Part shown: one piece after another, positions 1-53,359 of the stretch | Numbering within the stretch: position 1 is the stretch's first letter | Layout: each line of letters opens with the position of its first letter | Assembly: GCA_001824915.1 (NCBI GenBank) | Contig: MHTS01000027.1 | Coordinates: 1-53,359, forward strand | DNA: 53,359 nucleotides | Source of the DNA: Candidatus Wildermuthbacteria bacterium RIFCSPHIGHO2_01_FULL_48_27b | GTDB taxonomy: Bacteria > Patescibacteriota > Minisyncoccia > Minisyncoccales > UBA10102 | Direction of reading: 5' to 3' | Notes under the pieces: generated by a model | What the model was told of the DNA's origin: nothing | Seen by the model: the letters and a program-made list of their open reading frames with translations, nothing else | Database searches by the model: none | Program-made: the position numbers and the translations under genes

Positions 1-378
1 TACGGCGCGCGCAGTCCCGATTTTCTCTTCCTCCTGCAGCTGGTATGTAATTTTTAAGCCATACTTTGAGCCATCGCCTAAAGTTTTTTGTACTTCTTTC
101 CCGCCCTTATGCAGCAAGAGAACAATCTCTTTTATGCCGTGCGCTCGCAAAAGCTCCAAGCCATGTTCAATTACCGGCTTGCCCTCGAATGAAGTAGTGC
201 AAGCAAAATCTTTATGCCCCGCGATAATAAGGGCTTTTTGTACATTGGCGCCGAGCGCTTGGTTCAAAAAATACTCGATAGCGTGCGAACGGTTCCGAAT
301 AGTCTTCCCGTCTATAGCGCGGTCAAGTCTTTTTAAGATGTCTTTTTTGAGGGTTATGGCAATTTTACTGCGCTGCAT
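1..378 (-). CDS. nucleotidyltransferase-like protein with N-terminal ribbon-helix-helix segment (C-terminus outside window)
   Basis: Not in the ORF track because it runs off the window edge. The reverse complement from the ATG at 378 reads MQRSKIAITLKKDILKRLDRAIDGKTIRNRSHAIEYFLNQAL...ALIIAGHKD...GKPVIEHGLELLRAHGIKEIVLLLHKGG...GDGSKYGLKITYQLQEEEKIGTARAV with no stop. This is a CopG/RHH-like head plus a sugar-nucleotidyltransferase-like core. A G-tract-TTGACA-16-TATGAT promoter lies at 406-440. Confidence 0.65.
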   Translation of the reverse strand, partial: MQRSKIAITLKKDILKRLDRAIDGKTIRNRSHAIEYFLNQALGANVQKALIIAGHKDFACTTSFEGKPVIEHGLELLRAHGIKEIVLLLHKGGKEVQKTLGDGSKYGLKITYQLQEEEKIGTARAV

Positions 379-473
379 GGGGGAATTCTCAAATTATCAT
401 ACTTTATCATACTTTTTCCAAAACTCTTGTCAACCCCCCCTTTATTCTTGACTAGTTATCCACAGATGATATT

Positions 474-3005
474 ATGAAAAGCAATCTCCGGGAGCCTATC
501 CCGGACCCTATGAAACAAACAAAATCTCCTTCTGAACCTCAAGACGACTTACGCAATAAACATCTCCTTGTCGTAAACTCCGGATACCGAAGAAAAGAAT
601 TTATCCTCAAGCGTATCCAAGAACTTGGATGCACCATTATTCTCTTAAACAAAGAGAGGAATTGGGCGCAAAAATATGTAGATTCTTTTATTCTCGCGGA
701 CACAAACAATCATTCAGAGAGCCTCGAAGCTGTAAAAAAATACGCCGAACACAGCCCTATTGATGGCGTTATTACTTTTTGGGAAGATGACGTGCTGCTC
801 TGCGCCAAAATCGTGGATATGCTTGGCCTCCCCGGCATCCCCTACCGAGTAGCGAGAGTAGCAAGAAATAAATATCTGTTCCGAGATTTCTGCAAAGAGG
901 CCGGACTCCCAACGCCTCAACACCGTACTATTTCATCGCAGGACGATGTTGATTTCGTGATAGAGCACTTTAACTTTCCGGTTATAGCTAAACCAGTATA
1001 CGGTTCAAGTTCAGCTTTAGTGGTGAAGATAGAGAAGAAACGAGATCTCCAAAAAATCATCCAATACATTTCAGAGAACATTTCAGAAAAAATGGAATCT
1101 GCTTTGATGGCAGGATCTCAAATCTTTGTAGAAGAATATTTAGATGGGCAAGAGGTGGACATTGATATGCTTGTTCAGAATGGCAAGGTAAAATTTCACT
1201 CCATTACTGATAACGAGCCGACCGACGAGCCATTCTTCATTGAAGTCGGAGACTCCATACCCTCAAGTCTCTTGGAAGAAAGCCAGCAAAAGCTATTCGA
1301 AATGGCATCGGAAACGCTTGAAAAACTTGGGATTCAGCAGGGATGCATACACTTTGAAGCAAAGTGGACCAAGAGAGGCCCATTCCCCATTGAGGTAAAC
1401 CTTCGCATGGGCGGAGACTATGTGCACTCTTTGGTGAAAGGATGTTGGGGTGTGGATCTTGTGGAATGCGCGGCAAAAATCGCTCTGGGCTTGTATATTA
1501 AGCCAGAAAAACCCACTCAACCCTTACAGTACCTTAAGGGGCAGTGTTTTCTTTCCGATTATTCCGGCGTTCTTGTCGAATTAGACGTCGACGAAGAACT
1601 CTACAAAAAACAGTATTTCGAACAGTTCTACTTTTTGAAAGAAGTGGGAGACCCGGTACTTGTACCTCCCGAAGGATATGAATACTTAGGATGGGTAGTC
1701 GTGAAAGGAGAAAGCCCTGTAGTCGTGCAAAATAACTTGGAGGAAGCTCTTGAGTATGTGCGCTATACCGTAGCAAAATATCATCCTACCTCTTCGGTAG
1801 GGAAAACAATCAGAAAAACTCCTCTTTCTCTGGCCTCTTTCGCCAGAGAACAAATCAAAGCATCTGCCACTGTGGAACGCGTAAAAGCACTCAAAAAGGA
1901 AGGGTTGCGAGTAGGAGTATTATGCAACATCTATACCAAAGAAACTTCACAGAACCCCGGTGAAGAAGAGGCGGAAGAAGACACCACAACCTCTGCTCTT
2001 CAAATTAAAGCGGCACTCGAAAAAAGGGGTCACAGTGTGCAGCTTTTCGATATGAATCAATTGCTTCCCACCATAAACCGCCTCGCAAAAAGAGACGTAG
2101 ATATCGTGTTTAACGCCTGCGAGCGCATAAACAATTCGAGTCTTCTTAAACCTCACGCTTCAGCGATACTGGATATTCTCAATATACCCTACACAGGGTC
2201 TAACCCTGTTGCGAGAGCGAACAGCATGGACAAAATTATCACCAAAAAAATCCTGCAGTACCACGGCATTCCAACCCCTAAATTTGATTATCTTTTTTCT
2301 ATAGACGACAAAATAAATTCTGAATTGGAATATCCGCTTATCGTAAAACCGGCAAACACCGATGACAGCATCGGAATTACCCAAAAATCAGTGGTAACCA
2401 ACGAACGCCAGCTTTTTGCACAAGTAAAAGAGATTATCACCATGTTCAAGAGACCCGTGCTCGTAGAGGAATATATCACAGGTTCGGAGCTCGACATAGG
2501 AGTTATTGGGAATCGCGGCAACATCCGCGTGCTCCCTATTGAGCGAACTCTTTTCGATAAAGTCCCGAACGGAAAATGGGGAATCTACTCCTACGACGAC
2601 AAATGGGGTAAAACCGATATTCACAAATACTTTACCGTGGAATCTCCGGCGCGCATCCCAAAAAAACGAATGCAGCTTGCTTCGGAAATAGCGATTGACG
2701 TATTCAATGCCTTGGGCTGCCACGACTACGCAAGGGTTGAAATGCGTATGGATGAAGATGGAAATATCTACGTTATCGAGCTGAACGCACACCCCACCCT
2801 TGAAGAAGGAAGTTACTTTGGAAGGGTAGGGAAAAAGCTGGATCTCTCATTTAGCGATATTCTGCAGGAAATTATAGAAGCTGCCGCGGAACGCTATGCC
2901 AACAAACCGCCTTTCTATCACTTGCAAGGCAATATAGAAGTGCCCGTAGATATTATTCCTCCTCCGGTAAAGGAAGTGCAAAAAGCGCCTGTGCGTTCTC
3001 TGTAG
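474..3005 (+). CDS. tandem ATP-grasp protein: N-terminal L-amino-acid-ligase-like ATP-grasp fused to C-terminal D-alanine--D-alanine ligase-like ATP-grasp
   Basis: 843-aa ORF. The N half has ATP-grasp motifs (FPVIAKPVYGSSS, IFVEEYLDGQEVDIDML, IEVNLRMGG). The C half is Ddl-like (VGVLCN..., DIVFNACE, IPYTGSNPVA, YPLIVKPANTDDSIGI, VLVEEYITGSELDIGVIGN, ARVEMRMDEDGNIYVIELNAHP). The start may instead be ATG 510, because ATG 474 overlaps a TATTAT -10 box. Confidence 0.8.
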   Translation: MKSNLREPIPDPMKQTKSPSEPQDDLRNKHLLVVNSGYRRKEFILKRIQELGCTIILLNKERNWAQKYVDSFILADTNNHSESLEAVKKYAEHSPIDGVITFWEDDVLLCAKIVDMLGLPGIPYRVARVARNKYLFRDFCKEAGLPTPQHRTISSQDDVDFVIEHFNFPVIAKPVYGSSSALVVKIEKKRDLQKIIQYISENISEKMESALMAGSQIFVEEYLDGQEVDIDMLVQNGKVKFHSITDNEPTDEPFFIEVGDSIPSSLLEESQQKLFEMASETLEKLGIQQGCIHFEAKWTKRGPFPIEVNLRMGGDYVHSLVKGCWGVDLVECAAKIALGLYIKPEKPTQPLQYLKGQCFLSDYSGVLVELDVDEELYKKQYFEQFYFLKEVGDPVLVPPEGYEYLGWVVVKGESPVVVQNNLEEALEYVRYTVAKYHPTSSVGKTIRKTPLSLASFAREQIKASATVERVKALKKEGLRVGVLCNIYTKETSQNPGEEEAEEDTTTSALQIKAALEKRGHSVQLFDMNQLLPTINRLAKRDVDIVFNACERINNSSLLKPHASAILDILNIPYTGSNPVARANSMDKIITKKILQYHGIPTPKFDYLFSIDDKINSELEYPLIVKPANTDDSIGITQKSVVTNERQLFAQVKEIITMFKRPVLVEEYITGSELDIGVIGNRGNIRVLPIERTLFDKVPNGKWGIYSYDDKWGKTDIHKYFTVESPARIPKKRMQLASEIAIDVFNALGCHDYARVEMRMDEDGNIYVIELNAHPTLEEGSYFGRVGKKLDLSFSDILQEIIEAAAERYANKPPFYHLQGNIEVPVDIIPPPVKEVQKAPVRSL

Positions 3006-3840
3006 TTATTCTCGCCACCTCCTCAAGACTTACGTTTTTGATGCGCGCGATTTCTTCTGCCACATATCGCACGAACGAAGGTTCGTTTCTTTCTTGTCCC
3101 GCCGCAGGCGGGACAAGATATGGGGAATCTGTTTCCAGAACAATGCGTTCAAGCGGAATAGATGCAATAACTTCTTTTGGATCCGGCAAAGCCGGCACAT
3201 CTTTGAAAATCAACCCATTAAATCCTATATATAACCCGAGTTCAATAAACTTCTGCGCCTGCTCCGCAATGCCTGTATAGCTATGAACCACCCCCCGCAA
3301 GTGGTTAGTAGTTAGTAGTTCAAGCAAGTCTTCGTGCGCTTTCCGGCAATGAAGAATAACAGGCAGGCCGAATTCACCTGCCAAATCCATTTGTTTTTGT
3401 AAAACTTCTTTTTGCTTCTCTTTAATCTTTTCTCTTTTCACTTTGCTCTTTGGAAAGTAATAATAGTCCAACCCAACCTCCCCTATCGCCACCACTTTCC
3501 CTTTTAAAGAACCAGAAATAAGTTCCTTATACGCCTCGTAATCGAATTCTTCCGCTCTCGTTTCAAAACTTTCCCACGGCTGCATTGCGCCAGCATCCTC
3601 TGATTGAGTTTCCAGCACATCAACCTTTCTTTGCTCTCCAATATGGATTGGGTGCAGACCAATGGCAGCGTATACCCCGTGTTCGTACTGTTCGGCAATC
3701 CTCACGGCACGGGCAGAAGTAGAATATTGAGACCCGGGCATAATAACCTGGATATCATTCTCTAGCGCCCGCCTCAAAACTTGATCGGCATCCTCCTTGA
3801 ATGCATTAAAATTTACGTGCCCATGCGTGTCTACAAACAT
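2953..3840 (-). CDS. TatD family metal-dependent hydrolase (DNase)
   Basis: MFVDTHGHVNF, GLHPIH, EVGLDYYY, LPVILHCRKAHEDL, VVHSYTG and LETDSPYL motifs. Its 3' end overlaps the convergent ATP-grasp gene by 53 nt. Confidence 0.9.
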   Translation of the reverse strand: MFVDTHGHVNFNAFKEDADQVLRRALENDIQVIMPGSQYSTSARAVRIAEQYEHGVYAAIGLHPIHIGEQRKVDVLETQSEDAGAMQPWESFETRAEEFDYEAYKELISGSLKGKVVAIGEVGLDYYYFPKSKVKREKIKEKQKEVLQKQMDLAGEFGLPVILHCRKAHEDLLELLTTNHLRGVVHSYTGIAEQAQKFIELGLYIGFNGLIFKDVPALPDPKEVIASIPLERIVLETDSPYLVPPAAGQERNEPSFVRYVAEEIARIKNVSLEEVARITTENAQALFALPLPEEE

Positions 3841-3925
3841 AACGAGTTTATTGTACTTCCGCTATCCAAAAAAAACAAAGACCCGCAATAAGGCGAAGGA
3901 AATAGTCAATAGAAAAACTGGGGAT

Positions 3926-3963
3926 AAAAAAACGGGTTCATTCTTCCCACGAAGAATGAACCC
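3926..3963 (-). terminator. rho-independent terminator after the 54-aa gene
   Basis: On the minus strand: GGGTTCATTCTTC-GTGG-GAAGAATGAACCC, a 13-bp stem followed by a run of seven T. Confidence 0.8.
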
Positions 3964-3993
3964 TTACTAAACAACCGGATGGACAAAAGTAAT

Positions 3994-4158
3994 TCAGGAA
4001 ATAATCTGACCGGCGGCGGCGCGCGCCAGCATTTGCCGAATTCTCTTCAGCTCATCCACTTCGGCCGGAGAGAGATAACGCTCCCCCTGTATCTGGACAA
4101 GCTCGTCAAGCCTGTCCTCGATTCTCCCGACTGCGTTTGTATCGTTTACAGAGTTCAC
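3994..4158 (-). CDS. small GC-rich hypothetical protein (54 aa)
   Basis: A GTG start at 4158 is preceded by CAGGAGGGGTTCT (SD). The protein reads VNSVNDTNAVGRIEDRLDELVQIQGERYLSPAEVDELKRIRQMLARAAAGQIIS. The 118-aa ORF in the track is an upstream extension through the leader and terminator region. Confidence 0.45.
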   Translation of the reverse strand: MNSVNDTNAVGRIEDRLDELVQIQGERYLSPAEVDELKRIRQMLARAAAGQIIS

Positions 4159-4242
4159 AGAACCCCTCCTGATATATGCTCTGCGCTGTTGGTGTTCAGC
4201 GCATCGAGCGGATAACACTTGTATTACCCATTCGATGCACTT

Positions 4243-4271
4243 AACAAAAGCGGCCTCCTTTAGGAGACCGC
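4243..4271 (-). terminator. attenuator terminator in the leader of the 54-aa gene
   Basis: Minus-strand RNA reads GCGGUCUCC-UAAA-GGAGGCCGC followed by UUUUGUU. The upstream GGGAGGCC (about 4310-4317) can pair with GGUCUCC as an alternative structure. Confidence 0.55.
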
Positions 4272-4300
4272 CGGTTAAAGAATTTCGAAAATGTTTATCT

Positions 4301-4372
4301 TTAGCAAAAGGCCTCCCGTTTCGTGGGGTTAATAATGCTAATAATTTCAATTGCCAAAGATGCCTTCTGCAT
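4301..4372 (-). CDS. candidate leader peptide, Ile-rich (MQKASLAIEIISIINPTKREAFC)
   Basis: 23-codon ORF starting 12 nt after a -10 box, so nearly leaderless. Five of seven consecutive codons are Ile (ATT). It sits directly upstream of a terminator/antiterminator arrangement. Confidence 0.35.
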   Translation of the reverse strand: MQKASLAIEIISIINPTKREAFC

Positions 4373-4384
4373 ACTAATAAAGAT

Positions 4385-4416
4385 ATGATATCAAGATAAA
4401 ATATATTGTCAACCCC
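4385..4416 (-). promoter_or_regulatory. sigma70-type promoter GGGGTTGACA-16-TATCAT
   Basis: Read on the minus strand. It shares the G-tract plus TTGACA form seen at 428-440, 5338-5348, 8375-8384 and 17105-17114. Confidence 0.6.
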
Positions 4417-4427
4417 GAGATTGAGGG

Positions 4428-4503
4428 TGGTGAGGCGAGTCGGATTCGAACCGACACCTACGGCCCCTCAAGCCGTCGCTCGTGCCAAACGAGCTATCGC
4501 CTC
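4428..4503 (-). tRNA. tRNA with anticodon GAG (Leu by anticodon) but a class I body with a 4-nt variable loop; CCA encoded
   Basis: Hand-folded cloverleaf: GAGGCGA-TA-GCTC-GTTTGGCAC-GAGC-G-ACGGC-TTGAGGG-GCCGT-AGGT-GTCGG-TTCGAAT-CCGAC-TCGCCTC-A-CCA. It has the T-loop TTCGAAT, GG in the D-loop, G37 and A73. Position 14 is G, which is unusual. Confidence 0.8.
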
Positions 4504-4517
4504 ACCTTTTAGCAAAG

Positions 4518-4772
4518 CTACCCTTGGACCTTAACGGGTAGCTTGTTGAGGGCTTGGACACAGGCGTCAACGACGCGACATACGCGCTCCCGATACTGGA
4601 GCACAGCATCTAGTTCAGGAACTGTCTCTCCCTGCGCTATCGTCAGAGTAATGGTAGACAGAGGATCTTCAGCCAGATCTCCGGGAGTTCGCGCCAGCAC
4701 GGCAGTCGCCGTGGGAACCTCCCCGATCTTAGCAGCCACGTCGAGCCTAACAACTCCCCACTGGTCCGACAT
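4518..4772 (-). CDS. small GC-rich hypothetical protein (84 aa)
   Basis: ATG 4772 is preceded by GAGGGAGGGATTTT (strong SD). The protein reads MSDQWGVVRLDVAAKIGEVPTATAVLARTPGDLAEDPLSTITLTIAQGETVPELDAVLQYRERVCRVVDACVQALNKLPVKVQG. No recognisable family. Confidence 0.5.
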   Translation of the reverse strand: MSDQWGVVRLDVAAKIGEVPTATAVLARTPGDLAEDPLSTITLTIAQGETVPELDAVLQYRERVCRVVDACVQALNKLPVKVQG

Positions 4773-4790
4773 AAAATCCCTCCCTCGAAT

Positions 4791-5143
4791 GTGCTTGCGC
4801 CTTGAGCGCATTAAGGATTCGCAGCTAGATTTGCGAATCCACTGATAAGCTCAACTACTGCTAAATGATGACTCCCTCAGGAACATCGCGTGAGCAACGT
4901 CCTGGGGGCATTGGGGAGTATTAGGCTATGGAAACTCCGCGCAGGCGCAGCGCTTCTCTGTGTCTTCCTCTCTACAAGTAAGGTGCTAGAGAGCAGAGGA
5001 GAGGGCATGGATAACCCAGCTCCTCTGCTCCCTTATGAACACTTCCCCCTCAGATGTTCGCCAAGGGACGGTGTTCTTTTCGCAAGCCCATGTTTCTGGC
5101 CTGCAAATTATCCTAAAGTTTTTAAGGACAATTTCCAGCCCGG
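4791..5143. ncRNA. GC-rich highly structured non-coding region (unclassified RNA or long 5' leader of the 84-aa gene)
   Basis: No protein-like ORF on either strand. Many perfect helices are present, for example GAGCAGAGGAG/CTCCTCTGCTC (11 bp), CTCTCTA/TAGAGAG, GAACAC/GTGTTC, GGATTCGCA/TGCGAATCC and GGAGT/ACTCC. Confidence 0.35.
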
Positions 5144-5176
5144 AAAACAAAGAACCTCCCTTTGACTGGGAGGTTC
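5144..5176 (-). terminator. rho-independent terminator after the 33-aa ORF
   Basis: Minus strand: GAACCTCCC-AGTCAAA-GGGAGGTTC followed by TTTGTTTT. Confidence 0.7.
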
Positions 5177-5199
5177 GGTGAAATATCGAAGTTCTTATT

Positions 5200-5301
5200 T
5201 TACAAATTTCTTCCAGCCAAATTAAGGGGTTTCGTAATACCCAACAAGACGACCAAGACAATCATGATATTCTGGATTTGGTTGGCTAAATTCTGTCGCA
5301 T
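5200..5301 (-). CDS. candidate 33-aa hydrophobic peptide (MRQNLANQIQNIMIVLVVLLGITKPLNLAGRNL): leader peptide or small membrane peptide
   Basis: The ATG lies 13 nt after the -10 of a GGGGGTTGACA-17-TATATT promoter (5315-5348). The core IMIVLVVLLGI is almost entirely Ile/Val/Leu. A terminator follows. Confidence 0.3.
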   Translation of the reverse strand: MRQNLANQIQNIMIVLVVLLGITKPLNLAGRNL

Positions 5302-5314
5302 AAATCTTTGTTTG

Positions 5315-5348
5315 AATATACACGACCCAAAGCATGCTGTCAACCCCC
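5315..5348 (-). promoter_or_regulatory. sigma70-type promoter GGGGGTTGACA-17-TATATT
   Basis: Consensus -35 and near-consensus -10 with a 17-nt spacer, read on the minus strand. Confidence 0.65.
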
Positions 5349-5407
5349 ACAAAAATGCGCTCCTCAGGAGAAGAGCGCAACTTATCACAATTCTCAATGA
5401 ACCAAGC

Positions 5408-5599
5408 TCATCGAGTCTTCCATGTCCGCCAGAAGAGGTCCACAAGCCCCTTGATAATCAAGGTAAACATAGATCCGAACGCAAGAATTAATCCAATCAA
5501 ATAGATCTCGCGAACACCAGAGAACCCGCCTATCAAGGAAAGAACCATGCCCGTGAATGTTCCGATAAAGAGCGACCACTCTACTGCATTCTTTTTCAT
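5408..5599 (-). CDS. small two-helix membrane protein (63 aa)
   Basis: ATG 5599 is preceded by GGAGGGCGTGAG. The protein reads MKKNAVEWSLFIGTFTGMVLSLIGGFSGVREIYLIGLILAFGSMFTLIIKGLVDLFWRTWKTR. A hairpin plus T-run lies at 5350-5378. Confidence 0.5.
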   Translation of the reverse strand: MKKNAVEWSLFIGTFTGMVLSLIGGFSGVREIYLIGLILAFGSMFTLIIKGLVDLFWRTWKTR

Positions 5600-5738
5600 C
5601 TCACGCCCTCCATGCCGACATTTTCTATCTAAAGCATACAACTCTTATATTAAACAGTCCAGCTAAGCATAATTTCATCGACCTAATAATGCTATAGCAA
5701 GATTAAGTCGATAGTTTTTATCCTGAAAGGTAAGGTGG

Positions 5739-5784
5739 TTAGAGCTGGGCTAGGACGGTCTTTAGAGCTGGACTAGGGCGGTCT
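5739..5784. repeat. two tandem 23-nt direct repeats
   Basis: TTAGAGCTGGGCTAGGACGGTCT then TTAGAGCTGGACTAGGGCGGTCT (21/23 identical). They are followed by TAGCCCAGCC, the inverse of GCTGGGCT, and by a GGGGGGTTGACA box at 5799-5810. Confidence 0.7.
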
Positions 5785-5816
5785 TAGCCCAGCCAAGCTG
5801 TCAACCCCCCTATCAA

Positions 5817-5852
5817 TAAAAACGGGCGAGGACTCCTTTGGGAGCCTCGCCC
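5817..5852 (-). terminator. rho-independent terminator after DAHP synthase
   Basis: Minus strand: GGGCGAGGCTCC-CAAA-GGAGTCCTCGCCC followed by GTTTTTAT. Confidence 0.75.
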
Positions 5853-5890
5853 ATGCAATACAAGGTGCAATAATAAGGATGCAGAAATGT

Positions 5891-6937
5891 CTAGACGACG
5901 GCCTGCGCTGCAGGCACCTCGTCTGGCATGCGGCGGCCCAGGGCGCCGGCGACGGCGCGGACGCCCTTCATCAGATCGTTGAAGTTCTCGAACGTGAGCG
6001 ACTGCGCGCCGTCGCTCCACGCCGTGTCCGGGTTCGGGTGGACCTCAATGATCAGGCCGTGCGCGCCCGCCGCCACCGCAGCCAGGGCCATTGGCTTCAC
6101 CAGGTACCACTTCCCCGTCCCGTGGCTCGGGTCCGCGATGACCGGCAGGTGGCTCAGCTTCTTGATCACCGGGATCGCCGTCAGGTCCAGCGTGTTGCGC
6201 GTGCCCGTCTCGAAGGTACGGATGCCGCGCTCGCAGAGGATGACGTTGGGGTTGCCGCCCGCCAGGATGTACTCCGCACACAGCAGCCACTCCTCGTACG
6301 TCGTGGCGAAGCCGCGCTTGAGCAGCACTGGGCGCTGCACCTTGCCCACCCGATCCAGCAGTGGGTAGTTCTGGATGTTCCGCGCGCCGATCTGCAGGAT
6401 GTCGGCGTACTCCGCGACGGTCTCGACCTCCTCCGTGGACATCACCTCGGTGATGATCGGCAGCCCGGTCTCCTCGCGCGCCTTGGCCAGCATCCTCAGG
6501 CCGGTCACGCCATGGCCCCGGAAGGAGTACGGCGATGTCCGCGGCTTGTACGCCCCGCCACGCATGATCATCGCGCCCGCCGCCTTGATCGCCTTGGCCG
6601 TGGTGATAACCTGCTCCTCCGACTCCACGGCGCACGGCCCGGCCATCACGACCACTTGGTCTGACCCGATGGCCACGTTGCCGACCCTGACGATAGTGCT
6701 CTCCGGCTTGAACTCCCGGCTGCCGAGTTTGTACTGCTTGGTAACCCGCAGCACCTCGCTGACTCCACGCAAGAGCTCAAGCTCATCCTTGAGCTCCGGC
6801 ACGATGCGTCCCTCGACGCCGATGATCGTGCGCTCCACGCCGACACTGATGTGAGGCTTATAACCTCGCCCGTCGATGTATGCCGCCACACACTCGATAT
6901 CCTTCTTGGTTGAATCCTGCTTCATCACCACGATCAT
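5891..6937 (-). CDS. aroF: 3-deoxy-7-phosphoheptulonate (DAHP) synthase, class I-beta, with N-terminal ferredoxin-like regulatory domain
   Basis: 348 aa. Motifs: [59 protein letters not shown] and PVIADPSHG. The N-terminal 70 aa resemble the Thermotoga-type FL regulatory domain. Strongly GC-rich, with a GAAGGAG SD. Confidence 0.9.
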
Positions 6938-7017
6938 CGGCTGTCTCCTTCTTCTCTGGCTCTATGTTTAGTGCCAGTTTCGAAAGTCAATACAAATTCA
7001 CTCTCGAAATTGGCATT

Positions 7018-7047
7018 AAAAAACGAAAGCCAGCCTCGTCGGCTGGG
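7018..7047 (-). terminator. attenuator terminator in the DAHP synthase leader
   Basis: Minus-strand RNA reads CCAGCC-GACGA-GGCUGG followed by CUUUCGUUUUUU. AUCGUCGGC inside the leader ORF (plus strand 7111-7119) is complementary to GCCGACGA, which forms the 5' arm and loop of the terminator. Confidence 0.6.
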
Positions 7048-7087
7048 AATCTAGTATCTTTTGCTTATTGTTTTTCTTTCTCGTTAC

Positions 7088-7171
7088 CTATTTTTGGATA
7101 CTAAAATTATGCCGACGATTTTGGCTAGTAAAAGTAAAATACCAAAAGGAATATCTCAACTGTAAACTCAT
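7088..7171 (-). CDS. candidate leader peptide rich in all three aromatic residues (MSLQLRYSFWYFTFTSQNRRHNFSIQK)
   Basis: 27-codon ORF whose ATG lies 7 nt after a TAAGAA(T) -10 box, so effectively leaderless. Six of eight consecutive residues are Tyr/Phe/Trp (YSFWYFTF). A terminator lies about 40 nt after its stop. Confidence 0.55.
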   Translation of the reverse strand: MSLQLRYSFWYFTFTSQNRRHNFSIQK

Positions 7172-7178
7172 GGTTTTA

Positions 7179-7207
7179 TTCTTATACCTTTCAAAGCAAG
7201 TTGTCAA
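7179..7207 (-). promoter_or_regulatory. promoter TTGACA-17-TAAGAA for the DAHP synthase leader
   Basis: Read on the minus strand, immediately after the pheA hairpin. An alternative -10, TATAAG, would give a 15-nt spacer. Confidence 0.45.
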
Positions 7208-7216
7208 ATAGATTGG

Positions 7217-7254
7217 GGAGGGAGCGCGGATCTTTCGATCTTCGCGCTCCCTCC
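7217..7254 (-). terminator. 12-bp GC-rich hairpin after pheA (terminator-like, weak U tract)
   Basis: GGAGGGAGCGCG...CGCGCTCCCTCC, 11 nt after the pheA stop. Confidence 0.45.
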
Positions 7255-7265
7255 TTTATTGAAGG

Positions 7266-8099
7266 CTAAGCCTGCTCGCGCCACTGCGGGTAAGACCCAA
7301 ACACCTTGAGGCGGGAGGTGCAGCGCCGTGCCGCCACCAATGCATCCTTCAGCTCTAAGTCTTCCCGATGTGCCTCAACATCCACCAAGAAAACATACTG
7401 ACCCAGCGCTGTCTTGGCAGGGCGAGACTCCATCCTGGAAAGGTTTAGGCCTCGCGCCGCAAAGATGGCATAGATGGTGAGCAGGGCACCTGGCTTGTCT
7501 TTGAATGTCTCAAAGGCAAGCGAAGTCTTGTCGCAGCCCGTGGGCCGCGCGCTTCGGCGCCCGACCACCCAGAACCTAGTGCTATTCCTCTGTCTGTCCT
7601 GGACGTTCTCCTGCAGGATTACAGCTCCTTCTTGGGCGGCTGCCTTCCCCGCAATGGCCACGGCAGGAACATCGGACTCCAACATTTGGATGACCGCTCC
7701 TGCGGTGGAGTCCGTAGCAATCTGCTTTGCCTTTGGGAACAGCGCGTGGATGTTTTTTGCGCACTGCCCCAGACCCTTGGGATGGGAAAACACAACCTGC
7801 ACGTCCTCTAGGACGGTCCCATGACGCCCCCACAGACACTGGCTGATATTCATGACAACCTCGCCGCACACCCGCACTCTGCGGGCATCATGGATAAGGT
7901 AATCAAGAACATCGGTCACGGGACCATCAATGGAGTTCTCGACGGCCACAACTCCCAGCGAGACCTCGTTTTTCTCCACAGCCTCAAGCACGTGAAGATG
8001 CGAGGGATATGGGACATGCGGACCCTCTGGCAACCAGGTCTTGGCCGCCTCATGGCCGAAGGTACCCACAGGACCTAGGAACCCGATTTGCTTAGGCAT
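7266..8099 (-). CDS. pheA: prephenate dehydratase (monofunctional PDT + ACT domain)
   Basis: 277 aa. Motifs: IGFLGPVGTFGHEAA, VAVENSIDGPV, TRFWVVG and the ACT-domain ESRP motif (LSRMESRPAK). GAGGAGGAG SD. GC-rich. Confidence 0.9.
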   Translation of the reverse strand: MPKQIGFLGPVGTFGHEAAKTWLPEGPHVPYPSHLHVLEAVEKNEVSLGVVAVENSIDGPVTDVLDYLIHDARRVRVCGEVVMNISQCLWGRHGTVLEDVQVVFSHPKGLGQCAKNIHALFPKAKQIATDSTAGAVIQMLESDVPAVAIAGKAAAQEGAVILQENVQDRQRNSTRFWVVGRRSARPTGCDKTSLAFETFKDKPGALLTIYAIFAARGLNLSRMESRPAKTALGQYVFLVDVEAHREDLELKDALVAARRCTSRLKVFGSYPQWREQA

Positions 8100-8195
8100 T
8101 GCATCTCCTCCTCGCTACGCTCACTCCTGTTGAGCGCAGCATTAGAAAATCATTCTGTAATTTCCTTGTGCCGTGCTCAATATTTTCACAACCAA

Positions 8196-8220
8196 CAAAA
8201 AACCCTCCCGGCTGGGAGGA
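8196..8220 (-). terminator. attenuator terminator in the pheA leader
   Basis: Minus-strand RNA reads CCUCCC-AGCC-GGGAGG followed by GUUUUUUG, about 95 nt before the pheA start. UGGGAG at the 3' end of the leader ORF (plus strand 8271-8277) is complementary to CUCCCA in the 5' arm. Confidence 0.7.
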
Positions 8221-8259
8221 TTTTCGTTTCGGATTTAAGCTTGTTCTCCTTTGCTTTTC

Positions 8260-8337
8260 CTACTTTAAATCTCCCAACCTTAGTGAAGGGGTAAAGAAAG
8301 CAAAAAAGAAAAAGTCTTTCGATGCGCTATATTTCAT
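8260..8337 (-). CDS. Phe-rich leader peptide (MKYSASKDFFFFAFFTPSLRLGDLK), pheL-like
   Basis: 25-codon ORF 14 nt after the -10 box. Six Phe occur in seven consecutive codons (FFFFAFF), closely resembling E. coli PheL [15 protein letters not shown]. A terminator follows and then pheA. Confidence 0.7.
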   Translation of the reverse strand: MKYSASKDFFFFAFFTPSLRLGDLK

Positions 8338-8351
8338 ATCTGTGTAGTTGC

Positions 8352-8384
8352 AATATACGCCAAGCCTCATTTTGTGTCAACCCC
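8352..8384 (-). promoter_or_regulatory. promoter GGGGTTGACA-17-TATATT for the pheA leader
   Basis: Consensus -35 and near-consensus -10 with a 17-nt spacer, read on the minus strand. Confidence 0.7.
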
Positions 8385-8403
8385 AGGACACAGCTCAGGG
8401 CTC

Positions 8404-9522
8404 TTAGGGAATAATCCATTTATCTTTTGGGAAAGTCGTAAAATTTTCAAATCCATCTTTGGTTACAAGAATATCATCTTCAATGCGGATGCCGCCAATT
8501 TCGGGGTAATATAGTCCCGGCTCAATAGTAATCACGTTCCCCGGCACAAGCTCATATTCTACCCTTTCTCCTAGCCGCGGCTCTTCGTGTACCTCCAACC
8601 CTACGCCGTGGCCGGTATTATGAATAAATCCCTTATCTCCCACATCATACCCTGCGTCCAACAATATCTCTGCGCATATCTTATGGATGTCACTTGCTTT
8701 CTTGCCAGGAGCTACGGCTTCTATACCTTCTTTCTGGGCCTTTCGCACAGCCTCATACATTTTTCTAAGCTCTTCTGTCGGAGTTCCTTTTACAAAGGTT
8801 CTTGTGACATCTGCGAAATACCTTGTGGCGCGGCTCTTAGGAAAAATGTCGCAAACAATTGGCTCATGCGGCTTAATTGCCCCCTTCCCCGGGTGGTGAG
8901 GAATCGCGGTCTGCAATCCAGAGGAAATAATTATTCCTTCTTCGCTTATCATATCTTCTTCAAACAATAACCGCTCAACTTCTTTCTTTAAAAACTCGCT
9001 TGTGAGAATCGCGCCGCTATAGAAAATACTGTTTCCTTTGATGACAGACTCTCGTAAAATCTTTTCGATGAGAGCAAATGCCTTTTCTGTTTTTTGGACA
9101 CTCGAGCGAATCGCCTCTGCCTCGTCGGGCGTTTTACTGGCCCGCTCCGGGTACAAATGGATCTGGGGAACAAGTTTCACTCCTTTGGAACGCAGAAAGT
9201 CAGCCAGCAAAAGCGGAAAATTGTTGGGCACGGTGATTATCTCTCCTAAAAGCTCATACTTTTGCAGCAAATACCATGCTAAATTTTGAAGGTTATCTTT
9301 GCTTAGACTTAGTTTTGCGGCCTCCTGCACAAGAGGGTTAAGAAGTTGAACTTCAATGTTTTGATTTTTATTCCTTTCCTGGAACAGGCCGAACTCACGA
9401 TGATCCAGAAAAACATATTTCTTCACGCCCAAATCAATCAGAAAAAAAGGATCCACAATATCCATCTTTACCGCATAAAATACGTCGCGGTTTTTCGTGT
9501 TGTCGTAAATGAGTTTTGCCAT
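8404..9522 (-). CDS. M24 family Xaa-Pro aminopeptidase/dipeptidase
   Basis: HNTGHGVGLEVHEEP and NVITIEPGLYYPEIGGIRIEDD motifs. TAATG overlap with the metG stop. Confidence 0.85.
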   Translation of the reverse strand: MAKLIYDNTKNRDVFYAVKMDIVDPFFLIDLGVKKYVFLDHREFGLFQERNKNQNIEVQLLNPLVQEAAKLSLSKDNLQNLAWYLLQKYELLGEIITVPNNFPLLLADFLRSKGVKLVPQIHLYPERASKTPDEAEAIRSSVQKTEKAFALIEKILRESVIKGNSIFYSGAILTSEFLKKEVERLLFEEDMISEEGIIISSGLQTAIPHHPGKGAIKPHEPIVCDIFPKSRATRYFADVTRTFVKGTPTEELRKMYEAVRKAQKEGIEAVAPGKKASDIHKICAEILLDAGYDVGDKGFIHNTGHGVGLEVHEEPRLGERVEYELVPGNVITIEPGLYYPEIGGIRIEDDILVTKDGFENFTTFPKDKWIIP

Positions 9523-11009
9523 TATGGAATCCGGGGGAATAGTATTTCGCTTTTGCGTTCTTGAATTTGCCTTTGAATTCTTTCCGCAGTTTCTGGGAGA
9601 AAAAGTTCAAGCGCAACTGCAATACGCCATAGTTCAACTAGGTGATTGTGGGTGTCCTGTTTTCTTTTTGCCTCATCAATCATAGGATCAAACGGCCTGT
9701 TTGCTTCGATAGAAGAGCTTAAACCACTCAGACCGACAACAGACGCAGAATCTACAAAGCGAACCTCGTCCCCCTTCTCTTCCACAGGAATACCTCGCCA
9801 TAATAATTCTAGAGCCTTACTAAATTCAAAATTTTCGAGCGCATCAAAAAGTCGCCTCTCTCTCCAACATTCTAGAACAGCATCTTTTTCTGGAATCTCT
9901 AAGCTAACGCCATATTTAATTGCTAAGTCAAGCACCCTTTTTAGCTGATTCCCTAAATTGTTTGCTAAATCCGCGTTATACCTTGTTTCAAATTTCTCAT
10001 AGCTAAAGTCGCCGTCTTCCGTAGGCGGAATCTCCCGCAGTAAAAAGTAGCGCACGGCGTCTGCCCCATACTTTTGCACGAGCTCAAAAGGATCGATAAC
10101 GTTCCCGAGGGATTTGGATATCTTTTGCCCGTCTACGGTAATATATCCGTGCACAAAAATTGTTTTTGGCAGCGCAATGCCGAGAGACAACAGCATGGCT
10201 GGCCAAATAGTGCCGTGGAAGCGCAGAATGTCTTTCCCTACCACATGCACATCTGCCGGCCAGTACTTCTTAAACTTCTCTCCCCCTGAATACCCTAACG
10301 CAGAAATATAGTTCACCAAAGCGTCCGCCCACACATAAATAACCGACGTTTCGTCTCCAGGGACGGGAATCCCCCACTGCAGTTTCTCTTTTGGCCGGGA
10401 AAAACTCACGTCCTGAAGGCCTTGATTAATCAAAGAAAGAACCTCATTCTTTCTGCCCTCGGGAACGATACGAAGTTCACCTCCCTCTATTTTTTCTTTA
10501 ATCTGGGACTCATACTTTGAAAGTTTGAAGAACCAGTTTTCTTCCGCTACTTTCTCGGGCGCTTTTTTATGAATAGCGCATCTACCATCTGCCAACTCTT
10601 TCTCGGTGATAAAAGCCTCACAACCCGAGCAGTATAACCCTTCATACTGTTTTTTGTACAAATCGCCATTTGCCCCGAGTTTTTGCCACACCTCTTTTAC
10701 TGCAGGCCAATGGCGCTTTTGGTCCGTGGTGCGTATAAAGTCGTCGTTGGATATGCTGAGTACCCTTATGAGTTCCCCGAACCTTGCGGAAATCTGATCC
10801 GTAAAGTCTTGAGGATTTACACCTTTATCTGCAGCTGCCTTTGCGATTTTTATTCCGTGTTCGTCTGTACCTGTCAAAAAAAATACATTTTCCCCTTTTG
10901 CCCGATGATATCTTGCAACAACATCAGCCTGAACAAACTCTAGCGCATGCCCGATATGACCCTGTGCATTGGCATATGGTATAGAAGTTGAGATAAAAAA
11001 CTTTTTCAT
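9522..11009 (-). CDS. metG: methionine--tRNA ligase
   Basis: SIPYANAQGHIGHALEF (HIGH) and KISKSLGN (KMSKS) motifs. 495 aa. Confidence 0.9.
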   Translation of the reverse strand: MKKFFISTSIPYANAQGHIGHALEFVQADVVARYHRAKGENVFFLTGTDEHGIKIAKAAADKGVNPQDFTDQISARFGELIRVLSISNDDFIRTTDQKRHWPAVKEVWQKLGANGDLYKKQYEGLYCSGCEAFITEKELADGRCAIHKKAPEKVAEENWFFKLSKYESQIKEKIEGGELRIVPEGRKNEVLSLINQGLQDVSFSRPKEKLQWGIPVPGDETSVIYVWADALVNYISALGYSGGEKFKKYWPADVHVVGKDILRFHGTIWPAMLLSLGIALPKTIFVHGYITVDGQKISKSLGNVIDPFELVQKYGADAVRYFLLREIPPTEDGDFSYEKFETRYNADLANNLGNQLKRVLDLAIKYGVSLEIPEKDAVLECWRERRLFDALENFEFSKALELLWRGIPVEEKGDEVRFVDSASVVGLSGLSSSIEANRPFDPMIDEAKRKQDTHNHLVELWRIAVALELFLPETAERIQRQIQERKSEILFPRIP

Positions 11010-11974
11010 GCAAATTTCTTTATTCGGATATCTATATTCCTTTTCGCCTTTCTTAAATCTCTTATACGTTTTCCATGTCTAAGATGAGGTCCAAGTAACG
11101 CAAACAATATCTTCAACGAACTCATCTTGTTCACTGTTATTCTCCAAAAATTCCCATTCTGTAGTATCCCTCTCTTGTCAATACCAGATTTTCGTTCGAG
11201 AGCAAATAGATTTTTAATATGAAATTGAGTAAGTTTTCTATGTATATCTCGTAAAATCCCATAATCGTACGACCCGATACGGAAACGTGCACGCCCCGAA
11301 TAGATTCCAACAGTACCTTCTGCATCTGTGTAACCTGCAAAAAACTCTAGAAAGAACTTTTGGTTTGCAATGACCCATTCGGGAATATTTCTATGTTTTA
11401 ATAAAAGAAACTGAAATGAATCATCAAGGGAGTAATCAATATGTACTCTTCCCTTGACATCCCTTTTACTGGTCCATCCCGGTCCATACTTATCGAACAA
11501 AGACTCAATGAGTTTTATCTGGTCGGTCTGTGTAGTACCACAACCGACTTTAATAAAATTGCCCACTTTGCGAACTCCAAGATCTCCGATCCGAAACCCC
11601 AATAAATATGCTTTCTCTTCAAAATTTCTGCTAAAGCTCTTGCGTGGATATTTAATATTTGTTTCGGACGTCGATCTTCTCGGGATACCATATCTCTTCA
11701 TGTTGCTCAAGATTGCAACTGGGCAACAACTATATAGCTTACTAATAGTAGCCAAAGTAAATCTCTGTTTAGTGTACAAAAACCGAAGCTTCTTTTCTGT
11801 AATATAAACGCGTTTCCGGGCACGAGTCGGAATATGGTACGATTTTAAGTACTGATAAACCGTTTTAGGATCGCAATCGTATCGTTCCGCAATCTGGTAC
11901 GTTGAGAGTTTGGCTGCTACATAAAGATCTCTAAGCTCTCTCTTATTTGGTAAATTCAAATGTCGAAAGGCCAT
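11006..11974 (-). CDS. free-standing LAGLIDADG-type homing endonuclease-like protein with two N-terminal HTH modules
   Basis: Two LAGLIDADG-like motifs (YLLGFRIGDLG and FFAGYTDAEGT). Duplicated HTH segments (STYQIAERYDCDPKTVYQYLKSYHIP and TLATISKLYSCCPVAILSNMKRYGIP). ATGA overlap with metG. A TATAAT box lies 6 nt before the ATG. Confidence 0.7.
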   Translation of the reverse strand: MAFRHLNLPNKRELRDLYVAAKLSTYQIAERYDCDPKTVYQYLKSYHIPTRARKRVYITEKKLRFLYTKQRFTLATISKLYSCCPVAILSNMKRYGIPRRSTSETNIKYPRKSFSRNFEEKAYLLGFRIGDLGVRKVGNFIKVGCGTTQTDQIKLIESLFDKYGPGWTSKRDVKGRVHIDYSLDDSFQFLLLKHRNIPEWVIANQKFFLEFFAGYTDAEGTVGIYSGRARFRIGSYDYGILRDIHRKLTQFHIKNLFALERKSGIDKRGILQNGNFWRITVNKMSSLKILFALLGPHLRHGKRIRDLRKAKRNIDIRIKKFA

Positions 11975-12094
11975 TCATAAATTATACCTTTATTCTAAGA
12001 AAGAGTAAATTGGGCGGTCGTCTATTAAGGTAAGGAATGGCCGTTGTGATATAAAACTTTGTCATACCCTTCTCTTAGCACACTTTTCTGCTTT

Positions 12095-14053
12095 TTACAC
12101 CCTATTTTGAATCAAATCGTCCACAACCGCAGGGTCAGCGAGAGTGCTTGTATCGCCTAAATCTTCGGTTTCTCCTGCAGCGATTTTACGCAAAATTCTT
12201 CTCATGATTTTACCCGACCGGGTTTTAGGAAGCTGCTCTGTAAACTGAATTTTGTCCGGCGTCGCGAAAGAACCAATTTCTTTACGCAGTTGCTGATTCA
12301 ATGCTTCCACCAACTCCGCGGAGGGTTCATAACCTTGCTTGAGTGTAATAAAGCAGTACATTCCTTCCCCCTTAATATCATGCGGGAAGCCAACCACCGC
12401 GGCTTCTGCCACGCTCTCGTGCCCCACAAATGCGCTTTCGATTTCCGCGGTGCCAAATCGGCGCCCCGCGATATTCAGCACATCGTCAATTCTGCCGAGA
12501 AGCCAATAAAATCCATCTTCGTCTTTACGGCATCCGTCTCCGGTAAAATATTTGCCCGGAAACGCGGAAAAATACACCTTTTTTACGAGTTCATTTTTTG
12601 CATCGCCGTATACCCCGCGTATCATTCCAGGCCAAGGTTTAGTGATAACTAGCCTTCCCCCTTCATTGATATCGGCAACCGTCCCGTCTTCCCGCAGAAT
12701 TTCTGGCACCACCCCAAAGAAAGGAAACGAAGCTGACCCTGGCTTTGTAGGTGTAGCTCCTGGAAGAGGGGTTATCATAATTCCTCCTGTTTCTGTCTGC
12801 CACCAGGTATCTACCACCGGACAGTGCTCTTTGCCAATAACGCGCCGATACCACATCCAAGCTTCAGGGTTAATGGGTTCTCCCACGGTACCCAAGATGC
12901 GAAGACTTGAAAGATCGTGTTTATTGGGCCATTGTTCTCCCAAACGCATCAAGGCGCGGATAGCAGTAGGCGCCGTGTAAAAAATGTTTACTTTGTACTC
13001 TTCCACAATTTTCCAAAAGCGATCGGGTTCAGGATAGGTAGGAGTCCCCTCAAACATCAATACCGTGGCGCCGTTCGAAAGAGGACCATACACCACATAG
13101 GAATGCCCCGTAATCCATCCTACGTCTGCGGTACACCAATATACATCTTCATCTTTGATATCAAAGATATATTTATGCGTGCAGGTTGCATACAATAAAT
13201 ACCCTCCCGTGGTGTGCAGCACGCCTTTTGGCTTACCGGTGCTTCCGCTTGTGTATAAAATAAACAAAGGATCTTCTGCATCCATTTCAGCTGGCGTATG
13301 TGAAGCGGGAATGTCGGACGCCTTTATTTCTTCATTCCACCAAAAGTCGCGGCCGGGACTCATAGGGGAATCTCCATTCCCGCGCCGATACGCTATTACC
13401 TTTTTCACACCGGGGCAATCTTTGAGCGCTTCATCCACCTTGCTTTTCAAAGTAATCTGTTTGCCGCCATGAAACGCAATATCTGCAGTAATAACCATGT
13501 GTGACTGGCAATCCAAGATTCTGTTCTTTAACGCTTCCGCTGAAAACGCGGAAAACACCACCGAGTGAATCGCGCCGATTCTCGCACAAGCAAGCATGGC
13601 AATAGGAAGTTCCACAATCATAGGCAGAAAAATGGTAACAACCGTGCCTTTCTTCACGCCATGTTTTTCCAGCACATTGGCAAATTTGCAGACTTGTTCA
13701 TGCAGCTGTTGATAGGTAACGACGCGCTTTTCATTTTCGTCTTCACCTTGCCATATAATCGCGGCCTTATTCCTTCTCACTGAATGCAGGTGTCTGTCCA
13801 AACAGTTATATGCCGCATTAATCTTTCCCCCTTCAAAAAACTTAGCATACGGTTCTTCTACTTCGCCGATTTTGGAAATATCGTATTTCAACACCTGATC
13901 CCACTTTTTAAACCAAGTGAGGCGTTGCTCTGCCTCCCTTGCCCAGAACGTTCCTGGGTTTTCCAGGGACTCTCGGTAAAGCCTTCTGTACTCTTCCATA
14001 TTTTGAATATGGGCGCCCGCGCTTACATTTTTTGGAGGATAAAACATATTCAT
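12095..14053 (-). CDS. acs: acetate--CoA ligase (AMP-forming acetyl-CoA synthetase)
   Basis: 652 aa. Motifs: [19 protein letters not shown] and [12 protein letters not shown]. Typical Acs N-terminus. Confidence 0.92.
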
Positions 14054-16821
14054 ACTTCAACTTCAATCTTCTTATAGGCATCCATGATGCAGAAATTCGT
14101 AACCATAGTAAGGCCGTAGTCTTGCGCAAATCTTTCTGCTTCTGGGGTATTAACGCCCTCCGCCAGCCAAATAGTTTTGATATTCCCTCGATCCACGATA
14201 TCTTTCATGCACTCCACTACTGCCTCCGGTTTTCGAAAGATATCTACAATATCTATATGGACAGTTTTTGGGATTGCAGAAAGGCTTGGATACGATTTTT
14301 CTCCTAACACCTCCTGGATATTGGGGTTTACAGGAATAATCCGATACCCCTTCTCTTGAAAATATTTCGCTACGCGATGGCTATGCCGCTCAGGCTTATC
14401 CGACAAACCTACAACAGCAATCGTTTTTGCATTTTTTAGAATATCCTCGTGTTTAATGTCTGCAACCTCGATGGTCACGGGCGCAACACCTTCCCACTGC
14501 CATTCTTCAATCTCCGCGGGGTCTTCTCCGAATCTCTTAATGTACTCTGTGTGCTCTCCAAGAGCTTTTTGGTATGTTGCGACCATCATAGTTTTTTTGT
14601 CTTCCGCAAGCACCCCTTCTCTCGCGGCAATCTCAACAATTTCTATAGCGAGGTGATAGCGATCCGTTTCATTGCGAACCAACATATCAAAAGGTGTAGT
14701 CGTCGCCCCCTTTTCTTGATAGCCATGTACGGAAAAACGCTGGGGGTTTTTAACTCCCAAGAGCATCGCTTTCATAACCTCCGGATACCCATGGAAGTTT
14801 ACGATAACCGGCTTATCTACAGTAAAGTATTTTTCAGCATTCGGGATTTGAGGATGAAACGTATTTTCGCAGGAACATGCCGCCTGCAAGCGCATGATGT
14901 TTACGAAACGAATACGGATCGACGGCTCATCTTTTTTCACCAGCGCAAAAGCTGCTAAAGCTTCCTTGGTCATGTAATCACCAATGCCCACGAGCACAAG
15001 ATGTGGATCTTTATCGTTTGCAAGATCCCAAATGCCAATTCCATCTTCTTGAAGCTGCGTTTTTGCTTCAGAAAGAGTAAGCCAGCGAGGCTCAGGCGTT
15101 TTCCCAGCCACAATAACATTCATCTGATTCTTGGAGCTAAGAGTTTCTTCTGCTACGGCGAGCATACTGTTATCATCAACTGGGAAATAGACCTTTATAA
15201 AGTCGTTGTGCTTCTCAAGAAGCCCTGAAATAAAGCTTGGGTTTTGATGGGAATACCCATTCCGCTCTTGCCTCCAGACAGTAGATGTTAATACATAGTT
15301 CATCGATGGAATATCCAGCCTCCATGGCACAATGCGCGCATATTTTAGAAACTTTTGATACATATGCGCCATGCTGGAGAAGATTTGCGCAAAGGCTTCG
15401 TAGGTTGCGAGAACCGCATGGCGGCCGGAAAGAATATATCCTTGAGCAAGCCCATGCAAATTGAGTTCAGAAAGCATCTCCATAACTCGTCCGTCTGCCG
15501 CCATATCTTTATCTGAAGAAAGGTGTGGCCAAACGAATGCGCGCGAAGTTACCTGGAATACCTCATCAAGACGATTGGAATAAGTCTCATCGGGCGACAG
15601 TAAGCGAAAATTTCTTTGTTTCTTGTTCAGCACAAAGATCTCCTTTAAATAAGAGCCCAGCATTCTCAAGGCGTTCGATTGTATTTCTCCCCGCATGCCA
15701 ATCTCTTTGGCTAATTTTTCAGCTTTTGGCAAAACAAGCGCCTTGTAGTGTTTGCCAAACATAGAAGGATTATCCCCCATGCGCAACTTTTCATCCGGAG
15801 TAACAGACAATACCTCTTTGGCAAACCCTTTTTCTTTATCAAATAATTCTTCGAAATGATATGACCGCATCCACTCCTCAAGCGCCTGTAATTCTTGTTC
15901 GTCGCCCCGCACGGTGGGCATCACCACTTGATGCGCTAAAATTGTTCCTTCAATTTGTTGACCGCGCAATTCCTTAACCGTAGTCCACCCTTTGGGAGTT
16001 TGCAGAATAATCATGGGGAAACGCGGCTTGAAAGGAGCGTTGGCTTTTCTGGCTTCACGCTGAATTCTTTTAATGCGCCCATGACACGTCTCAAGAACTT
16101 TAAGCATTTTCTCATGAATGTTGGGAGCGGCCACAAAAAATGGCTCATATCCATACCCCGAGAACAGCTCTTTGAGCTCCCGGTTGCTCATTCTGCCAAA
16201 AATTGCGGGGCCTGAAATCTTATAGCCGTTCACATGGAGAATCGGCAAAACCGCGCCATTGGTTGCAGGATCAATCAATTTATTAATGTGCCAAGCAGTC
16301 GCTATGGCTCCGGTTTCCGCCTCGCCATCTCCTATTAAGCAAATCGCGAGCAAATCCGGATTGTCTAAAACCGCGCCATACGCAGAGGCAAGGGAATAAC
16401 CTAGTTCTCCGCCTTCGAGCATCAATCCCGGCGTTTCCGGACTGCAATGGCTGGAAAATCCATAGGGCCAAGTAAACATCTTGGATATATACTCAATGCC
16501 TTCGGCATTGCGCTCGGCTTTCTGGTAATACTTCTCAAGAGTGCCTTCCAAAAACAAATTCGCCTGTAATCCGGGCATGCCATGCCCTGGGCCAAGAACA
16601 AGAATAGCCGATTGCTTGTGTTTTTTTACTAAGTAGTTAGCGTGCCCATACACAAAGTTAATACCCGGACAGGTACCCCAATGGCCGGAAAGTTTTGGCT
16701 TAATGTCTTCTGTCTTCAGTGGCCGCTCAAGCAAAAAATTGTCCTGGAGATATATTTGCGCCACAGTCAAGTAATTCGCCGCGCGGATGTACGCATTTAT
16801 ATTGTGTAAAATTTTATTCAT
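14050..16821 (-). CDS. xfp: phosphoketolase (Xfp) fused to a C-terminal CoA-binding (YccU/YneT-like) domain
   Basis: 923 aa. N-terminus [27 protein letters not shown] and EGGELGYSL are typical of phosphoketolases. The last ~135 aa ([36 protein letters not shown]...VDIFR...IWLAEGV) form a CoA-binding Rossmann domain. ATGA overlap with acs. Confidence 0.88.
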
Positions 16822-16856
16822 AATGCTGCGGATTATATCTTTTTACCCCATTAACG

Positions 16857-16890
16857 CAAAAGAAAACGCCCCTAAACTTCGCTCGGGGCG
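16857..16890 (-). terminator. rho-independent terminator upstream of xfp
   Basis: Minus strand: CGCCCC-GAGCGAAGTTTA-GGGGCG followed by TTTTCTTTTG. It is followed by TTGCGT-16-TATAAT and the xfp ATG 10 nt after that -10. Confidence 0.6.
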
Positions 16891-17075
16891 GCTTGCGGAA
16901 AAAATCAAATAAAAACGAAGTTACCCCGCGCGAAACAGGACAGTTTCGTTCCCGGCTGCTGATTGCTGCATTTTGATTGGCACATTTTGCGCCAACCCTC
17001 TGCAACAAGAATAACTCCTCCCCCATCTTGAGGAGGATTTTTTAGAACCGAGGTGTTGAATTCTGTTTCGCATGA
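16857..17075 (-). ncRNA. candidate ~220-nt small RNA or regulatory leader between rsmI and xfp
   Basis: Promoter GGGGTTGACA-17-TAGCAT at 17082-17114. It contains two hairpins followed by U tracts (17016-17035 and 16867-16890) and internal helices (TTGGC/GCCAA, CGAAAC/GTTTCG). No protein-like ORF. Confidence 0.35.
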
Positions 17076-17106
17076 TATTTTATGCTAGAGAATTTATAAG
17101 AAAGTG

Positions 17107-17802
17107 TCAACCCCTACCCCTTTCTACCACGATCACAAACTCGCCTTTTGGAACTTCACGCTTGAGCTGTTTTGCAACTTCTGCGGCGGTGCCACGATAG
17201 ATGGTTTCAAACTTTTTCGTAAGTTCCCTTCCCGCCACGATACTATGCTTTTCAGCGGCCGCTGAATCTTGTAGTATCCCATTAAGCTCCTCCAAACTTT
17301 TTATAATACGGTAAGGGGATTCATAGAACACAACCGAGTATTCAGAGGCGGCGACTTTTTCAAAAAATGTTTTGCGGCCCTTTTTAGTCGGAGGGAATCC
17401 CAAAAAAAGGAACGCATCCATGGAGAAACCGGCGACGCTGGCAATTGCAGTTAAAGCACAGGGTCCGAGAATCGGAACAATTTTTACTTCAGGCAGTTCT
17501 TTGGAAACTTCTTCGATGAGTTTGTTTCCGGGATCTGAAATTCCTGGGGTGCCTGCGTCTGAAACTAGGGCGAGATTCTTCCCTTCACGCAGATACTGAA
17601 GAATTTCCTGCACTCTTTGAAGAGTACTGTGTTGGTGATAACTTATCAAGGGCTTATGTATGGCATGCCGTTTGAGCAGCACATTTGTTACGCGCGTATC
17701 TTCGCACAAAATAGCATCGGCTTCTTTAAGAACGCGGAGGGCACGGAGCGTAATATCTTCGAGATTTCCAATTGGAGTAGCGACAATGTAAAGCGTACCC
17801 AT
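17107..17802 (-). CDS. rsmI: 16S rRNA (cytidine1402-2'-O)-methyltransferase
   Basis: MGTLYIVATPIGNLEDITLRALRVLKEADAILCEDTR. 231 aa. Confidence 0.9.
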   Translation of the reverse strand: MGTLYIVATPIGNLEDITLRALRVLKEADAILCEDTRVTNVLLKRHAIHKPLISYHQHSTLQRVQEILQYLREGKNLALVSDAGTPGISDPGNKLIEEVSKELPEVKIVPILGPCALTAIASVAGFSMDAFLFLGFPPTKKGRKTFFEKVAASEYSVVFYESPYRIIKSLEELNGILQDSAAAEKHSIVAGRELTKKFETIYRGTAAEVAKQLKREVPKGEFVIVVERGRG

Positions 17803-18839
17803 CAGATAACAACAGTCTTCTCTTCTTTGCGCTTTTTGAGAAAGTCTCGCAGGAATTCATAGAAAACTCCTGCTAAAGGAATAGCGAGGATAGCCCCCAT
17901 AATCCCCCAGAACTGAGCGCCAATCGCGAGAGAAATGATCACGAGCACTGGCGGAAGACCAATAAAACGCTTGGAGAGAAGGGGTTCTAAAACATTGCTT
18001 TCAATCTGCTGAAGAAGCGCGTAAGCGAGAAGCACAAACAACGCTTGCAGAGGCGACTCAAGAGCTACCAAGAACGCGATAAAAACGCCAGCTATCAATG
18101 GCCCGATAATAGGGATAAAGTTCAGCACTCCCGCCATGGTACTCAAAGAAAGTCGGGAGGCCTCGACGCCAAATACCAAAAGAGTAACATAGGTTCCAAA
18201 AAAGATAAACGAAGAATTTATCACCCGTATAAGGAACCAACCCGAAACCTTCCGTTGAGAACGCGCCCATATATGGAGTGCCAAATTTTCATATTTTGAA
18301 GGAAATAGCAAACCGATTATTCGTTCCACCGGCCGATTTTCAAGCGACAGAAACATTGCCACGCTTATGACGAAAATGGTTGAGAAAATACCGCCAAAAA
18401 TAGCAAAGAGCACTTTAAAAATATTAGCCGTGTTTTGTGAAGCATCTGTGGCGAAAGCATCCACAAAGCTTTGGAAGTCTTGAAAAGTTGCCACTCCTAA
18501 CCCCTGCAGAGAAGGAGAAATTCGTTCTTCAAAGTATTGAGGAAGTCGATGGGAGAATTCCTGAATTTCGTGGATGAATATAGGTGCCGTGGCGAATATT
18601 ACATACGAAAGAAATCCGAACAAACATAAATACACAAACACTGCTGCTAAAACGCGAGGGATATGTTTTTTTTGCAAAGCTGAGATGACCGGTTCAAACA
18701 AAACCGAAATAATCAATCCGAAGAGCACCCACACCAAAATTTCGCGAATCAAAAAAACCACGTACACAAGGAAACCCGTAAGCGCGAGCTTCACAATCGT
18801 ACTCCAAGAAATATCCAAAAGTTGATGAGACCCGTTCAT
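17802..18839 (-). CDS. AI-2E family transporter (PerM/UPF0118)
   Basis: 345 aa, multi-pass membrane protein with the typical AI-2E layout and C-terminal motifs (NFIPIIGPLIAG, LSKRFIGLPPV). Confidence 0.8.
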   Translation of the reverse strand: MNGSHQLLDISWSTIVKLALTGFLVYVVFLIREILVWVLFGLIISVLFEPVISALQKKHIPRVLAAVFVYLCLFGFLSYVIFATAPIFIHEIQEFSHRLPQYFEERISPSLQGLGVATFQDFQSFVDAFATDASQNTANIFKVLFAIFGGIFSTIFVISVAMFLSLENRPVERIIGLLFPSKYENLALHIWARSQRKVSGWFLIRVINSSFIFFGTYVTLLVFGVEASRLSLSTMAGVLNFIPIIGPLIAGVFIAFLVALESPLQALFVLLAYALLQQIESNVLEPLLSKRFIGLPPVLVIISLAIGAQFWGIMGAILAIPLAGVFYEFLRDFLKKRKEEKTVVI

Positions 18840-20101
18840 ATCTTCAAAAGAGAAAGAAATATTGCCTCCTGGCGATACGGCCCAAGTACCACCAAGTTAA
18901 GCTTCTCTGGCACAAATAGATCTTGCGCTACTGCCTTAATATCTTCTGGCGTTACTTGATTTATCTTATCATACAACTGCTCTGGAGTTAACATAAAACC
19001 TTCCAAAAGTTCCTGCGCGCCGTAAAAGCTTGCTTTGGCGTTAGAAGACTCAAGCTCAAGCGCAAGTTTTCCTTTTTCATATTCTTTGGCTTTCGTCAGC
19101 TCCGTTTTCGATATACTTATGGTTTTGAGCTTTTTGTACTCCTTAAGGATAACTCTGATCGCCTGCTCCGCAGAGCCATTTTTCACGCCCGCCGTGGTTA
19201 CGAGATAACCGGTGTCGGGGTTGTTTTCGCTTGCCGTGGAAATATCGTACGCCAAACCAAGTTTTTCCCTCACCTCCACGAATAAACGGGAACTCATCAT
19301 TCCCCCTAAGGTTACGGCTGCCAGCAGCTGGGCAAAACGCCGAGGGTCAGAAAGATTATATGCCCGCACGCCAAGCGCAATGTTTGTTTGGTTTGTTTTC
19401 CGCCATTCTACCAAAAGCCCGGGAGATTGCTGCGCTTCTTTTACCGGAACCTTGGCCGTGCTCGCCCTGGTGCCAATGCGCGCAAACGCCTGCCGCGCTT
19501 TTTCAACTGCCGGTCTCTGTTTTATATTCCCTGCGATGCACACGAGGGTATTGGAAGCCGTATATTGGCGCTTCATATATTCCTGCGAGTCGCTCCGCGA
19601 AAATCCACGGATACTCTCCGGCCTGCCTACAATATCCCAGCCCGCGGGTTGGTCGCCGTACAAAAGCCGCATCCACAAATTATCAACGTGCCGGGCAGGA
19701 TTATCACGATACATATGCAGCTCCTCCATCACCACTCCTTTTTCTTTTTCTATCTCTTTGGCCGAAAGAGTTGAGCGCAGAAAAATGTCTGCCACCCACT
19801 CTAGCGCCAAATCAAAATGGCTGCTATCCACTTTGGCATAATAGCCGGTGTAATCCTCTCCGGTAAAAGCGTTGTACTGACCACCAACCTGATCGAGCGC
19901 TTCCGCAACCAACAGAGGGGCGGGGCGCTTTGTCGTACCCTTGAAAAACATGTGCTCCAAAAAGTGAGAGATACCGCTTTTGTCTTTCGTTTCGTATTTT
20001 GAGCCGGTTCCCACCAAGACTAAAACGGTCACCGTCTTGGTGCCCCGTTGCGGAATCGTGAGAACCCGTAATCCGCTTTTCAGCGTTGTCTTCTTAGGCA
20101 T
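18836..20101 (-). CDS. M16 family (pitrilysin-like) zinc peptidase
   Basis: HFLEHMFFKGT (HxxEH) motif. 421 aa. Confidence 0.85.
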   Translation of the reverse strand: MPKKTTLKSGLRVLTIPQRGTKTVTVLVLVGTGSKYETKDKSGISHFLEHMFFKGTTKRPAPLLVAEALDQVGGQYNAFTGEDYTGYYAKVDSSHFDLALEWVADIFLRSTLSAKEIEKEKGVVMEELHMYRDNPARHVDNLWMRLLYGDQPAGWDIVGRPESIRGFSRSDSQEYMKRQYTASNTLVCIAGNIKQRPAVEKARQAFARIGTRASTAKVPVKEAQQSPGLLVEWRKTNQTNIALGVRAYNLSDPRRFAQLLAAVTLGGMMSSRLFVEVREKLGLAYDISTASENNPDTGYLVTTAGVKNGSAEQAIRVILKEYKKLKTISISKTELTKAKEYEKGKLALELESSNAKASFYGAQELLEGFMLTPEQLYDKINQVTPEDIKAVAQDLFVPEKLNLVVLGPYRQEAIFLSLLKI

Positions 20102-21485
20102 TGAAGTCTATGCGTACTGTTTCTACTAACTCTTTAATCGATATTCGTTTTTGTCCCATGGTGTCGCGGTCGCGGAGAGTAACATCGTTATGTTCGAGCG
20201 AGTCGAAATCAACGGTAACGCAAAATGGCGTGCCGATTTCGTCTTGCCTGCGATAGCGCCGGCCAATGGCGCCAACCTCATCGTACTGGCAGGCAAAATG
20301 CGCCTTAAGCATGTTGTAAACTTCTTTTGCCTTTGCCACGACCTCCGGTTTGTTCTTCACAAGAGGAAACACCGCGACTTGCACCGGTGCCACCTTCTTT
20401 GAGAGCTTCAATACTACTTCCGATTCCTTTGCCGCCTCCGTGGTGGTGGTACGGGCTCCTTTTACCTCTTCATAAGCGTCTATGAGCAAAGCGAGCATGG
20501 CACGCTCGATTCCCATGGTGGGTTCAATTACATAAGGAAGGTATTTCTTGCCCGTTTCCTCGTCGCGGTAGGAAAGATCTCTGCCGGAAGCTTTCGCGTG
20601 TTGTTTCAAGTCAAAGTCAGTACGGTTCGCGATTCCCGCTAACTCTCCCCATCCGAACGGAAACTTATATTCAATATCTACCGTACGCTTGGAATAATGC
20701 GCCAAACTTTCTTTGGGGTGCTCATATCTGCGCAAATTCTCTTTCTTCAATCCCAAATCAATATAAAACTGCTCCCACGCGTTGAGCCAGAAGTCAAACC
20801 ACTTTTCATCTTCTCCGGGTTTGCAGAAAAATTCAATCTCCGCTATTTCAAACTCGCGCGATCGGAAGAAAAAGTTTCCTGTGGTAATTTCGTTGCGAAA
20901 TGATTTTCCCGCCTGAGCTATTCCAAAGGGCAGCTTCAGCCGCATGCTTTCTTGCACAAGCTTGAAATCCACAAACATTCCCTGCGCTGTTTCAGGCCGG
21001 AGATACGTAATGTGCGAATCGTCTTCCACCGGCCCAAGAAATGTCTTGAACATGAGGTTAAAATGCTTCGCCGGCGTGAAATCGCGGTCGCCGCATTCAG
21101 GACACTGATTTGGCTCTTTCGCCTCCCCCTGCCCCACAAAACGGCCGTCTACCATGTGGTCTGCGCGGAAACGACTATTGCATGATTTGCATTCAATCAG
21201 AGGATCAGTGAAATTTTCCACGTGGCCGGACGCCTTCCACACATTAGGATGCATTAAAATGGTGCTGTCGAGCGCAACCACGTTGTCCATCTTCTGAACA
21301 AAGCGGGAGAACCACTCTCGCTTGATATTTTGCTTCATCTGCGCACCCAAAGGCCCGAAATCCCACAAGGCCTCCACGCCTCCATATATCTCGCTTGAGG
21401 GAAACACAAACCCCCGCCTTTTCGCCAGCGACATGATTTTTTTCATTGTCTCATTCATGCGTCCTTTTAACCATATTTTAACCAA
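20094..21485 (-). CDS. glyQS: glycine--tRNA ligase (alpha2 type)
   Basis: RRGFVFPSSEIYGG, class II motifs and a C-terminal anticodon-binding domain. The true start is probably one of the internal Met codons (MNETMKKIMSL). Confidence 0.9.
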   Translation of the reverse strand: MVKIWLKGRMNETMKKIMSLAKRRGFVFPSSEIYGGVEALWDFGPLGAQMKQNIKREWFSRFVQKMDNVVALDSTILMHPNVWKASGHVENFTDPLIECKSCNSRFRADHMVDGRFVGQGEAKEPNQCPECGDRDFTPAKHFNLMFKTFLGPVEDDSHITYLRPETAQGMFVDFKLVQESMRLKLPFGIAQAGKSFRNEITTGNFFFRSREFEIAEIEFFCKPGEDEKWFDFWLNAWEQFYIDLGLKKENLRRYEHPKESLAHYSKRTVDIEYKFPFGWGELAGIANRTDFDLKQHAKASGRDLSYRDEETGKKYLPYVIEPTMGIERAMLALLIDAYEEVKGARTTTTEAAKESEVVLKLSKKVAPVQVAVFPLVKNKPEVVAKAKEVYNMLKAHFACQYDEVGAIGRRYRRQDEIGTPFCVTVDFDSLEHNDVTLRDRDTMGQKRISIKELVETVRIDFNA

Positions 21486-21487
21486 AA

Positions 21488-22132
21488 TTAAAAGAGCTGC
21501 GTAATATCTTTCATGCCGTTATCGAATTCCACAACGAAACCATCTAAAAACCCAAAGGGTGGCTTTCTCCAGTCGTGGCCTCGGACGATATTCTCAAAGC
21601 TATATGGCTTGCACTCATTTCTGAAAAAGTTTTCGTAGAGTTTCATAATAAAACCGTGGCTACAACATAGTACCGTTGTGTTTGGCTGGATTTTACGAAG
21701 AATAGACGCGAATTCGGTTGTTCGCTCTCTAATACTTTTTTGCTTCTCTTGAAGAGAATCATTCAGCAAAGCGCAAGAAAATTTATACCGTATTTTGTTT
21801 ATCTTCTTCGCGTCAAATCCATTATCCAGTAACTCCTGGGGAGTACTAAAGTCATCCATAGAAAATTTTATTTCGTTCAACTGCGGTGTTCTGGTAACAC
21901 TGTTTGAAAATAACTTGGCTGTTTCCCGCGAGCGGATAAACTCCGAACAAAAAACTTGCGTCGGTTTATACTTAGCTAAAAGTAAATTCACCCTCGTTTA
22001 CGTATCATCAGAGGACCTTAAGATGTGCGGCTGCATGGTTTGAAGTCCAATCGCATCAAGACTACGGTAAAGTGATTTACCATGCTGTTTATACTGGTAT
22101 TTAGCTGTACGAACGAAAATGATTTTTTTCAT
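21488..22132 (-). pseudogene. histidine phosphatase (PGAM)-family gene interrupted by one in-frame TAA (21998-22000); RHG motif degenerate (RTA)
   Basis: The two track ORFs (21998..22189 from MKKIIFVRTAKYQ, and 21488..21991) share one frame and are separated only by TAA plus 2 codons. Downstream motifs SRETA and CCSHG are retained. Confidence 0.5.
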
Positions 22133-22144
22133 AGAAAAAGAGAA

Positions 22145-22190
22145 TAAAAAAAGGTAGGTGGCACCCGTCAATGAACGGATGGGTGCCACC
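22145..22190 (-). terminator. rho-independent terminator after the 291-aa gene
   Basis: GGTGGCACCC...GGGTGCCACC, a 10-bp stem. On the minus strand it is followed by TACCTTTTTTTATT. Confidence 0.7.
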
Positions 22191-22196
22191 TTGCTC

Positions 22197-23072
22197 TTAA
22201 AGAACGATGATAGGGATTCTCGATTGCTGGTCGAGGATCTCCGGAAGAGAAGGGTGCTTCTTCTCCCCTAGCACGAATGGTCGGCGGATAGCCCGTAGGT
22301 TGGGGCTATCCTTGTTCATTAGTATCGCGCCTTGGTACTGACGCATCCAGTACCCAAGAGCGTGATACTGGGCATAGTGTCGGATTGCCATTCTAAAACA
22401 GTCTTCTGGAGTGCACCGCCTTCCGAGCTGCTTTTCATACTTTCCTGCTCTAAAGCCAGCAAGTTCACACAGAAACGAGTTGAAGGCGGAGTCCTCCTCT
22501 CTCTTCCCCCTAACGATCCCTTCCCAGAAGTACTGCATCGGATGCCACTGCCCTCTGAAGTACTCAGAGAACGGGACGATTTGCACACCAGACTTACAGA
22601 ACAGGTCCGATGCAACTTTTTGAGCAGCAGTCACGGTTTTGCTGCAACGTCCCAGAAAATCTTCCTCTGAGTTTGCCAGTAGGGCAACGACTTCGGAAAG
22701 GTCGCTCTCTGTGTCGGCCAACAAAACTGTAAAGCTGTAGGGAACTTTCCATTCTTCCATGAGAGGGATCACACTCCTCATCAGGGAGAGAACAGGTGGA
22801 ATCGTTTCCCCCAGCCCAAGGCCCAGTTGAGCGGCGCGGGAATCATCTGGGTAGTCGGGGCAAACAGGCGCGAAGAATCGTACCAGCTCTTCCCCTGAGA
22901 GTGCTTGGCCAAAGATCAGCGCAGCGCGTTGGTCATCCCTTTTATTCTCCTGTTCCCAAAGGGGAATCCCACGTCTACGCCACTCTTCAAGGATTTGCTG
23001 AGCGCGCGCCGCGACATCATCACCTAGGCCACGGCTCCGTAAATAGCGAACCAGGGTTTTTGCCTTTGCCAT
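22197..23072 (-). CDS. GC-rich hypothetical protein (291 aa)
   Basis: Long clean ORF with AAGGAGGTAACC SD. No family recognised by eye (FAPVCPDYPDD...VLLADTESD...HYAQYHALGYWMRQ). It sits immediately downstream of the split histidine phosphatase. Confidence 0.7.
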   Translation of the reverse strand: MAKAKTLVRYLRSRGLGDDVAARAQQILEEWRRRGIPLWEQENKRDDQRAALIFGQALSGEELVRFFAPVCPDYPDDSRAAQLGLGLGETIPPVLSLMRSVIPLMEEWKVPYSFTVLLADTESDLSEVVALLANSEEDFLGRCSKTVTAAQKVASDLFCKSGVQIVPFSEYFRGQWHPMQYFWEGIVRGKREEDSAFNSFLCELAGFRAGKYEKQLGRRCTPEDCFRMAIRHYAQYHALGYWMRQYQGAILMNKDSPNLRAIRRPFVLGEKKHPSLPEILDQQSRIPIIVL

Positions 23073-23074
23073 GG

Positions 23075-23665
23075 TTACCTCCTTCCGTATTGGAACTGCA
23101 CCACCTCTTGGTTTTGTGGCGTAGATTCACACAGGATTTGCTTCCGCGTATCCACTTCCTTTTCTGTGAGTACTGCCCTGATGCCCTTGATGGATCCGGC
23201 GTGGGCCACGGCTATAGCAACGCATGACACAGGAACGAGTCGAGCAACTTGTGTGATACCCTCCTCAATCCGGGCAAGAAATGTTGCGGCCGACTCCAAT
23301 CCCATCTCCGGCGCTTCTATCCCCCAAAGCTGGTTTGGACTCCTTAGCTCCGGAAAGCGCTACTGAAGTTCAGAGAACCTCAAACCGGCGAATTGACCAC
23401 CGAGTCTTTCCCTAAGCTGGGGAACAGCCAGCGGCTTTCGCGAATATCCCAATAGCCACATCAGCAGCACAGCAGTCTCTATGCTCCTCTGCAGTCCGGT
23501 ATGTATGATAACCAACTCTTCTTTTCTGAACTTCCCAAGAGTTGCCATCATATTTCCTGCGAAGTGCTGGCCAGGAAGAATAGGAACGTCCCGGTCTCCC
23601 GAAGAAAACCTTTGTTCGCGGTTGTCTTGTGTTTCGAGATGCCGAATGGCTAGCAGTATTCCCAT
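23075..23665 (-). pseudogene. histidine phosphatase (PGAM)-family gene interrupted by a single in-frame TAG (23360-23362)
   Basis: The N-terminal ORF (MGILLAIRHLETQDN...LQRSIETA...RERLGGQFAGLRFSELQ) and C-terminal ORF (...GLESAATFLARIEEG...VAHAGSIKGIRAVL) are in the same frame. The 18 codons between them (RFPELRSPNQLWGIEAPE) are open and fit the family pattern. The combined length of ~196 aa is typical. Confidence 0.55.
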
Positions 23666-23905
23666 GGCACCTCCTTTCTTCGTAAAAGAACAACTCCAGC
23701 ACAGCTAATTTGTGCTGGTGGCTATATGTTTTGGAGAGAGAATAAACAAAATATCCAGTCATCAACACAAACAAAAACTCCTCCCGCAAAGCCCGAGAGG
23801 AGTCGTGATGACTGACCTGATAAATTTTAGGATAAACCCAAAATCGGACTTTGCGAACGGAGTTCCCAAGTCCACCACCAATTGAGGACGACAGTATTTA
23901 ATTGG

Positions 23906-24163
23906 CTAGGTTTGTTGCCCAACATAATGTTTATACTTTAGTATAGAGATGGGTTTTTTGTCAACCTCTTCCAAGCTCAAAACCTCGCCGCTTTTTACCT
24001 CTTTTCTTGCTGCTTCAATATCGCCTGCCAAACTTTTGGAGCGAAACATCTCGAGTTCTTCTTTCATCTGTTCATACTCATCCAAAGGCAAAACCGCAAT
24101 GCCTTCTTTCTTTTTGAGCAATGCCTTAGGAATACTAATAGACTTAGAATAGCCTTGCGCCAT
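23906..24163 (-). CDS. Phd/YefM-like antitoxin-family small protein (no adjacent toxin seen)
   Basis: ATG 24163 is preceded by GAGGTAT. GIAVLPLDEYEQMKEELEMFRS resembles the Phd/YefM core. Confidence 0.5.
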   Translation of the reverse strand: MAQGYSKSISIPKALLKKKEGIAVLPLDEYEQMKEELEMFRSKSLAGDIEAARKEVKSGEVLSLEEVDKKPISILKYKHYVGQQT

Positions 24164-24209
24164 ATACCTCAACCCTACCACATCCGCCTCAAAAAGAAAA
24201 GAACGAGAG

Positions 24210-25877
24210 CTACTGTACAACGCCCATCTCCTCGGAGATCGAAGGATCATCGGGCAAAGTAGTGTCTATGGGGCCGTCTGCGGAAGAAACCAGCTGGTCA
24301 ACAAACAAATCTTCTCCCGTAATGCGGGCTTCACCTATCAGCTCCGCAGCCTTTCCCCGGTGAGTAGAGGAAGGGGTAAACGCTATCTGGAATGCCACAG
24401 AAGAATCTTGAAGCTCCGGATATACTCCGCTACCAGCGGGAAGATCTCCAATTTCCCAAACAATTTCTCTGGAAGCAGAGTCAAAGGTAAGAGCGCTGTT
24501 TTCGGGGAAAATATTTCCGGTCAACTCTACTCCTGGAGGGAGCATTGCTTTTACCCTTGCCGATTGCACATCTGAATAGCGATTTTTAGCCTGCCAGATA
24601 ATCGTATACGTATTGCGCTGCCCTACCTGCAAAGGATGCACTCCTTCGTTCCCAAACACATCGTCGGAGAAAAAGCCTTTTTGATCAATAGTCAAATCGG
24701 CGAGAAGCTTTATTTCAAACTCCGCGCTTACTTCAGAAAGCAGCACTCGGTTTTTCATAACAAGATCCTTGTCTTGAGGGCTAAAGGTTTCTACTTCGTC
24801 TTTCACGTTCACCCAGAATTCCACCTTGCCTTCTTCACCCTTCCCTAAAAAGCGCAGCCGCGAAACATCTCTTGGTTCCCAGGTAATGGAGTTGTCCCCC
24901 TTTTGGAATCTTCCTCCAACCACCTTTACATTCTCCAGATCAAACCCGCGGCCATCGAGCGTAACAACTAAAAAGAGGTTTTCCAAAATTCGGTCGGTAG
25001 GATTCCGAAAGGAAATCTCATAATGCAACACATCACCCGCGGAAGCCACATAGTTTGGCGAAGAGTTCACCGTCTGCGTAAGAAGCAACTGCGGTCGAGT
25101 AATCTGCACTCCTTTGGTAATCTCGCGCATAACAGTAAACCTCCCATCTTTCCAGCTTCCGATCACCGCCCGAAACATCTTTGTTTCCTGCACATTTCCG
25201 TCTAAAACGCCCTGTATGGCGATGCGTCCGCCTTCTGTGCGATTGAGCAGCCCGATATCCCACTCATTGTCTCCCAAAGGAGAAGGGTTAGCGCTCTTAA
25301 AGGAAAACCCCTGCGGGTAGTCTATCTGAATGCGAAGATCTGACAACGGATATTCCAAGTTTGAAAAATAGTTCACCGTAATCCCAAACTGCTGGCCAGC
25401 CTCTGTACGCGAGGGGATGTCAAGCTCAAAGTTCAGGGGGACAAACGAAATCACAGAAGTAGAAGTTGTTTCGGAACGAAAAGAGGCATTGAGGTTCCGG
25501 GGAGTATAGCTTAAGGAAGCTTTTGCCTCCTTCACTTCTTTCTCTCGCCCGAACAGCCGCGCTGAAAACCGCAAGGAAACTTCCTCACCCGGGTTGATAT
25601 CATCAACAGGTTTGGTGACGCGTATGTCTCCGCCCTCGGACGGAATGGACCCTTCGGGATATTCAAAAATCAAGGTTGCGTTTACCAACTGGCTTTCTCC
25701 GCCATTTTTCCATCGCACCACATAGGTGATCTCTTCTCCCATCTGCACTTCTTCTGGCGCTAAAATTTCAAGCCGTATGTCAGCGGTGGAAAAAATATTT
25801 TTCTGCCAAACCCAAAATCCAGCAACCGAAACGGCTGCTGCGGCAAAAAGAATGGCATAAACAATTTTCAAACGCAT
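24210..25877 (-). CDS. secreted/anchored hypothetical protein with repeated beta-sandwich-like modules
   Basis: N-terminal signal/anchor MRLKIVYAILFAAAAVSVAGFWVW. 555 aa with repetitive Ig-like/DUF11-like composition. Confidence 0.7.
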   Translation of the reverse strand: MRLKIVYAILFAAAAVSVAGFWVWQKNIFSTADIRLEILAPEEVQMGEEITYVVRWKNGGESQLVNATLIFEYPEGSIPSEGGDIRVTKPVDDINPGEEVSLRFSARLFGREKEVKEAKASLSYTPRNLNASFRSETTSTSVISFVPLNFELDIPSRTEAGQQFGITVNYFSNLEYPLSDLRIQIDYPQGFSFKSANPSPLGDNEWDIGLLNRTEGGRIAIQGVLDGNVQETKMFRAVIGSWKDGRFTVMREITKGVQITRPQLLLTQTVNSSPNYVASAGDVLHYEISFRNPTDRILENLFLVVTLDGRGFDLENVKVVGGRFQKGDNSITWEPRDVSRLRFLGKGEEGKVEFWVNVKDEVETFSPQDKDLVMKNRVLLSEVSAEFEIKLLADLTIDQKGFFSDDVFGNEGVHPLQVGQRNTYTIIWQAKNRYSDVQSARVKAMLPPGVELTGNIFPENSALTFDSASREIVWEIGDLPAGSGVYPELQDSSVAFQIAFTPSSTHRGKAAELIGEARITGEDLFVDQLVSSADGPIDTTLPDDPSISEEMGVVQ

Positions 25878-25889
25878 GGGTATATTGTA

Positions 25890-26516
25890 TCAATTTTGCA
25901 ATATCTGCGAAAGGTGCTCTTGCGATATTTCGCGCAAACGAGTTTCATTTATACCCCGAAGGTCAATATCCTGCAAGGTTTCGCTGTCGCTCTTCAAAAG
26001 AACTCCAATAAACTCGGCAATGCTCGGATCTTCTGCGACAATTTGAGCCAGGGAAGGCGAATACCCCGCGGAAGCAAGAAGGTTCCAAAGAAAATAGTAA
26101 GCTAAAATTTTCAAATCATGTCCCTTCAGCGCAGGCCGGTTCAGAACCGAAAGCGTTTCTTGCAACAAATTCCAAATCTCCTCATCCTGCTCCTGCCCGT
26201 GAAGTAATTCGTCGGCAACCTGCGCGAATCTCTCCATGACGCGCAACCTCTCCAAATTTTTTCGAATAATGGGATAGGGACAAACACAAACGGCGTCGGT
26301 AATAGTTTTATACACTTTCCCTTGGATAAACTCGATTTCCGCCAGATAAAAAAGTTCCAGCCCTCCCCGGAGCTTGGAAGTAATCTTCCGCTCTGACACC
26401 GCCCGCAAACGCAACTTGCCGAAATCTCTGGTGAACACCGTAAATACCCGATCTGCCTCGCCAATATCCTGCTTCCGCAAAATAATCCCTTGTGTCCGAT
26501 AATGCTGCGCCATCAA
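25890..26516 (-). CDS. recO: DNA repair protein RecO
   Basis: YRTQGIILRKQDIGEADRVFTVFTRDFGKLRLRA, an OB-fold N-terminus typical of RecO. Confidence 0.85.
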   Translation of the reverse strand: MMAQHYRTQGIILRKQDIGEADRVFTVFTRDFGKLRLRAVSERKITSKLRGGLELFYLAEIEFIQGKVYKTITDAVCVCPYPIIRKNLERLRVMERFAQVADELLHGQEQDEEIWNLLQETLSVLNRPALKGHDLKILAYYFLWNLLASAGYSPSLAQIVAEDPSIAEFIGVLLKSDSETLQDIDLRGINETRLREISQEHLSQILQN

Positions 26517-26540
26517 TTTTTTATAGCATAAATCGTAGTT

Positions 26541-27551
26541 TCATTCACCCTTGTGCAACAAATATGCTGTTGCAATCTTATTTTGAAGAATGCGTGCATT
26601 CCCGTGCGAAAGAAGTCCCATATAAGAATGATAAACTGGGGTTTTGGGATTCTCTTTGATTCTTCTGCTCATTCTGTTCTTCGTACTCGTCCGCAATACC
26701 CTATGATCTGAAAAGTGTATCCAGCCAAGAAAATCAACACCAGAGCATAAAGTACCGATAGAAAGCTTCTTGGGATGCAAGATAAGGTGCAGTTTTTCTT
26801 GCAGGAAACTGCGAATCTCTGGGATTTGCTCGGCAAGCCAGGCGCGATTATCACAGAACAGCACAAAATCATCTGCGTATCGGAGATAGTATTTTGCTTT
26901 CAGTTTGTGCTTTGCGAACTGGTCAATTTCATTCATATATATGTTGCAGAAAAGCTGCGACGTAAGATTGCCCAAAGGCAACCCAACGTCAGGCCCTGTT
27001 GCATAAAAACTTGAAACCACCCTACCTAAGAGCCAAAGAATCTTTTCGTCTGGGATATATTTCCTTAAAATCTCCGTGAGAATCTTATGATCAACGCTCG
27101 CAAAGAATTTTTGGATGTCGCCTTTCAGTACCCAGCAGGTTTTCGTGTTGTTCTTGCTTACAACGTAAGAAAACGAACGAAACCGATTCAGGGCTTTATG
27201 CGTACCCTTGCCATTCCTACAAGAAAAAGAATCTGCAATAAACGTTCTGTCGAAAAATGGATAAAGTTGGCGGTAGATTGCGTGGTGAAGCAGTCGGTCC
27301 CGAATAGTTGCTTTGTGAATGTCCCTCGGTTTGGGGTCGCAGATCCGAAACGCCTGATATTCACCGTGCTTGTATACGCCATTGGCAAGGTCTCTATGGA
27401 GAGATAGAATGTTATCCATAAGGCGCAAAGAAAACTCCTGAACATCGCGCTTATTCCTTTTCCCTCTCATAAACTCCCTCCACGCCTCTAAAAGGTTTTC
27501 TACACTAACAATATCTTCAAATGTATGGCTGAACTGAATGTTCATACTCAT
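26541..27551 (-). CDS. DGR reverse transcriptase
   Basis: LPLGNLTSQLFCNIYMNEID (the DGR-specific GxxxSQ motif) and YLRYADDFVLF (YxDD). The start is most likely MSMNIQFSH at 27551, preceded by a G9 tract. The track ORF extends to 27704. Confidence 0.85.
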   Translation of the reverse strand: MSMNIQFSHTFEDIVSVENLLEAWREFMRGKRNKRDVQEFSLRLMDNILSLHRDLANGVYKHGEYQAFRICDPKPRDIHKATIRDRLLHHAIYRQLYPFFDRTFIADSFSCRNGKGTHKALNRFRSFSYVVSKNNTKTCWVLKGDIQKFFASVDHKILTEILRKYIPDEKILWLLGRVVSSFYATGPDVGLPLGNLTSQLFCNIYMNEIDQFAKHKLKAKYYLRYADDFVLFCDNRAWLAEQIPEIRSFLQEKLHLILHPKKLSIGTLCSGVDFLGWIHFSDHRVLRTSTKNRMSRRIKENPKTPVYHSYMGLLSHGNARILQNKIATAYLLHKGE

Positions 27552-27921
27552 AACGCCCCCCCCCGGTAGAGTTCTGCCTGTATTGCAAAAACTGGTAGCG
27601 GCATACAAGCTCTGGCATGAGTACCTGCCGCATTTTCCCAAAACTTCGCGGTACACGCTGGGCGAAAAGATTGATTCTCTCTTTGTGGAAATTGTTGAAT
27701 ACATTGTTGTCGCAAGTTATCTTTCCAAACAAGACAAACTGCCTTATTTAAAAAAAGCAACACTCAAGATCGACGTATTGAAATTCTTTTTGCAAGTTTC
27801 TTGGGAAATAAAAGCATTAGACACCAAGAAATATATCACACTTTCTGCGCATTTAGATGAAATTGGGAGGATGCTCGGCGGCTGGAGAAAAGGGCTTGAA
27901 AATAAAACTCTCACTTCATAA
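27538..27921 (+). CDS. avd: Avd-like accessory variability determinant (four-helix-bundle / 23S rRNA IVS protein family)
   Basis: LPVLQKLVAAYKLWHEYLPHFPKTSRYTLGEKIDSLFVEIVEYIV...LDEIGRMLGGW. It lies on the strand opposite RT and TR. The exact start is uncertain (ATG 27538 or downstream TTG 27583). Confidence 0.75.
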   Translation: MFILITPPPGRVLPVLQKLVAAYKLWHEYLPHFPKTSRYTLGEKIDSLFVEIVEYIVVASYLSKQDKLPYLKKATLKIDVLKFFLQVSWEIKALDTKKYITLSAHLDEIGRMLGGWRKGLENKTLTS

Positions 27922-27941
27922 GAAGCAAGAGAATACAGCAG

Positions 27942-28049
27942 TTTCGGGAAAACACCCGATTCTCGTCGTTCCATCTGTTCGGATTCTCAACCGAGTTGGC
28001 GTTCACGTTCCAGCCGTTGCCGTTCCAGTTCACGTTCACCGCGCGGAGC
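27942..28049 (-). repeat. DGR template region (TR)
   Basis: On the minus strand it encodes LRAVNVNWNGNGWNVNANSVENPNRWNDENRVFSRN, rich in AAC/AAT codons. It is 91/108 identical to VR. Confidence 0.85.
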
Positions 28050-28300
28050 TCTCGTACCGAAAGCCATCTCTGCCACCATCCCTTGAATACTCTCAGGATT
28101 GTATCGAATTTGGGACCTCAAAGTCCGCCAGCCTTCGGCACCAATTCCTGTATTTTTTGAGAACGCTTATCATACTCTTGCAGAAGATATATCCGCTGCA
28201 ACTCTCACGAAAAGCATTCTGAATTCGTGTCGGGGGAGCCGTAACCACCCCATTCTTACGAATTTATCTTTATCGTATCAAAATTTGGTGAAAAGAAAAT

Positions 28301-28331
28301 CCCTCGAGTTGCAGCGACTGCAACTCGAGGG
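28301..28331 (-). terminator. 14-bp perfect hairpin downstream of VR (target-gene terminator and/or DGR target-recognition hairpin)
   Basis: CCCTCGAGTTGCAG-CGA-CTGCAACTCGAGGG. On the minus strand it is followed by ATTTTCTTTT. It lies 29 nt after the target stop codon. Confidence 0.65.
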
Positions 28332-28359
28332 AAGGTTCCAAGGATCTAGATCAAAGGAT

Positions 28360-29016
28360 CTAAGATCCAGAGCCCAAGGAATTACGGGAAAACACCCGAG
28401 ACCCGGCGCTCCATCTGAACGGATCCTCAACCGAGTCGGCGTCCACGTACCAGCCGTTGCCGCCCCAGTGCACGCGCACCGCGCGGAGCGTCCCCTCGAT
28501 GTCAAGGCAATAAAAGATGTTCGCCAACCCGTTGGTGAGCAGAAGACCCTGTTCCCCGTTTGGCTGCTGCGCGAGAAGAGCGTGGATCTGGCTGAGCGTG
28601 GTTTCGGCGCACTCGCCGAGTTCCTCGAGAATCGGGCCGTCCACAGAACTCTTCGTGAGCTTCGCTATGCGAAGCTCGGTCTTAGCCATCGGCTTCTCGG
28701 TCTTGCTGCCGAACCACCCCCTGAATAGACCGCTCACCCAGACGATCTTTGGAGTGTCGCCAACCGAGAACTTCTCCTCGGCTATGAACAGTTCGGTAAT
28801 CGCCGGCACCGTCACCGTGCCGACCGTCTCTAAGAGTGGCGGGTTCAGTTGCCTGAGGCCGAGGAGTCGCCGGAACTCGTCCCGGCTTACCTTCGCAATG
28901 TTTGCGTCGCGGAGGTCAGCCAAGAATCCAGACGCAAGAAGCGCCTGAACTTGCTCTCGAGACGTATCCTCGAAGAGCTCCAGAACCTTTCCTGCCTGCT
29001 TAAGGGTCGCGTCCAT
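28360..29016 (-). CDS. DGR target protein with C-terminal variable region
   Basis: 218 aa, GC-rich, AAGGAGG SD. The C-terminus ...LRAVRVHWGGNGWYVDADSVEDPFRWSAGSRVFSRN corresponds to VR. Confidence 0.85.
   Translation of the reverse strand: MDATLKQAGKVLELFEDTSREQVQALLASGFLADLRDANIAKVSRDEFRRLLGLRQLNPPLLETVGTVTVPAITELFIAEEKFSVGDTPKIVWVSGLFRGWFGSKTEKPMAKTELRIAKLTKSSVDGPILEELGECAETTLSQIHALLAQQPNGEQGLLLTNGLANIFYCLDIEGTLRAVRVHWGGNGWYVDADSVEDPFRWSAGSRVFSRNSLGSGS
28382..28489 (-). repeat. DGR variable region (VR)
   Basis: 17 differences from TR. Every one lies where TR has A on the sense (minus) strand, giving N to R/H/G/Y/D/F/S and similar changes. Confidence 0.85.
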
Positions 29017-29152
29017 GCGAGTCCTCCTTTTTGGGCGTCGCTTTCCAGCGGGCCCGACTAGTCTTACTGGCTATATAATTTAAGGGTTTTCCCACCAGCA
29101 AGTGCTGGCGATACACTAACACGCTACCGGAAAAAAGTCAACTTTTTGGGCT

Positions 29153-29470
29153 TTATCGGAAACTCAAGCGGAATTGTTTGCCGGTTACTTCGGCGATGCG
29201 ATATAAAGTATCGATAGTAACGTTCTGTCTCCCGCTTTCGATGCGAGAGATAAACTCTCGTTTTACCGACATCTTTTTCGCAAGCTGCTCCTGGGAAAGA
29301 TGCATCTGCTTGCGCACTCTCCGAAGTTCCATTGCTGCCTTCAAGTACCGAACTCTCTCTTCAATTGCTTCGCGCTTCTTTTGAGAGTAGCCACGCCAAA
29401 TTTCCTCGCGTGGAATGAGGTCTCCTCTATCGATAGCCTGCTGTATTTTCTTTGGAAATCTTTTAGTCAT
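29153..29470 (-). CDS. XRE-family HTH antitoxin (HigA-like)
   Basis: LSQEQLAKKMSVKREFISRIESGRQNVTIDTLYRIAEVTG. 8-nt overlap with the upstream toxin gene. Confidence 0.8.
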   Translation of the reverse strand: MTKRFPKKIQQAIDRGDLIPREEIWRGYSQKKREAIEERVRYLKAAMELRRVRKQMHLSQEQLAKKMSVKREFISRIESGRQNVTIDTLYRIAEVTGKQFRLSFR

Positions 29471-29774
29471 ACTGTCTCGCTCGTTGTTGAGCTAATCTAA
29501 TATTTTTCAGTGAAGTTCTCTTAGTTTTCTTTTGGAAGAAATGGAGCAATGCAATAGAGTCTTTCATTACATACGCATAAAAACCTCGATATGCGCCCTC
29601 GTGAATAACCCGAATTTCAAAAAGATTTTTCGCTACTTTTCGTGCTTCCGGAAACTCAAGCTTCCCTTCTTCTGCCAAAACTTCGATATACGATTCAAAT
29701 TGCTCTTGGATTTCCTCTTTGAAACCGCGTAACTCCTTTGCCGCATTTTTGTCGTACAAAATCTCCTTACCCAT
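29463..29774 (-). CDS. RelE/ParE-superfamily toxin, Gp49/HigB-like
   Basis: LFEIRVIHEGAYRGFYAYVMKDSIALLHFFQKKTKRTSLKNIRLAQQR. The toxin-first gene order is typical of HigBA. Confidence 0.75.
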   Translation of the reverse strand: MGKEILYDKNAAKELRGFKEEIQEQFESYIEVLAEEGKLEFPEARKVAKNLFEIRVIHEGAYRGFYAYVMKDSIALLHFFQKKTKRTSLKNIRLAQQRARQYD

Positions 29775-29789
29775 AGTGTAACTTATAGG

Positions 29790-32700
29790 TTACTTCCTGT
29801 CAATAGCTATTCGCAACTTTCGAATACCGAGCCGAAGCGTTTTGCCTTCAGCAGAAAACTCCTGTTCAATATCGAACTCCTCTTTCGAGCTATCGCTCTC
29901 TTGCATCTCTTTTATGCCCACGGCAGGCATAATCATTTTTTGGTTATCGCGCAGGATTTTTTCCAGTTCCTCTGCGCCTTGGTAGCGCAAGTAAATCCTG
30001 TCCTGCGGCTTGTATCCCGCTTTCTTTCGCATTTCCTGGATATTGCGCAGGATCTCACGCAACAATCCTTCTTTTCGCAATTCGGGCGTAATTGTCGTAT
30101 CCAGTTCCACTTCTCCCTTCAGGTTTTTATCAAACACCACCTCCTTCACATTGAGCTCATCTGCCAAAAGATTTAAAAGATCTTTTGAAATTTTTAATTT
30201 CGAATTTTTAATTTTTAATGCTGCGAGAGGTTGGCGAACTTTGATGCCTGCTTTTGCGCGTTCTGCCAATCCCTTTACAACCAATTCCCGCACCTCTGCC
30301 ATTTCATCCTCAAGTTTCTTATCGAGGCCGGACTTGCCCCGCGTAGCTTTAGCGAAGTGGGGCCAATCTTCCCAGTGCACGCTTCTCCATCCTGAGCGCG
30401 TCGAAAGACCCTTACCCCCAACCTCGCCATATATATGTTCGCTCAAAAACGGAATAAAGGGCGCAGCCAGTTTGCTTGTTTCCAACAATACATATCCCAA
30501 AACGCCGCTTGCTTCCTGTAATTCTTTTTTGCTTGCTGGATTTTGTCTGGCTGCGCCAGATCCCGCGTAGCGGGAAAAGCGCTGTCGAGACCGCCGAATA
30601 TACCAGAGAGATAAGTCGTCAATCACAAAACTTTCAATTGCGCGCGCAGCTCCTGTAATGTCGTACCTATCGAAACTTTTTGTTGCATCTTTGATGGTCG
30701 AGTGCAGCCTGGAAATAATCCAGCTATCTAAGATATGTTCCGTTTTGAACTTTCTAGCCTTAGGGTTTGCTTGAGCATTGAGCCTTGGAGTTTGAGATTT
30801 TCTGTAGGTTTCGTAAAACACAAACGAATTCCACAGCGTCAAAATGAATTTGCGCATAGTTTGCTGCACATCTTTTTCTATGAACAGCTTGGGATCCCAT
30901 GGATGGTTTAACGTGAAAAAATACCAGCGTAAGGTATCCACACCGTACTTTTCAATCATATCCCATGGCCTAACCACATTCCCTTTGGATTTGGACATTT
31001 TCTCTCCTTTCTCATCTAAAATATGCCCAAGCGAAATGACATTCTTGTACGGCGCTTTCTGCCCAAGCAAAGTAGCAACTGCCAAAAGTGTGTAAAACCA
31101 CCCTCTTGTTTGATCAATGCCTTCCGTAATGTAATCTGCGGGGTATGGTTGAGGCGCCTTGATACGCCCTTGTTTATCCGCCGTAGCTTTGTCAGCCGCG
31201 GAGGCGAACGGCATAGATCCTGAATCAAACCATACATCCACCACGTCTTTTACGCGCTTCATTCGTCCTTTCTCACACTTCGCGCAGTCAAATTCGATCG
31301 CATCGATATATGGCCGGTGCAAATCGATTTCCATATCCTCGTTGTACGGAAAGCGGTGAAACGCAATGGAGCGCGCTTCTCCTGTTTCAATCGCTTTTTT
31401 CATACGAAACCGTATCGTTTCCTCCCGCGAATACCCTCGCATTAACCCTTCTAGCAAACTCAAAGGCAACTCATGGCTCACCAACAGAATCGTCTTGCCA
31501 GCATACTTTTCCTCCATATCTCCCATGAATTTATACACGCGCTTCTGCACATGGAGATACGTCTCCCCCTCGGGAGGGCCTTCTTGGAATCTTCTCAAAT
31601 AATGCTGAAGCGGTGTTTCGCCCTCTCTCCGAAAATACGCCCCAAACTCATCTACATGCTTCCCGTTAAATATACCCATGTCGCTCTCTCGGAGACCCTG
31701 ATCGTATTCCACCCTCAAACCAAGTTCGCCCGCCACAATTTCTGCCGTTTCTTTGGCACGCAGCAAATCAGAGGAAACAATCGTATCTATCTTTTTCTTT
31801 TTCAAAAGTTTGGCGAGTTTCTGAATCTGTTTCCTCCCTTTAGGCGTCAGCGGAGAAGGATTTTTTTCCGGCCAAGAGGCGCTTACATTTGTAAGCTGCC
31901 TCTGTGAATGCCCGTGCCGAAGAATATAATACGTATTGTTCGGCTTTTGCAGTTGCTCCAAGTCCCACGCAGAGCCAACCACTTCTCGATGGGCGCAGGT
32001 GCCGCACTCCCATACAGGCAAAGGAGTGCCCCAATAGCGCTCGCGGGAAAACGCCCAATCTTTTACCTCTGCTAACCATTCGCCCATTCTGCCGGTTTTA
32101 ATATGCGGCGGAACCCAGTTAATGCTCTTATTGCTGGCAATCAACTGCTTTTTCACCTTCTGCATGTTCACAAACCAGCTGTCTTTGGCGTAATACAGCA
32201 AAGGAGTGGAGCATCGCCAGCAAAACGGATATTCGTGCTCGTACAGTTCTTCTTTGTACAAAAGATTTCTTTTCTGGAGATCTTCAATAATCAAGGGTTC
32301 AACTTCCTTCACAAATACCCCTTTCCATTGTGGCACAAGCTCGTTGAATTTCCCTTCTTCGTCCACTGTGTGCTTTTTGGGCAACCCAAGTTTCGTACCC
32401 AACTGGTAGTCGTCTTCCCCATACATAACGGCTGTATGCACAATGCCGCTTCCCTCTTCGGTGGAAACAAAATCTGCAAGCGCGACGTAGTGCTTCTTCT
32501 CTGGTTGGTTTTTCAGAGAGTCAAAGAGTGGCTCATATTCCAAGCCTTCGAGTTCTTTCCCTAAAACTTCTTTCACGAGCTTATACTCACCCTCCAGATT
32601 TTTGAGAAGATTTTTCGCGATGATATATGTTTCTTCGCCTTGCTCAACAAAAGCGTAGCGGATCTTCTCTCCCACAGCGAGCGCCACGTTGCCGGGGAGC

Positions 32701-33401
32701 GTCCAGGGAGTTGTTGTCCAGGCAAGCAAAAAGGTTTTCTTTGGAGTTTGAGGTTTGGGATTTGCTTGAAACTTGAAACTTGAAACTTTAAACTTTACGA
32801 AAACGGAGTTTTCAGTAACGGTCTTGTACCCTTGCGCTAGCTCGTGCGAGGACTCTGGTGTTCCGCACCGCGGGCAATACGGCACCACTTTGTAATCCTT
32901 ATACAACAAACCCTTCCCCCAAAACTGCTTAATAATCCACCACAGGCCCTCCATATATTCTTTGTTGTAGGTAATGTATGGATTGTCGGTATCAAGCCAA
33001 AAGCCGATGCGCTGCGTTAAATCATCCCATTCCTTTTTGTACTCCCAAACCGATTGCTTGCATGCTTTATTGAATTTCGCAATGCCGTATTGCTCAATTT
33101 CTTTCTTGGAGCTAAGCCCGAGCTTTTTTTCAATTTGCAGTTCTACGGGAAGCCCATGCGTATCCCAACCAGCCTTTCTTCCCACATAAAATCCGCGCAT
33201 TGTTTTGTAGCGACATATAACATCCTTAAACGCGCGGGAAAGCACATGATGAATACCCGGACTCCCGTTCGCCGTTGGGGGCCCTTCATAAAACACAAAG
33301 CGCTTCCCCTTTTGGCGCTTTTGCAACGATTTCTCAAACGCTTTTTGCTCTTTCCAGCGCTTGAGTATTTGCTCTTCCAATCTCGGAAAATCCGCTTCCA
33401 T
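29790..33401 (-). CDS. ileS: isoleucine--tRNA ligase with an inserted histidine-phosphatase (PGAM-like) domain
   Basis: PTANGSPGIHHVLSRA (HIGH), KMSKSKGN, CP1 editing region and Zn-binding CxxC pairs. About 200 extra aa (residues ~487-690) lie between WECGTCAHREVVGS and EIDLHRPYID and carry the RHG, SSDLLRAKETA and LLVSHE motifs. Confidence 0.92.
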   Translation of the reverse strand: MEADFPRLEEQILKRWKEQKAFEKSLQKRQKGKRFVFYEGPPTANGSPGIHHVLSRAFKDVICRYKTMRGFYVGRKAGWDTHGLPVELQIEKKLGLSSKKEIEQYGIAKFNKACKQSVWEYKKEWDDLTQRIGFWLDTDNPYITYNKEYMEGLWWIIKQFWGKGLLYKDYKVVPYCPRCGTPESSHELAQGYKTVTENSVFVKFKVSSFKFQANPKPQTPKKTFLLAWTTTPWTLPGNVALAVGEKIRYAFVEQGEETYIIAKNLLKNLEGEYKLVKEVLGKELEGLEYEPLFDSLKNQPEKKHYVALADFVSTEEGSGIVHTAVMYGEDDYQLGTKLGLPKKHTVDEEGKFNELVPQWKGVFVKEVEPLIIEDLQKRNLLYKEELYEHEYPFCWRCSTPLLYYAKDSWFVNMQKVKKQLIASNKSINWVPPHIKTGRMGEWLAEVKDWAFSRERYWGTPLPVWECGTCAHREVVGSAWDLEQLQKPNNTYYILRHGHSQRQLTNVSASWPEKNPSPLTPKGRKQIQKLAKLLKKKKIDTIVSSDLLRAKETAEIVAGELGLRVEYDQGLRESDMGIFNGKHVDEFGAYFRREGETPLQHYLRRFQEGPPEGETYLHVQKRVYKFMGDMEEKYAGKTILLVSHELPLSLLEGLMRGYSREETIRFRMKKAIETGEARSIAFHRFPYNEDMEIDLHRPYIDAIEFDCAKCEKGRMKRVKDVVDVWFDSGSMPFASAADKATADKQGRIKAPQPYPADYITEGIDQTRGWFYTLLAVATLLGQKAPYKNVISLGHILDEKGEKMSKSKGNVVRPWDMIEKYGVDTLRWYFFTLNHPWDPKLFIEKDVQQTMRKFILTLWNSFVFYETYRKSQTPRLNAQANPKARKFKTEHILDSWIISRLHSTIKDATKSFDRYDITGAARAIESFVIDDLSLWYIRRSRQRFSRYAGSGAARQNPASKKELQEASGVLGYVLLETSKLAAPFIPFLSEHIYGEVGGKGLSTRSGWRSVHWEDWPHFAKATRGKSGLDKKLEDEMAEVRELVVKGLAERAKAGIKVRQPLAALKIKNSKLKISKDLLNLLADELNVKEVVFDKNLKGEVELDTTITPELRKEGLLREILRNIQEMRKKAGYKPQDRIYLRYQGAEELEKILRDNQKMIMPAVGIKEMQESDSSKEEFDIEQEFSAEGKTLRLGIRKLRIAIDRK

Positions 33402-33460
33402 AATACTTTAAGGTAGCATCTTCCCTACTTTCTTTCAATTATTAAACCTCAACTAAACGT

Positions 33461-33494
33461 ACTACTAAAAACCGCATATGCATATTTTCGTAGT
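33461..33494. promoter_or_regulatory. 34-nt imperfect palindrome upstream of ileS (candidate operator)
   Basis: ACTACTAAAAACCGCATATGCATATTTTCGTAGT. It matches the palindrome at 34093-34126 at 27/34 positions. Confidence 0.5.
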
Positions 33495-33508
33495 CGTCTC
33501 TTTTAAAA

Positions 33509-34081
33509 TTATAGCCCAAAGTATTCCTTAACCACTTTCTCGTTTGCGATCCTTTCGGCAATAATGAGACAAATTTCGTCCTCGGTAAGACCGAAAAATT
33601 CTTTCAAAAGTTTAATCTCACCATCGCATTTGTAAGGATGTATCCATACGCTTTTTTGGTAAAGGCAAAAACCCAACTCCTTTAGTTTCCCGCGCAAAGC
33701 CTCTCTCTTGATGCCTTTCGAGTTTTCGATATCAAACAATACAATCCTCCATTTCCCATCCCAGCGTTTTGGCTTATGGATTTCTAGAGAATTAATTTGA
33801 AATCTTCCCGCCTTCTTTTTGCCTTCCTCGGTAAGCGAAATATAAATCTGGCGATTGCGTTTCGTAATTTGAATATATCCCTGCCGACGTAACCTGAAAA
33901 AAGTATCATATACTTTCTTTCTCTCGTGATGTTTACGCTTTTGAAATTCTCTCACAAGGTTGGTGCCAAAATAGGGAGAAGTAGCCGCAATCGCGATCAA
34001 CCCTCCTACCATAATCCAGCCTAGAATATCTTTGGTAATTTCAGATTTAGGTTTCTTCAAATAATATTTGGACTTACTCAT
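33509..34081 (-). CDS. PaaX-like transcriptional regulator with N-terminal membrane segment
   Basis: C-terminus KRWDGKWRIVLFDIENSKGIKREALRGKLKELGFCLYQKSVWIHPY (PaaX C-terminal/Cas2-like fold), a central wHTH-like segment, and a hydrophobic segment ILGWIMVGGLIAIAATSPYF. Confidence 0.65.
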   Translation of the reverse strand: MSKSKYYLKKPKSEITKDILGWIMVGGLIAIAATSPYFGTNLVREFQKRKHHERKKVYDTFFRLRRQGYIQITKRNRQIYISLTEEGKKKAGRFQINSLEIHKPKRWDGKWRIVLFDIENSKGIKREALRGKLKELGFCLYQKSVWIHPYKCDGEIKLLKEFFGLTEDEICLIIAERIANEKVVKEYFGL

Positions 34082-34092
34082 AAGCTTATGCT

Positions 34093-34126
34093 ACTACGAA
34101 ATATTGCATATGCAATATTTCGTAGT
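34093..34126. promoter_or_regulatory. perfect 34-nt palindrome overlapping the promoter of the PaaX-like gene (candidate operator)
   Basis: ACTACGAAATATTGCAT|ATGCAATATTTCGTAGT, ending 12 nt before the ATG. It overlaps a TTGCAT-16-TAGCAT promoter-like pair. Confidence 0.55.
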
Positions 34127-34191
34127 TATTGTTTCAAAGATACAGCCCACGTGAATCAAATAGCGTGAATCAAATAACACGTAAATCAAAC

Positions 34192-34223
34192 AAAAAGCGC
34201 TCGGAGCATCACACTCCGAGCGC
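34192..34223 (-). terminator. rho-independent terminator after the 167-aa gene
   Basis: Minus strand: GCGCTCGGAG-TGTGATG-CTCCGAGCGC followed by TTTTTG. Confidence 0.75.
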
Positions 34224-34304
34224 ATCAAATGAACAACTTCCAGATACTATGTCCCGAGCGACACCGCATTGCGGCGCGCGTTTCAAAGAACCTACATATC
34301 CTTC

Positions 34305-34796
34305 TTACTTATCCAAGACCCGCTCCTTTGGAATCACCCTCTGGATATTCCAAAGCTCCCATGAGTGGACCGCACCAGCCAACATGACTTTCGCATACTC
34401 CCTTGCCCCGCCCTCGCTTGTAAAGAAAAGCGGGTGGAGGCCCAGGCGAGGAGACACAGCAATTGGCCCCGTAGCTATGATAATCCAATTCCTCTTGGGC
34501 TGATGCGAGAGAATTCGCAACATCAAGAAAAGCCGCAACGCAATCTCTTCATCATCAACAGAAGTTCCTTCATACTCCTTCCACCGAGCAGATACTCGAG
34601 CAGCCGATGGCTCCGAATCCACTGCTACAAATCGGTCCCCATACTCATCCCAGAGCTTTGTTGCAGACAATCGCGCACAATCCGCGCATGTCATTCCATT
34701 CTTGAACACCGTGAACTGCAGTCCTGCGTGAAGAAAGGACATCTCACAAGGCTTCCCTGCCCTCCCAACCTTGCACCTTCCGCATGTTATAGTCAT
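34305..34796 (-). CDS. GC-rich hypothetical protein with N-terminal Cys-rich (zinc-ribbon-like) segment
   Basis: ATG 34796 is preceded by GGAGGGCAGG. The protein starts MTITCGRCKVGRAGKPCE...CADCARL. Its own TTGACT-16-TATAAG promoter lies directly after the argS stop. Confidence 0.55.
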   Translation of the reverse strand: MTITCGRCKVGRAGKPCEMSFLHAGLQFTVFKNGMTCADCARLSATKLWDEYGDRFVAVDSEPSAARVSARWKEYEGTSVDDEEIALRLFLMLRILSHQPKRNWIIIATGPIAVSPRLGLHPLFFTSEGGAREYAKVMLAGAVHSWELWNIQRVIPKERVLDK

Positions 34797-34862
34797 CCTG
34801 CCCTCCACAAACAGATTTCCTACTCGTAACCCATCTTATAATTTATCCTGCGCGAAAGTCAA

Positions 34863-36602
34863 TTACATCTTCCCTGGAGCTTTGATGCCCAAAAGATTGA
34901 GAGAGTTTTTGATGACTTGTGCTGTGGCAAAAGTGAGCAGAAGGCGAAACTGCTTTTGCTCTTCGGTTTCTGCCTGCAATACAGAATAAGTACTATAAAA
35001 ATGGTTGTAGCGCTGGGCCAGCTCAAATACAAAATTGCAAATCAAATTCGGAGAGAACTTTTCCGCGGCTTCTGTTACAACTTCAGGAAATCTATACAAC
35101 CACCTCAAAACAGCAAGCTCCTCTTTCGCTAGCTCCGCTGAATTTCGAATTTCGAATTTCGTCCGCCAGCTGGCGGATCGAATTTTCTGCGCTTTGCGCA
35201 GAATGCTCTTGCATCGTGCGTATGTATATTGAAGGTAAGGGCCAGAATCTCCCTCCAGACTCAACGATTTCTCAAAGTCGAAGATTAAGTCTTTACCAAT
35301 ACCCACCCGCAAGAACGCGTACTTTATCGCTCCTACCGTTACCATTTCCAGAATTTTTCCTTTTTCTTTGTCCGTTATCTCACTGCCAGAACTTTCAGCG
35401 ATTACCCGAGCTCTCTTTTTTACTTCTTCCAGCAATTCTTCTGCCGTAATTACATTTCCCGTCCTGCTCGACATTTTCCCTTCTGGAAGACGTACCATGC
35501 CGTGCCCGATATGTTTTGTTTTTCCTGCTAATTCGAGATTTATTTGCTTCAAAGCGGCAAGAAGAACCTTGAAATAATCGCTTACCTCGTTTCCCGTGAT
35601 AACAACTGAAAGGTCATACCGGAAATCCTTATATTTCGTAGGAGCCAATCCTAGTTCTTTTGCTTCGTAGGTAGGGAGCCCTTGCGAATTAATAAATACG
35701 CGATTGTGCAGCCCATATTTTTCTCCGGGGAAAATAATCGCGCCTTCGCTTTCTTCAAATACTCCTTTTTTGAGGTTTTCTTGCACAAGCTTTACGCCAA
35801 CTTTTCCAACCTCGCTTTCAAAATAGTAAAAATCGAATTTCGTGCCAAGACGCTTGTAGATAGCCTCAAAATACTCGAGGCTCCATTTCCTTCCTATCTT
35901 ATACAACTTATTGATCTCTTTATCTGAACCCTCATATACAGCCTTGTTGATCCTTTGCAGCTCTTCTTTCCCCTTGTCCTCTCCGGCAACTCCAGCCGCA
36001 TAGCATATTCCCAGCCAACGAGCTTTAGCCGACAAAGAGTCGCTCCCCTTTGGCATCTTGTGGCTCAACTGCTTCATTCCCCAAATTGCTTTTGCCACAT
36101 GCATGCCAACGTCTCCCTGATAGTTTGCTCTTTTTGCGTTTGCTCCATTTGCCTGCAACATTCTTGAGAGCGATTCTCCAACGGTATTCGTATAGAGATG
36201 CCCGATATGAAACTCTTTGAAAGGATTTGGATCGGTAAATTCAAGCATTACTTTCTTCCCTTTCAGTGATGCACTTTTGCCAAAATCATCTCCTTCTTTA
36301 AAAACTCGAGCCAATTCTGAAAGCAGGTAGCTTTTCGATATATAGAGATTGATAAAGCCGGGGCCGGCAACCTCGACACGATCAAGGATTGCTGATTGTT
36401 GTTTGCTGATTGCTGAAACGATTAACTCAGATACCTCGCGGGGATTTCTGGCAAGCTGTTTTGCCAATTGCAAAGCAACAGGCGTCGCATAATCCCCATG
36501 ATCTTCCTTCTCCGGATGCTCCAAAGAGATTTTTTCCCGAGCCTCAAAGCCAGCATCTCTAAGCGCCTTTTGAATTATCTTTTCTAACTCTTCTCGTACC
36601 AT
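34863..36602 (-). CDS. argS: arginine--tRNA ligase
   Basis: FHIGHLYTNTVGESL (HIGH), typical ArgRS domains and a C-terminal ...APGKM. 579 aa. Confidence 0.92.
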   Translation of the reverse strand: MVREELEKIIQKALRDAGFEAREKISLEHPEKEDHGDYATPVALQLAKQLARNPREVSELIVSAISKQQSAILDRVEVAGPGFINLYISKSYLLSELARVFKEGDDFGKSASLKGKKVMLEFTDPNPFKEFHIGHLYTNTVGESLSRMLQANGANAKRANYQGDVGMHVAKAIWGMKQLSHKMPKGSDSLSAKARWLGICYAAGVAGEDKGKEELQRINKAVYEGSDKEINKLYKIGRKWSLEYFEAIYKRLGTKFDFYYFESEVGKVGVKLVQENLKKGVFEESEGAIIFPGEKYGLHNRVFINSQGLPTYEAKELGLAPTKYKDFRYDLSVVITGNEVSDYFKVLLAALKQINLELAGKTKHIGHGMVRLPEGKMSSRTGNVITAEELLEEVKKRARVIAESSGSEITDKEKGKILEMVTVGAIKYAFLRVGIGKDLIFDFEKSLSLEGDSGPYLQYTYARCKSILRKAQKIRSASWRTKFEIRNSAELAKEELAVLRWLYRFPEVVTEAAEKFSPNLICNFVFELAQRYNHFYSTYSVLQAETEEQKQFRLLLTFATAQVIKNSLNLLGIKAPGKM

Positions 36603-36642
36603 ACCCTTTTCAGTTTAACCTATTTTAGCTTAGAATGGAAAA

Positions 36643-37089
36643 ATGGCGGTATATGCGGAAAATAGGAAAGCGCATTTTAACTACGAAATCTTGGAAACAT
36701 TCAAGGCGGGATTAGTATTGCAGGGACAGGAGGTAAAATCGATAAAATCGGGGAGAATTCAGATTGCGGGATCATACGTGGTTACCCGCGGAGAAGAGCT
36801 GTTCCTGCGCGGGGCAACCATTTCTCCTTATCAGCCCGCGAACGCCCCCGCGGGCTACAATCCAGAGCGCGATAGAAAACTCCTGTTACACAAAGAGGAA
36901 ATCCGATATATTCTTGGAAAATCCAAAGAAAGAGGCTTGACTTTAGTGCCCTTAAAGGTGTATAATGACAAACGCAATCTCAAACTTGAGTTTGGCTTAG
37001 CTCGAGGGAAAAAGACGAGAGACAAAAGAGAAGATATCAGAAAACGGGAAGCCAAACGCGAGATTGAACGCGCCTTAAAATACGAGTGA
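36643..37089 (+). CDS. smpB: SsrA-binding protein
   Basis: NRKAHFNYEILETFKAGLVLQGQEVKSIK... 148 aa. tmRNA lies immediately downstream. Confidence 0.92.
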   Translation: MAVYAENRKAHFNYEILETFKAGLVLQGQEVKSIKSGRIQIAGSYVVTRGEELFLRGATISPYQPANAPAGYNPERDRKLLLHKEEIRYILGKSKERGLTLVPLKVYNDKRNLKLEFGLARGKKTRDKREDIRKREAKREIERALKYE

Positions 37090-37093
37090 ATAT

Positions 37094-37466
37094 GGGGATG
37101 TCCAGCTTTGACAGCGAGCCAAAGCAATTCTCGCGATGGGAGTACGGCCTCCTTAAAACCGAGGCAATACAACTGCCAACATTTTTAAGCCGGCACAACC
37201 GGCTCTTGCCTACGCATAACTAGTCCGCCAACCGGCGGACGAATCGCAGGCCATTCGCTCTTTGACTCTCGATAAAAGAAGCGGGTGTCAACCATCGAGA
37301 TAGATAGCTTTTTCGAAGGTCCGGGAGCTATTGATTTTTAAGGACCATCAAAGAGAAAGTGGGTTCGTCCAGTTCTTGCACTCTCTCTTTCAAAAAACTG
37401 GACTATCATCGTAGATAGAATTTCCTCGTCTCGCTGGACGCGGGTTCGACCCCGCCATCTCCACCA
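37094..37466 (+). ncRNA. ssrA: transfer-messenger RNA (tmRNA)
   Basis: 5' GGGGATGTCCAGCTTTGACAGCGAGCC and 3' GGACGCGGGTTCGACCCCGCCATCTCCACCA, with the G3:U70 alanine identity pair. A putative tag frame GCA CAA CCG GCT CTT GCC TAC GCA TAA (..AQPALAYA-stop) lies at 37193-37219. Confidence 0.9.
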
Positions 37467-37504
37467 CTTCGCTAAAGCTACGCGGTGCACGCACCAAAAA
37501 TACT

Positions 37505-38014
37505 TTGCAGAAACGCATTTACATAAACAACCAGATACGGGCTACCGAAGTAAGGCTCATTGACGAAACCGGAAAGCAACTGGGAGTCTTACCCCTTGCA
37601 GAGGCGCTCAACCTTGCCAAAGAACGAGGTTTTGACTTAATCCAGGTAACCGAACGGCTGGAACCTCCAGTATGCAAGCTCGGTGATTATGGGAAATACC
37701 TCTATCAGCAGGAGAAGAAAGCGAAAGAAACAAAAAAACAGGATAGCGGTGAGCTAAAGGAAATTCGGCTCACCTTTACCATCTCAAGCCACGACTTGGA
37801 AACGAGAGCAAAACAAGCAGAAAAGTTTTTGCAAAAAGGAAACCGTGTTCGCATTACGCTTCGCCTCCGAGGCCGCCAAAACGCCCTTGAAGGATACGCG
37901 AAAGAAAAAATAGAAAAGTTTATGGAGGCGCTCGCCGCTCGAATTTCCGTCAAGAAAGAAAGGGAGTTAAAAAAAGAACCGCGCGGGCTATCCATCATTG
38001 TAGTTAAAAGTTAG
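37505..38014 (+). CDS. infC: translation initiation factor IF-3
   Basis: INNQIRATEVRLIDETGKQLGV... Non-ATG start as usual for infC. Followed by rpmI-rplT. Confidence 0.9.
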   Translation: MQKRIYINNQIRATEVRLIDETGKQLGVLPLAEALNLAKERGFDLIQVTERLEPPVCKLGDYGKYLYQQEKKAKETKKQDSGELKEIRLTFTISSHDLETRAKQAEKFLQKGNRVRITLRLRGRQNALEGYAKEKIEKFMEALAARISVKKERELKKEPRGLSIIVVKS

Positions 38015-38035
38015 ACAGCTTGGAGATAAGAAAAC

Positions 38036-38230
38036 ATGGCAAAGCAAAAAACAAGAAAAGCAATCACGAAACGATTTAAGATAACCCGCACCGGGAAGAT
38101 TTTACGCAGGCCAACCGGACAAGACCACTATCTTGCCAAACGTTCGTCCAAAAAACGCAGGCAACTAAGAAAATGGATTGAGCTATCAAAACCGGAAGCT
38201 AAAGCAATAAAACGACTGTTAAACAGTTAG
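38036..38230 (+). CDS. rpmI: 50S ribosomal protein L35
   Basis: MAKQKTRKAITKRFKITRTGKILRR. 64 aa. Confidence 0.9.
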   Translation: MAKQKTRKAITKRFKITRTGKILRRPTGQDHYLAKRSSKKRRQLRKWIELSKPEAKAIKRLLNS

Positions 38231-38242
38231 CATTCCATTACT

Positions 38243-38602
38243 ATGGCTCGAGTCAAACGAGGAACCATTTCCCATAAGCGAAGAAAAAAAGTCTTGGCAA
38301 AAGCCAAGGGCTTTCGCTGGGGAAGAAAATCAAAATACCGCCTCGCGAAAGATGCCCTGCGCCACGCTGGGGAATACGCGTACCGCGACCGCAAAACAAA
38401 AAAGCGGCTATTTCGACAGGACTGGCAAAGGACATTGAGCGGCGCCCTGGAATCTCAAGGCCTCAATTACAGCAGATTTATTGCTCTGCTCAAAAAAAAT
38501 AACATATCGCTCGACCGCAAAATTTTGGCTCAGCTTGTCAAAGACTATCCTCAAACATTCCAGCAACTCGTGGAAAAAGTTACAGAGCGCCCTCTTTCTT
38601 AA
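38243..38602 (+). CDS. rplT: 50S ribosomal protein L20
   Basis: MARVKRGTISHKRRKKVLAKAKGFRWGR... 119 aa. Confidence 0.92.
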   Translation: MARVKRGTISHKRRKKVLAKAKGFRWGRKSKYRLAKDALRHAGEYAYRDRKTKKRLFRQDWQRTLSGALESQGLNYSRFIALLKKNNISLDRKILAQLVKDYPQTFQQLVEKVTERPLS

Positions 38603-38861
38603 GGAGACTTCTCTTTTTTTGTGTCCCGAAGCGATACCCTCCGATCTTGCCGTCGGCCCTCACGACACGATGGCAGGGAATTGTTTTCAAATCGGGATTT
38701 TTATTGAGCGCGTTGCCCACCGCGCGGAACGCCTTTGGGTGCCCAATTATCTCTGCAATTTCTTTATAGGTCCGGATATCGCCTCTTGGAATTTTCCTTA
38801 CAGCGTCATACACCTTTTGCTGAAAGGAAGTGATGCGCCTTTTCGAGGACTTGCTTTGCAT
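38580..38861 (-). CDS. MGMT-family (methylated-DNA--protein-cysteine methyltransferase DNA-binding domain) protein
   Basis: FQQKVYDAVRKIPRGDIRTYKEIAEIIGHPKAFRAVGNALNKNPDLKTIPCHRVV (PCHR motif). The start was chosen at MQSKSS. The track ORF extends to 38924 and overlaps the NUDIX gene. Confidence 0.75.
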   Translation of the reverse strand: MQSKSSKRRITSFQQKVYDAVRKIPRGDIRTYKEIAEIIGHPKAFRAVGNALNKNPDLKTIPCHRVVRADGKIGGYRFGTQKKRSLLKKEGAL

Positions 38862-39246
38862 TTTGGTAAGTAAGTTTCTCTTTGGCCTGCTCATAGGGAA
38901 GCCACTGGAAACCCACATGTTCATGGGAAATCGTTACCTTTTTTTGTTTTGTCTGCGCCAGATAAAAAGCAACGGTTTTTGCAATTTTCTGCCCTCCAAA
39001 CTGAAACCAATAGCGGATCCCTTCCCGAAAACCATCAAATAGCTTAATATCTTTCAGTCCGGTTTCTTCTCGTACTTCGCGAAAAACCGTATCTTTTTCT
39101 TCTTCTCCTTTTTCAATATGCCCTTTTGCCAAATCCCAATATTCCCTCTTTGCTTTTTTGGAAGAGGGATAATGAAGAAGGAGATACACTGGTTCCCCCT
39201 TTTCGATACGGAATATAATAGCTCCGGCTGATTTTTCTTTAGGCAT
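38806..39246 (-). CDS. NUDIX hydrolase
   Basis: Nudix box GHIEKGEEEKDTVFREVREETGL. 146 aa. Confidence 0.85.
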   Translation of the reverse strand: MPKEKSAGAIIFRIEKGEPVYLLLHYPSSKKAKREYWDLAKGHIEKGEEEKDTVFREVREETGLKDIKLFDGFREGIRYWFQFGGQKIAKTVAFYLAQTKQKKVTISHEHVGFQWLPYEQAKEKLTYQNAKQVLEKAHHFLSAKGV

Positions 39247-39247
39247 A

Positions 39248-41044
39248 CTATTTGAGCAAAGAGAGCATTTCTTTTAGGGGATAGCTGTTAATAATATCTT
39301 GCTGCTCTGCCCAGCCCCGACGCGCTTGGGCAACCCCATACCTCAAGTATCCAAGATGCGATATGGAGTGCGCATCAGAATCAATGGCCATTTTACAGCC
39401 GGCTTCCACGGCTCTTTTTATGTTGCTGTCTGCGAGATCCAAGCGCTCCGGAAACGCGTTAATCTCCAGGATAGTTCCCGTTTTCTTTGCCGTCGCAATA
39501 ATCTCGTCCATATCCACTTGATATGCCTCTCTCTTGGCGATAAGCCGCCCCGTCGGGTGAAACAAGATATCGGCATGAGGGTTACCCATTGCTTTTACGA
39601 TTCTTGCGGTCATATCTTTCTTGGGCATTTTGAAATTTGAGTGTACGGAAATCCCCACCACATCAAGCTTCGCAAGAACTTCATCTGTAATATCGAGTGT
39701 ACCATCTTTTCTGATGTTTACTTCTGCCCCTTTCAAAACTCGAAACTTTTCGCCTTGCGCTTTGAACTTTTCATTTATCTTATCGATTTCGCGCATTTGT
39801 GAAAGCAGTTTTTTTTCATCCATCCCGCCGGTCATTGCAAGGTCTCGCGTATGATCTGTTATGGCTATGTACTCTAACCCCTGTTTTTTCGCTTCTCTTG
39901 CCATTGCTTCAATAGAATCTTTTCCATCAGTCCAATCGGTTTGAACCTGCAAATCCCCTTTCAAAGAACCATAGGGTATGACTTTGGGAAGCCCGGGGAG
40001 TTTACCCTGAGCTTGTCGAAGGGCAGCGTCGATCTCCCCGTGATCCTCACGGAGTTCAGGTTCAATATAGTTCATGCCCAAAGCCCTGTACACGTCTTCT
40101 TCCGTGGCGCAGGCAATTCTTCGACTTCGCTCAGAATTGTCCTGAGATTGTTGAAGGACAATGCGCCTTTTCCCCCGGAACAGCCCGTATTCTGAAAGCT
40201 TATACCCTTTACTTGCCGCATACGTCCGAAGCCGCACATTGTGCTCTTTGGAACCCGTGAAATATTGCAGTCCTGCGCCAAATACTTCTTCCGGGAGAAC
40301 ACGCATGTCAATATCGAACCCTTCTCGTGTGCGCACGGAAACTTTTGTTGCCCCCTTCCCCCAAATTTTTTCATACGAAACTACGGAAAGAAAATATCCT
40401 ATAGCTTTCTCCGGCTTTTCGCTCGTTATCAAGATATCCACGTCTCCAACGGTTTCCTTCATCCGCCGTATCGATCCTGCCGCAATCGCGCGCGTAACAA
40501 ATGGCGAGCCTTCGAGCTTGCCCAGCAAAACTTCCACGTACGGGAAAATAGTGCCAAGCAACCATCGGCCCTTGGAGCGTTTTACAAACTCAATTCCCTG
40601 GAGAATATTTTGCTCCGTTCTCTCACCAAAATTGGGGAGCTTTCTCACCTTGCCGGCTTTGGCAGCCTTTTCTAGATCGGCTATCGTTTTTATTTTCAGG
40701 TGCTTATACAAATCCCGCACCATTTTGGGGCCTACCCCCTCAATACGCGTGAGTTCTTTAATATCAATTGGAATTTTCTTTCGCAGTTTTTCGTATTCTC
40801 CTATAGCTCCTGTTTTGATATATTCCTCAATTTTTTCTGCCATTCCCTTTCCCACACCAGAAATCTTGTCTAACCCCTTGACGCCTTCTCTTTCGTAAAT
40901 ATCCTCAACTCTTTCTTGAAGCGTTTCCAGCACGCCTGCGGCCCGCTCATATGCTTGCGGTTTAAAGGGCACATCCTCAATTTCCAGATACAAAGCAATG
41001 GTTGAAAATAGTGATGCCAACTCTTTATTGCTCATAGTACCCAT
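39248..41044 (-). CDS. polX: family X DNA polymerase with C-terminal PHP domain
   Basis: N-terminal HhH/pol-beta-like region (ISGVGKGMAEKI, IEGVGPKMVRDL, GSIRRMKETVGDVDIL) and a C-terminal PHP domain (QVQTDWTDG..., ITDHT, SDAHS). Confidence 0.88.
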   Translation of the reverse strand: MGTMSNKELASLFSTIALYLEIEDVPFKPQAYERAAGVLETLQERVEDIYEREGVKGLDKISGVGKGMAEKIEEYIKTGAIGEYEKLRKKIPIDIKELTRIEGVGPKMVRDLYKHLKIKTIADLEKAAKAGKVRKLPNFGERTEQNILQGIEFVKRSKGRWLLGTIFPYVEVLLGKLEGSPFVTRAIAAGSIRRMKETVGDVDILITSEKPEKAIGYFLSVVSYEKIWGKGATKVSVRTREGFDIDMRVLPEEVFGAGLQYFTGSKEHNVRLRTYAASKGYKLSEYGLFRGKRRIVLQQSQDNSERSRRIACATEEDVYRALGMNYIEPELREDHGEIDAALRQAQGKLPGLPKVIPYGSLKGDLQVQTDWTDGKDSIEAMAREAKKQGLEYIAITDHTRDLAMTGGMDEKKLLSQMREIDKINEKFKAQGEKFRVLKGAEVNIRKDGTLDITDEVLAKLDVVGISVHSNFKMPKKDMTARIVKAMGNPHADILFHPTGRLIAKREAYQVDMDEIIATAKKTGTILEINAFPERLDLADSNIKRAVEAGCKMAIDSDAHSISHLGYLRYGVAQARRGWAEQQDIINSYPLKEMLSLLK

Positions 41045-41122
41045 CCTACAACTCCCGTTTCAACAAATAAAGGTTTTCTTATTTTGCATTTTGTTGTATA
41101 TTCCCTAAATAAAGCGCAAAAG

Positions 41123-41740
41123 ATGATATCGCATTTTCTCAAGAAAATCGCAAAGTTTTCTCCCGTTCGCTCAACGCTTTTCTTTTTTTATGGCCGGGCT
41201 GCTTCCAAAATGAGTAAAGAACTTGCCGCCTACATTGCGCCCGGGAACCATGTCTTGGATCTCGGCTGCGGCACTGGGATCATTGCGGGTACCGTAGCCA
41301 AAACGCTCAATGCATCTTTAGTGGGGACAGACGTAATAGATATCCGCCAGGTAGATATTCCCTTCGTTCTTTACGATGGGGAGAAAATTCCATTCCCCGA
41401 TAAAAGCTTCGACATAGTGTTAATTTCGTACGTTCTTCACCACGTTGAAAAGGTAGAAATTCTTCTGCAAGAGGCGCGCAGGGTTTGCCGAGGGAGAATT
41501 ATCATATATGAAGACACTCCTCAAAATCTCTTCCATCGGGCTTCCTGCTTTTTCCATGGCTTTTCTTATGGCTCTCTCTTCGGCATTAAAAAGAAATGCG
41601 CGTTCCACACAAGGGAAGAATGGCTCTCGCTATTTCAAAAGCTCCAACTCTCACTCATGCATACGCAAAAAATAAAATTCTTTAACCCCGTTCATATAAC
41701 CGCGCGAAATCTCTTCGTTCTTTCTCCTGATGTTTCATAA
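41123..41740 (+). CDS. class I SAM-dependent methyltransferase
   Basis: VLDLGCGTGIIAG and FDIVLISYVLHHV motifs. The start was chosen at ATG 41123; the track ORF starts at TTG 41084. Confidence 0.8.
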   Translation: MISHFLKKIAKFSPVRSTLFFFYGRAASKMSKELAAYIAPGNHVLDLGCGTGIIAGTVAKTLNASLVGTDVIDIRQVDIPFVLYDGEKIPFPDKSFDIVLISYVLHHVEKVEILLQEARRVCRGRIIIYEDTPQNLFHRASCFFHGFSYGSLFGIKKKCAFHTREEWLSLFQKLQLSLMHTQKIKFFNPVHITARNLFVLSPDVS

Positions 41741-42739
41741 CTCGTGCCCAAGCGCCTTGATTACCTTATTCCCCTTCTGGAGCATCAGCTTCCCAAGCAG
41801 GCGTACGCCGAAGTGGAAAAGCAGTGCCAAACCAGCAACCGCGAACAACATTTCTACGGCGCGCACTACGAGCGCGAACGCTGCCCCCGTGCCAACTCCC
41901 AAGCCCAAAGCCCCAAATGCAATTGCCTGCAAAATATCATGAGATCCTAGGGCCGCGGGAATAGGCACGAGAATCGCAAGGTAGTAAAACGCGTGTATCG
42001 TAATAGCAGGGAGAATGGCAAACCCCTTTCCAAAGAAAAAAATTATTGCCCATGCCCTTGCTATTCCCGCAATGCTCTTTCCTAGAGACAGGCAAATTCC
42101 CTGCCAGAACGCGGGGTTCCGCAGCTGGAAAAACTGAAATATCTCTTCCTCCACCTCCTGCGCTCCTCCGGTACCCTTCCAAAAGAATCGCACGATACTC
42201 TTCTTTTGAAACAAACGGATGTAAAGAAGAGCGAGGAGAAAAAGCCACCCTCCAATGGATCCGATCGCGGCAATCATTTTTGCGGAGTAGGAAATATGAT
42301 CTCCCATAACCAAAAATATAACGCCGCCCGCCAGCACTACGAAAAGATTCGAGGTAACCTCAAGGATACGGTCAATAAGCACGGAGGCCATTCCTTTGGC
42401 TAGATCAATACACTGCTGCTCTTTGAGCGACGAGGCCCGGAACAGTTCATTCCCAAAGAGAAATACGGGCGCAAAAAACCAAAGCGCGAAACCAGCAAGA
42501 TACATTTTTACCGTTTCGAACAATGGAATGTTACATCCCTGCCCTTTGAGAATAACATGCCATCGTAAAGCACCTGTGAGGATAAATACGCCGGTCAGGA
42601 GAAAAATAATGAGGGCGTTGAGAAAAGAGAGGGCCCGAAGCGGCTCCCACACCTCATTCCATCCCACACCGCCAATCAAGAAGCCAAAAAGCAAAACTCC
42701 TGCCACTAGCGTGCCCAAAATGAGAACCAATCGTTTCAT
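41735..42739 (-). CDS. flippase-like membrane protein (lysylphosphatidylglycerol synthase TM-region family, UPF0104)
   Basis: 334 aa, multi-pass, with N-terminus MKRLVLILGTLVAGVLLFGFLIGGVGW typical of this family. A TATAAT box lies 6 nt before the ATG. Confidence 0.65.
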   Translation of the reverse strand: MKRLVLILGTLVAGVLLFGFLIGGVGWNEVWEPLRALSFLNALIIFLLTGVFILTGALRWHVILKGQGCNIPLFETVKMYLAGFALWFFAPVFLFGNELFRASSLKEQQCIDLAKGMASVLIDRILEVTSNLFVVLAGGVIFLVMGDHISYSAKMIAAIGSIGGWLFLLALLYIRLFQKKSIVRFFWKGTGGAQEVEEEIFQFFQLRNPAFWQGICLSLGKSIAGIARAWAIIFFFGKGFAILPAITIHAFYYLAILVPIPAALGSHDILQAIAFGALGLGVGTGAAFALVVRAVEMLFAVAGLALLFHFGVRLLGKLMLQKGNKVIKALGHEL

Positions 42740-42817
42740 CCCGTAATTATACCAAAAGAAATAGGCGGGCGCATCAGTGATGCACTCGCCCTTACGGCAA
42801 GGAGCTTATACGCTTCC

Positions 42818-44050
42818 TTATACGCTCCTTGTAAACCGGTCCAGCCTCGGAGCAAAGAGGCGCGGAAGCTCTGCCTCTTGCCCCACAATCATCTGCGCGA
42901 GAGCATGAGCCGCCCCGGGAATTCCGGGCAGACCATGCCCGCCGAATCCGCAGATTACCCACTGGTTTCCAATCAGCGGAACGCGCCCGACAAATGGGAA
43001 TCCGTCGGGCGACTCCCACATGATCCCTGTCCATTCGTGAGAGTGGGATAGACTCTCGGGGATGCCAAACATTTGCTGGGCGTATGCTTGCAACGCCATA
43101 CTGATGGCGCTGTTCACCACGGTATCGTCTTCCTCACCTTCTTCGCGGGAAGGAGAGACCGATCGCATGCCGCCCAACAGCAGTTCTTGGCACCTTCGAA
43201 GGCCATAGACAAGGCCGTCGAAAGTACCAAAACCGATCTCTTGAGCAACCTGTTCTGGAAAAGCCACAATCTGCCCACGGATACATAAGAACCCCACCCT
43301 TAGAGCAGTGGCAGCTCCTCCCAGCAGATGTGGCCTGTTTGTGGCATGCACCACGATCTGTGCCCTCACCCTCCCCTTGCCGGTTCGGACCACGAAACCG
43401 CCGTTCTGCGGGACCACGTCATACGCATTGGTCCTCACGCGAACTTGGACGCCCAAATCTTGGGCTGCTCGCGCGAGCCCCAGCAGAAGACGCACTGGAT
43501 TCACCTGCCCGGCCTCGGGTTTGAACAACCCACCCGCAAAGCCCGAGAAGCCGAGCACTTCACATTGACGGGCATCCCACAGCTCCGGGGGGTGCCCGAT
43601 TGAAACAAGTAAGGCTTGGCGTTCCCTCAACAGACGAATCTGCTCGTCATCTGCCGCAAGGAACATGTATCCAGTTCGGCGGAAACCGCACTGGATGTTG
43701 AACCTTTCGATCACCTCTTCGAGTAGCCCCACAGAAGCATACTCGAAATCCAGAAGGGTTTTAGCCATATCTTGGCCATGTCGACGAAATATATCCTCAA
43801 TGGGTATGTTCCCTGGATTCACGTGGCCTTGGTTGCGGCCGCTCGCTCCTTCTCCAAGACCTCCCTTCTCGAGCAACATGACGTTCGTGGTGCCGAGCTC
43901 AGCGAGAAAAAGAGCCGTCATCACACCTGCCAGTCCTCCCCCCAGAACCGCAACTTGAGTTTCGGCGCCATCGATATTGTCCGAGGGAAAATCATCCCTT
44001 CGCAGTCTCCACCAAATCGGGATTTGCTGAGGAACTCCCTGGATAACCAT
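42818..44050 (-). CDS. FAD-dependent oxidoreductase (DAO/glycine-oxidase-like family), GC-rich
   Basis: VAVLGGGLAGVMTALFLAELG dinucleotide-binding motif. AGGAGGGAGAA SD before ATG 44050. A TTGATT-17-TATAAA promoter lies about 100 nt upstream. Confidence 0.85.
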   Translation of the reverse strand: MVIQGVPQQIPIWWRLRRDDFPSDNIDGAETQVAVLGGGLAGVMTALFLAELGTTNVMLLEKGGLGEGASGRNQGHVNPGNIPIEDIFRRHGQDMAKTLLDFEYASVGLLEEVIERFNIQCGFRRTGYMFLAADDEQIRLLRERQALLVSIGHPPELWDARQCEVLGFSGFAGGLFKPEAGQVNPVRLLLGLARAAQDLGVQVRVRTNAYDVVPQNGGFVVRTGKGRVRAQIVVHATNRPHLLGGAATALRVGFLCIRGQIVAFPEQVAQEIGFGTFDGLVYGLRRCQELLLGGMRSVSPSREEGEEDDTVVNSAISMALQAYAQQMFGIPESLSHSHEWTGIMWESPDGFPFVGRVPLIGNQWVICGFGGHGLPGIPGAAHALAQMIVGQEAELPRLFAPRLDRFTRSV

Positions 44051-44190
44051 TTCTCCCTCCTGCGATTGCACGCCTTACGCATGCGGTTTATTATGAACTT
44101 TGAAACTAGACATAAAAAGAGCAGTTCTCTTTTATACTCCAAAGTCTCCCAAAAATCAAGGATTAGGACTTGAACGCATACCAAAACTCT

Positions 44191-45561
44191 CTACCCACCT
44201 ATTTGGGGAAGAGCCTGAAAATGCGGATGAAACTTCGAGAAAATACCTTCCGTATTTAAGCATTCAAAAAATCCTTTTATTTCATCTCGCGTTCCCAGAG
44301 CAAGGTAATATTCAAACGTACGCACGAGACGATCTGTACACAACAAAGCTTTTTGCAGATTCAGGCGGAGCCCCCCTTCTGTCTCCTCGAGACCTCCGCC
44401 CCCCAGAAGCGCGTCGAGAAAGGCGGCATATCCATAAAGCAAATTTTCAAAACGTCGGCGTTTGTCAAACGCGGCAAGATAGTATAATGCCTGGCATATT
44501 TCGGCAAGCACCATTGCTTCGAGATCTTTTTCGGTAATAGCATTTTTTAAATAGAGGAAACCTGCTGATTTTATCGTGAGGATATCTCCGTATACTTCGT
44601 CGATATACGCGAAGTATTCCTGAAGGCGAATCACAGCGTCGTCATAGCGCACGAGAGAACGGCGCATTTCATCAATAACAGAAATCCGCACCAACGCGTC
44701 CTCCATTTGAGAAACACTGCGACCTTCCTGTGTTTTTTTGTCAAAAGCACGCTGGAAAATTGGCTGCATCCACTTTTCCACGCGCAATTTTGCCATTGAG
44801 AGAAAGACTGTTGACATTGTCCCGTGCTTTTTTATCAGCTTAATATCCGCGGAAGAAGGCAGGTTATTGGACATAAATAGATAGTCGGCATCAAGACCGG
44901 CGAGCAACAGGGTGTCTTCCGCGCGCACGCGGATCTGCGACACCGTAGTCTTTTTCGCTCCGGGCAAGAACGTAGGAATACTGGTCAGAATAAGAGTTCT
45001 CATCCGAGAAACCTCTGCCATACGATCTTCATTTAACACTCCTATCCACGCGGTATACGCGCGTTTTTGATGAAAATGCCGGTCAAGAAAACGATCAAAG
45101 GGACCTAGAACGCAACCAATTTTTGAAGTGTTTGTTTTGAGCCACAAAATATTGCTTTGATCGAAGTTGTCTTTCAGCAGATCCTGCGCGCGGGCTACAA
45201 GGTATGCCTTAAACGCTTTGTCGTCGCTCAAGGCGGCCGCCTCTTTGAGAAGTTTCGCAACGCGCGTGAGCTCTTTCCTAAACTTTTTGCTATAAGGAAC
45301 TGCCACAAGCTTCCCCGCCTTGTTTCTCACCACAAATGTATACGGGCTCAAAATCGAGGGGTTTTTCTTCGCTGCTTTTTGGATCTCCTCTCGAGTGGCG
45401 TCGGGCGGATAAAAATTCGCTCCCGGGTACTTGGAGTTTTTTTGCGCCTCGTACAGTGGCACGATAAGCTTTGCTGCGGCAGTAAGCTTTTCAACAACTT
45501 TCTTTTCTCCCGCGGATAATCCTGAAGGGCCTGGTTTAAATATTTGGAAGGAGGAAGACAT
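44191..45561 (-). CDS. hypothetical protein (456 aa)
   Basis: Long clean AT-rich host-like ORF. No catalytic motif recognised by eye. Confidence 0.7.
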   Translation of the reverse strand: MSSSFQIFKPGPSGLSAGEKKVVEKLTAAAKLIVPLYEAQKNSKYPGANFYPPDATREEIQKAAKKNPSILSPYTFVVRNKAGKLVAVPYSKKFRKELTRVAKLLKEAAALSDDKAFKAYLVARAQDLLKDNFDQSNILWLKTNTSKIGCVLGPFDRFLDRHFHQKRAYTAWIGVLNEDRMAEVSRMRTLILTSIPTFLPGAKKTTVSQIRVRAEDTLLLAGLDADYLFMSNNLPSSADIKLIKKHGTMSTVFLSMAKLRVEKWMQPIFQRAFDKKTQEGRSVSQMEDALVRISVIDEMRRSLVRYDDAVIRLQEYFAYIDEVYGDILTIKSAGFLYLKNAITEKDLEAMVLAEICQALYYLAAFDKRRRFENLLYGYAAFLDALLGGGGLEETEGGLRLNLQKALLCTDRLVRTFEYYLALGTRDEIKGFFECLNTEGIFSKFHPHFQALPQIGG

Positions 45562-45574
45562 AAAAAATGCGCTA

Positions 45575-46051
45575 CTAGTATTGAACTTTTAATACCTTGC
45601 ACACATGATTCACCAGCTCGGTTTTCACCTCTACAACATCTCCCACTATTGCGCCCAGCAGCCTCGCTCCGAGAGGAGATTGGTTGGAAATTTTCTTTTG
45701 TACGGGATCTGCTTCAAGCGTACCCACAATAGTGAACTCATCTATTTCCCCTCCGAGATCAACCGTAACGGTTGCTCCAAGCCACACCTTCTGTTTTTCC
45801 TTCCCTTTTGGCGCACTAATAAGTTCCGCGTTCTGCAGAATGTTTTCGTGCTCTGCGATTTTCGCGTCAAGCAAACTTATATCCTCCTGGAAGGCAAGAT
45901 ATTCAGGATTCGCCTCTTCTGAGTGCAGCAGGTTAGGCGTTTCTCCCATTGTCTTTTGGCGTTTAAAATCCCGCAGCCTTTCATATTCTGCCTTTACTTT
46001 TTCTAATCCCTCTTTGGTTACGTAGAATTTGTCGAGCATCATAGTTGTCAT
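45575..46051 (-). CDS. greA: transcription elongation factor GreA
   Basis: VTKEGLEKVKAEYERL coiled-coil N-terminus and a C-terminal FKBP-like domain (ISNQSPLGARLLGAIVGDVVEV). Confidence 0.9.
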   Translation of the reverse strand: MTTMMLDKFYVTKEGLEKVKAEYERLRDFKRQKTMGETPNLLHSEEANPEYLAFQEDISLLDAKIAEHENILQNAELISAPKGKEKQKVWLGATVTVDLGGEIDEFTIVGTLEADPVQKKISNQSPLGARLLGAIVGDVVEVKTELVNHVCKVLKVQY

Positions 46052-46065
46052 AGGAGTTTTTGATG

Positions 46066-46143
46066 AAAAAATCTGGCTTTTGGCTGCCAGATTTATTGAT
46101 TCGTTTCGATATGTTGGTGGATCACCGAGTCAATAAATCTGGC
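46066..46143 (-). promoter_or_regulatory. greA leader switch: an 18-bp hairpin mutually exclusive with a short terminator
   Basis: Minus-strand RNA reads GCCAGAUUUAUUGACUCG...CGAAUCAAUAAAUCUGGC-AGCCAAAA-GCCAG-AUUUUUU. The CUGGC segment is shared between the long hairpin and the CUGGC/GCCAG terminator. Promoter TTGACA-16-TATAAT at 46227-46254. Confidence 0.5.
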
Positions 46144-46322
46144 CGCTAGTTTGGAAAATGGCTTTTACCAAGGGGATATATGAAAATTGAAGCGTTGTAT
46201 CAATACTTTTCATAGATGCATAACCTATTATAGAGAACCAAGCGAGGTTGTCAATACCTTCTTGTTTTTTTAAGTCTTTAGCGTAAAATACTTTAAATCT
46301 TAAATCATTTAGGAGGGATAAA

Positions 46323-47186
46323 TTAAAATTTTGGGGGAATAGTTTTTGGCAAAATGGGAACTTCTCCCGTAGAAACGACTGCTTGCCTTACTCCGGGCAA
46401 AGCCCGTATTTCATCCTCCACAAATGCCTCTATGTTTTCCAGGTTTCGCGCGAGCAACCCCACGGTAAGATTGTAGGCTCCCGTAATCTTTGCCAAATGG
46501 TACACCTCCTGGCACTTCTCGAGCTTCTCAATTAATTGTTCAAGAGTTTTCCTGTCTGCCTCAACATTGATTTGGGCCGCTATAGTATAAAATTGATCGG
46601 CCTGCAAAGAAGCATATACCCGTATAAGTTTTTCTTTCAGAAGTTTGTCGACTCTATTCTTTACTGCCACAGAGCTCAAGCGCAACTTCTTGGCAACTTC
46701 AGTAAACGACTCCCTGCCGTTTTGCGCCAAGTACTGAATGAGCTTCAAATCTATGGCATCAAGCTCTTCCAACCCCCAAATTGCCTCTGCGGAATATTGT
46801 GCTACGGCAAAATCAGCCATTCCTGTCCGGTCAAAAAAGCAAGCGAACTTAATATCTTTGATATTCCACTCCTTCTTTTTCATTCGTACAGCCTCCATGG
46901 AACGTTTGTACGCCTTTCCTGTTACGATATCGTTGTTTACAATGAGCACCTTTCTTCCGCGCACCAATTTTTCGTCGAGATCTGCCCCGTCATCCTCCAT
47001 TGTAGCAAGAACCACATTGGTCTTTTTCCTTTTCTTTAACCATGCGACAAGCGCCTCGCCATAAAATATGCCCTCGGGCCGCAAACAAAGAATGCAAACA
47101 TCATCCTTCCCTAAATAGGCTTCAATGTCCTTTCCAACCGTATCAACAAACTTTTTGAGCGTTTCAAATTCTAAAAGATTGACCAT
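46323..47186 (-). CDS. phosphoribosyltransferase-like domain fused to an Lrp/AsnC-family transcriptional regulator
   Basis: N half has a PRPP-loop-like KVLIVNNDIVTGKAY. C half has the Lrp HTH (IDLKLIQYLAQNGRESFTEVAKKLRLSSVAVKNRVDKL) plus a RAM-type domain. Start chosen at MVNLLEF (47186). Confidence 0.75.
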   Translation of the reverse strand: MVNLLEFETLKKFVDTVGKDIEAYLGKDDVCILCLRPEGIFYGEALVAWLKKRKKTNVVLATMEDDGADLDEKLVRGRKVLIVNNDIVTGKAYKRSMEAVRMKKKEWNIKDIKFACFFDRTGMADFAVAQYSAEAIWGLEELDAIDLKLIQYLAQNGRESFTEVAKKLRLSSVAVKNRVDKLLKEKLIRVYASLQADQFYTIAAQINVEADRKTLEQLIEKLEKCQEVYHLAKITGAYNLTVGLLARNLENIEAFVEDEIRALPGVRQAVVSTGEVPILPKTIPPKF

Positions 47187-47308
47187 ACGAAAGATATAGT
47201 AGAGTTTCTTTACGTGAATTATACACAATCCCCGGCAAAAGAAAAGTATTGACAGAAATAGACAAACAATGTTCGCTTAAGTCAGTACTTACCTCGAGGA
47301 GCGTTACT

Positions 47309-48103
47309 ATGGTAATCCTGTCAACCGATCCATCCATTCGTTACATCCTCGTGGACTTAGACGGTACCACTTTCCCAACCGAGGGCCCTCTGCCGGAAGG
47401 TTTCCACGAAAATCTTAGCACTTTCTCTGGGCTCATCGAGAGAGCGAATAGGGGAGAATTTCCGAAGATCGGCTTCTGTACGGGTCGAGAGCTAAATTAC
47501 GTCGAGGGAGCAACAAGAACTCTAACCCTACCTGATGGCTGGTCAGTGCTAGAAAATGGGCTGTTTATTTACAACCTGGCAACAGGAGTACGGATAAACC
47601 ACCCGCTCTTGACCCCAGAAGCTAAGACTGTGTTTCAGAACATCCGGGATAGAATCTGGGTCGTTACCTACCGCTTTCCCGATCTGGAAGCATACCTCAA
47701 AAAAGAAGTACATATCGCGCTGGAGCGGCGCAATCGTTGGATTAACCTTGCAGAGTATGTCGCTCCGATCCAAGAAATGTTCATCGAATTCAAGAAGCAG
47801 ATGGACGTGGTCTGCTCGGGCCACGCCATCGACTTGCTCGTTAATGGCATCAACAAGGGCTCGGGATTACAGGAGCTATGCGATTGGAGCGGCGTATCTC
47901 CCAAAGAAGTCCTTATCATTGGAGATTCTCCCAACGACTTTCCCGCGATGGATCTTGCAGGATCTATAGGATGTCCCTCCAACGCCGACGAAAAGTGCAA
48001 GGAGTTTGTACGCAACAAGGGAGGACACGTTTCACTCCTCCCCTATGTAGTGGGAGTGGTGGACATCATCAAACACTACCTCCCAAACGCTGGACAGGCC
48101 TAA
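47309..48103 (+). CDS. HAD-IIB (Cof-type) phosphatase
   Basis: YILVDLDGT (motif I) and LIIGDSPNDFPAM (motif IV). GAGGAG SD before ATG 47309. Moderately GC-rich. Confidence 0.8.
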   Translation: MVILSTDPSIRYILVDLDGTTFPTEGPLPEGFHENLSTFSGLIERANRGEFPKIGFCTGRELNYVEGATRTLTLPDGWSVLENGLFIYNLATGVRINHPLLTPEAKTVFQNIRDRIWVVTYRFPDLEAYLKKEVHIALERRNRWINLAEYVAPIQEMFIEFKKQMDVVCSGHAIDLLVNGINKGSGLQELCDWSGVSPKEVLIIGDSPNDFPAMDLAGSIGCPSNADEKCKEFVRNKGGHVSLLPYVVGVVDIIKHYLPNAGQA

Positions 48104-48233
48104 TCTAAGAGTCGGATATCCTCCGGCTCTTTCCATTTGCAAAGCTATTCTTTTTGTGTTAATGCTACAAATAAGAGAGCCACCTGCCCTTCCAAGGACA
48201 GGCAGAGCCTCCAGGCAAATTTGGGAGGGTAAG

Positions 48234-48836
48234 ATGTCAACGAATGAGAGGGTCGCAACCGTGCACCGTACGACTGGGGAAACGGACGTCAGCATCACGC
48301 TCAACCTGGACGGCTCTGGTCAGTACGAAGGCAAAACCGGACAGGGTTTCCTCGACCACATGCTTGCGCAGATCGCGCGCCACGGCATACTGGATATCAC
48401 TGTCGATGCGACCGGCGATAATACTGGTACCCACCACCTGGTGGAGGATGTCGCCATCGTCCTGGGTCAGGCGCTGCGCAAGGCCATCGGCGAGGGGGCC
48501 GGTATCACCCGGATGGGCGATGCGACTGTCCCGCTCGACGAAGCTCTGGCTCGATGCGCTGTCGATCTGTCGGGCCGTCCCTATGCGGTCATCAACACGG
48601 ACCTCCATGGTCAGGACGTCGAAGGACTGCCAGGAGATATGCTCGACCATTTCTTGGAGTCCTTCGCGCTGGAGGCGCGTATCGCCCTGCATTGCCGTGT
48701 ACTGTACGGACGCAACGCCCATCACAAGGCAGAAGCGACGTTCAAAGCGTTGGCGCGGGCGCTACGAACCGCCGTCACTATGGACCCGCGCCGCCAAGAC
48801 ACGGTACCAAGTACGAAAGAAACCATAGCGGGGTAG
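48234..48836 (+). CDS. hisB: imidazoleglycerol-phosphate dehydratase
   Basis: RTTGETDVSITLNLDG, GFLDHML, GDNTGTHHLVEDVAI and GRNAHHKAEATFKALARAL. GGGAGGG SD before ATG 48234. GC-rich. Confidence 0.9.
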   Translation: MSTNERVATVHRTTGETDVSITLNLDGSGQYEGKTGQGFLDHMLAQIARHGILDITVDATGDNTGTHHLVEDVAIVLGQALRKAIGEGAGITRMGDATVPLDEALARCAVDLSGRPYAVINTDLHGQDVEGLPGDMLDHFLESFALEARIALHCRVLYGRNAHHKAEATFKALARALRTAVTMDPRRQDTVPSTKETIAG

Positions 48837-48839
48837 TAA

Positions 48840-48870
48840 GGGTCAGGATTTCTCCTGACCCTCTTATTTT
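48840..48870 (+). terminator. rho-independent terminator after hisB
   Basis: GGGTCAGGA-TTTC-TCCTGACCC followed by TCTTATTTT. Confidence 0.7.
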
Positions 48871-48877
48871 CCCGTTT

Positions 48878-49906
48878 CTATTTACTTATTAAGGAATGTA
48901 GCGATAAAACTCCCCGGACACCTCTCTGAACGTAGATCTGAAAATATGCCTTCTCTTGTTTAGAAGCGTCAAAATATCGCAAAATCCCCCACCAAATTCC
49001 TACCAACAAAGCCGCGATAACCGCCCAATAAATCTGCGAGCGATCGAGCTTCTTTTTGTACGCCTTATCCGCCACAGACAAAAACCGTTCAAATACTTCT
49101 TGAGACATTTGAGGAGGATTAAAAAAACTGTCGCGAAACGCAAACCCAAGATCATAAAAAATTCCTCCTTTCTCGTTTAAACCTGCATACTCAAAATCCA
49201 AAAGGCGGAGCATACCATTCTTTGAAACAAGGATATTCTGGAAAATAATGTCATTATGTGACGAAATGCCCAGGGGAGTTTCTTGGAGGCGCTGTTCTGC
49301 CTCTTTTTCAATGACAAGAAGTTCTGTCAGCGTCCCTTTGGAGAAAAACTTGCTCAACGAATGGCGCATTGCCTTGAGACGATACTTTCGTATTTCATCC
49401 TGAAATACATTGTACGGATTTACAAACCTCACTCCGCTCCCGTGGAAGGCGGCAAGCGTTTTTGCCAAAGCCCTCTGGTAGCGCCTCTGCCTGAAATGTC
49501 GCATAGTCAGTTCGCTCCCCTCCAAAAACTCGCTCACTATAGTTCCATCGGGCACGTCGAAGTGTTCTTTGCTCGCCGGAGCTAAGCTATTTTTTCTCTT
49601 GAGAATGTAGAGCCGATACTTGGGCAAAATGCGCCGCAGTTTTTTATTGCGCGCCATGGCGAGAATATTTTTACCCTCATTGGCTCTATCTACGACATCC
49701 TCACGTTCCCAAGGCAAGCGCACAAAAAATTTCTTTACCCTGAGCTTGCCCGCCTTGCCGCGAGGCAAGCCGAAGGGTTCTCGGTACGTTACAACAAAAT
49801 TTCTATTTGTCTGCCCGCCTAAGCGTTTTACCTGGATAATCTCCGGCTTCCATCTCCGATCCAAACGACAAATAAGCTTCAAGTCCTGCTTGCTTATCTT
49901 TCGCAT
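48878..49906 (-). CDS. APH/choline-kinase-like phosphotransferase family protein
   Basis: Catalytic-loop SHNDIIFQNILV (HxDxxxxN) and LLDFEYAGL (DFE). Confidence 0.75.
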   Translation of the reverse strand: MRKISKQDLKLICRLDRRWKPEIIQVKRLGGQTNRNFVVTYREPFGLPRGKAGKLRVKKFFVRLPWEREDVVDRANEGKNILAMARNKKLRRILPKYRLYILKRKNSLAPASKEHFDVPDGTIVSEFLEGSELTMRHFRQRRYQRALAKTLAAFHGSGVRFVNPYNVFQDEIRKYRLKAMRHSLSKFFSKGTLTELLVIEKEAEQRLQETPLGISSHNDIIFQNILVSKNGMLRLLDFEYAGLNEKGGIFYDLGFAFRDSFFNPPQMSQEVFERFLSVADKAYKKKLDRSQIYWAVIAALLVGIWWGILRYFDASKQEKAYFQIYVQRGVRGVLSLHSLISK

Positions 49907-49909
49907 AGT

Positions 49910-51157
49910 TCAAAAAAGGGATTTCTGCGGAGTAATGGCTTGCTGTTCTCCCTGTTCAAATATTTTAATCTTTCCATACTCTCCGTCGTATCCCGGCTCA
50001 ATTTGCACCCTTCTCTCTCTAACCCTTATGATTCCTTCCGCGATTTCCGGCAAGGTAGCAGATTGCAGCGATGATTGATCTGCGTTAAGCAAAATCTCAA
50101 ACTCGCTTCCCAATGTGTGAATAAGCTTTTCATATTCCTCTCTCACCCTCCTGGAAATAACCCCTACACCTAAAGCATCCGCGATGATTTCTTCCAACGG
50201 TATTAAGCTCTTGAATGGAGTTGTTCCTTGGGGCGTTGTCCCCTCGGGCCTATCCGCCAATTCCGCAACACGGTTGAGAACGCCTATGGTCAACGGCCTG
50301 CCGCATTTTGGGCATACATTATTGTGCTCTTTTGATTCTTCGGGCTTCATGCTTACCTGGCACAACCGGTGGCCGTCATAGTGATACTTTCCCTCCTCCG
50401 GGAAAAACTCTACTGTGAATAAAAATTTGGAAGGATCTTTTTTCTTAATTGCTTCCGCGATACCCTTGTAGCTCACCTCCGTATCAAACACGTTGGCTTC
50501 TCTCCCAATTTTTGCGAGCGAATGGGAGTCGGAGTTGCTGATGAGCGTTCTATTGTCCAGCTGCGACAACCGCCAGTTCATCGCCGGATCAGACGACAAT
50601 CCGGTTTCAATAGCGTAAATATATTTTGCGTACTCGTCAAAACATTCTTGAATTGAGTTAAAGCCCGATTTGGAACCAAACACACTGAACCACGGAGTCC
50701 ACGCGTGCGCCGGAATCACCATACAATCCTCGTGTGCGTCGAGAACGATTTTGAGCACTTCCTTTGAATCAATCCCAATGATAGGCCTCCCATCGGATTT
50801 CAAATTCCCCCTCCAGCCTAATTGCGTGTTAATTTTCTCCACGGCCTGAAACGATGGAGCGAAAATCAAAAGATGCACCCTTCTCCCTCGCCCGCCTTTC
50901 GAGTAAATGCAGCTGATTTCCGTGGTGAGCAGGAAACGTGTTCCCGTAGCGCTTCCCTTCAACTTATACAGTCCCGATTCTGTAGGCTCTAATTTTTCTT
51001 GCAATTCCTTGAACCAAACAGGATGCGTGAAATCGCCCGGACTGATAACGCCGATCCCCTTGGTCTTTGCCCACTTATCCAGATTCTCCACATTCATATC
51101 CTTCGATGTTGCCCTCGCGTATTTGGAGTGAATATGGAAATCACCAACAAATTTCAT
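49910..51157 (-). CDS. endonuclease Q-like PHP-domain nuclease
   Basis: MKFVGDFHIHSKYARATS, an N-terminal PHP motif as in archaeal EndoQ, plus the zinc finger CPKCGRPLTIGVLNRV. ATGA overlap with the upstream nuclease gene. Confidence 0.7.
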   Translation of the reverse strand: MKFVGDFHIHSKYARATSKDMNVENLDKWAKTKGIGVISPGDFTHPVWFKELQEKLEPTESGLYKLKGSATGTRFLLTTEISCIYSKGGRGRRVHLLIFAPSFQAVEKINTQLGWRGNLKSDGRPIIGIDSKEVLKIVLDAHEDCMVIPAHAWTPWFSVFGSKSGFNSIQECFDEYAKYIYAIETGLSSDPAMNWRLSQLDNRTLISNSDSHSLAKIGREANVFDTEVSYKGIAEAIKKKDPSKFLFTVEFFPEEGKYHYDGHRLCQVSMKPEESKEHNNVCPKCGRPLTIGVLNRVAELADRPEGTTPQGTTPFKSLIPLEEIIADALGVGVISRRVREEYEKLIHTLGSEFEILLNADQSSLQSATLPEIAEGIIRVRERRVQIEPGYDGEYGKIKIFEQGEQQAITPQKSLF

Positions 51158-51930
51158 AGAAGTGTGGGATGGCAAATATTTTTTTCGTAATTCGGGATTC
51201 TAGAAAGCCATTCTTTGTTCGCCCATTCCCAACGTTCTTTCAAATCGAAAAATCGTTCCAAGTCGCGTTCATAGCCCTTGAGTTCCTGAAATTCAATTTC
51301 TCCCTTTACACCGCTCCATTGATGATTGCATAGTTCATTTCCGCCGGTTATCCGCGCCGTTTCATACTTCTCCCGCACTTTCGCAAAACATCCCAAGCAT
51401 TCCGCGTACTGATCAACTCGCAAAATCCAGCGCTTCTTGCACATCCGCAAGCTCTCGGATTCCATTGCGTTGTACGCATTCATGTACGCGGCCGTTTGCA
51501 AGCCATATTCTTTCGCCACGCTCGTGCTGGTTTTCAAATCAATAATACTCAACACTCCCTCGACTTCAGCCACGATATCAATGGTTCCCGCATACCCCCG
51601 TTCCAAATCCAAAACTCTTCTCTCGATATCGGCCGCGGGATTCCTGATAGCAAGAGGATACTGGACTCTCCACTGCCGAAAGGTTTCAATGCTTACCATA
51701 ATACGCGCGTCGAACTCCTCCTCCTCGCCCTTCAGAATTTTCCCTACGGCTTCGTGCATCATTGTCCCCCAGAGTGCGGCTTGTTGGAATCCGAAACGCC
51801 TCCCAAAAATATCTCCTCTTCTTAAAAAAGAAAATCCATTCGCTAAAGCGGTAATGGACGTTACGCGCGGAAACCAAACCCCATCGATCTCATATCCGAA
51901 CTTTTCTTTAAACAAATCAACGGTCATCAT
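51154..51930 (-). CDS. PD-(D/E)XK superfamily nuclease
   Basis: GTIDIVAEVEGVLSIIDLKTS (D...DxK) core. ATGA overlaps at both ends. Confidence 0.6.
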   Translation of the reverse strand: MMTVDLFKEKFGYEIDGVWFPRVTSITALANGFSFLRRGDIFGRRFGFQQAALWGTMMHEAVGKILKGEEEEFDARIMVSIETFRQWRVQYPLAIRNPAADIERRVLDLERGYAGTIDIVAEVEGVLSIIDLKTSTSVAKEYGLQTAAYMNAYNAMESESLRMCKKRWILRVDQYAECLGCFAKVREKYETARITGGNELCNHQWSGVKGEIEFQELKGYERDLERFFDLKERWEWANKEWLSRIPNYEKNICHPTLL

Positions 51931-52454
51931 ATTGCTATCCCAAACATTGTTTTTATGCCCCACCCCACTCCGTATGCCACCGAGGAAGCAACCACTCCTA
52001 TAGCCAGCATCTCAAGTCCGGCTTTCAGGAAATTTCCCTTCGTGATATATGTGCGAGCTGCGCCTACAGAGAAAAACATCGCCGTCGCCAACACGCTTGA
52101 AAAGAGAAACTGCTGCGCATCTGGAAAACTAAAAAGGTACGGAATAATCGGCACAACTCCGGCTATTACAAACGCGCCGAAGGTTACCAACCCATGCTGA
52201 AGAGGCGTTACGAATTCTCGCGGCTGTTTTGCCATTTCTCGCTCGGTGCGAATAGCGAGGAAATTGGACGCTCCCATGGAAAATCCATCCGCAAGCAAAT
52301 TTGCAAATCCCAAAATCACGATCACTCCCGGAGACAACAGCGCCCCGGCAGCCCCCGCAACAACCGCAAAAGTGGTGATGATACCGTCGTTCGCGCCGTA
52401 CACAAAAGCTCCGATATACGTGCCATCGCGAAACCTTTTCCAAAATGCCCTCAT
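51927..52454 (-). CDS. VIT1/CCC1 family iron/manganese transporter
   Basis: FVYGANDGIITTFAVVAGAAGA. 175 aa with TM-rich C half. Confidence 0.85.
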   Translation of the reverse strand: MRAFWKRFRDGTYIGAFVYGANDGIITTFAVVAGAAGALLSPGVIVILGFANLLADGFSMGASNFLAIRTEREMAKQPREFVTPLQHGLVTFGAFVIAGVVPIIPYLFSFPDAQQFLFSSVLATAMFFSVGAARTYITKGNFLKAGLEMLAIGVVASSVAYGVGWGIKTMFGIAI

Positions 52455-52498
52455 AAGATTCTCTATTCTAGCAAAAACCGCAACCTAAAACAACCGTG

Positions 52499-52783
52499 TT
52501 AAAACCCAAACTCGCGTATGACAAAATCTTTAAATTCGCCCGTGGGCTCTTCTTCTACGACATCGCACCGGTTCACCCTTGCCAAGGGCGTGCCTTTTTT
52601 ACACCACTCCACAAACCGTCCCACCCCCTCTTTCTCTCCTTCTGCCACAAGTTCTACCCGCCCGTCCACAAGATTATGCGCCCAACCGCCAAGCTCCAGC
52701 TCACGTGCCCGTTTCTGCGCCCCTGCGCGAAAAAATACTCCCTGCACGCGTCCGGAAACAAATATACGCACTCTTTCTTTCAT
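52499..52783 (-). CDS. acyP: acylphosphatase
   Basis: VRIFVSGRVQGVFFRAGAQKRARELELGGWAHNLVDGRVELVAEG. 94 aa. Confidence 0.9.
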   Translation of the reverse strand: MKERVRIFVSGRVQGVFFRAGAQKRARELELGGWAHNLVDGRVELVAEGEKEGVGRFVEWCKKGTPLARVNRCDVVEEEPTGEFKDFVIREFGF

Positions 52784-53359
52784 CGCATGGAAAGCTCAAG
52801 GAAGGCGCCAACGACCAGTAATGCAACTACGCCAAATAAAATGGGTTGAGGAATTCTCAAGCTGTATTCTGGCTCGCGATCTCCTTTTTCTTTTATGGTT
52901 CTATAAATCAAAGCTATGACCGAGCCCTCCAGCCCTGCCACAAGAGCGCCTACTACGCCGATCACGAAAATGAATTCCCGTAGCCCCAACAGGAAAAGCA
53001 AAATCGGCGAAAAAATCGCCACCGCGACAGAGATGCCATATGGTACCTTATAATCATATCGAAGCGAGTTTTTCAGATAGTTTCCCAGCACCAAAAAGGA
53101 ACCTGCTATGGCAACCAGTCCAAACACAGCGCCAAGCAGCACTACTTTTTCTCCCAGAAAAGGGATAAGTCCGCTCAAAGCATCCTGCGAAGTTGCGGCC
53201 CCAGAAACTCCAACGACAAATAGGGTAAATGCAAAAAATAATCCTCCACAAATTACCGACGACCACACAATAAGATTGTCTAAACTTCGCTTTTCGGATG
53301 TATGCTTAAAAAGCTCTGCAATTTCAGGAATGGCGGATAACCCTAAAAATGAAAACAAC
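52780..53359 (-). CDS. amino-acid-permease-like membrane protein (N-terminus outside window)
   Basis: Open to the window edge. Multi-pass hydrophobic C-terminal part. ATGA overlap with acyP. Confidence 0.55.
   Translation of the reverse strand, partial: LFSFLGLSAIPEIAELFKHTSEKRSLDNLIVWSSVICGGLFFAFTLFVVGVSGAATSQDALSGLIPFLGEKVVLLGAVFGLVAIAGSFLVLGNYLKNSLRYDYKVPYGISVAVAIFSPILLFLLGLREFIFVIGVVGALVAGLEGSVIALIYRTIKEKGDREPEYSLRIPQPILFGVVALLVVGAFLELSMR

Follow-up and report, generated by a model that had tools for sequence, protein, structure and literature searches.

Conserved expression slots with probably displaced coding sequences as a source of GC-rich gene islands in a Candidatus Wildermuthbacteria contig

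The question raised by this locus is how single genes of strikingly GC-rich composition come to lie, with sharp borders, between promoters and terminators of AT-rich host type. The window, which here means the whole stretch of 53,359 nt that was analysed, comes from a Candidatus Wildermuthbacteria MAG of the Candidate Phyla Radiation (CPR), and exact proteins match NCBI Wildermuthbacteria records. The host is an ultra-small bacterium from groundwater. An initial annotation had counted at least nine such islands and had suggested that promoterless, mRNA-sized foreign segments were repeatedly placed under resident control elements, with ordinary HGT plus promoter capture or an RNA/cDNA-mediated route as purely speculative mechanisms. 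The reading favored here, with a probability of roughly 0.7, is recurrent in-situ xenologous gene displacement in conserved host slots.

GC-rich outliers and their borders

The GC content is 0.469 for the whole window and 0.438 for intergenic DNA, and the background ORFs (n = 38) have a mean GC of 0.448 (sd 0.031) and a mean GC3 of 0.468 (sd 0.049). Six features are clear outliers from this background of 0.45:

5891-6937, minus strand: DAHP synthase (DAHPS; Pfam FXD and DAHP_synth_1), occupant of the aromatic slot; GC 0.655 (z 6.7), GC3 0.897 (z 8.7)
48234-48836, plus strand: imidazoleglycerol-phosphate dehydratase (hisB; Pfam IGPD), occupant of the hisB slot; GC 0.610 (z 5.3)
28360-29016, minus strand: DGR target gene with VR at 28370-28495 (TR/VR comparison); GC 0.598 (z 4.9)
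7266-8099, minus strand: prephenate dehydratase (PDT, pheA; Pfam PDT and ACT), occupant of the Phe slot; GC 0.582 (z 4.3)
4518-4772, minus strand: orf84, an 84-aa ORF; GC 0.580 (z 4.3)
42818-44050, minus strand: FAD-dependent oxidoreductase of the DAO family (Pfam, NCBIfam), a hypervariable occupant; GC 0.569 (z 3.9)

The count of nine therefore stands for these six, as judged by ORF GC and GC3 z-scores, while three to four of the others (the tRNA, orf118, the HAD gene and orf291) are marginal or trivial. GC is raised only moderately in orf291 (z 2.7), the histidine-phosphatase fragments (z 1.7-2.6), the Cys-rich 167-aa ORF (z 2.5) and the HAD gene (z 1.9). The tRNA is GC-rich because tRNAs are GC-rich, and orf118, in the segment at about 3965-4215, is no outlier against the 38 background ORFs (z 1.4), so that neither is kept as a foreign island. 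The abrupt switch at gene borders was borne out: composition changes sharply at the ends of the CDSs, GC over 90 nt dropping from 0.72 within DAHPS to 0.48 beyond one of its ends, from 0.50 to 0.40 across its other end, and from 0.63 to 0.42 at the hisB border. CPR relatives keep the synteny aaRS-M16-AI2E-RsmI-MetRS-TatD, and the window has 5.7 kb between MetRS and TatD, holding M24, pheA, DAHPS and other genes.

Conserved scaffolds and their occupants

The sequences around the Phe-, aromatic- and hisB-slot occupants comprise the following features:

8100-8403, minus strand: Phe-slot scaffold (promoter, leader ORF, antiterminator/terminator, SD)
8384-8352, minus strand: Phe-slot promoter, GGGGTTGACA-17-TATATT (promoter scan)
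8260-8337, minus strand: Phe-slot leader ORF, MKYSASKDFFFFAFFTPSLRLGDLK, with an FFFFAFF run
8225-8198, minus strand: Phe-slot antiterminator/terminator (terminator scan; alternative folds)
6938-7265, minus strand: aromatic-slot scaffold (pheA terminator, promoter, leader ORF, antiterminator/terminator, SD)
TTGACA at 7207 to the -10 element at 7178, minus strand: aromatic-slot promoter (promoter scan)
7088-7171, minus strand: aromatic-slot leader ORF, MSLQLRYSFWYFTFTSQNRRHNFSIQK, with a YSFWYFTF run (ORF verified)
7046-7030, minus strand: aromatic-slot antiterminator/terminator (terminator scan; alternative folds)
47309-48103, plus strand: HAD-IIB phosphatase, upstream of hisB (Pfam, NCBIfam)
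48104-48233, plus strand: hisB-slot 5' scaffold (HAD terminator, promoter TTGCAA...TAATGC, 5' UTR), read from the sequence

Backbone genes of close relatives (designated by L numbers) are 86-97% identical, and the approximately 20 that were compared are at least 80% identical at the amino acid level with unsaturated synonymous sites. In close relatives, by contrast, all of the strong enzymatic islands (4/4) have either been replaced or diverged deeply. Occupants of shared slots have identities of 38% aa for PDT, 30% and 73% for IGPD, 63% for DAO, and 84% for DAHPS where a 63-71-aa ORF does not take its place. At 4-fold sites the excess identity is 0.38 for DAHPS versus 0.76-0.94 in the backbone, 0.06 for hisB versus 0.47-0.61 in the backbone, and 0.12 for DAO versus 0.74-0.78 in its flanking genes (0.65-0.98 backbone); the occupants thus approach synonymous saturation and the backbone does not. 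Swapped sequence starts at the SD or the start codon and extends to within about 20 nt past the stop codon, and hence the swapped units are CDS-sized and not, as first proposed, mRNA-sized, while the host-type 5' leader and 3' UTR/terminator stay. The placement of promoterless foreign CDSs under resident control elements is thus upheld for DAHPS, pheA, hisB and the FAD oxidoreductase, as the slots of relatives hold other occupants.

The Phe slot of the sister species (L100/L099) contains a PDT xenolog, 38% identical to that of the window, under the same leader (82.8% identical), while the backbone of this species is close to that of the window (MetRS 94% and M24 97% nt identity). The Phe-slot scaffold is 88.7% identical in nt sequence to that of L095, against 56-65% for the backbone CDSs, and Phe-type leaders are kept in L095, L098, L104, L029 and L100; in L029 the leader is followed by an orphan ORF, without PDT, and L095 has a 9-codon PDT-like stub and 236 extra nt ahead of its PDT. 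The window PDT itself belongs to a Wildermuth-type clade with members 64-85% identical that occurs at the same locus in L095, L097, L098 and L104, and it shows the same degree of synonymous saturation as the backbone. Recent import alone can therefore not explain its lasting GC excess, and pheA qualifies as an island in that the occupant is swapped in the sister species, but its type is common to other Wildermuthbacteria. Within the PDT CDS, which is 70% identical to L095 overall, identity reaches 93-97% over a tract of 120 nt (7525-7644).

For the aromatic slot, the best named homolog of DAHPS is a Rokubacteria-labelled protein (82% aa, ~80% nt) and the next are from Chloroflexi/Dehalococcoidia (about 70%); the top 120 hits are mostly unnamed, and none of the named ones bears a CPR name. 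The Rokubacteria-labelled gene (0.67 GC CDS) lies within a trpA-CM-DAHPS operon, a donor-type context. The DAHPS CDS is, judging by these homologs, foreign and of Rokubacteria-like origin, the donors being named solely from MAG bin labels and for DAHPS, not for the PDT, hisB or DAO alleles. DAHPS encodes Phe and Tyr by TTC and TAC only, while the leaders use the host-style TTT and TAT, and it is absent from relatives L095-L098 and L104. The scaffold is 82% identical in nt sequence to distant L095 and 93% to L086 despite the differing CDSs behind it. L095 and L099 retain the aromatic leader, SD and 3' UTR/terminator with a 63-71-aa ORF replacing DAHPS, and the sister species has both a DAHPS-bearing and an ORF-bearing variant, with 98.8% identity between their leaders. 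Between the window and L086 the flanks are 93-97% identical in nt sequence and the CDS 83%. A further DAHPS allele, P0002, is a hybrid of the window and L086 types, possibly a chimera that arose in assembly at the strain level. Key sister-species evidence for both of these slots comes from short contigs (L086 1.6 kb, L099 3 kb, L100 5.9 kb).

The pheA and DAHPS leaders, which had been taken for generic captured promoters, are predicted instead from sequence and folding to be amino-acid-specific leader-peptide attenuators matched in function to the gene they control, with leader ORFs, terminators and predicted mutually exclusive antiterminator folds. The Phe-slot leader aligns full-length to Rfam Phe_leader RF01859 at 40.5 bits (E 1.8e-4), under the gathering score of 55, and the predicted aromatic-slot antiterminator fold has an energy of -28.2 kcal/mol (z -4.4).

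Three alleles occupy the hisB slot between a conserved promoter and terminator, those of the window, L102 and L105, and the break points vary by allele pair, the 5' scaffold being conserved to the -10 element with L102 and to the start codon with L105. The L102 allele, 73% identical to that of the window, has the higher GC3 (0.93), and the L105 IGPD is 30% identical. The window hisB, that of L102 and one ENA protein form the closest group (73-75%), and other homologs are Chloroflexi/SAR202 types (60-66%). L101 is in part 100% identical to the window and elsewhere 82%. The upstream HAD-IIB phosphatase, 89% identical to L105 (aa; 4-fold excess 0.69) and only 46-66% identical to L102 over its first ~250 nt, appears from its mildly raised GC and these comparisons to be mostly backbone-like and partly mosaic. 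At DAO, identity to L105 collapses across 44148-42739, the proteins being 63% identical and those of the flanking genes 97-98%.

The proposed host-specific G-tract promoter form was sustained in part. The exact 10-mer GGGGTTGACA occurs 6 times in the window versus ~0.1 expected by chance, always on the minus strand at gene ends or intergenic positions, and several copies have a -10 element 16-17 nt away; the G-tract is not kept, however, at the orthologous pheA promoters of relatives (GGGCATTGACA, CCTATTGACA).

Other segments of the window

The remaining segments contain these features:

4428-4503, minus strand: tRNA-Leu(GAG), resident gene (ARAGORN, Rfam; conserved in L095)
4518-5301, minus strand: third attenuator-like unit (leader ORF, terminator, RNA leader, orf84)
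5200-5301, minus strand: leader ORF of this unit, MRQNLANQIQNIMIVLVVLLGITKPLNLAGRNL (ORF scan)
5176-5152, minus strand: terminator of this unit (terminator scan, folds)
22197-23665, minus strand: orf291 and frameshifted histidine phosphatase, moderately GC-rich, resident
26541-29016, minus strand: canonical DGR
26541-27704, minus strand: DGR RT (RVT_1)
27538-27921, plus strand: DGR bAvd (bAvd domain)
27930-28055, minus strand: DGR TR (TR/VR comparison)
33509-34808, minus strand: PaaX-like regulator and Cys-rich 167-aa ORF, inserted relative to L105

The third attenuator-like unit includes a conserved RNA leader of about 300 nt, is 93-95% identical in nt sequence to L095 over 5249-5071, where it runs on into a LeuA allosteric-domain ORF, and has no match in Rfam. 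The PaaX-like regulator (GC 0.389) and the Cys-rich ORF (0.524) are missing from L105, where the gap from ArgRS to IleRS is about 40 nt.

Two further segments proposed as acquired lose that status. The orf291/histidine-phosphatase block is 93.1% identical to the sister species, equal to the flanking backbone, and the phosphatase is unbroken as a 196-aa ORF in L091, L092 and L094. The DGR target belongs to a canonical DGR, in which TR and VR differ at 21 positions, all from TR adenine to any base; between IleRS and RecO, L029 has only about 20 nt and L097 a short stretch in which no RT or Avd was called.

Origin of the islands

According to the favored reading, a conserved housekeeping backbone would bear a few accessory expression slots, each a host-type AT-rich scaffold of sigma-70-like promoter, 5' leader and intrinsic terminator, the leader in the pheA and DAHPS slots probably being a classical leader-peptide transcription attenuator responsive to Phe or aromatic amino acids. 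The CDS inside would be displaced repeatedly by horizontally acquired homologs, and at times by unrelated small ORFs, mostly from GC-rich Rokubacteria- or Chloroflexi-like bacteria sharing the aquifer, or from other Wildermuthbacteria that acquired the genes earlier. Occupants would then be younger than their slots, or continually re-imported, and so would still resemble their donors in GC and codon usage, between scaffolds that retain host composition, generating sharply bounded single-gene GC islands. DNA may enter by natural transformation and integrate by short-homology or homology-facilitated illegitimate recombination via the SD, conserved terminal codons of the genes and flanking scaffold, and insertions landing in an expressed slot may then be selected.

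A possible contribution, at somewhat less than even odds, is that primary GC-rich imports are rare and most swapping is shuffling of alleles among Wildermuthbacteria by homologous recombination, with scaffolds as portable homology arms. In the distant comparison the scaffolds are 0.82-0.97 identical and backbone CDSs 0.5-0.68, such that the scaffolds, and not the CDSs alone, could move between lineages. The PDT tract shared with L095, the hybrid P0002 and the patchwork identity of L101 point the same way, and while single-gene HGT into Patescibacteria is documented, including from a Methylomirabilota donor, most detected HGT comes from other Patescibacteria (PMC12455944). Shuffling alone leaves the donor-like GC3 of 0.90-0.93 and the nt identity of DAHPS to the Rokubacteria-labelled gene unexplained; it complements displacement in slots and does not exclude it. 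By comparison, it is unlikely that a single ancient acquisition of each gene was followed by unusually rapid divergence in place (amelioration, relaxed selection, adaptive evolution), without repeated replacement. The grouping of the window, L102 and ENA hisB, the slot and C-terminal codons common to window and L086 DAHPS, and the single locus of the Wildermuth-type PDT fit this, but the low IGPD and PDT identities occur in close relatives whose neighbor genes are 94-98% identical, synonymous saturation is seen in the occupants but not in adjacent genes, unrelated ORFs fill the aromatic slot of some strains, and the GC3 of L102 hisB is the opposite of shared amelioration. The sister occupants of PDT and of L105 IGPD are also indicated not to be mutual closest relatives.

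Reverse transcription of foreign mRNAs by the window's RT, followed by integration, is extremely unlikely even though an RT is encoded and the inserts have no promoters: this sole RT belongs to the DGR, the island borders, which fall within the transcript, have neither poly-A tracts nor target-site duplications, and a donor mRNA copied into cDNA would bring donor UTRs and, for DAHPS, neighboring operon genes. Chimeric assembly or mis-binning, which might have placed genes from GC-rich organisms between CPR flanks in a MAG from samples where Rokubacteria and Chloroflexi homologs co-occur, is barely credible, since DAHPS and the same neighbors, with identical junctions, are on 14 contigs from independent assemblies (ENA, JGI, Logan, NCBI; different samples and assemblers), the junctions are exactly at functional SD/start and stop/terminator positions, and MAGs of other studies have the same architecture on contigs of 121-239 kb. 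A dedicated site-specific, integron-like cassette system is very unlikely too. Single-gene promoterless units, precise borders and the conserved TATTGCACCTTGTATTGCATGGGCGAGG... 3' of the aromatic slot would suit one, yet no integrase, recombinase or transposase was found across the 53 kb, the borders are without repeats, the break points at hisB differ by allele pair, and a terminator hairpin accounts for the conserved 3' sequence.

As for known systems, the attenuators may work as they do in proteobacteria. Integron arrays hold their cassettes behind one Pc, whereas the slots of the window are scattered, with a separate promoter for each.

Composition of the GC-rich genes

The window has an overall GC content of 0.469 and its intergenic DNA one of 0.438, and the initial annotation had described it as a mosaic in which at least nine GC-rich, promoterless, mRNA-sized foreign segments are placed under host promoters. 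When the flagged ORFs were scored against 38 background ORFs (GC 0.448 ± 0.031, GC3 0.468 ± 0.049), six proved to be clear outliers (z 3.9-6.7):

5891-6937, minus strand: DAHP synthase (DAHPS), GC 0.655, GC3 0.897, z 6.7
48234-48836, plus strand: hisB, encoding imidazoleglycerol-phosphate dehydratase (IGPD), GC 0.610, z 5.3
28360-29016, minus strand: DGR target, GC 0.598, z 4.9
7266-8099, minus strand: pheA, encoding prephenate dehydratase (PDT), GC 0.582, z 4.3
4518-4772, minus strand: orf84, GC 0.580, z 4.3
42818-44050, minus strand: DAO-family, FAD-dependent oxidoreductase (DAO), GC 0.569, z 3.9

The remaining flagged segments did not stand out in this way: GC is mildly raised (z 1.7-2.7) in orf291, the histidine-phosphatase fragments, the Cys-rich 167-aa ORF and HAD, it is at background level in orf118 (z 1.4), and the high GC of tRNA-Leu is trivial. 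The sharp switch in composition at gene borders was borne out, as the GC transitions are the ends of the CDSs. Exact look-ups of the proteins assign the contig to a Candidatus Wildermuthbacteria MAG, of the Candidate Phyla Radiation (CPR, Patescibacteria). Chimeric assembly is excluded, since the DAHPS protein occurs with identical neighbours on 14 contigs from different samples (ENA, JGI, Logan and NCBI assemblies). The high GC3 is not due to selection for high expression, since the GC3 of ribosomal protein L20 and IF3 is that of the background.

The moderately GC-rich ORFs at 22197-23665 (orf291 and histidine phosphatase) are 93% identical to those of the sister species, which equals the divergence of the conserved housekeeping genes, or backbone, and this block is no longer regarded as an island of foreign type. 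Its histidine phosphatase (23075-23665, minus strand) is split into ORFs of 76 and 101 aa, suggesting a frameshift or pseudogene, and an intact protein of 196 aa is found in the sister species (contigs L091, L092 and L094). The neighbouring phosphatase has 167 aa in the window and 215 aa in the sister species, which also has a ParE-type toxin-antitoxin pair that is missing from the window.

Predicted attenuators and promoters

From their sequences and predicted folds, the AT-rich elements preceding pheA and DAHPS have the anatomy of classical leader-peptide attenuators, and a third attenuator-like unit precedes orf84:

8384-8352, minus strand: pheA promoter, GGGGTTGACA, 17 nt, TATATT
8260-8337, minus strand: pheA leader ORF, MKYSASKDFFFFAFFTPSLRLGDLK, with FFFFAFF (6 Phe per 7 consecutive codons)
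8225-8198, minus strand: pheA leader terminator, with SD and ATG ~100 nt beyond
7207-7178, minus strand: DAHPS promoter, preceding the aromatic leader
7088-7171, minus strand: DAHPS leader ORF, MSLQLRYSFWYFTFTSQNRRHNFSIQK, with the run YSFWYFTF
7046-7030, minus strand: DAHPS leader terminator, then SD and ATG
4850-5301, minus strand: third unit, with an Ile/Val/Leu-rich leader ORF at 5200-5301 (MRQNLANQIQNIMIVLVVLLGITKPLNLAGRNL), a terminator and a conserved RNA, then orf84
428-437, 4407-4416, 5338-5347, 5799-5808, 8375-8384 and 17105-17114, minus strand: exact copies of GGGGTTGACA

This anatomy would make the AT-rich "host promoters" function-matched control elements. Hence the idea of host promoters over the islands stands as far as host-type codons and composition are concerned, but these promoters are not generic, being parts of function-matched predicted attenuators. 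The difference in codon style is clear, as the leaders use TTT and TAT like the host while DAHPS has TTT 0 versus TTC 6 and TAT 1 versus TAC 9. The Phe and aromatic leader ORFs are kept in relatives, and in both leaders the 3′ end of the ORF is predicted to form an antiterminator with the 5′ terminator arm, which longer RNAs are predicted to sequester in folds of −29.7 (Phe) and −28.2 (aromatic) kcal/mol. The Rfam Phe_leader model (RF01859) matches 8194-8330 over its full length (1-125 of 125) with 40.5 bits (E 1.8e-4), which is below the Rfam gathering score of 55, so that the Phe-slot leader is predicted to work in a Phe-leader-like manner while its place in the curated family is not established. 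With a permissive threshold, Rfam gave no family between 4400 and 8450 for the "structured RNA" at ~4850-5150 or for the aromatic leader. The leader of the third unit (~300 nt) is 93-95% identical to that of a distant relative (contig L095, 11590-12741), in which the unit runs on into a stand-alone LeuA allosteric-domain ORF.

The promoter form reported initially, a G-tract joined to TTGACA, is real in the window: the exact GGGGTTGACA occurs six times, always on the minus strand and in intergenic DNA or gene ends, compared with ~0.1 expected by chance, and a −10 box follows several of them at 16-17 nt. As a host-specific form it holds less well, because orthologous promoters in relatives do not share the G-tract. 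Every copy precedes an accessory unit outside the backbone (XFP-ACS block, Phe leader, orf63, branched-chain-type leader and orf118). There is no His-rich leader peptide before HAD/hisB; this pair is adjoined by a divergent AsnC/Lrp-type regulator instead.

The attenuators resemble the E. coli pheL-pheA type in having a short ORF with a run of regulatory codons, an intrinsic terminator, a predicted antiterminator and the cognate gene downstream. They differ in that the host is a CPR bacterium and the Rfam match is below the gathering score, in that one of them mixes Phe, Trp and Tyr codons before DAHP synthase, and in that the CDS under the leaders is exchangeable. A full-text literature search found no report of leader-peptide attenuation in CPR/Patescibacteria.

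Exchange of coding sequences within conserved scaffolds

We use slot for a host-type scaffold (promoter, leader and terminator) around a CDS and occupant for the CDS inside, the four occupants considered being DAHPS, PDT, IGPD and DAO. The surrounding gene order (class-II aaRS, M16, AI-2E, RsmI, MetRS, TatD) is deeply conserved across CPR relatives. The search of relatives for empty sites proposed in the initial annotation was successful, as MetRS and TatD are <15 nt apart in several CPR relatives; in the window the gap is 5.7 kb and contains M24, pheA, DAHPS, orf63, the RNA leader, orf84, tRNA-Leu and orf118. Searching with MetRS against a single genome for each species brought out this gene order but neither the window's own genome nor a near relative (best match 57%), and the sister species (contigs L099 and L100, the latter continuing into L086) was found in JGI metagenomes by means of a 22-mer taken from the leader sequence. 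Contigs L088, L089 and L090 represent the window's own population (99.6-99.96% nt) and are uninformative for divergence. The RsmI-MetRS interval of the window (12095-16821, minus strand) holds a phosphoketolase (XFP) fused to a CoA-binding domain, acetyl-CoA synthetase (ACS) and an HTH gene, and the same interval in the sister species (L091 8231-11427; L100 18-1167) holds phosphotransacetylase, phosphoketolase and an NYN-domain gene instead; this insert is variable with host-like GC. In L100 the M24/Phe-leader interval has an extra insert of 625 nt (3837-4462) with a GC-rich, 128-aa orphan ORF that is missing from the window.

The closest named homologs of DAHPS are from Rokubacteria (82% aa), then Chloroflexi/Dehalococcoidia (~70%), these names being MAG labels, and no CPR bacterium is among the named matches in the best 120, most of which are without a name. 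The Rokubacteria-labelled gene (GC 0.67, ~80% nt identity to the window CDS) is part of an operon of trpA, chorismate mutase and DAHPS. Other Wildermuthbacteria (L095/L096, L097, L098 and L104) carry pheA at this locus but lack DAHPS. Between the window and L095, the stretch from the pheA terminator to the SD of the aromatic slot, with promoter, leader peptide and terminator, has 0.82 nt identity and the 3′ UTR/terminator of the slot is homologous (0.73), and the CDS inside the L095 slot is an ORF of 63 aa. The sister species has two variants, with a 71-aa ORF in L099 and a DAHPS 84% identical (aa) to that of the window in L100, under aromatic leaders that are 98.8% identical. Homology of the aromatic slot stops ~6 nt before the ATG, inside the SD, and restarts 7-25 nt past the stop codon. 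Pfam and NCBIfam gave no significant families for the orphan ORFs of the window (orf84, orf118, orf291, Cys167 and the DGR target) or of its relatives (L095 orf63, L099 orf71 and orf110, L029 orf117 and L100 orf128). In the DAHPS protein P0002, from an ENA contig of 2161 nt, ~256 residues are those of the window allele and the C-terminal ~95 those of the L086 allele, which is due either to natural recombination or to chimeric assembly of strains.

The window PDT clusters with those of other Wildermuthbacteria (57-71% identity, next tier 48%), is syntenic in them and has diverged about as much as the backbone. Thus a foreign grouping of pheA was not found, the gene falling with the host lineage, and simple, un-ameliorated recent HGT is ruled out for the window pheA, which is syntenic and of about backbone age in four other Wildermuthbacteria. 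Its GC3 of 0.57-0.73 persists in lineages with saturated synonymous sites. The sister species has the same Phe leader (82.8% nt), but the PDT that it controls there is 38% identical to that of the window and ~40% identical to five Wildermuth-type PDTs from syntenic contigs, and the junctions of this swap are at the SD/ATG and within the last ~12 codons (LGSY..W..QA*). In L095 the leader SD is followed by a 9-codon PDT-like stub, 236 GC-rich nt and then PDT, and in another compared contig (L029), which lacks PDT, an orphan ORF comes after the terminator of a Phe-type leader. The pheA genes of the window and L095 are 70% identical overall, and a 120-nt tract (window 7525-7644, minus strand; L095 10459-10578) is 93-97% identical compared with ~65% outside it, which looks like a short recombination tract.

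The homologs of hisB are Chloroflexi/SAR202-like (60-66%, names again being MAG labels), and one 73% match is labelled Gottesmanbacteria, the contigs of which are collinear with window 44191-50451. One of this label (L101), deposited under a Gottesmanbacteria bin but collinear with the Wildermuthbacteria window, is probably mis-binned; it belongs to a sister lineage and is a mosaic with 100% identity to the window over 51358-53359 and 82% over 48345-50340. A 676-aa ORF of L101 (2034-4064) also contains an intein-splicing domain, which the window homolog orf421 is without (site 50701-50706). The relative with the 73% allele (L102), collinear with the window across 6.2 kb, has 84-92% nt identity in the backbone and 70.5% in hisB, with a hisB GC3 of 0.93, and keeps the hisB stop codon and terminator as well as the promoter as far as the −10 element; the mildly GC-raised HAD is partly mosaic in L102. 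The close relative L105 (239-kb contig) is collinear with window 34.8-53 kb with a backbone of mostly 81-98% aa and an AsnC-like gene of 0.9-1.0 nt identity, yet its IGPD and DAO are 30% and 63% identical, and identity collapses exactly at 48211-48876 and 44148-42739. ArgRS adjoins IleRS in L105, so the PaaX-like gene and Cys-rich ORF of the window are an insertion. The window IleRS (29790-33401, minus strand; 1203 aa) has a complete His_Phos_1 domain inserted at aa 492-669, an architecture also called in L089, L097 and L105, and a tmRNA gene (Rfam, 110.7 bits) directly follows SmpB (36643-37466, plus strand), an ordinary arrangement that is kept in L105.

The relative age of occupants and backbone was assessed from 4-fold degenerate sites of conserved residues, as the amount by which third-base identity exceeds the saturation expectation.

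Excess third-base identity at 4-fold degenerate sites
Window versus L102: backbone 0.47-0.61; hisB 0.06
Window versus L105: most backbone 0.65-0.98 (acylphosphatase and VIT1 0.48-0.57); DAO 0.12; IGPD −0.12 (saturated)
Window versus L100/L086: backbone 0.76-0.94; DAHPS 0.38
DAHPS versus the Rokubacteria-labelled gene: 0.12-0.14

The neighbours of DAO have an excess of 0.74-0.78 against L105, and nt identity to L100 is 94% for MetRS and 97% for M24. As their excess is low compared with that of the backbone, the occupants are much older than the split of the host genomes. This pattern is found in four of the four strong enzymatic GC islands and in none of ~20 backbone genes, all of which are ≥80% identical (aa) to close relatives with unsaturated synonymous sites. 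The slot occupants thus appear to have been imported or exchanged separately. Scaffold identity is 0.82-0.97 in comparisons that give 0.5-0.68 for backbone CDSs.

Routes of exchange and relation to known systems

How the occupants are exchanged is constrained by the borders, which lie inside the transcript and vary in position among allele pairs. Of the promoterless, mRNA-sized inserts claimed initially, what survives is that promoterless CDSs are swapped in resident scaffolds; their limits are the SD/start and stop codons rather than those of an mRNA. This speaks against the RNA/cDNA route that had been floated, as do the DGR type of the RT (the 27.9-29.0 kb island has RVT_1, bAvd and 21 TR-adenine-specific TR/VR differences) and the island borders, at which no target-site duplications, inverted repeats or A-tails were found beyond chance. 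A phage vector is without support, as IMG/VR viral contigs contain no relatives of DAHPS or hisB. Like integron cassettes, the occupants are promoterless single-ORF units expressed by a resident promoter, but the window has no IntI, attC sites or cassette array (Pfam found no integrase or transposase in its large called ORFs, a few small ones being left out), the slots are dispersed with promoters of their own and break points vary, so that an integron system is rejected. Atypical GC and codon usage of acquired genes and islands, and their amelioration, are the concept of Lawrence and Ochman, and classical genomic islands share with the window host-atypical GC and codon usage (here in six ORFs), empty sites in relatives and, for one cluster, an adjoining tRNA gene; here, however, single genes are involved without integrase or other mobility genes, flanking direct repeats or donor flanks, and the atypical composition of pheA lasts across lineages with saturated synonymous sites.

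The borders and the absent repeats match DNA-level recombination, not cDNA insertion or site-specific cassettes. Such recombination would occur at short or partial homology (SD, conserved end codons and scaffolds) and would be followed by selection of recombinants for expression, the DNA presumably entering by natural transformation, as general knowledge of CPR genomes would allow. Homology-facilitated illegitimate recombination during natural transformation is known from Acinetobacter and Streptococcus; it would give one homologous anchor (the PDT LGSY..W..QA codons or the scaffold), the other junction being illegitimate or micro-homologous, for instance at the SD, and by analogy the duplicated N-terminal PDT stub in L095 would be consistent with it. 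Recombination among Wildermuthbacteria is suggested by the hybrid DAHPS of P0002, the 120-nt PDT tract and the over-conserved scaffolds.

We consider it possible, with a probability of about one in four, that in Wildermuthbacteria, and perhaps in CPR generally, conserved promoter-attenuator-terminator scaffolds are reusable slots in which start/stop-precise CDS exchange outpaces point divergence, the scaffolds being more conserved, or more mobile, than any housekeeping gene. If so, this would be systematic, cassette-like turnover of metabolic genes without an integrase, and the GC-rich donors (Rokubacteria- or Chloroflexi-like) could reveal the organisms that these episymbionts physically live on or beside. 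The prevailing view of CPR bacteria is that they are deficient in most amino-acid biosynthesis and dependent on partners, and here a CPR lineage seems to retain predicted amino-acid-sensing attenuators driving single biosynthetic enzymes, the CDSs of which may have been re-imported repeatedly from GC-rich neighbours. The lone DAHPS, PDT and IGPD genes raise a testable question about the role of partial pathways in reduced genomes. In this stretch compositional islands are a reliable marker of hypervariable loci, and the slots are a natural example of regulatory scaffolds that outlast the genes under their control; if they are general, their occupants could trace subsurface DNA exchange partners, nominate candidate hosts of episymbionts and gauge gene turnover relative to point divergence.

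Among known concepts, in-situ xenologous displacement of genes comes closest, and mosaic operons evolving by horizontal gene transfer and such displacement were reportedly described by Omelchenko and colleagues in 2003. Alike are the conserved position, the replacement of a gene by a distant same-function homolog (PDT 38%, IGPD 30%/73%, DAO 63%) and the orthologous neighbours: the context is collinear with L105 (~20 kb), L100 and L102, and same-function non-orthologs diverging far beyond the genome are seen for PDT, IGPD, DAO and DAHPS. In contrast to in-situ displacement, the unit here is a monocistronic CDS within a conserved promoter-attenuator-terminator scaffold, it is bordered by the SD/start codon on one side and the stop codon on the other, several loci within 50 kb show repeated replacement between genomes as close as sister species (backbone 86-97% nt), and one slot also takes unrelated ORFs. 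Single-gene transfers into aquifer CPR genomes, mostly from other Patescibacteria but also from other phyla including Methylomirabilota, and with a few genes for amino-acid biosynthesis among them, are described in the passages retrieved from one study (PMC12455944) and form a documented background for the slots. Those passages make no mention of attenuators, of CDS-precise replacement under conserved scaffolds or of a single locus undergoing replacement repeatedly, and the word "promoter" is absent from the main text of that study. What goes beyond the known kind is the recurrent, CDS-precise replacement, with function-matched attenuators as the conserved frame and GC islands marking the hypervariable loci.

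Follow-up and report, generated by a model that had tools for sequence, protein, structure and literature searches.

A putative leader-peptide attenuator with codons for all three aromatic amino acids upstream of a type I-beta DAHP synthase gene in Candidatus Wildermuthbacteria

The classical mechanism of leader-peptide attenuation is that of the enterobacterial trpL-trp and pheL-pheA loci, where a short ORF with cognate codons stands before the structural gene and a 2:3 antiterminator is set against a 3:4 terminator. The leader described here lies upstream of a type I-beta DAHP synthase (DAHPS) gene in a Candidatus Wildermuthbacteria contig and follows the same logic. It differs in its mixed codons, in a start that lacks an SD and is probably leaderless, in a predicted antiterminator that takes the form of a long three-segment helix with a 38-nt loop, and in that, without translation, its RNA is predicted to give readthrough instead of super-attenuation. 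A 1:2-type anti-antiterminator like that of pheL and trpL is predicted in a second haplotype of the leader (haplotype B, see below), whereas no stable 1:2 hairpin is found in the haplotype of the window (the whole stretch of 53,359 nt that was analysed). T-box leaders sense uncharged tRNA directly and carry a conserved T-box sequence and a specifier loop. They too tie aromatic-pathway genes to tRNA charging by a choice between terminator and antiterminator, and one of the DAHPS loci considered below (L061) has such a T-box (130 bits). However, both the T-box sequence and the specifier loop are absent from the window leader.

The closest specific precedent appears to be that of Corynebacterium glutamicum, in which the aroR leader (Phe-Tyr-Phe) precedes aroF, a DAHP synthase gene, and stalling raises transcription (Neshat et al. 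2014, via PMC11802643 and PMC4046766). For aroR, PMC11802643 reports an effect of Phe limitation only. Judged by these published descriptions, the resemblance is functional and the two systems are analogues: both have a mixed-aromatic leader peptide directly upstream of a DAHP synthase gene. They differ in their hosts (Actinobacteria versus Candidate Phyla Radiation, CPR) and in the block of regulatory codons, which is longer in the window (6 of 8) and adds Trp, so that three end products are represented. With aroR, a mixed aromatic leader before a DAHPS gene is not unprecedented. Leader peptides from leaderless transcripts are also documented in Actinobacteria, in Streptomyces and Corynebacterium (PMC8079986, PMC5784534). 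Our literature search found no paper on leader-peptide attenuation in the CPR, and the window leader is apparently the first putative attenuator of this kind described there. From its sequence elements and from folding models, we estimate a probability of about 0.8 that it acts as a ribosome-mediated transcription attenuator sensing the charging of Phe, Tyr and Trp tRNAs.

The DAHPS locus and its leader

The DAHPS gene (6937-5891, minus strand) encodes a protein with an N-terminal ferredoxin-like domain (Pfam PF18152 and PF00793) that aligns over its full length with the type I-beta DAHPS of Thermotoga maritima (1RZM, E = 9e-110). It is 100% identical to OHA63718.1, from a Candidatus Wildermuthbacteria MAG of Rifle-type groundwater. 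The preceding gene on the same strand (8099-7266) encodes a prephenate dehydratase with PDT and ACT domains (pheA). The spacer between the two measures 328 nt, is T-rich with 37% G+C, and holds no gene call on any contig. The DAHPS gene is found with the same flanks on 14 contigs from several samples; the arrangement is therefore not an assembly artefact. Contigs of this kind come from Rifle-type groundwater, among others from SRR2090153, SRR3989344, ANAN16-1 SAMN03202994-6, and JGI 3300025317 and 3300009285. The features of the spacer are the following.

7254-7217, minus strand: GC-rich hairpin with a GAAA loop, directly 3' of the pheA stop codon
7207-7178, minus strand: sigma-70-type promoter from the promoter scan, TTGACA (7207-7202), 18-nt spacer, AAGAAT (7183-7178)
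7171-7088, minus strand: leader ORF of 27 sense codons and TAG (ATG 7171-7169, TAG 7090-7088), product MSLQLRYSFWYFTFTSQNRRHNFSIQK
7153-7130, minus strand: putative regulatory codons 7-14, Tyr-Ser-Phe-Trp-Tyr-Phe-Thr-Phe (3 Phe, 2 Tyr, 1 Trp)
7128-7097, minus strand: 5' strands of the predicted antiterminator, codons 15-25, from MFE and ensemble folds
7128-7122, minus strand: 5' strand of helix a, (C)UAGCC(A), whose partner is the terminator 3' arm
7118-7111, minus strand: helix b, UCGUCGGC, with GCCGACGA at 7043-7036 (terminator 5' arm and loop)
7105-7097, minus strand: helix c, UUUAGUAUC, with GAUACUAGA at 7058-7050; predicted nucleating helix, made before the terminator
7046-7030, minus strand: terminator hairpin CCAGCC-GACGA-GGCUGG, -11.5 kcal/mol, 6-bp stem with 5 G-C pairs
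7029-7018, minus strand: interrupted U-tract, CTTTCGTTTTTT in DNA and CUUUCGUUUUUU in RNA (UUUUCGUUUUUU in haplotype B)
7009-6956, minus strand: two additional hairpins between terminator and SD, UUUCGAGAGU/GACUUUCGAAA (7009-6978) and CUGGC/GCCAG (6977-6956)
6951-5891, minus strand: SD GAAGGAG (6951-6945) and the putatively regulated DAHPS gene, ATG at 6937

Promoter, SD-less ORF, hairpin with U-tract, SD and gene thus stand in the canonical order and spacing of an attenuated leader. The hairpin at 7254-7217, which the earlier note on this DNA had placed directly upstream of the promoter, is present. It has no proper U-tract, its copy in L088 exhibits compensatory changes, and it is probably the end or a stabiliser of the pheA transcript. 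The TTGACA of the promoter is also present, although the scan favours an 18-nt spacer and AAGAAT over the 17-nt spacer and TAAGAA first proposed. The promoter is identical in both haplotypes, and its -10 is the weakest among the four leader modules of the window. The gap between -10 and ATG is only 6-7 nt, depending on the choice of -10, and there is no SD; the start is therefore most naturally taken as leaderless or nearly so.

The leader ORF on the minus strand has exactly the translation previously given, and codons 7-14 form the block YSFWYFTF with six aromatic residues of eight, all three types included. Translated in six frames, the entire 53-kb window has only 7 loci where 6 or more of 8 codons are aromatic; this ORF is one of them and the Phe leader upstream of pheA another. 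From this background, a cluster of the kind would fall in a given 260-nt leader, and in the correct orientation, with a probability of about 0.01. A composition-based binomial estimate gives about the same value (~1%).

The G+C content of the DAHPS gene is 66%, versus ~44% in the host. Its closest non-CPR homologue is a Rokubacteria gene (L007, 82% identity), followed by Chloroflexi genes at ~70%. A search of genome contigs with the DAHPS protein returned no second CPR species; its hits were Chloroflexi, Firmicutes and further relatives, none of them above 73% identity. No leader is found in the GC-rich 145-nt region upstream of the Rokubacteria gene, which indicates that the leader did not arrive together with the DAHPS gene. 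The contrast in G+C, the nearest relatives and this homologue without a leader indicate that the DAHPS gene was acquired horizontally and stands behind an AT-rich leader of host type.

Alternative folds and the position of the ribosome

An intrinsic terminator with an interrupted U-tract lies between the leader ORF and DAHPS; hairpin and tract are found as the earlier note described them, at 7046-7018. The pairing it proposed between ORF and terminator is real and comprises 8 bp (helix b), its leading A being unpaired. The antiterminator exists in the folds too, but as three helices of ~22 bp together and not as a single helix of 8-9 bp. This long interrupted helix (helices a, b and c), and not the terminator, is the MFE fold of the leader, at ~-29 kcal/mol versus -11.5 for the terminator. 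Helix c appears at transcript length 122. The loop that the helices enclose is 38 nt long, A-rich and unstructured, and shows no sign of a ligand pocket. The folding of the 238-nt leader gives z = -5.07 against dinucleotide shuffles, a value to which the hairpins at 7009-6956 contribute much; the 161-nt segment 7175-7015, from just 5' of the ATG to just past the U-tract, gives z = -2.17. Two other candidate features were discarded. The GATCGAAAGATC hairpin with CCCAAYCTATTTGACA has no repeats in the window and is not a repeated genomic module, and (G/U)AG repeats of the TRAP type are irregularly spaced on a reading of the sequence.

The dependence of these folds on the ribosome was computed by ensemble folding with a 28-nt unpairable stretch as the ribosome footprint. 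In the window haplotype, the probability of the terminator is 0.00 and that of helix b 0.99-1.00 with the A site on codons 3-12 and 14. The terminator reaches 0.17 at codon 13 and 0.04 at codon 15. With the A site on codons 16-24 it rises to 0.98-0.99, and helix b falls to 0.00. The computed energetics support the terminator/antiterminator alternative that had been proposed, and the change from antiterminator to terminator comes right behind the final aromatic codon, where the block ends. A ribosome on the stop codon covers only helix c; helices a and b then keep a probability of 0.97 at equilibrium and enclose a 67-nt loop that holds the ribosome. Since they are favoured at this position, termination there depends on kinetics or on steric exclusion of the ribosome-containing loop. 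In this model the window's copy of the leader may be leaky.

In the same computation, haplotype B shows the classical pattern in full. Its free RNA has a terminator probability of 0.67. This value is 0.00 with the A site on codons 7-11, up to 0.04 on codons 12 and 14, 0.43 on codon 13, and 0.91-1.00 from codon 16 through the stop codon. The haplotype B RNA is predicted to form co-transcriptionally an anti-antiterminator of the 1:2 type (-15 to -17 kcal/mol), which pairs the region of the aromatic codons with the 5' strands of helices a-c. It is formed by transcript length 95 (-17 kcal/mol), earlier than helix c is possible. On the window sequence the same structure has only -1.2 kcal/mol, versus -15.1 in haplotype B: substitutions at ORF nt 16, 46 and 63 each break one of its pairs and that at nt 45 weakens one. 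The window haplotype is therefore almost without an anti-antiterminator and its untranslated RNA is predicted to read through. In these models haplotype B looks like a complete four-region attenuator, and the window haplotype like a two-state version that is probably leakier.

From these elements we infer the following course of events. Transcription would start at or next to the leader ATG and a ribosome would load on the leaderless message. A shortage of charged tRNA-Phe, tRNA-Tyr or tRNA-Trp would make the ribosome stall within codons 7-14. The stalled footprint would end before transcript nt 54 and leave the 5' strands in codons 15-25 free. Helix c would form first and then zip into helices b and a, consuming the 5' arm, loop and 3' arm of the terminator, and RNA polymerase would read through into DAHPS. 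When all aromatic tRNAs are charged, the ribosome would cover codons 16-28 while the polymerase makes nt 126-154. With the strands covered, the 6-bp GC hairpin and the U-tract would form and transcription would stop at about 7018.

The same folds might instead be set by an RNA-binding protein, an uncharged tRNA or a small ligand, the aromatic ORF being incidental. The alternative folds are well supported by themselves, the T-box of L061 shows that other RNA mechanisms act on the DAHPS gene family, and the ribosome model assigns no function to the hairpins at 7009-6956. We nevertheless consider such a switch very unlikely. Region 7207-6938 matches no Rfam family at E up to 10, Phe_leader (RF01859) and T-box (RF00230) included, and the A-rich 38-nt loop offers nothing that resembles a ligand pocket. 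Moreover the aromatic block, its frame and its stop codon are conserved, the computed flip coincides with the end of the block, and the cognate-codon logic is repeated in three neighbouring modules.

Comparison with a second population and with other DAHPS loci

The attenuator reading can be compared with the leader of a second groundwater population, haplotype B, whose DAHPS is 84% identical (L088, L089, L006, L092 and L095). The comparison rests on these two haplotypes, which are all that were found in the collections searched. The leaders of L001-L005 and L090 are identical to that of the window and for this reason give no comparative information. A pattern scan of metagenome contigs for helix b and the terminator returned, besides chance matches, only the haplotype B copies L092 and L095. 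The matches in L093, L094, L096 and L097 are chance hits in GC-rich coding DNA.

The haplotype B leader ORF encodes MSSQLRYSFWYFTFTGQNRRQNFSIQK. Promoter, ATG, frame, stop codon, the YSFWYFTF block and all six terminator pairs (6/6) are unchanged between the haplotypes. The earlier note had made its reading depend on conservation of the aromatic codons in homologous leaders; block, frame and stop are indeed kept in haplotype B, the only diverged homologous leader found. The leader transcripts differ at 13 of 154 nt (91.6% identity). Within the ORF, 7 substitutions fall among the 57 sense-codon bases outside the block, 4 synonymous and 3 nonsynonymous, and none in the block. In the antiterminator, 18-19 of 22-23 pairs are the same in both haplotypes, and one-sided changes preserve two others (U-G to C-G, A-U to G-U). 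Haplotype B lacks two pairs, the one at the end of helix b and a U-G pair of helix c, which re-registers to 8 bp. No two-sided compensatory change is observed in the leader pairs between the two haplotypes, and covariation support is therefore weak. In haplotype B the hairpins at 7009-6956 keep ~93% identity. TGGCAC at 6976-6971 was considered as a sigma-54 element and rejected, since no TTGC follows it.

In a sliding comparison the leader forms an island of 90-95% identity between PDT and the DAHPS start. On its downstream side, identity between the haplotypes is no more than 45-65% over the initial 130 nt of the DAHPS ORF. On its upstream side, the PDT proteins are 38% identical and their genes essentially unalignable. 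The DAHPS gene is visibly mosaic between the haplotypes, and the high identity of the leader could partly result from recent recombination between the populations rather than from constraint. Contig L092 has this leader in front of a 71-aa ORF, which stands in place of DAHPS.

This last arrangement, a leader kept without DAHPS, would also suit a reading in which promoter, ORF and terminator constitute an independent small gene, for a 27-aa peptide or an sRNA of ~154 nt, while DAHPS has its own downstream promoter. A TTGACT at 6990-6985, downstream of the terminator, and the conservation of region 7009-6956 point in the same direction. However, no acceptable -10 is present 15-18 nt after TTGACT, nor does the promoter scan call a promoter at this place. 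As a membrane or secreted peptide the product would be too short and, at its two ends, too polar; 3 of its 27 residues differ between the haplotypes, whereas the regulatory block is unchanged. Such a gene would, in addition, leave unexplained why strands complementary to the terminator lie exactly behind the aromatic codons. We give this reading very little credit and retain that of an attenuator of DAHPS.

Leaders of this type may occur before other I-beta DAHPS genes. We searched the 400 nt upstream of 78 such genes from the genome collection as a background set. A sense short ORF with at least 5 aromatic codons in 8 is found at 6 of the 78 loci, and in 4 of these the count is 6 or more; on the antisense strand, taken as control, the corresponding numbers are 2 and 0. 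The search proposed in the earlier note thus yields more aromatic ORFs than its control, as candidates only. Most of the candidate ORFs are followed by a hairpin and a U-tract. The candidate leaders belong to Syntrophales (L066, L060), Thermodesulfovibrionales (L081, L084), Clostridia (L082), a Chloroflexi MAG (L065) and an unclassified MAG (L074). Their clusters include YWSFGFYYY and YYFSKYYF (Syntrophales), FSFSYFTFWRGYFF (Thermodesulfovibrionales), WRFYFYYF, FYFYWGFYFF (Geosporobacter) and WGFYF (Chloroflexi). In L081 the ATG lies ~5 nt after a -10. No sequence similarity to the CPR leader is detectable in the seven candidates, none of them has an Rfam match, and literature searches found no published description of them, aromatic leaders in delta-proteobacteria included. 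In the equilibrium footprint test, 2 of the 7 (L081 and L060) show a ribosome-dependent terminator, and for this reason the leaders of other phyla are cited here as candidates only. The Syntrophales, Thermodesulfovibrionales and L074 leaders have in common a motif CUGCCCAUCG ... CCAUGGGYAGA.

Neighbouring modules and the use of acquired genes

The window contains three more modules composed of a promoter, an SD-less short ORF and a terminator, on the same strand and within 4.2 kb.

8380-8198, minus strand: Phe leader before pheA, ORF MKYSASKDFFFFAFFTPSLRLGDLK, with FFFFAFF
5343-5152, minus strand: Ile/Val/Leu leader, ORF 5301-5200, with IMIVLVVLLGI
4412-4249, minus strand: Ile leader, ORF 4372-4301, with AIEIISII

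In all three the SD is absent and the start lies no more than 14 nt after the -10. The pheA leader (8330-8194) matches the Rfam Phe_leader family with 40.5 bits, below the gathering score of 55. This match bears out the earlier argument that an adjacent pheA leader speaks against chance, and the two further modules downstream extend it. All four leader modules are conserved islands between the two populations. This makes a chance reading of any single one untenable and indicates that the organism uses the leader mechanism systematically. An aromatic run at 3932, FFYPQFFY, was considered as a fifth leader and discarded; it corresponds to the T-tract of the terminator 3963-3934.

That an AT-rich spacer produced the DAHPS leader ORF by chance, with hairpin and U-tract as the pheA terminator, is the least probable reading of all: a T-rich spacer of 37% G+C does favour TTT, TAT and TTC codons, and a T-tract does yield the spurious FFYPQFFY, but the expected rate of such a cluster in the leader is ~0.01, a separate hairpin (7254-7217) already follows pheA, the interval from pheA to the ORF contains a good -35, the ORF and its block are conserved in a diverged haplotype, and three more leader-like modules lie alongside.

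The comparison of the two populations also raises a broader but doubtful possibility, which we put forward tentatively: the leader modules of these CPR populations might be conserved regulatory 'sockets' within which horizontally acquired coding sequences are swapped ORF-for-ORF. The flanking genes of the two populations are near-identical by eye (peptidase and MetRS translations), and the four promoter-leader-terminator modules are 87-98% identical. In contrast to these modules, the prephenate dehydratase is a xenologue (38% identity), the cargo behind the Ile/Val/Leu leader is non-homologous between the populations, and in L092 DAHPS is replaced precisely, from SD to stop codon, by the 71-aa ORF. 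If this is true, attenuators in a genome-reduced symbiont would serve as portable switches for amino-acid starvation and would persist longer than the genes under their control.

CPR bacteria are usually portrayed with minimal biosynthesis and little regulation. In this Wildermuthbacteria genome, GC-rich acquired aromatic-pathway genes stand behind host-style AT-rich putative attenuators, four modules in a row. The interest of the locus lies in its host lineage, in a probable three-amino-acid sensor at the entry step, in the presence of four such modules, and in leaders that are more conserved than the ORFs placed behind them. If the proposed mechanism holds, transcription-translation coupling and the sensing of tRNA charging would operate in CPR bacteria, and the entry step of the shikimate pathway could be gated by its three end products via a single peptide. 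Similar unannotated aromatic leaders may then control I-beta DAHPS in several other phyla. Short ORFs with cognate codons would provide a simple marker predicting which acquired genes uncultured organisms really use.

Probable gene replacement behind conserved leaders

8380-8198, minus strand: Phe leader (FFFFAFF) preceding pheA
L092 686-915 (JGI Ga0209211_10068937): 230-nt segment replacing the DAHP synthase ORF

The Phe leader scores 40.5 bits with the Rfam Phe_leader model, below the gathering score of 55. Between the window and L088, a contig of the second groundwater population (haplotype B), this leader is 87-98% identical, yet the prephenate dehydratases (PDT) encoded behind it share only 38% identity, and the sequence comparison therefore points to an ORF-precise xenologous replacement of the PDT gene. 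In L092, another haplotype B contig, the aromatic leader is intact and the DAHP synthase ORF is exactly swapped for the 230-nt segment, the limits lying 18 nt before the ATG and 8 nt after the stop. This segment carries its own Shine-Dalgarno sequence (SD) and a 71-aa ORF (MVAVISPEIVGRNVKFIIGG...) without a match in Pfam.

The DAHP synthase and PDT genes of the window have a G+C content of 57-68%, compared to about 44% for the genome and 37-43% for the intergenic leaders within 5891-8099. The nearest relatives of the DAHP synthase belong to Rokubacteria and Chloroflexi. This CPR genome seems to have gained both the DAHP synthase and the PDT gene recently by horizontal transfer.

Two further attenuator-like modules

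5343-5152, minus strand: third module (promoter, short ORF, terminator), with promoter TTGACA-17-TATATT
5301-5200, minus strand: its SD-less leader ORF, MRQNLANQIQNIMIVLVVLLGITKPLNLAGRNL, rich in Ile/Val/Leu
5176-5152, minus strand: its terminator
4811-4518, minus strand: GC-rich 97-aa ORF downstream
4428-4503, minus strand: tRNA-Leu(GAG) gene, between this ORF and the Ile leader promoter
4412-4249, minus strand: fourth module (promoter, short ORF, terminator), with promoter TTGACA-16-TATCAT and an upstream TG
4372-4301, minus strand: its leader ORF, MQKASLAIEIISIINPTKREAFC, with Ile at 5 of 7 codons
4272-4249, minus strand: its terminator
4158-3994, minus strand: GC-rich 54-aa ORF, preceded by an SD

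The Ile/Val/Leu module is 97% identical between the window and L088, where the place corresponding to the 97-aa ORF is occupied by a non-homologous, stand-alone LeuA_dimer-domain protein. Neither the 97-aa nor the 54-aa ORF matches a Pfam profile.

Additional hairpins around the aromatic leader

6956-7009, minus strand: pair of conserved hairpins separating the terminator from the DAHP synthase SD

In the first, UUUCGAGAGU and GACUUUCGAAA form an inverted repeat of 10 bp; the second pairs CUGGC with GCCAG. They play no part in the attenuator model and could act as an operator, affect processing or stability, or add a second layer of control. A different hairpin, with a GATCGAAAGATC centre, precedes only the aromatic leader promoter in the window (7217-7254); in L088 (660-700) a hairpin sharing this centre, with CCCCAAYCTATTGACA after it, lies ahead of the Phe leader promoter as well as the aromatic one.

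Candidate aromatic leaders in other phyla

The candidate aromatic leader ORFs upstream of DAHP synthase in two Thermodesulfovibrionales (L081, L084), two Syntrophales (L066, L060) and one unclassified MAG (L074) have an RNA motif in common: a (U)CUGCCCAUCG-like sequence at the ORF 3' end that is complementary to the CCAUGGGYAGA of the first terminator arm. All five leaders carry tandem terminators. They possibly constitute an undescribed RNA family.

Follow-up and report, generated by a model that had tools for sequence, protein, structure and literature searches.

The 53,359-nt window analyzed here (the whole stretch of DNA under study) comes from a member of Candidatus Wildermuthbacteria, an ultra-small bacterium from groundwater that belongs to the Parcubacteria of the CPR, a very large uncultured group, in keeping with an earlier note on this DNA that had taken the host to be CPR-like. 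On the minus strand, a promoter, a 25-codon Phe-rich open reading frame (ORF), an intrinsic terminator, and pheA follow one another in the order of a complete attenuator (Table 1). The earlier note had assigned the element to positions 8196 to 8384 and described a consensus promoter, a leader ORF with six Phe in seven codons, and a CCUCCC-AGCC-GGGAGG terminator in front of a monofunctional, GC-rich pheA; all of these are present, with one small correction: counted with its -35 box, the element starts at 8380. The PheA protein scores 253 bits against NCBIfam NF008865 (cut-off, 219) and 115 bits against the bifunctional model NF007910 (cut-off, 577), and the GC content of the gene is 0.58 compared with 0.47 for the genome. 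The pheA ATG at 8099 lies 97 nt past the terminator U-run, close to the 95 nt first estimated.

Table 1. Features of the Phe leader, pheA, and the neighboring aromatic leader in the window
Feature	Position	Strand	Remark
-35 hexamer TTGACA	8375..8380	-	sequence read
-10 hexamer TATATT	8352..8357	-	17-nt spacer from the -35 box
pheL-like leader ORF, MKYSASKDFFFFAFFTPSLRLGDLK plus stop, 25 codons	8260..8337	-	Phe-run ORFs at the equivalent position in related loci
Regulatory Phe run FFFFAFF, codons 9-15	8293..8313	-	six Phe in seven codons
Antiterminator 5' strand GGUUGGGAGAUUU, 3' end of leader ORF	8267..8279	-	pairs with 8223-8210
Purine-rich segment GAAAAGCAAAGGAGAACAAGCUU	8237..8259	-	pairs with untranslated Phe codons; in the MFE fold
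Intrinsic terminator, stem AAAAUCCUCCC / GGGAGGGUUUU, loop AGCC, then U-run	8194..8228	-	hairpin plus U-run
Rest of pheA 5'UTR: long hairpin (UUGAGCaCGGCA...UGCUGcGCUCAA) and Shine-Dalgarno GAGGAGGAG (8113-8105)	8100..8193	-	sequence read
pheA, monofunctional prephenate dehydratase (PDT) with ACT domain, 277 aa	7266..8099	-	NCBIfam NF008865; Pfam PDT and ACT
Predicted second attenuator, aromatic (Tyr/Phe/Trp) leader	7018..7207	-	design as Phe element; conserved in L102 and L011
Second attenuator promoter TTGACA	at 7207	-	sequence read
Second leader ORF MSLQLRYSFWYFTFTSQNRRHNFSIQK	7171-7088	-	aromatic codons 7153-7130 (YSFWYFTF)
Second terminator CCAGCCGACGAGGCUGG	7046-7030	-	U-rich tail to 7018
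DAHP synthase, N-terminal FXD domain type	5891..6937	-	behind second attenuator; 65% GC

The leader promoter is near consensus, matching 11 of 12 positions, and the leader ATG (8337-8335) begins 14 nt from the -10 hexamer, with no Shine-Dalgarno sequence in those 14 nt. This layout predicts a leader 5'UTR of about 7 nt. The near-leaderless arrangement proposed in the earlier note is not peculiar to the window: TTGACA is perfect in all 11 related leader promoters, and in each of the 11 promoters read, a gap of 8 to 14 nt without a Shine-Dalgarno sequence separates the -10 box from the ATG.

A Phe leader precedes pheA in 14 of 15 related CPR loci, with differing peptides and helices, and none of the 63 other, non-CPR PDT loci scanned carries one; this outgroup was collected in a metagenome scan with a PDT profile and consists mainly of PDTs of ≤46% identity. 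Within the CPR PDT clade, Phe-run leaders occur in nine of 10 loci and encode at least seven different peptides; one member of the clade, L094, has no leader. Five further Parcubacteria-type loci carry the element, three found with a mini-ORF scan and two with a covariance model; they include L086, where the contig end cuts the leader so that only its 3' part is visible. Another member of the CPR PDT clade, L098, has a degenerate leader that gives no predicted switch. Loss of the Phe run from orthologous leaders had been set beforehand as grounds for abandoning the attenuator reading; Phe enrichment is kept in the 13 related loci with a readable leader ORF, the truncated L086 being the fourteenth. 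The window variant itself has one known close homologue, L011, which shares 93% identity over the 197-nt leader region, whereas the flanking peptidase and PDT are 55% and 71% identical at the protein level, which suggests that the leader is under constraint relative to the flanking genes.

Leaders of other Parcubacteria form a group defined in this analysis, the ACCAGCC-type Phe leaders, which is not in Rfam. The window leader agrees with this type in position, promoter layout, and sequence similarity: it lies in the same genomic slot, MetRS-(peptidase)-PDT-...-TatD, has the TTGACA promoter type with an 8- to 14-nt gap between the -10 box and the ATG and a Phe run, shares a motif in the 3' part of the ORF (UUGGGAGAUUUAAAGUAG in the window and UUGGAAGAUUUGAUAUAG in L095) as well as CUCC(C)AGCC at the terminator, and aligns pairwise to the relatives' leaders with z = 3 to 8 at 58 to 70% identity. 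The antiterminator of the ACCAGCC type is nested, with region 1 (ACCAGCC) pairing with the 3' arm of the terminator and region 2 (GCGAAG..GGAG) with the 5' arm; both region 1 and the terminator stem have a remodelled form in the window and in L011. Model R1, a covariance model built on 10 relatives, scores its training members at 64 to 99 bits and the new members L085 and L086 at 87 and 51 bits, respectively, and gives the window leader a nonsignificant 14.3 bits (E = 0.3). Synteny and pairwise alignment are therefore the basis for taking the window leader as homologous to its well-supported relatives.

Toward its 3' end, the leader ORF carries UGGGAG (8276-8271), the complement of CUCCCA within the terminator (8218-8213), as the earlier note had pointed out. 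The pairing is longer than was described there and joins GGUUGGGAGAUUU to AAAU-C-CUCCCAGCC. A shorter segment tested, UUGGGAGAUUUAAAG with GAAAAUCCUCCCAG, forms a duplex of -11.6 kcal/mol, and the leader segment with the terminator 5' arm reaches -14.1 kcal/mol compared with -6.8 ± 2.4 kcal/mol for shuffled sequences, one of 300 shuffles equaling it. The terminator stem (8225-8198, GAAAAUCCUCCC-AGCC-GGGAGGGUUUUU, followed by the U-run) forms a 28-nt hairpin of -16.7 kcal/mol on its own, the duplex between the Phe codons and the purine-rich segment amounts to -17.4 kcal/mol, and the leader RNA as a whole folds with z = -3.2. Folding supports mutually exclusive helices, as had been expected, and the switch between them falls at the Phe codons in equilibrium folding with an assumed ribosome footprint. 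With the modelled ribosome stalled at F10 to F12, the probability of the UGGGAG:CUCCCA antiterminator is 0.8 to 0.9 and that of the terminator ≤0.17; once the ribosome has reached the stop codon, the antiterminator probability is 0. The terminator forms with a probability of 1.0 when the ribosome stands anywhere from codon 18 to the stop, or when there is no ribosome. This two-state result is robust to ribosome leading edges of +9, +12, and +15 nt, and seven related loci show the same modelled switch.

Both alternative helices covary among the relatives, from which the covariation evidence derives, rather than from the window variant. In a curated alignment of 10 relatives, which was hand-made, N-padded, and built with the structure in mind and is thus biased toward it, 97% of the terminator cells are paired with three pairs changed on both sides, and 94% of the antiterminator cells are paired with four such pairs. 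The antiterminator covariation score was reached by one of 500 shuffles, and slid controls are 29 to 50% paired. Plain MAFFT alignment followed by RNAalifold on regions 2 and 3 of the relatives yielded no predicted pairs, the stem containing a 1-nt indel that was aligned in different registers. A matrix of cross-locus duplex specificity was only partly informative, since many of the relatives' arms are near-identical and segment lengths differ. A 1:2 "pause" hairpin in the relatives (76% paired, with 81 of 500 shuffles reaching its covariation score) is unsupported.

Very probably, then, the element is a ribosome-mediated leader-peptide transcription attenuator that ties pheA expression to charged tRNA-Phe. 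It has three features by which the class is recognized, namely, a short leader ORF rich in codons for the pathway's amino acid (a Phe run before prephenate dehydratase), an intrinsic terminator between leader ORF and structural gene, and an antiterminator that depends, in silico, on ribosome position. Transcription would begin about 7 nt 5' of the 25-codon leader ORF and, as this ORF lacks a Shine-Dalgarno sequence, the ribosome presumably loads at or near the 5' end of the RNA as it emerges. When Phe-tRNA is plentiful, the ribosome would pass FFFFAFF and cover GGUUGGGAGAUUU at the end of the ORF, so that the hairpin AAAAUCCUCCC-AGCC-GGGAGGGUUUU and its U-run could form and RNA polymerase would terminate before pheA. 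When Phe-tRNA is scarce, the ribosome would stall in the Phe run and leave GGUUGGGAGAUUU free to pair with AAAU-C-CUCCCAGCC in the terminator's 5' arm and loop, blocking termination and allowing read-through into pheA. If the leader were not translated, the Phe codons would pair with the purine-rich segment past the stop codon and the terminator would form, making the predicted default state off.

It is very unlikely that the element is a translation-independent RNA switch, responding to a protein, a tRNA as in T-boxes, or a small ligand, with the ORF incidental. The pairing of the Phe tract with the purine-rich segment is compatible with such a switch, and the relatives carry an extra conserved, structured 5'UTR element past the terminator, with an alternative pairing of its own, so other RNA-level control exists at the locus. 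The coding signature of the leader speaks against it: the reading frame is conserved, every locus with a complete leader has an ATG and an in-frame stop, and across 10 distinct leaders, 20 of 20 C residues in the Phe tract fall at codon position 3. Moreover, Rfam finds no T-box or riboswitch between positions 6800 and 8500 even at E ≤ 10, and the leader itself lacks the conserved unpaired nucleotides typical of an aptamer.

Translation of the leader could also control pheA through Rho, mRNA stability, or translational coupling instead of intrinsic termination. The U-tails of some relatives are weak (for example, CUUGUUUUU in L095), but each of the 11 loci examined has a GC-rich hairpin with a directly adjoining U-rich tail, and this hairpin is the very structure that alternates with the antiterminator. 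We therefore regard these other routes as having very little probability next to the predicted attenuator.

Still less probable is a reading in which the small ORF, flanked by a promoter and a terminator of its own, encodes a hydrophobic micro-protein as a gene in its own right and lies upstream of pheA by coincidence, pheA being transcribed from elsewhere or by unregulated read-through. Units composed of a promoter, a leaderless small ORF, and a terminator but devoid of amino acid logic do occur, at 5343-5152 in the window and, with an Ile-rich ORF, at 5378-5515 in L077, so the bare layout is not diagnostic of an attenuator. What such a gene would leave unexplained is that the peptides change freely while keeping the Phe run, and that PDT or a DAHPS-PDT operon always comes directly after the ORF, whose 3' part is complementary to the terminator arm in a pairing that covaries; no separate promoter-like site was reported from the terminator to pheA. 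As to the two units themselves, that in the window encodes a membrane-like peptide, and the Ile-rich ORF of L077 was rejected as an Ile leader, as it precedes an unrelated 56-aa ORF and TatD. Also, CCTCCCAG, considered as a common terminator motif, is not enriched in the window (three matches compared with 1.45 expected).

Chance as the reason why a Phe-rich ORF stands between a promoter-like site and a hairpin, for which only the general abundance of short ORFs speaks, has a negligible probability and is refuted by the comparative data, as the arrangement recurs among the CPR PDT loci and not in the outgroup, its helices covary, and each of 20 block-shuffled windows yielded no ORF of 8 to 60 aa with ≥5 Phe in seven codons compared with three entries in the real window. 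Two of those entries are the leader ORF from alternative start codons; the third, at 19715 on the plus strand, lies antisense within a 421-aa gene and was dismissed.

The Phe leader is not the only predicted attenuator in the window. A second, aromatic leader precedes a DAHP synthase gene, and its modelled terminator has a probability of 0 for stalls up to F14 and of 0.99 from S16 on. The DAHP synthase, which would be under the control of this second attenuator, looks horizontally acquired; its Rokubacteria relative has no leader, and therefore the leader was not imported with the gene. Two different types of DAHP synthase sit behind such leaders in different lineages. A third attenuator, with a WWWTW Trp leader, is predicted before a conserved, CPR-only orphan operon encoding a histidine phosphatase, a protein of about 290 aa (291 aa), and a second histidine phosphatase; searches of the 291-aa protein against Pfam, NCBIfam, and PDB sequences gave no identity. 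The codon logic of both these candidate attenuators matches the design of the Phe element. We tentatively suggest, as a possibility that we rate below even, that Parcubacteria hold their own leaderless leader-peptide toolkit (Phe, mixed aromatic, and Trp) whose members may act as resident slots for wiring in horizontally acquired aromatic pathway genes, and that the Trp member may mark the orphan operon as an unrecognized tryptophan-responsive function.

To our knowledge, CPR bacteria (Patescibacteria) are regarded as minimal and host-dependent, with little biosynthesis and almost no characterized gene regulation. A conserved, predicted Phe-sensing attenuator would imply that transcription and translation are coupled in CPR cells, that these cells monitor the charging of tRNA-Phe, and that prephenate dehydratase, joined in some lineages by DAHP synthase, really supplies aromatic amino acids. 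The amino acid whose codons fill a leader would also give a sequence clue to the function of orphan CPR genes, such as those of the Trp-leader operon, and the predicted attenuators illustrate how acquired genes may be placed under native control.

Among known systems, T-box leaders are the tRNA-sensing attenuators usual for aromatic amino acid genes in Firmicutes. They share with the predicted window attenuator a tRNA-charging signal and a choice between terminator and antiterminator as output but bind the tRNA directly, whereas in the window leader sensing would be done by the translating ribosome. A close architectural parallel is pheL-pheA of Escherichia coli, whose PheL is a short leader peptide with a Phe run. 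In both, a Phe-run leader ORF lies upstream of pheA, its Phe codons have a pairing partner in a purine-rich segment farther downstream, and a CCUCCC...GGGAGG hairpin followed by a U-run serves as terminator. The Rfam Phe_leader model (RF01859) aligns over its full length to the window, including the pairing of Phe codons with the purine-rich segment, at 40.5 bits (E = 7.7e-5), which points to a similar architecture. This score falls short of the gathering threshold, 55 bits, and a scan of five related CPR loci gave no match at E ≤ 0.5; membership of that family is thus rejected, and of the closeness to E. coli PheL claimed in the earlier note, the analogous architecture stands and the family relationship does not. 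The window further differs from pheL in its leader without a Shine-Dalgarno sequence, in its monofunctional PDT in place of a bifunctional chorismate mutase-PDT, and in its CPR host. Reports of pheL are almost confined to Gammaproteobacteria, apart from a few candidates in Bacteroides and Desulfobacterium (PMC3082878). Convergence is the most likely source of the similarity between the two leaders.

In the initiation of the leader, a parallel is Corynebacterium glutamicum, a member of the Actinobacteria, a phylum unrelated to the window host, in which translation of the ilvB, trp, leuA, and aroF leader peptides proceeds with no ribosome-binding site or starts on leaderless transcripts (PMC4046766). 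There, a Phe-Tyr-Phe leader precedes aroF, which encodes DAHP synthase (PMC4046766), much as YSFWYFTF precedes the DAHP synthase of the window. No conserved RNA regulatory structure was detected ahead of phenylalanine genes in a 2005 comparative survey of Actinobacteria (PMC1262725). The earlier note had held the combination seen here to be undescribed. We found no published report of leader-peptide attenuation in CPR bacteria, and to that extent the claim stands; only the CPR setting is new, because leader peptides without a Shine-Dalgarno sequence and an aromatic leader before DAHP synthase are both known from Corynebacterium (PMC4046766). The mechanism is a textbook one, and the advance therefore lies in phylogenetic scope and physiology rather than in principle, with leaderless leader-peptide attenuation, as predicted here, extended beyond the Actinobacteria.

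The pheA gene, encoding prephenate dehydratase (PDT), is very probably preceded in the window by a genuine, classical leader-peptide attenuator, as judged from comparative sequence evidence and modelled folding. The promoter, Phe-run leader open reading frame (ORF), terminator, and pheA listed in the earlier note were all found on the minus strand (see the table). The leader ATG lies 14 nt past the -10 hexamer and lacks a Shine-Dalgarno sequence, and pheA is indeed monofunctional, its product comprising a PDT and an ACT domain (NCBIfam NF008865, 253 bits versus a cut-off of 219). Chance is an unlikely explanation for this pattern, because comparable Phe-run mini-ORFs occurred in 0 of 20 block-shuffled windows and the 156-nt leader RNA has a folding z score of -3.2.

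Coordinates of features in the window and at relatives' loci (L handles)
Feature	Locus	Position	Strand	Details
Promoter, pheA leader	window	TTGACA 8380-8375; TATATT 8357-8352	minus	17-nt spacer; 11/12 consensus positions matched
Phe leader ORF	window	8337-8260	minus	25 codons; ATG at 8337; peptide MKYSASKDFFFFAFFTPSLRLGDLK
Full antiterminator (predicted)	window	8279-8267 x 8223-8210	minus	GGUUGGGAGAUUU x AAAU-C-CUCCCAGCC
Terminator hairpin	window	8225-8198	minus	GAAAAUCCUCCC-AGCC-GGGAGGGUUUUU, then U-tract
Counterpart of 5'UTR element	window	~8168-8140		loosely similar hairpin only
pheA	window	start 8099	minus	strong Shine-Dalgarno GAGGAGGAG ahead of start
Second attenuator (predicted)	window	7207-7018	minus	between pheA and DAHP synthase gene; promoter TTGACA at 7207
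Aromatic leader ORF	window	7171-7088	minus	MSLQLRYSFWYFTFTSQNRRHNFSIQK; Tyr, Phe, and Trp codons
Aromatic-leader terminator	window	7046-7030	minus	CCAGCCGACGAGGCUGG
DAHP synthase gene	window	6937-5891	minus	
Candidate Trp attenuator	window	23964-23778	minus	WWWTW leader MLGNKPSQLNTVVLNWWWTWELRSQSPILGLS and terminator
First histidine-phosphatase gene	window	23665-23080	minus	seems frameshifted
Stand-alone unit	window	5343-5152	minus	
Stand-alone unit	L102	1390-1590		
Stand-alone unit	L077	5342-5515		
tmRNA gene	window	37094-37466	plus	Rfam 110.7 bits
tRNA-Leu(GAG) gene	window	4428-4503	minus	
Leader region and pheA-start remnant	L011	1700-2194		versus window 8384-8097
Promoter and UTR hairpin	L094	4845-5001		
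Degenerate Phe leader	L098	3154-3290		
Trp-type leader	L104	4032-4180		
Small-protein gene	L011	3351-3542		
Small-protein gene	L098	3411-3629		
Small-protein gene	L077	1868-2086		
Small-protein gene	L012	5485-5685		

In fold predictions of the ribosome-free leader RNA, the Phe codons pair with a purine-rich segment right after the stop codon, and the terminator follows. The ribosome was modelled as a block that starts at the 5' end and reaches 9, 12, or 15 nt beyond the first base of the A-site codon, and the switch probabilities are equilibrium predictions under this assumed footprint. Stalling at codons F10 to F12 gave a probability of 0.77 to 0.91 for the UGGGAG:CUCCCA antiterminator, the alternative pairing proposed in the earlier note, and of 0.02 to 0.17 for the terminator core. 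With the A site anywhere from codon 18 to the stop codon, or without a ribosome, these probabilities were 0 and 1.0, respectively. The predicted terminator and antiterminator are mutually exclusive helices that alternate with the modelled ribosome position, and this modelled behavior is what the stalling model requires.

PDT loci of relatives were gathered from GTDB genomes, metagenomes, and exact-protein look-ups. Within the clade of PDT relatives from the CPR (Patescibacteria), the Phe run is conserved, with a Phe-run mini-ORF directly upstream of PDT at 9 of 10 loci (for example, MEYNASKNFFFFAFFIPLLRLGDLK, MQGTNRFFFFTFFTGPQKRLIALR, and MKIQVSRNFFFFFTSLAKSSEISL; further peptides are MKRQSSKNFFFFFTSLAKSLENFVA, MQTQSSRYYFFFFFTSPAKSLEDLI, and MQKTFSGKLFFFSFTSPAKSVEIFLL). 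Farther out, 68 PDT loci had sufficient upstream sequence to be scanned, and just three have such an ORF; all three share the promoter and helix motifs, and one is annotated as Candidatus Paceibacterota. A covariance model added two distant Phe-leader loci (L085 and L086, the latter leader cut by the contig end), and neither the mini-ORF scan nor the covariance model found a Phe leader at the remaining 63. A GC-rich hairpin with a U-rich tail follows the leader stop codon by 20 to 35 nt at all 11 full-length leader loci modelled, and the same switch as in the window was predicted in seven relatives. TTGACA is perfect in 11 of 11 promoters, and at every one the ATG, 8 to 14 nt past the -10 hexamer, lacks a Shine-Dalgarno sequence, which argues that the near-leaderless initiation noticed earlier in the window is a conserved, if predicted, trait (leaderless or near-leaderless). 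All 20 C residues inside pyrimidine tracts of 10 distinct leaders occupy codon position 3, a bias that is the signature of selection on UUU/UUC codons rather than on a U-rich RNA motif.

The leaders of most relatives place region 1 (ACCAGCC) after the Phe codons, then regions 2 and 3 (GCGAAGAGCUnGGAG and CUCCAGCCCUUCGC), and last region 4 (GAGGGGCUGG) with subsequent U residues; the terminator is the 3:4 pairing, and its alternative is nested, with pairings 1:4 and 2:3. Both alternative helices covary in a hand-curated alignment of ten relatives (N as gap filler, register held by MAFFT), which was made with the structure in mind and holds only ten, mutually related sequences. The terminator was paired in 97% of cells, with three pairs changed on both sides (4/500 shuffles; slid controls, 35 to 61%), and the antiterminator in 94%, with four such pairs (1/500 shuffles; slid controls, 29 to 50%); its covariation score was reached by 0 of 500 shuffles. 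A 1:2 hairpin was unsupported (76% paired, one pair changed on both sides, 305/500 shuffles, slid controls of 8 to 50%). At L077, CCAGCC has become CCGGCC in regions 1 and 3 and GGCUGG has become GGCCGG in region 4, while GCGAAG:CUUCGC has become GCAAAG:CUUUGC. An alignment-free test agrees with this covariation: at every locus the leader segment outdid its shuffled versions in pairing with the locus's own terminator arm, and in 10 of 12 cases z ranged from -2.4 to -4.6. The attenuator is naturally lost or decayed at two loci, as L094 has no Phe leader but just a promoter and UTR hairpin ahead of PDT, and L098 has a degenerate leader (Phe run FFFLNF, region 1 mutated) with no switch predicted.

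A layout of promoter, small ORF, and terminator proves nothing alone. The window, L102, and L077 each contain a stand-alone unit made up of a TTGACA promoter, a small leaderless ORF, and a terminator; one encodes a membrane-like peptide, MRQNLANQIQNIMIVLVVLLGITKPLNLAGRNL, and the L077 unit has an Ile-rich ORF, MSYQKGIISIIEIIIPQAREAFLKHA, upstream of an unrelated 56-aa ORF and TatD. These two units have no clear amino-acid logic, and because the layout also occurs without such logic, the case for the pheA attenuator rests on codon identity, complementarity, and covariation.

The leaders of the window and its relative L011 are remodelled, lacking ACCAGCC and with the terminator stem shifted to CCUCCC/GGGAGG. 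A covariance model from ten relatives gave the window leader just 14.3 bits (E = 0.3), and on that criterion the leader falls short of clean membership in their RNA family. The window shares 93% nucleotide identity with L011 across the 197-nt leader region, versus 55% and 71% protein identity for the neighboring peptidase and PDT, a contrast suggesting that the leader is strongly constrained or that the segment was exchanged recently. L011 also retains a remnant of a window-type pheA start, gaggaggagagATGgctaag, separated from PDT by approximately 200 nt of extra sequence, which suggests a past rearrangement or gene replacement. Homology of the window leader to those of the relatives is likely, because they have the genomic slot, promoter layout, and a 3' ORF motif (UUGGGAGAUUUAAAGUAG versus UUGGAAGAUUUGAUAUAG) in common and pairwise leader alignments score 3 to 8 standard deviations over shuffles.

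The host is CPR, as the earlier note had supposed: an identical PDT is named Candidatus Wildermuthbacteria bacterium RIFCSPHIGHO2_01 in NCBI and also occurs on groundwater (Rifle-type) metagenome contigs. The gene is likewise GC rich (58% versus 47% for the window, and 65% for the next gene downstream), and PDT GC exceeds that of the flanks at every clade locus. Identity is 52 to 71% within the CPR clade and then falls to ~48% and below, where the named matches are Chloroflexota. Since the clade keeps the order MetRS-(peptidase)-PDT-...-TatD, PDT was inherited vertically within these Parcubacteria following an older acquisition.

L083, L092, L095, L096, L100, L101, and L012 carry a conserved structured 5'UTR element downstream of the attenuator terminator and ahead of the PDT start, as does the leader-lacking L094. 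In it, CAGRGAAAAUC is the partner of GAUGUUCUYUG in a helix that encloses a variable hairpin (20 pairs predicted by RNAalifold, 10 with compensatory changes), and CAGRGAA could instead pair with a downstream UUCYCUG box. The element is absent from Rfam's known families and may give pheA a second level of regulation.

For the second attenuator, modelled terminator probability stayed at 0 for stalls as far as F14 and was 0.99 from S16 on, a switch point exactly past the aromatic codons. For the downstream DAHP synthase (loci considered: the window, L102, L103, and L085), the nearest relative, at 84%, comes from a sister genome of the same groundwater site, followed by Rokubacteria (82%) and Chloroflexota (65 to 73%). 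The gene looks recently acquired because of its 65% GC and its Rokubacteria and Chloroflexota nearest non-sister relatives. The aromatic leader is kept in the sister genome (L102), and the Rokubacteria relative has no leader. At L011, the same leader precedes a 63-aa ORF in place of DAHP synthase; because this ORF is homologous to small ORFs adjoining PDT at other loci, the attenuator seems to have been in place before the acquired gene arrived behind it. At L085, from another Parcubacteria lineage, a Phe leader is followed by a DAHP synthase without an FXD domain and then PDT. A small-protein family (62 to 72 aa, no Pfam match) recurs at PDT loci, its gene sitting between Phe leader and PDT in L098 and L077 and behind the aromatic leader in L011, a slot taken by DAHP synthase in the window.

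For the candidate Trp attenuator, modelled terminator probability was 0.00 for stalls at W16 to W20 and 0.93 from the next codon on. In the operon downstream, a histidine-phosphatase-family gene is joined by one for a 291-aa CPR-only orphan protein and by a second histidine phosphatase. In L104, a 55%-identity relative, these genes are likewise preceded by a Trp-containing leader (GWW...W) and by a terminator that is nearly identical; its genome is labelled Uhrbacteria, and a Trp_repressor-family gene lies nearby. The first phosphatase gene of the window, with its N-terminal part in a 101-aa ORF and its C-terminal part in another frame, represents a pseudogene or else an error of assembly. The tmRNA and tRNA-Leu(GAG) genes of the window are ordinary housekeeping RNAs.

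The interest of the attenuator lies in its phylogenetic setting, its implications for CPR physiology, and its use in annotating orphan genes. The earlier note took the combination to be undescribed, which holds for CPR/Patescibacteria in that our full-text literature search found no paper tying them to leader-peptide attenuation or cis-regulatory RNAs, but Corynebacterium glutamicum is known to have leader peptides that lack a ribosome-binding site, as well as a Phe-Tyr-Phe leader ahead of the DAHP synthase gene aroF (PMC4046766). No conserved RNA regulatory structure turned up ahead of phenylalanine genes when Actinobacteria were surveyed (PMC1262725), and reports of pheL come essentially from Gammaproteobacteria, Bacteroides and Desulfobacterium contributing a few candidates (PMC3082878). 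The claimed closeness to Escherichia coli PheL stands only in part: Rfam Phe_leader (RF01859) aligns with the window over its whole length but stays under its gathering score of 55, with 40.5 bits (E = 7.7e-5), and matched none of five related loci scanned. Unlike pheL of RF01859, the window leader lacks a Shine-Dalgarno sequence and the window pheA is monofunctional. Because of the subthreshold score, the unmatched relatives, and these two differences, we take the likeness to be convergence upon a shared mechanism. The pheA attenuator is an analog of pheL rather than a member of its family, and is one of a Parcubacteria-specific set of leaderless attenuators.

What the first reader, a model, noticed from the sequence alone, without database searches (positions are those of the whole stretch)
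31332..31943. Complete histidine-phosphatase (PGAM-like) domain inserted in the catalytic core of IleRS
Between the conserved WECGTCAHREVVGS zinc-knuckle segment and EIDLHRPYIDAIEF..WFDSGSMPFA, the 1203-aa IleRS carries about 200 extra residues.

These carry all hallmark histidine-phosphatase motifs: YYILRHGHS (RHG), SSDLLRAKETA, ESDMG, PPEGETY and LLVSHELP.

The reading frame is continuous and the flanking synthetase motifs (HIGH, KMSKS) are intact, so this is a domain insertion and not a gene fusion artefact. I do not know of an aminoacyl-tRNA synthetase with an embedded phosphatase domain. It could hydrolyse a phosphorylated nucleotide or tRNA end, or a mis-activated intermediate. Two further histidine-phosphatase genes occur in the same window.
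Basis: partly seen in the sequence, partly recalled or inferred. Interest (0 to 1): 0.72.

Follow-up and report, generated by a model that had tools for sequence, protein, structure and literature searches.

The report
Phosphatase domain nested inside isoleucyl-tRNA synthetase
The isoleucyl-tRNA synthetase of this Parcubacteria-type bacterium carries a complete, apparently active histidine-phosphatase enzyme nested in one of its surface loops, and hundreds of related species have either the same arrangement or the same phosphatase as a separate gene directly in front of the synthetase gene, a pairing I could not find described in the literature and whose purpose is unknown.

Summary
ORF 29790..33401 (-) encodes a 1203-aa type-2 IleRS, and residues 487-690 (window 31332..31943) form a full branch-1 histidine-phosphatase domain (Pfam His_Phos_1, E=5e-36). 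It replaces a 10-25-residue linker between the two Cys pairs of the zinc knuckle in the peripheral CP3 subdomain.

It is not an artefact. The identical protein occurs on 8 contigs, 93 of the 120 closest IleRS clusters carry the insert, and at least 140 representatives at 50% identity do too. Catalytic residues R495, H496, R548 and H643 are invariant in 119 of 119 clusters. dN/dS for the insert (0.085) equals that of the catalytic core.

The key new finding is that the same phosphatase subfamily is otherwise a free-standing gene directly upstream of an insert-less ileS. All 80 species-representative loci examined link it to ileS (62 embedded, 18 separate). The two layouts interchanged at least 5 times, and some lineages lost the phosphatase.

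The substrate is unknown. The nearest structures are small-metabolite phosphatases, and no characterised family threshold is met.

I found no prior description. It is a new variant of a known kind and moderately to highly interesting.

The parts
29790..33401 (-). ileS: 1203-aa type-2 isoleucyl-tRNA synthetase with a nested phosphatase domain
   Evidence: ORF; TIGR00392 861.6 bits against cutoff 621.4; best PDB matches are T. thermophilus IleRS and P. megaterium IleRS2; syntenic argS-ileS-recO position shared with insert-less orthologues
31332..31943 (-). Inserted histidine-phosphatase domain plus linkers (residues 487-690)
   Evidence: Pfam His_Phos_1 E=5e-36; absent from P0227 and T. thermophilus IleRS at exactly this point; AF2 pLDDT 92-98 in context and 94.9 alone; dN/dS 0.085
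31395..31928 (-). Pfam His_Phos_1 match proper (residues 492-669)
   Evidence: coordinates checked
31911..31919 (-). RHG motif: R495, nucleophile H496, G497
   Evidence: R and H in 119/119 insert-bearing clusters, G in 116/119; invariant also in free-standing homologues; coordinates
31758..31760 (-). R548, second phosphate-pocket arginine (SSDLLRAKETA motif)
   Evidence: 119/119; aligns with the corresponding motif of PhoE 1H2E/1EBB
31686..31688 (-). E572, putative general acid (LRE motif)
   Evidence: 105 Glu and 14 Asp among 119 clusters
31473..31475 (-). H643, second catalytic histidine (VSHE motif)
   Evidence: 119/119
31995..32006 (-). First Cys pair of the CP3 zinc knuckle (C466-G-T-C469), just N-terminal of the insert
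   Evidence: Invariant in alignment A1; aligns with the C461/C464 region of T. thermophilus IleRS; CP3 zinc motif described in PMC7191050
31275..31286 (-). Second Cys pair of the CP3 zinc knuckle (C706-A-K-C709), just C-terminal of the insert
   Evidence: Invariant in alignment A1; coordinates
33246..33257 (-). Class I signature motif in its swapped form G-I-H-H (GXHH)
   Evidence: GXHH described in IleRS2 by PMC10485003
30987..31001 (-). KMSKS loop motif, canonical
   Evidence: K801, M802, S803 and K804 invariant
32700..32720 (-). Editing-domain (CP1) threonine-rich peptide WTTTPWT, intact
   Evidence: invariant in A1

Best explanation
SHOWN: This is the housekeeping type-2 IleRS of a Parcubacteria (Wildermuthbacteria-like) bacterium. 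A complete branch-1 histidine-phosphatase domain is nested in the zinc-knuckle loop of its peripheral CP3 subdomain. All synthetase and editing motifs are retained. The phosphatase belongs to a distinct Patescibacteria-specific subfamily that is always physically linked to ileS, either embedded at this one site or as a translationally coupled gene directly upstream of an insert-less ileS.

INFERRED: The domain is an active phosphomonoesterase that works through a phospho-His496 intermediate. R495 and R548 hold the phosphate, E572 acts as the acid, and H643 assists. It forms a fixed two-enzyme unit with IleRS, in cis when embedded and probably as a complex when separate. Its fold and helical cap resemble small-metabolite phosphatases, and CP3 lies off the known tRNA path. 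I therefore think it most likely hydrolyses a small soluble phosphomonoester, with a nucleotide- or ribose-phosphate-like compound as my first guess. It would do this beside the aminoacylation site, not inside it. The link to IleRS would then give stoichiometric co-expression and co-localisation, with no change to the aminoacylation chemistry. It is accessory: several lineages lost it and kept a normal IleRS.
For: Identity and site.

Not an artefact, and widespread: identical protein on 8 contigs; 119/120 clusters with an insert-bearing query and 93/120 with an unbiased insert-less query; about 140 of the best 150 representatives at 50% identity span flank, insert and flank in one stretch, and 219 score E<=1e-30; at least 513 relatives among GTDB species representatives.

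Active enzyme: R495, H496, R548 and H643 in 119/119, E572 as E or D in 119/119; dN/dS 0.085, against 0.086 for the catalytic core and 0.21 for the editing domain.

Linkage to ileS: the free-standing closest homologues lie 1-70 nt upstream of insert-less ileS; 80/80 species-representative loci are linked (62 embedded, 15 adjacent, 3 one gene away); embedded and free-standing forms share subfamily motifs; more distant homologues are not near ileS.

Linkage kept through rearrangement: 5 embedded/split transitions in 100/100 bootstraps, and incongruent phosphatase and IleRS nearest neighbours.

Rigid docking: AF2 pTM 0.88 with pLDDT 92-98 through both linkers.

Small-metabolite type: the top PDB neighbours are GpgP, CobC, the novel-type phosphoserine phosphatase, PhoE and the riboflavin-pathway HFP, at TM about 0.75, with no SixA, Sts or PGAM5 in the top 50.

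Dispensable: P0227, P0404, P0417 and P0393 have neither the insert nor a neighbouring phosphatase, and no remnant.
Against: - No substrate is identified. Every characterised His_Phos equivalog model falls far below its cutoff, so 'nucleotide-like' is a guess.
- The tools return no coordinates or PAE, so I could not check where the phosphatase pocket points relative to the synthetic site, the editing site or the tRNA.
- Gene order in this region is conserved in general, and a split arising by local duplication and loss would leave the genes adjacent without any selection. Adjacency alone therefore does not prove functional coupling.
- Repeated loss shows that IleRS does not need the domain.
- The trees are neighbour-joining on 188-746 columns, not maximum likelihood.
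- A physical complex in the split state is inferred only from translational coupling.
Confidence: 0.45

Rival explanations
1. Hitch-hiker. The phosphatase is an ordinary metabolic housekeeping enzyme with no functional relation to IleRS. Its gene happened to sit in the argS-ileS operon of the Parcubacteria ancestor and became nested in a tolerant surface loop by neutral rearrangement in streamlined genomes. The linkage reflects inheritance and the mechanism of rearrangement, not selection.
For: Synteny of the whole block (NUDIX, L20, IF3, SmpB, argS, ileS, recO) is conserved irrespective of the phosphatase. CP3 is peripheral and variable in topology among IleRSs. The domain was lost several times without affecting IleRS. 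The structural neighbours are metabolic phosphatases.
Against: 80/80 loci keep the linkage over deep divergence. At least 5 independent layout changes all preserved adjacency, and some phosphatase/IleRS pairs have incongruent histories, for example L054. Start/stop spacing of 1 nt or overlapping is typical of coupled partners. AF2 models a rigid, confident docking. Related phosphatases outside the subfamily are not near ileS.
Confidence: 0.28
2. Macromolecular substrate in the aminoacylation cycle. The tethered phosphatase either cleans the tRNA(Ile) acceptor end or dephosphorylates the synthetase itself. In the first case it would remove a terminal 2'/3'-phosphate, or a pyrophosphate added by toxSAS-type toxins. 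In the second it would counter HipA-like kinases that target class I aaRS. It would act as a 'substrate-repair' module analogous to the editing domain.
For: The phosphatase is exclusively and persistently linked to an aaRS, and sits between two aaRS genes (argS and ileS) in the split form. The helical cap carries a ~10-residue indel across the family, which suggests no tight small-molecule pocket. Some superfamily members (SixA, Sts-1, PGAM5) do act on proteins (established knowledge). The top NCBIfam match is the acid-phosphatase half of a bifunctional RNase H enzyme.
Against: The nearest structural neighbours are small-metabolite phosphatases, with no protein phosphatases of the family in the top 50. 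SixA scores 32-37 bits against a cutoff of 74.5. CP3 is not described as contacting tRNA, whose acceptor end is handled by the editing domain, CP core and catalytic domain. No histidine phosphatase acting on RNA termini is known to me. Nothing explains why only IleRS would need this.
Confidence: 0.15
3. Non-catalytic module. The domain keeps the fold but serves only as a structural, tRNA-binding or regulatory ligand-sensing element.
For: The position next to the nucleophile (H498) is variable (H, E, D or Y). Some histidine-phosphatase-fold domains in other proteins are catalytically weak (established knowledge).
Against: All four core catalytic residues are invariant in 119/119 clusters and in the free-standing homologues. 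dN/dS is as low as in the synthetase core. A purely structural role would not preserve the whole catalytic set.
Confidence: 0.05
4. Artefact or selfish element: a chimeric assembly, an intein, or a recently inserted mobile element.
For: None beyond the unusual architecture. The window does carry strain-specific inserted segments elsewhere.
Against: The identical protein is found in 8 independent contigs from different samples, and hundreds of divergent orthologues have the same junctions. There are no flanking direct or inverted repeats. Pfam finds no Hint, intein or endonuclease domain, and the junction residues are not intein-like. Selection is purifying.
Confidence: 0.01

Closest known systems
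Type-2 IleRS (IleRS2) with the GXHH signature motif, e.g. the P. megaterium IleRS2 GXHH mutant (8C8W); T. thermophilus IleRS (1ILE)
   Same: The synthetase body is the same: 810 bits to both by sequence, TM 0.71-0.86, type-2 C-terminal domain (DUF5915), CP3 zinc knuckle as in T. thermophilus, and the GXHH motif described for hyper-mupirocin-resistant IleRS2.
   Different: None of the solved or described IleRSs has a domain in CP3. Here about 200 residues replace a 10-25-residue linker. Neither IleRS survey paper I searched mentions a phosphatase, CPR or Patescibacteria.
Small branch-1 histidine phosphatases: PhoE (1H2E/1EBB), CobC alpha-ribazole phosphatase (6E4B, 6NRU), GpgP Rv2419c (4PZ9), novel-type phosphoserine phosphatase (4IJ5), riboflavin-pathway HFP (9MMH)
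   Same: Same fold and catalytic set (RHG His, two Arg, Glu, second His), a similar size of about 190-210 residues, and a helical cap.
   Different: Only 20-28% identical. Every equivalog model falls well below its cutoff (CobC 83-88 against 163; dPGM_arch 74-77 against 225; PspA 67-71 against 350). The subfamily has its own motifs (CWPEK, PLTxKG, TGExRxL) and is always linked to ileS.
Bifunctional RNase H / acid phosphatase (NCBIfam NF005567, PRK07238; RnhC / Rv2228c type)
   Same: It is the best NCBIfam match of the insert (93-96 bits). It is a precedent for a histidine-phosphatase domain joined to an enzyme that handles nucleic acids.
   Different: That is an end-to-end fusion, not a nested insertion. 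The partner is RNase H, not an aaRS, and the score is far below the family cutoff of 326.
NCBIfam NF040702 'isoleucine--tRNA ligase, N-acetyltransferase domain-containing' (ileS_w_GNAT)
   Same: An IleRS carrying an extra enzymatic domain that is recognised as its own family, which shows that IleRS tolerates such additions.
   Different: The accessory enzyme is different (GNAT, not a phosphatase). The window protein scores 317 against a cutoff of 1999, so it is not a member. I did not determine where the GNAT domain sits.
CP1 editing domain of class Ia synthetases
   Same: A hydrolytic domain nested in the connective polypeptide of the Rossmann fold. This is the architectural analogy.
   Different: CP1 is universal in IleRS, ValRS and LeuRS, hydrolyses mis-acylated tRNA, and sits on the acceptor-end path. 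This domain is lineage-specific and dispensable, has phosphatase chemistry, and sits in CP3.

Membership tests
Isoleucyl-tRNA synthetase (TIGR00392 ileS) | Whole-protein score above the curated equivalog cutoff | tested here: met
   861.6 bits against cutoff 621.4
Isoleucyl-tRNA synthetase (TIGR00392 ileS) | Class I signature motifs (HXGH or its GXHH variant, and KMSKS) and the CP1 editing motifs | tested here: met
   GIHH at 33246..33257, KMSKS at 30987..31001, WTTTPWT at 32700..32720; conserved family-wide
Type-2 IleRS (IleRS2) | Closer to T. thermophilus / P. megaterium IleRS2 than to IleRS1, with a type-2 C-terminal domain | tested here: met
   810 bits to 1ILE and 8C8W against 309-345 bits to IleRS1 (1FFY, 8C9F); DUF5915 C-terminal domain
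Acquired mupirocin-resistance IleRS MupA / MupB (NF000257, NF000258) | Score above the exception-model cutoff | tested here: not met
   807 and 785 bits against cutoff 1900
ileS_w_GNAT (NF040702) | Score above cutoff; GNAT domain present | tested here: not met
   317 bits against cutoff 1999; no acetyltransferase domain found by Pfam
Histidine phosphatase superfamily, branch 1 (Pfam PF00300) | Profile match above the gathering threshold | tested here: met
   124.6 bits against 21.7, E=5e-36, profile positions 2-173 of 194
Histidine phosphatase superfamily, branch 1 (Pfam PF00300) | Catalytic core: RHG nucleophile His, two Arg, acid Glu/Asp, second His | tested here: met
   R495, H496, R548 and H643 in 119/119; E572 as E or D in 119/119
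Histidine phosphatase superfamily, branch 1 (Pfam PF00300) | Fold | tested here: met
   AF2 pLDDT 94.9; Foldseek TM about 0.75, probability 1.00 to GpgP, CobC, PhoE and dPGM
Histidine phosphatase superfamily, branch 1 (Pfam PF00300) | Phosphatase or mutase activity | not testable with these tools
   Requires an enzyme assay
Cofactor-dependent phosphoglycerate mutase (TIGR01258, NF038349) | Score above cutoff | tested here: not met
   27.9 against 81.7; 73.6-76.7 against 225
Alpha-ribazole phosphatase CobC (TIGR03162, NF011580) | Score above cutoff | tested here: not met
   82.9-87.9 against 162.9; 65-70 against 250
Phosphohistidine phosphatase SixA (TIGR00249) | Score above cutoff | tested here: not met
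   32.2-37.3 against 74.5, and only the N-terminal ~70 residues match
Phosphoserine phosphatase PspA type (NF045917) | Score above cutoff | tested here: not met
   66.8-71.2 against 350
Bifunctional RNase H / acid phosphatase (NF005567) | Score above cutoff; RNase H domain present | tested here: not met
   93-96 bits against 326; no RNase H domain
Intein or other mobile protein insertion | Hint or homing-endonuclease domain, Cys/Ser/Thr at both splice junctions with a terminal His-Asn, flanking repeats | tested here: not met
   No such Pfam hit; the junctions read ...QKPNNTYY... and ...PYNEDMEIDLHRP...; no repeats

The most novel reading that the evidence does not exclude
The phosphatase is a second 'quality-control' catalytic centre of the synthetase. 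It would act on the macromolecular substrates of aminoacylation. One possibility is that it removes a blocking terminal phosphate or pyrophosphate from the tRNA(Ile) CCA end, such as those left by nucleases or installed by toxSAS-type toxins. The other is that it reverses inhibitory phosphorylation of the synthetase by toxin kinases. This would be a substrate-repair or anti-toxin module embedded in an aaRS, conceptually parallel to the editing domain and new for the histidine-phosphatase superfamily.
Probability: 0.12. Interest if true: 0.9.

Novelty: new variant of a known kind. Interest (0 to 1): 0.62.

Why it matters
Aminoacyl-tRNA synthetases are among the best-studied enzymes, and their accessory domains (editing, tRNA-binding, signalling) have each revealed new biology. 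Here a second, chemically unrelated enzyme with an intact catalytic set is nested in a class I synthetase. It has been kept for a long evolutionary time in a large part of the Parcubacteria. The same pair also exists as two adjacent genes, which is a natural 'Rosetta stone' pointing to a functional or physical partnership.

If the partnership is real, it identifies an unknown step associated with isoleucyl-tRNA synthesis in these reduced, host-dependent bacteria, or an unknown need of theirs. It would also give a defined function to a family of uncharacterised phosphatases. The natural series of embedded, split and absent forms provides ready-made controls for experiments.

The proteins are currently annotated only as 'class I tRNA ligase family protein' or 'isoleucine--tRNA ligase'. 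The family also shows that the CP3 zinc-knuckle loop of IleRS tolerates a 200-residue enzyme, which is useful for engineering.

Tried and rejected
1. The first homology search used the insert plus 20-residue flanks. It returned only free-standing ~190-aa proteins, and not even the window's own protein. That briefly suggested a unique architecture, but it was a limitation of the word index. The full-length search and the exhaustive search showed the opposite.

2. The 119/120 figure is biased, because insert-bearing hits gain score against an insert-bearing query. I repeated the search with the insert-less orthologue and got 93/120.

3. phmmer with the insert found no other His_Phos ORF in the window. 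A broader profile and Pfam then found two degenerate ones. My first translation of one of them was in the wrong frame (corrected).

4. My second tree script had a bug that reported zero state changes. This was fixed.

5. Artefact, intein or mobile element: rejected.

6. Membership of any characterised phosphatase family (dPGM, CobC, SixA, PspA, RnhC): rejected on the curated cutoffs.

7. Orientation of the phosphatase pocket relative to the synthetic and editing sites: not obtainable, because the structure tools return no coordinates or PAE. The whole-model fold search only recovers IleRS structures.

8. Intervening genes in the three 'near' loci and the contexts of more distant homologues gave no clue to function.

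9. Eight literature searches, plus text searches inside the two broad IleRS evolution papers, found no description of this architecture. The library does not hold most subscription-journal papers.
Full report
OBSERVATION

The window contains a 1203-codon ORF on the minus strand at 29790..33401. It is an isoleucyl-tRNA synthetase by the curated equivalog model (TIGR00392, 861.6 bits against a cutoff of 621.4). Pfam splits the class I catalytic-domain match into two stretches around a strong His_Phos_1 match at residues 492-669 (124.6 bits against a gathering cutoff of 21.7, E=5e-36).

WHERE EXACTLY THE DOMAIN SITS

Against T. thermophilus IleRS, the query aligns up to residue 482 and resumes at 692, while the T. 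thermophilus chain runs 477 to 488. About 200 residues therefore replace a linker of about 10. Against a syntenic orthologue that lacks the insert (P0227), and three further insert-less relatives, the replaced linker is 20-25 residues.

The insert lies between two Cys pairs, C466/C469 and C706/C709, which are invariant in the family. These form the zinc knuckle of the CP3 subdomain. CP3 is a peripheral connective peptide that joins CP2 to the second half of the Rossmann fold. It binds zinc in T. thermophilus IleRS, and its topology differs between IleRSs (PMC7191050). 'Inserted in the catalytic core' is thus true of the linear sequence only. Structurally it is a nested insertion in a variable surface element.

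The synthetase is otherwise complete. KMSKS and the editing-domain threonine-rich peptide are intact. The 'HIGH' motif reads G-I-H-H, the swapped GXHH form that was shown to give IleRS2 hyper-resistance to mupirocin (PMC10485003). This form is conserved across the whole family.

NOT AN ARTEFACT, AND NOT RARE

- The identical protein is called on 8 contigs from different samples.
- With the full-length query, 119 of the 120 best 90%-identity clusters carry both PF00133 and PF00300.
- That count is biased towards insert-bearing hits, so I repeated the search with the insert-less orthologue. 93 of 120 carry the insert and 27 do not.
- An exhaustive HMMER scan of 1.84 billion 50%-identity representatives used the insert plus conserved flanks. 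It gave 219 hits at E<=1e-30, and about 140 of the best 150 cover flank, insert and flank in one stretch.
- Named taxa include Wildermuth-, Yanofsky-, Nealson-, Taylor-, Jorgensen-, Colwell-, Kaiser-, Lipton-, Staskawicz-, Magasanik- and Doudnabacteria, as well as Paceibacterota and Minisyncoccia.
- There are no repeats flanking the insert and no intein or endonuclease signature.

THE DOMAIN LOOKS CATALYTICALLY ALIVE

Among 119 insert-bearing clusters that are 52-100% identical overall, R495, H496, R548 and H643 are each present in 119 of 119. E572 is Glu in 105 and Asp in 14, and G497 is present in 116.

Between the window and its closest relative with DNA (L092), dN/dS is 0.085 for the insert. 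The second half of the catalytic core gives 0.086, the editing domain 0.21, and the whole gene 0.147.

AF2 models the domain with pLDDT 92-98 in context (whole-model pLDDT 90.5, pTM 0.88) and 94.9 alone. The high pTM and the confident linkers suggest a fixed docking on the synthetase body. I could not inspect coordinates or PAE.

THE KEY NEW FACT: THE SAME PHOSPHATASE ALSO EXISTS AS THE GENE IN FRONT OF ileS

The closest relatives of the insert outside IleRS are free-standing proteins of about 190 aa, 41-53% identical. I looked up the genomic context of three of them. All three lie directly upstream of an insert-less ileS (934-970 aa), with gaps of 1, 70 and 1 nt. They sit in the same syntenic block as the window: NUDIX, L20, IF3, SmpB, argS, phosphatase, ileS, recO.

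Embedded and free-standing forms share distinctive motifs: CWPEK, PLTxKG, SSDLLRTKQTAEI, RLRExNxGIFNGK, IVSHExPLxLLE and TGExRxL.

Among the 80 best species-representative loci:
- the phosphatase is embedded in ileS at the same site in 62 (61 complete loci plus L071, which is cut off at its 5' end);
- it is immediately upstream on the same strand in 15;
- it is one gene (1.3-1.9 kb) upstream in 3.
That makes 80 of 80 linked.

Homologues beyond the subfamily boundary are not near ileS. That boundary shows as a sharp score drop from E=2e-28 to 4e-14.

A third state also exists. P0227, P0404, P0417 and P0393 have neither the insert nor a neighbouring phosphatase, and tblastn finds no remnant.

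HISTORY

A neighbour-joining tree of the IleRS core, with the insert removed and T. thermophilus as outgroup, needs 5 embedded/split transitions in 100 of 100 bootstrap replicates. The root state is embedded in 78 of them. P0227 (no phosphatase) is sister to the window protein in 100 of 100.

The phosphatase-domain tree needs 5-10 transitions. It also disagrees with the IleRS tree for some pairs. For example, L054 has an IleRS nearest to embedded-type enzymes but a phosphatase nearest to L080's free-standing copy.

I infer that the embedded form is old, that layouts have switched repeatedly, and that the phosphatase has been lost several times. These are distance trees on limited columns, so the direction and exact number of events remain provisional.

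WHAT KIND OF PHOSPHATASE

By sequence, the best solved relatives are PhoE and CobC. By predicted structure, the top 50 PDB neighbours are small-metabolite enzymes with a helical cap: GpgP Rv2419c, a related mycobacterial hydrolase, CobC, the novel-type phosphoserine phosphatase, the riboflavin-pathway HFP, PhoE, and dPGM/BPGM, at TM about 0.75. The protein phosphatases of the superfamily do not appear there.

Every characterised equivalog model is far below its cutoff: CobC 83-88 against 163, archaeal dPGM 74-77 against 225, PspA 67-71 against 350, SixA 32-37 against 74.5, and RNase H/acid phosphatase 93-96 against 326. The domain is therefore a member of the superfamily, but of no characterised family.

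HOW IT MOST LIKELY WORKS

Shown:
- a complete IleRS2;
- a complete histidine-phosphatase catalytic set under strong constraint;
- obligate physical linkage of this subfamily to ileS;
- dispensability in some lineages.

Inferred: the domain is an active phosphomonoesterase using a phospho-His496 intermediate, which is the established mechanism of the superfamily. It forms a fixed unit with IleRS, in cis or as a complex. Its fold class points to small soluble substrates. CP3 is not among the elements reported to handle the acceptor end in the IleRS-tRNA complex, which are the editing domain, CP core and catalytic domain. My best guess is therefore that it hydrolyses a small phosphomonoester beside the synthetase, possibly a nucleotide- or ribose-phosphate-like compound. 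The benefit of the linkage would be stoichiometric co-expression and co-localisation. I put this at about 0.45.

The main rival, at about 0.28, is that the phosphatase is functionally unrelated and merely inherited in the operon. General synteny, repeated loss and a tolerant loop favour this rival. The 80/80 linkage, its preservation through at least 5 rearrangements, translational coupling and the confident docking argue against it.

A macromolecular role, either repair of the tRNA(Ile) end or reversal of synthetase phosphorylation, is the most exciting reading. It has little positive support (about 0.15).

COMPARISON WITH WHAT IS KNOWN, AND NOVELTY

The body is a GXHH-type IleRS2, and the insert is a PhoE/CobC-like small histidine phosphatase. 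There are three precedents:
- the RNase H/acid phosphatase fusion, where a histidine phosphatase is joined to a nucleic-acid enzyme;
- NCBIfam's GNAT-bearing IleRS, an IleRS with an extra enzyme;
- the CP1 editing domain, a hydrolytic domain nested in the connective polypeptide.

None of these combines a phosphatase with an aaRS. Eight literature searches and text searches of the two broad IleRS evolution papers found no mention. The proteins are in public databases, named only 'class I tRNA ligase family protein' or 'isoleucine--tRNA ligase'. I rate it a new variant of a known kind (an aaRS with an accessory domain) and give it an interest score of 0.62. The architecture is solid, widespread and unexpected, and it comes with natural split and absent controls. 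The function remains open.

THE OTHER TWO His_Phos ORFs

The ORF at 23078..23671 (-) has intact motifs but an in-frame TAG at 23360..23362. The ORF at 21488..22132 (-) has its catalytic His replaced by Thr and an in-frame TAA at 21998..22000. It ends 2 nt before glyS. They are not close to the IleRS-linked subfamily. In the closest relative, and in P0227's genome, the 555-aa gene runs directly into glyS, so these ORFs lie in a strain-specific segment and appear to be decaying. They do not bear on the IleRS feature.

Noticed in passing
window 23078..23671 (-): His_Phos_1-like ORF with intact RH, R, E and H motifs but one in-frame TAG at 23360..23362. It belongs to a different subfamily from the IleRS insert and lies in a segment absent from the closest relative. 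It is probably a pseudogene; a sequencing error or read-through was not excluded.
   Followed up: partly
window 21488..22132 (-): A second degenerate His_Phos_1-like ORF. Its catalytic His is replaced by Thr (FVRTAKY) and it has an in-frame TAA at 21998..22000. It ends 2 nt before the GlyRS gene at 20094..21485. It is absent from relatives, where the 555-aa gene abuts glyS.
   Followed up: partly
window 33246..33257 (-): The class I 'HIGH' signature of this IleRS is the swapped GXHH form (GIHH). It is conserved across the whole insert-bearing family. PMC10485003 links this motif to mupirocin hyper-resistance in IleRS2.
   Followed up: partly
window 32232..32804 (-), residues 200-390 of IleRS: Divergence within ileS is mosaic between the window and its closest relative L092. 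The editing domain is only 61% identical (dS 1.69), whereas residues 487-900 are about 93% identical (dS 0.45). This suggests recombination within the gene or accelerated change of the editing domain.
   Followed up: no
window 26541..27921: Elements resembling a diversity-generating retroelement: a reverse transcriptase (RVT_1, 26541..27704 -) and a bAvd-family ORF (27538..27921 +), as called on an identical contig. They are absent from the closest relative's locus, where ileS is followed directly by recO. The GC-rich 218-aa ORF at 28360..29016 has no Pfam hit.
   Followed up: no
window 29153..29774 (-): A Gp49-family / HTH (Xre-type) pair, apparently a toxin-antitoxin module, lies immediately downstream of ileS. 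It is absent from the closest relative.
   Followed up: no
window 33509..34808 (-): Two ORFs lie between argS and ileS that the closest relative lacks: a 190-aa PaaX_M (Cas2-like) / winged-helix protein, and a 167-aa ORF with no family hit. A homologue of the PaaX_M-like protein sits between the free-standing phosphatase and ileS in L049.
   Followed up: no
window 6001..7000, 28001..29000, 43001..44000 and 48001..49000: Local GC spikes (0.64, 0.555, 0.565 and 0.55) against a background of about 0.45. The 6-7 kb region has several long overlapping ORFs on both strands.
   Followed up: no
L030 / L007 and L054 / L080 (species-representative and metagenome loci): Free-standing phosphatases from lineages whose IleRSs fall in different clades are each other's nearest neighbours (distance 0.26-0.29). 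This hints at horizontal exchange of the free-standing gene or of part of the operon.
   Followed up: partly
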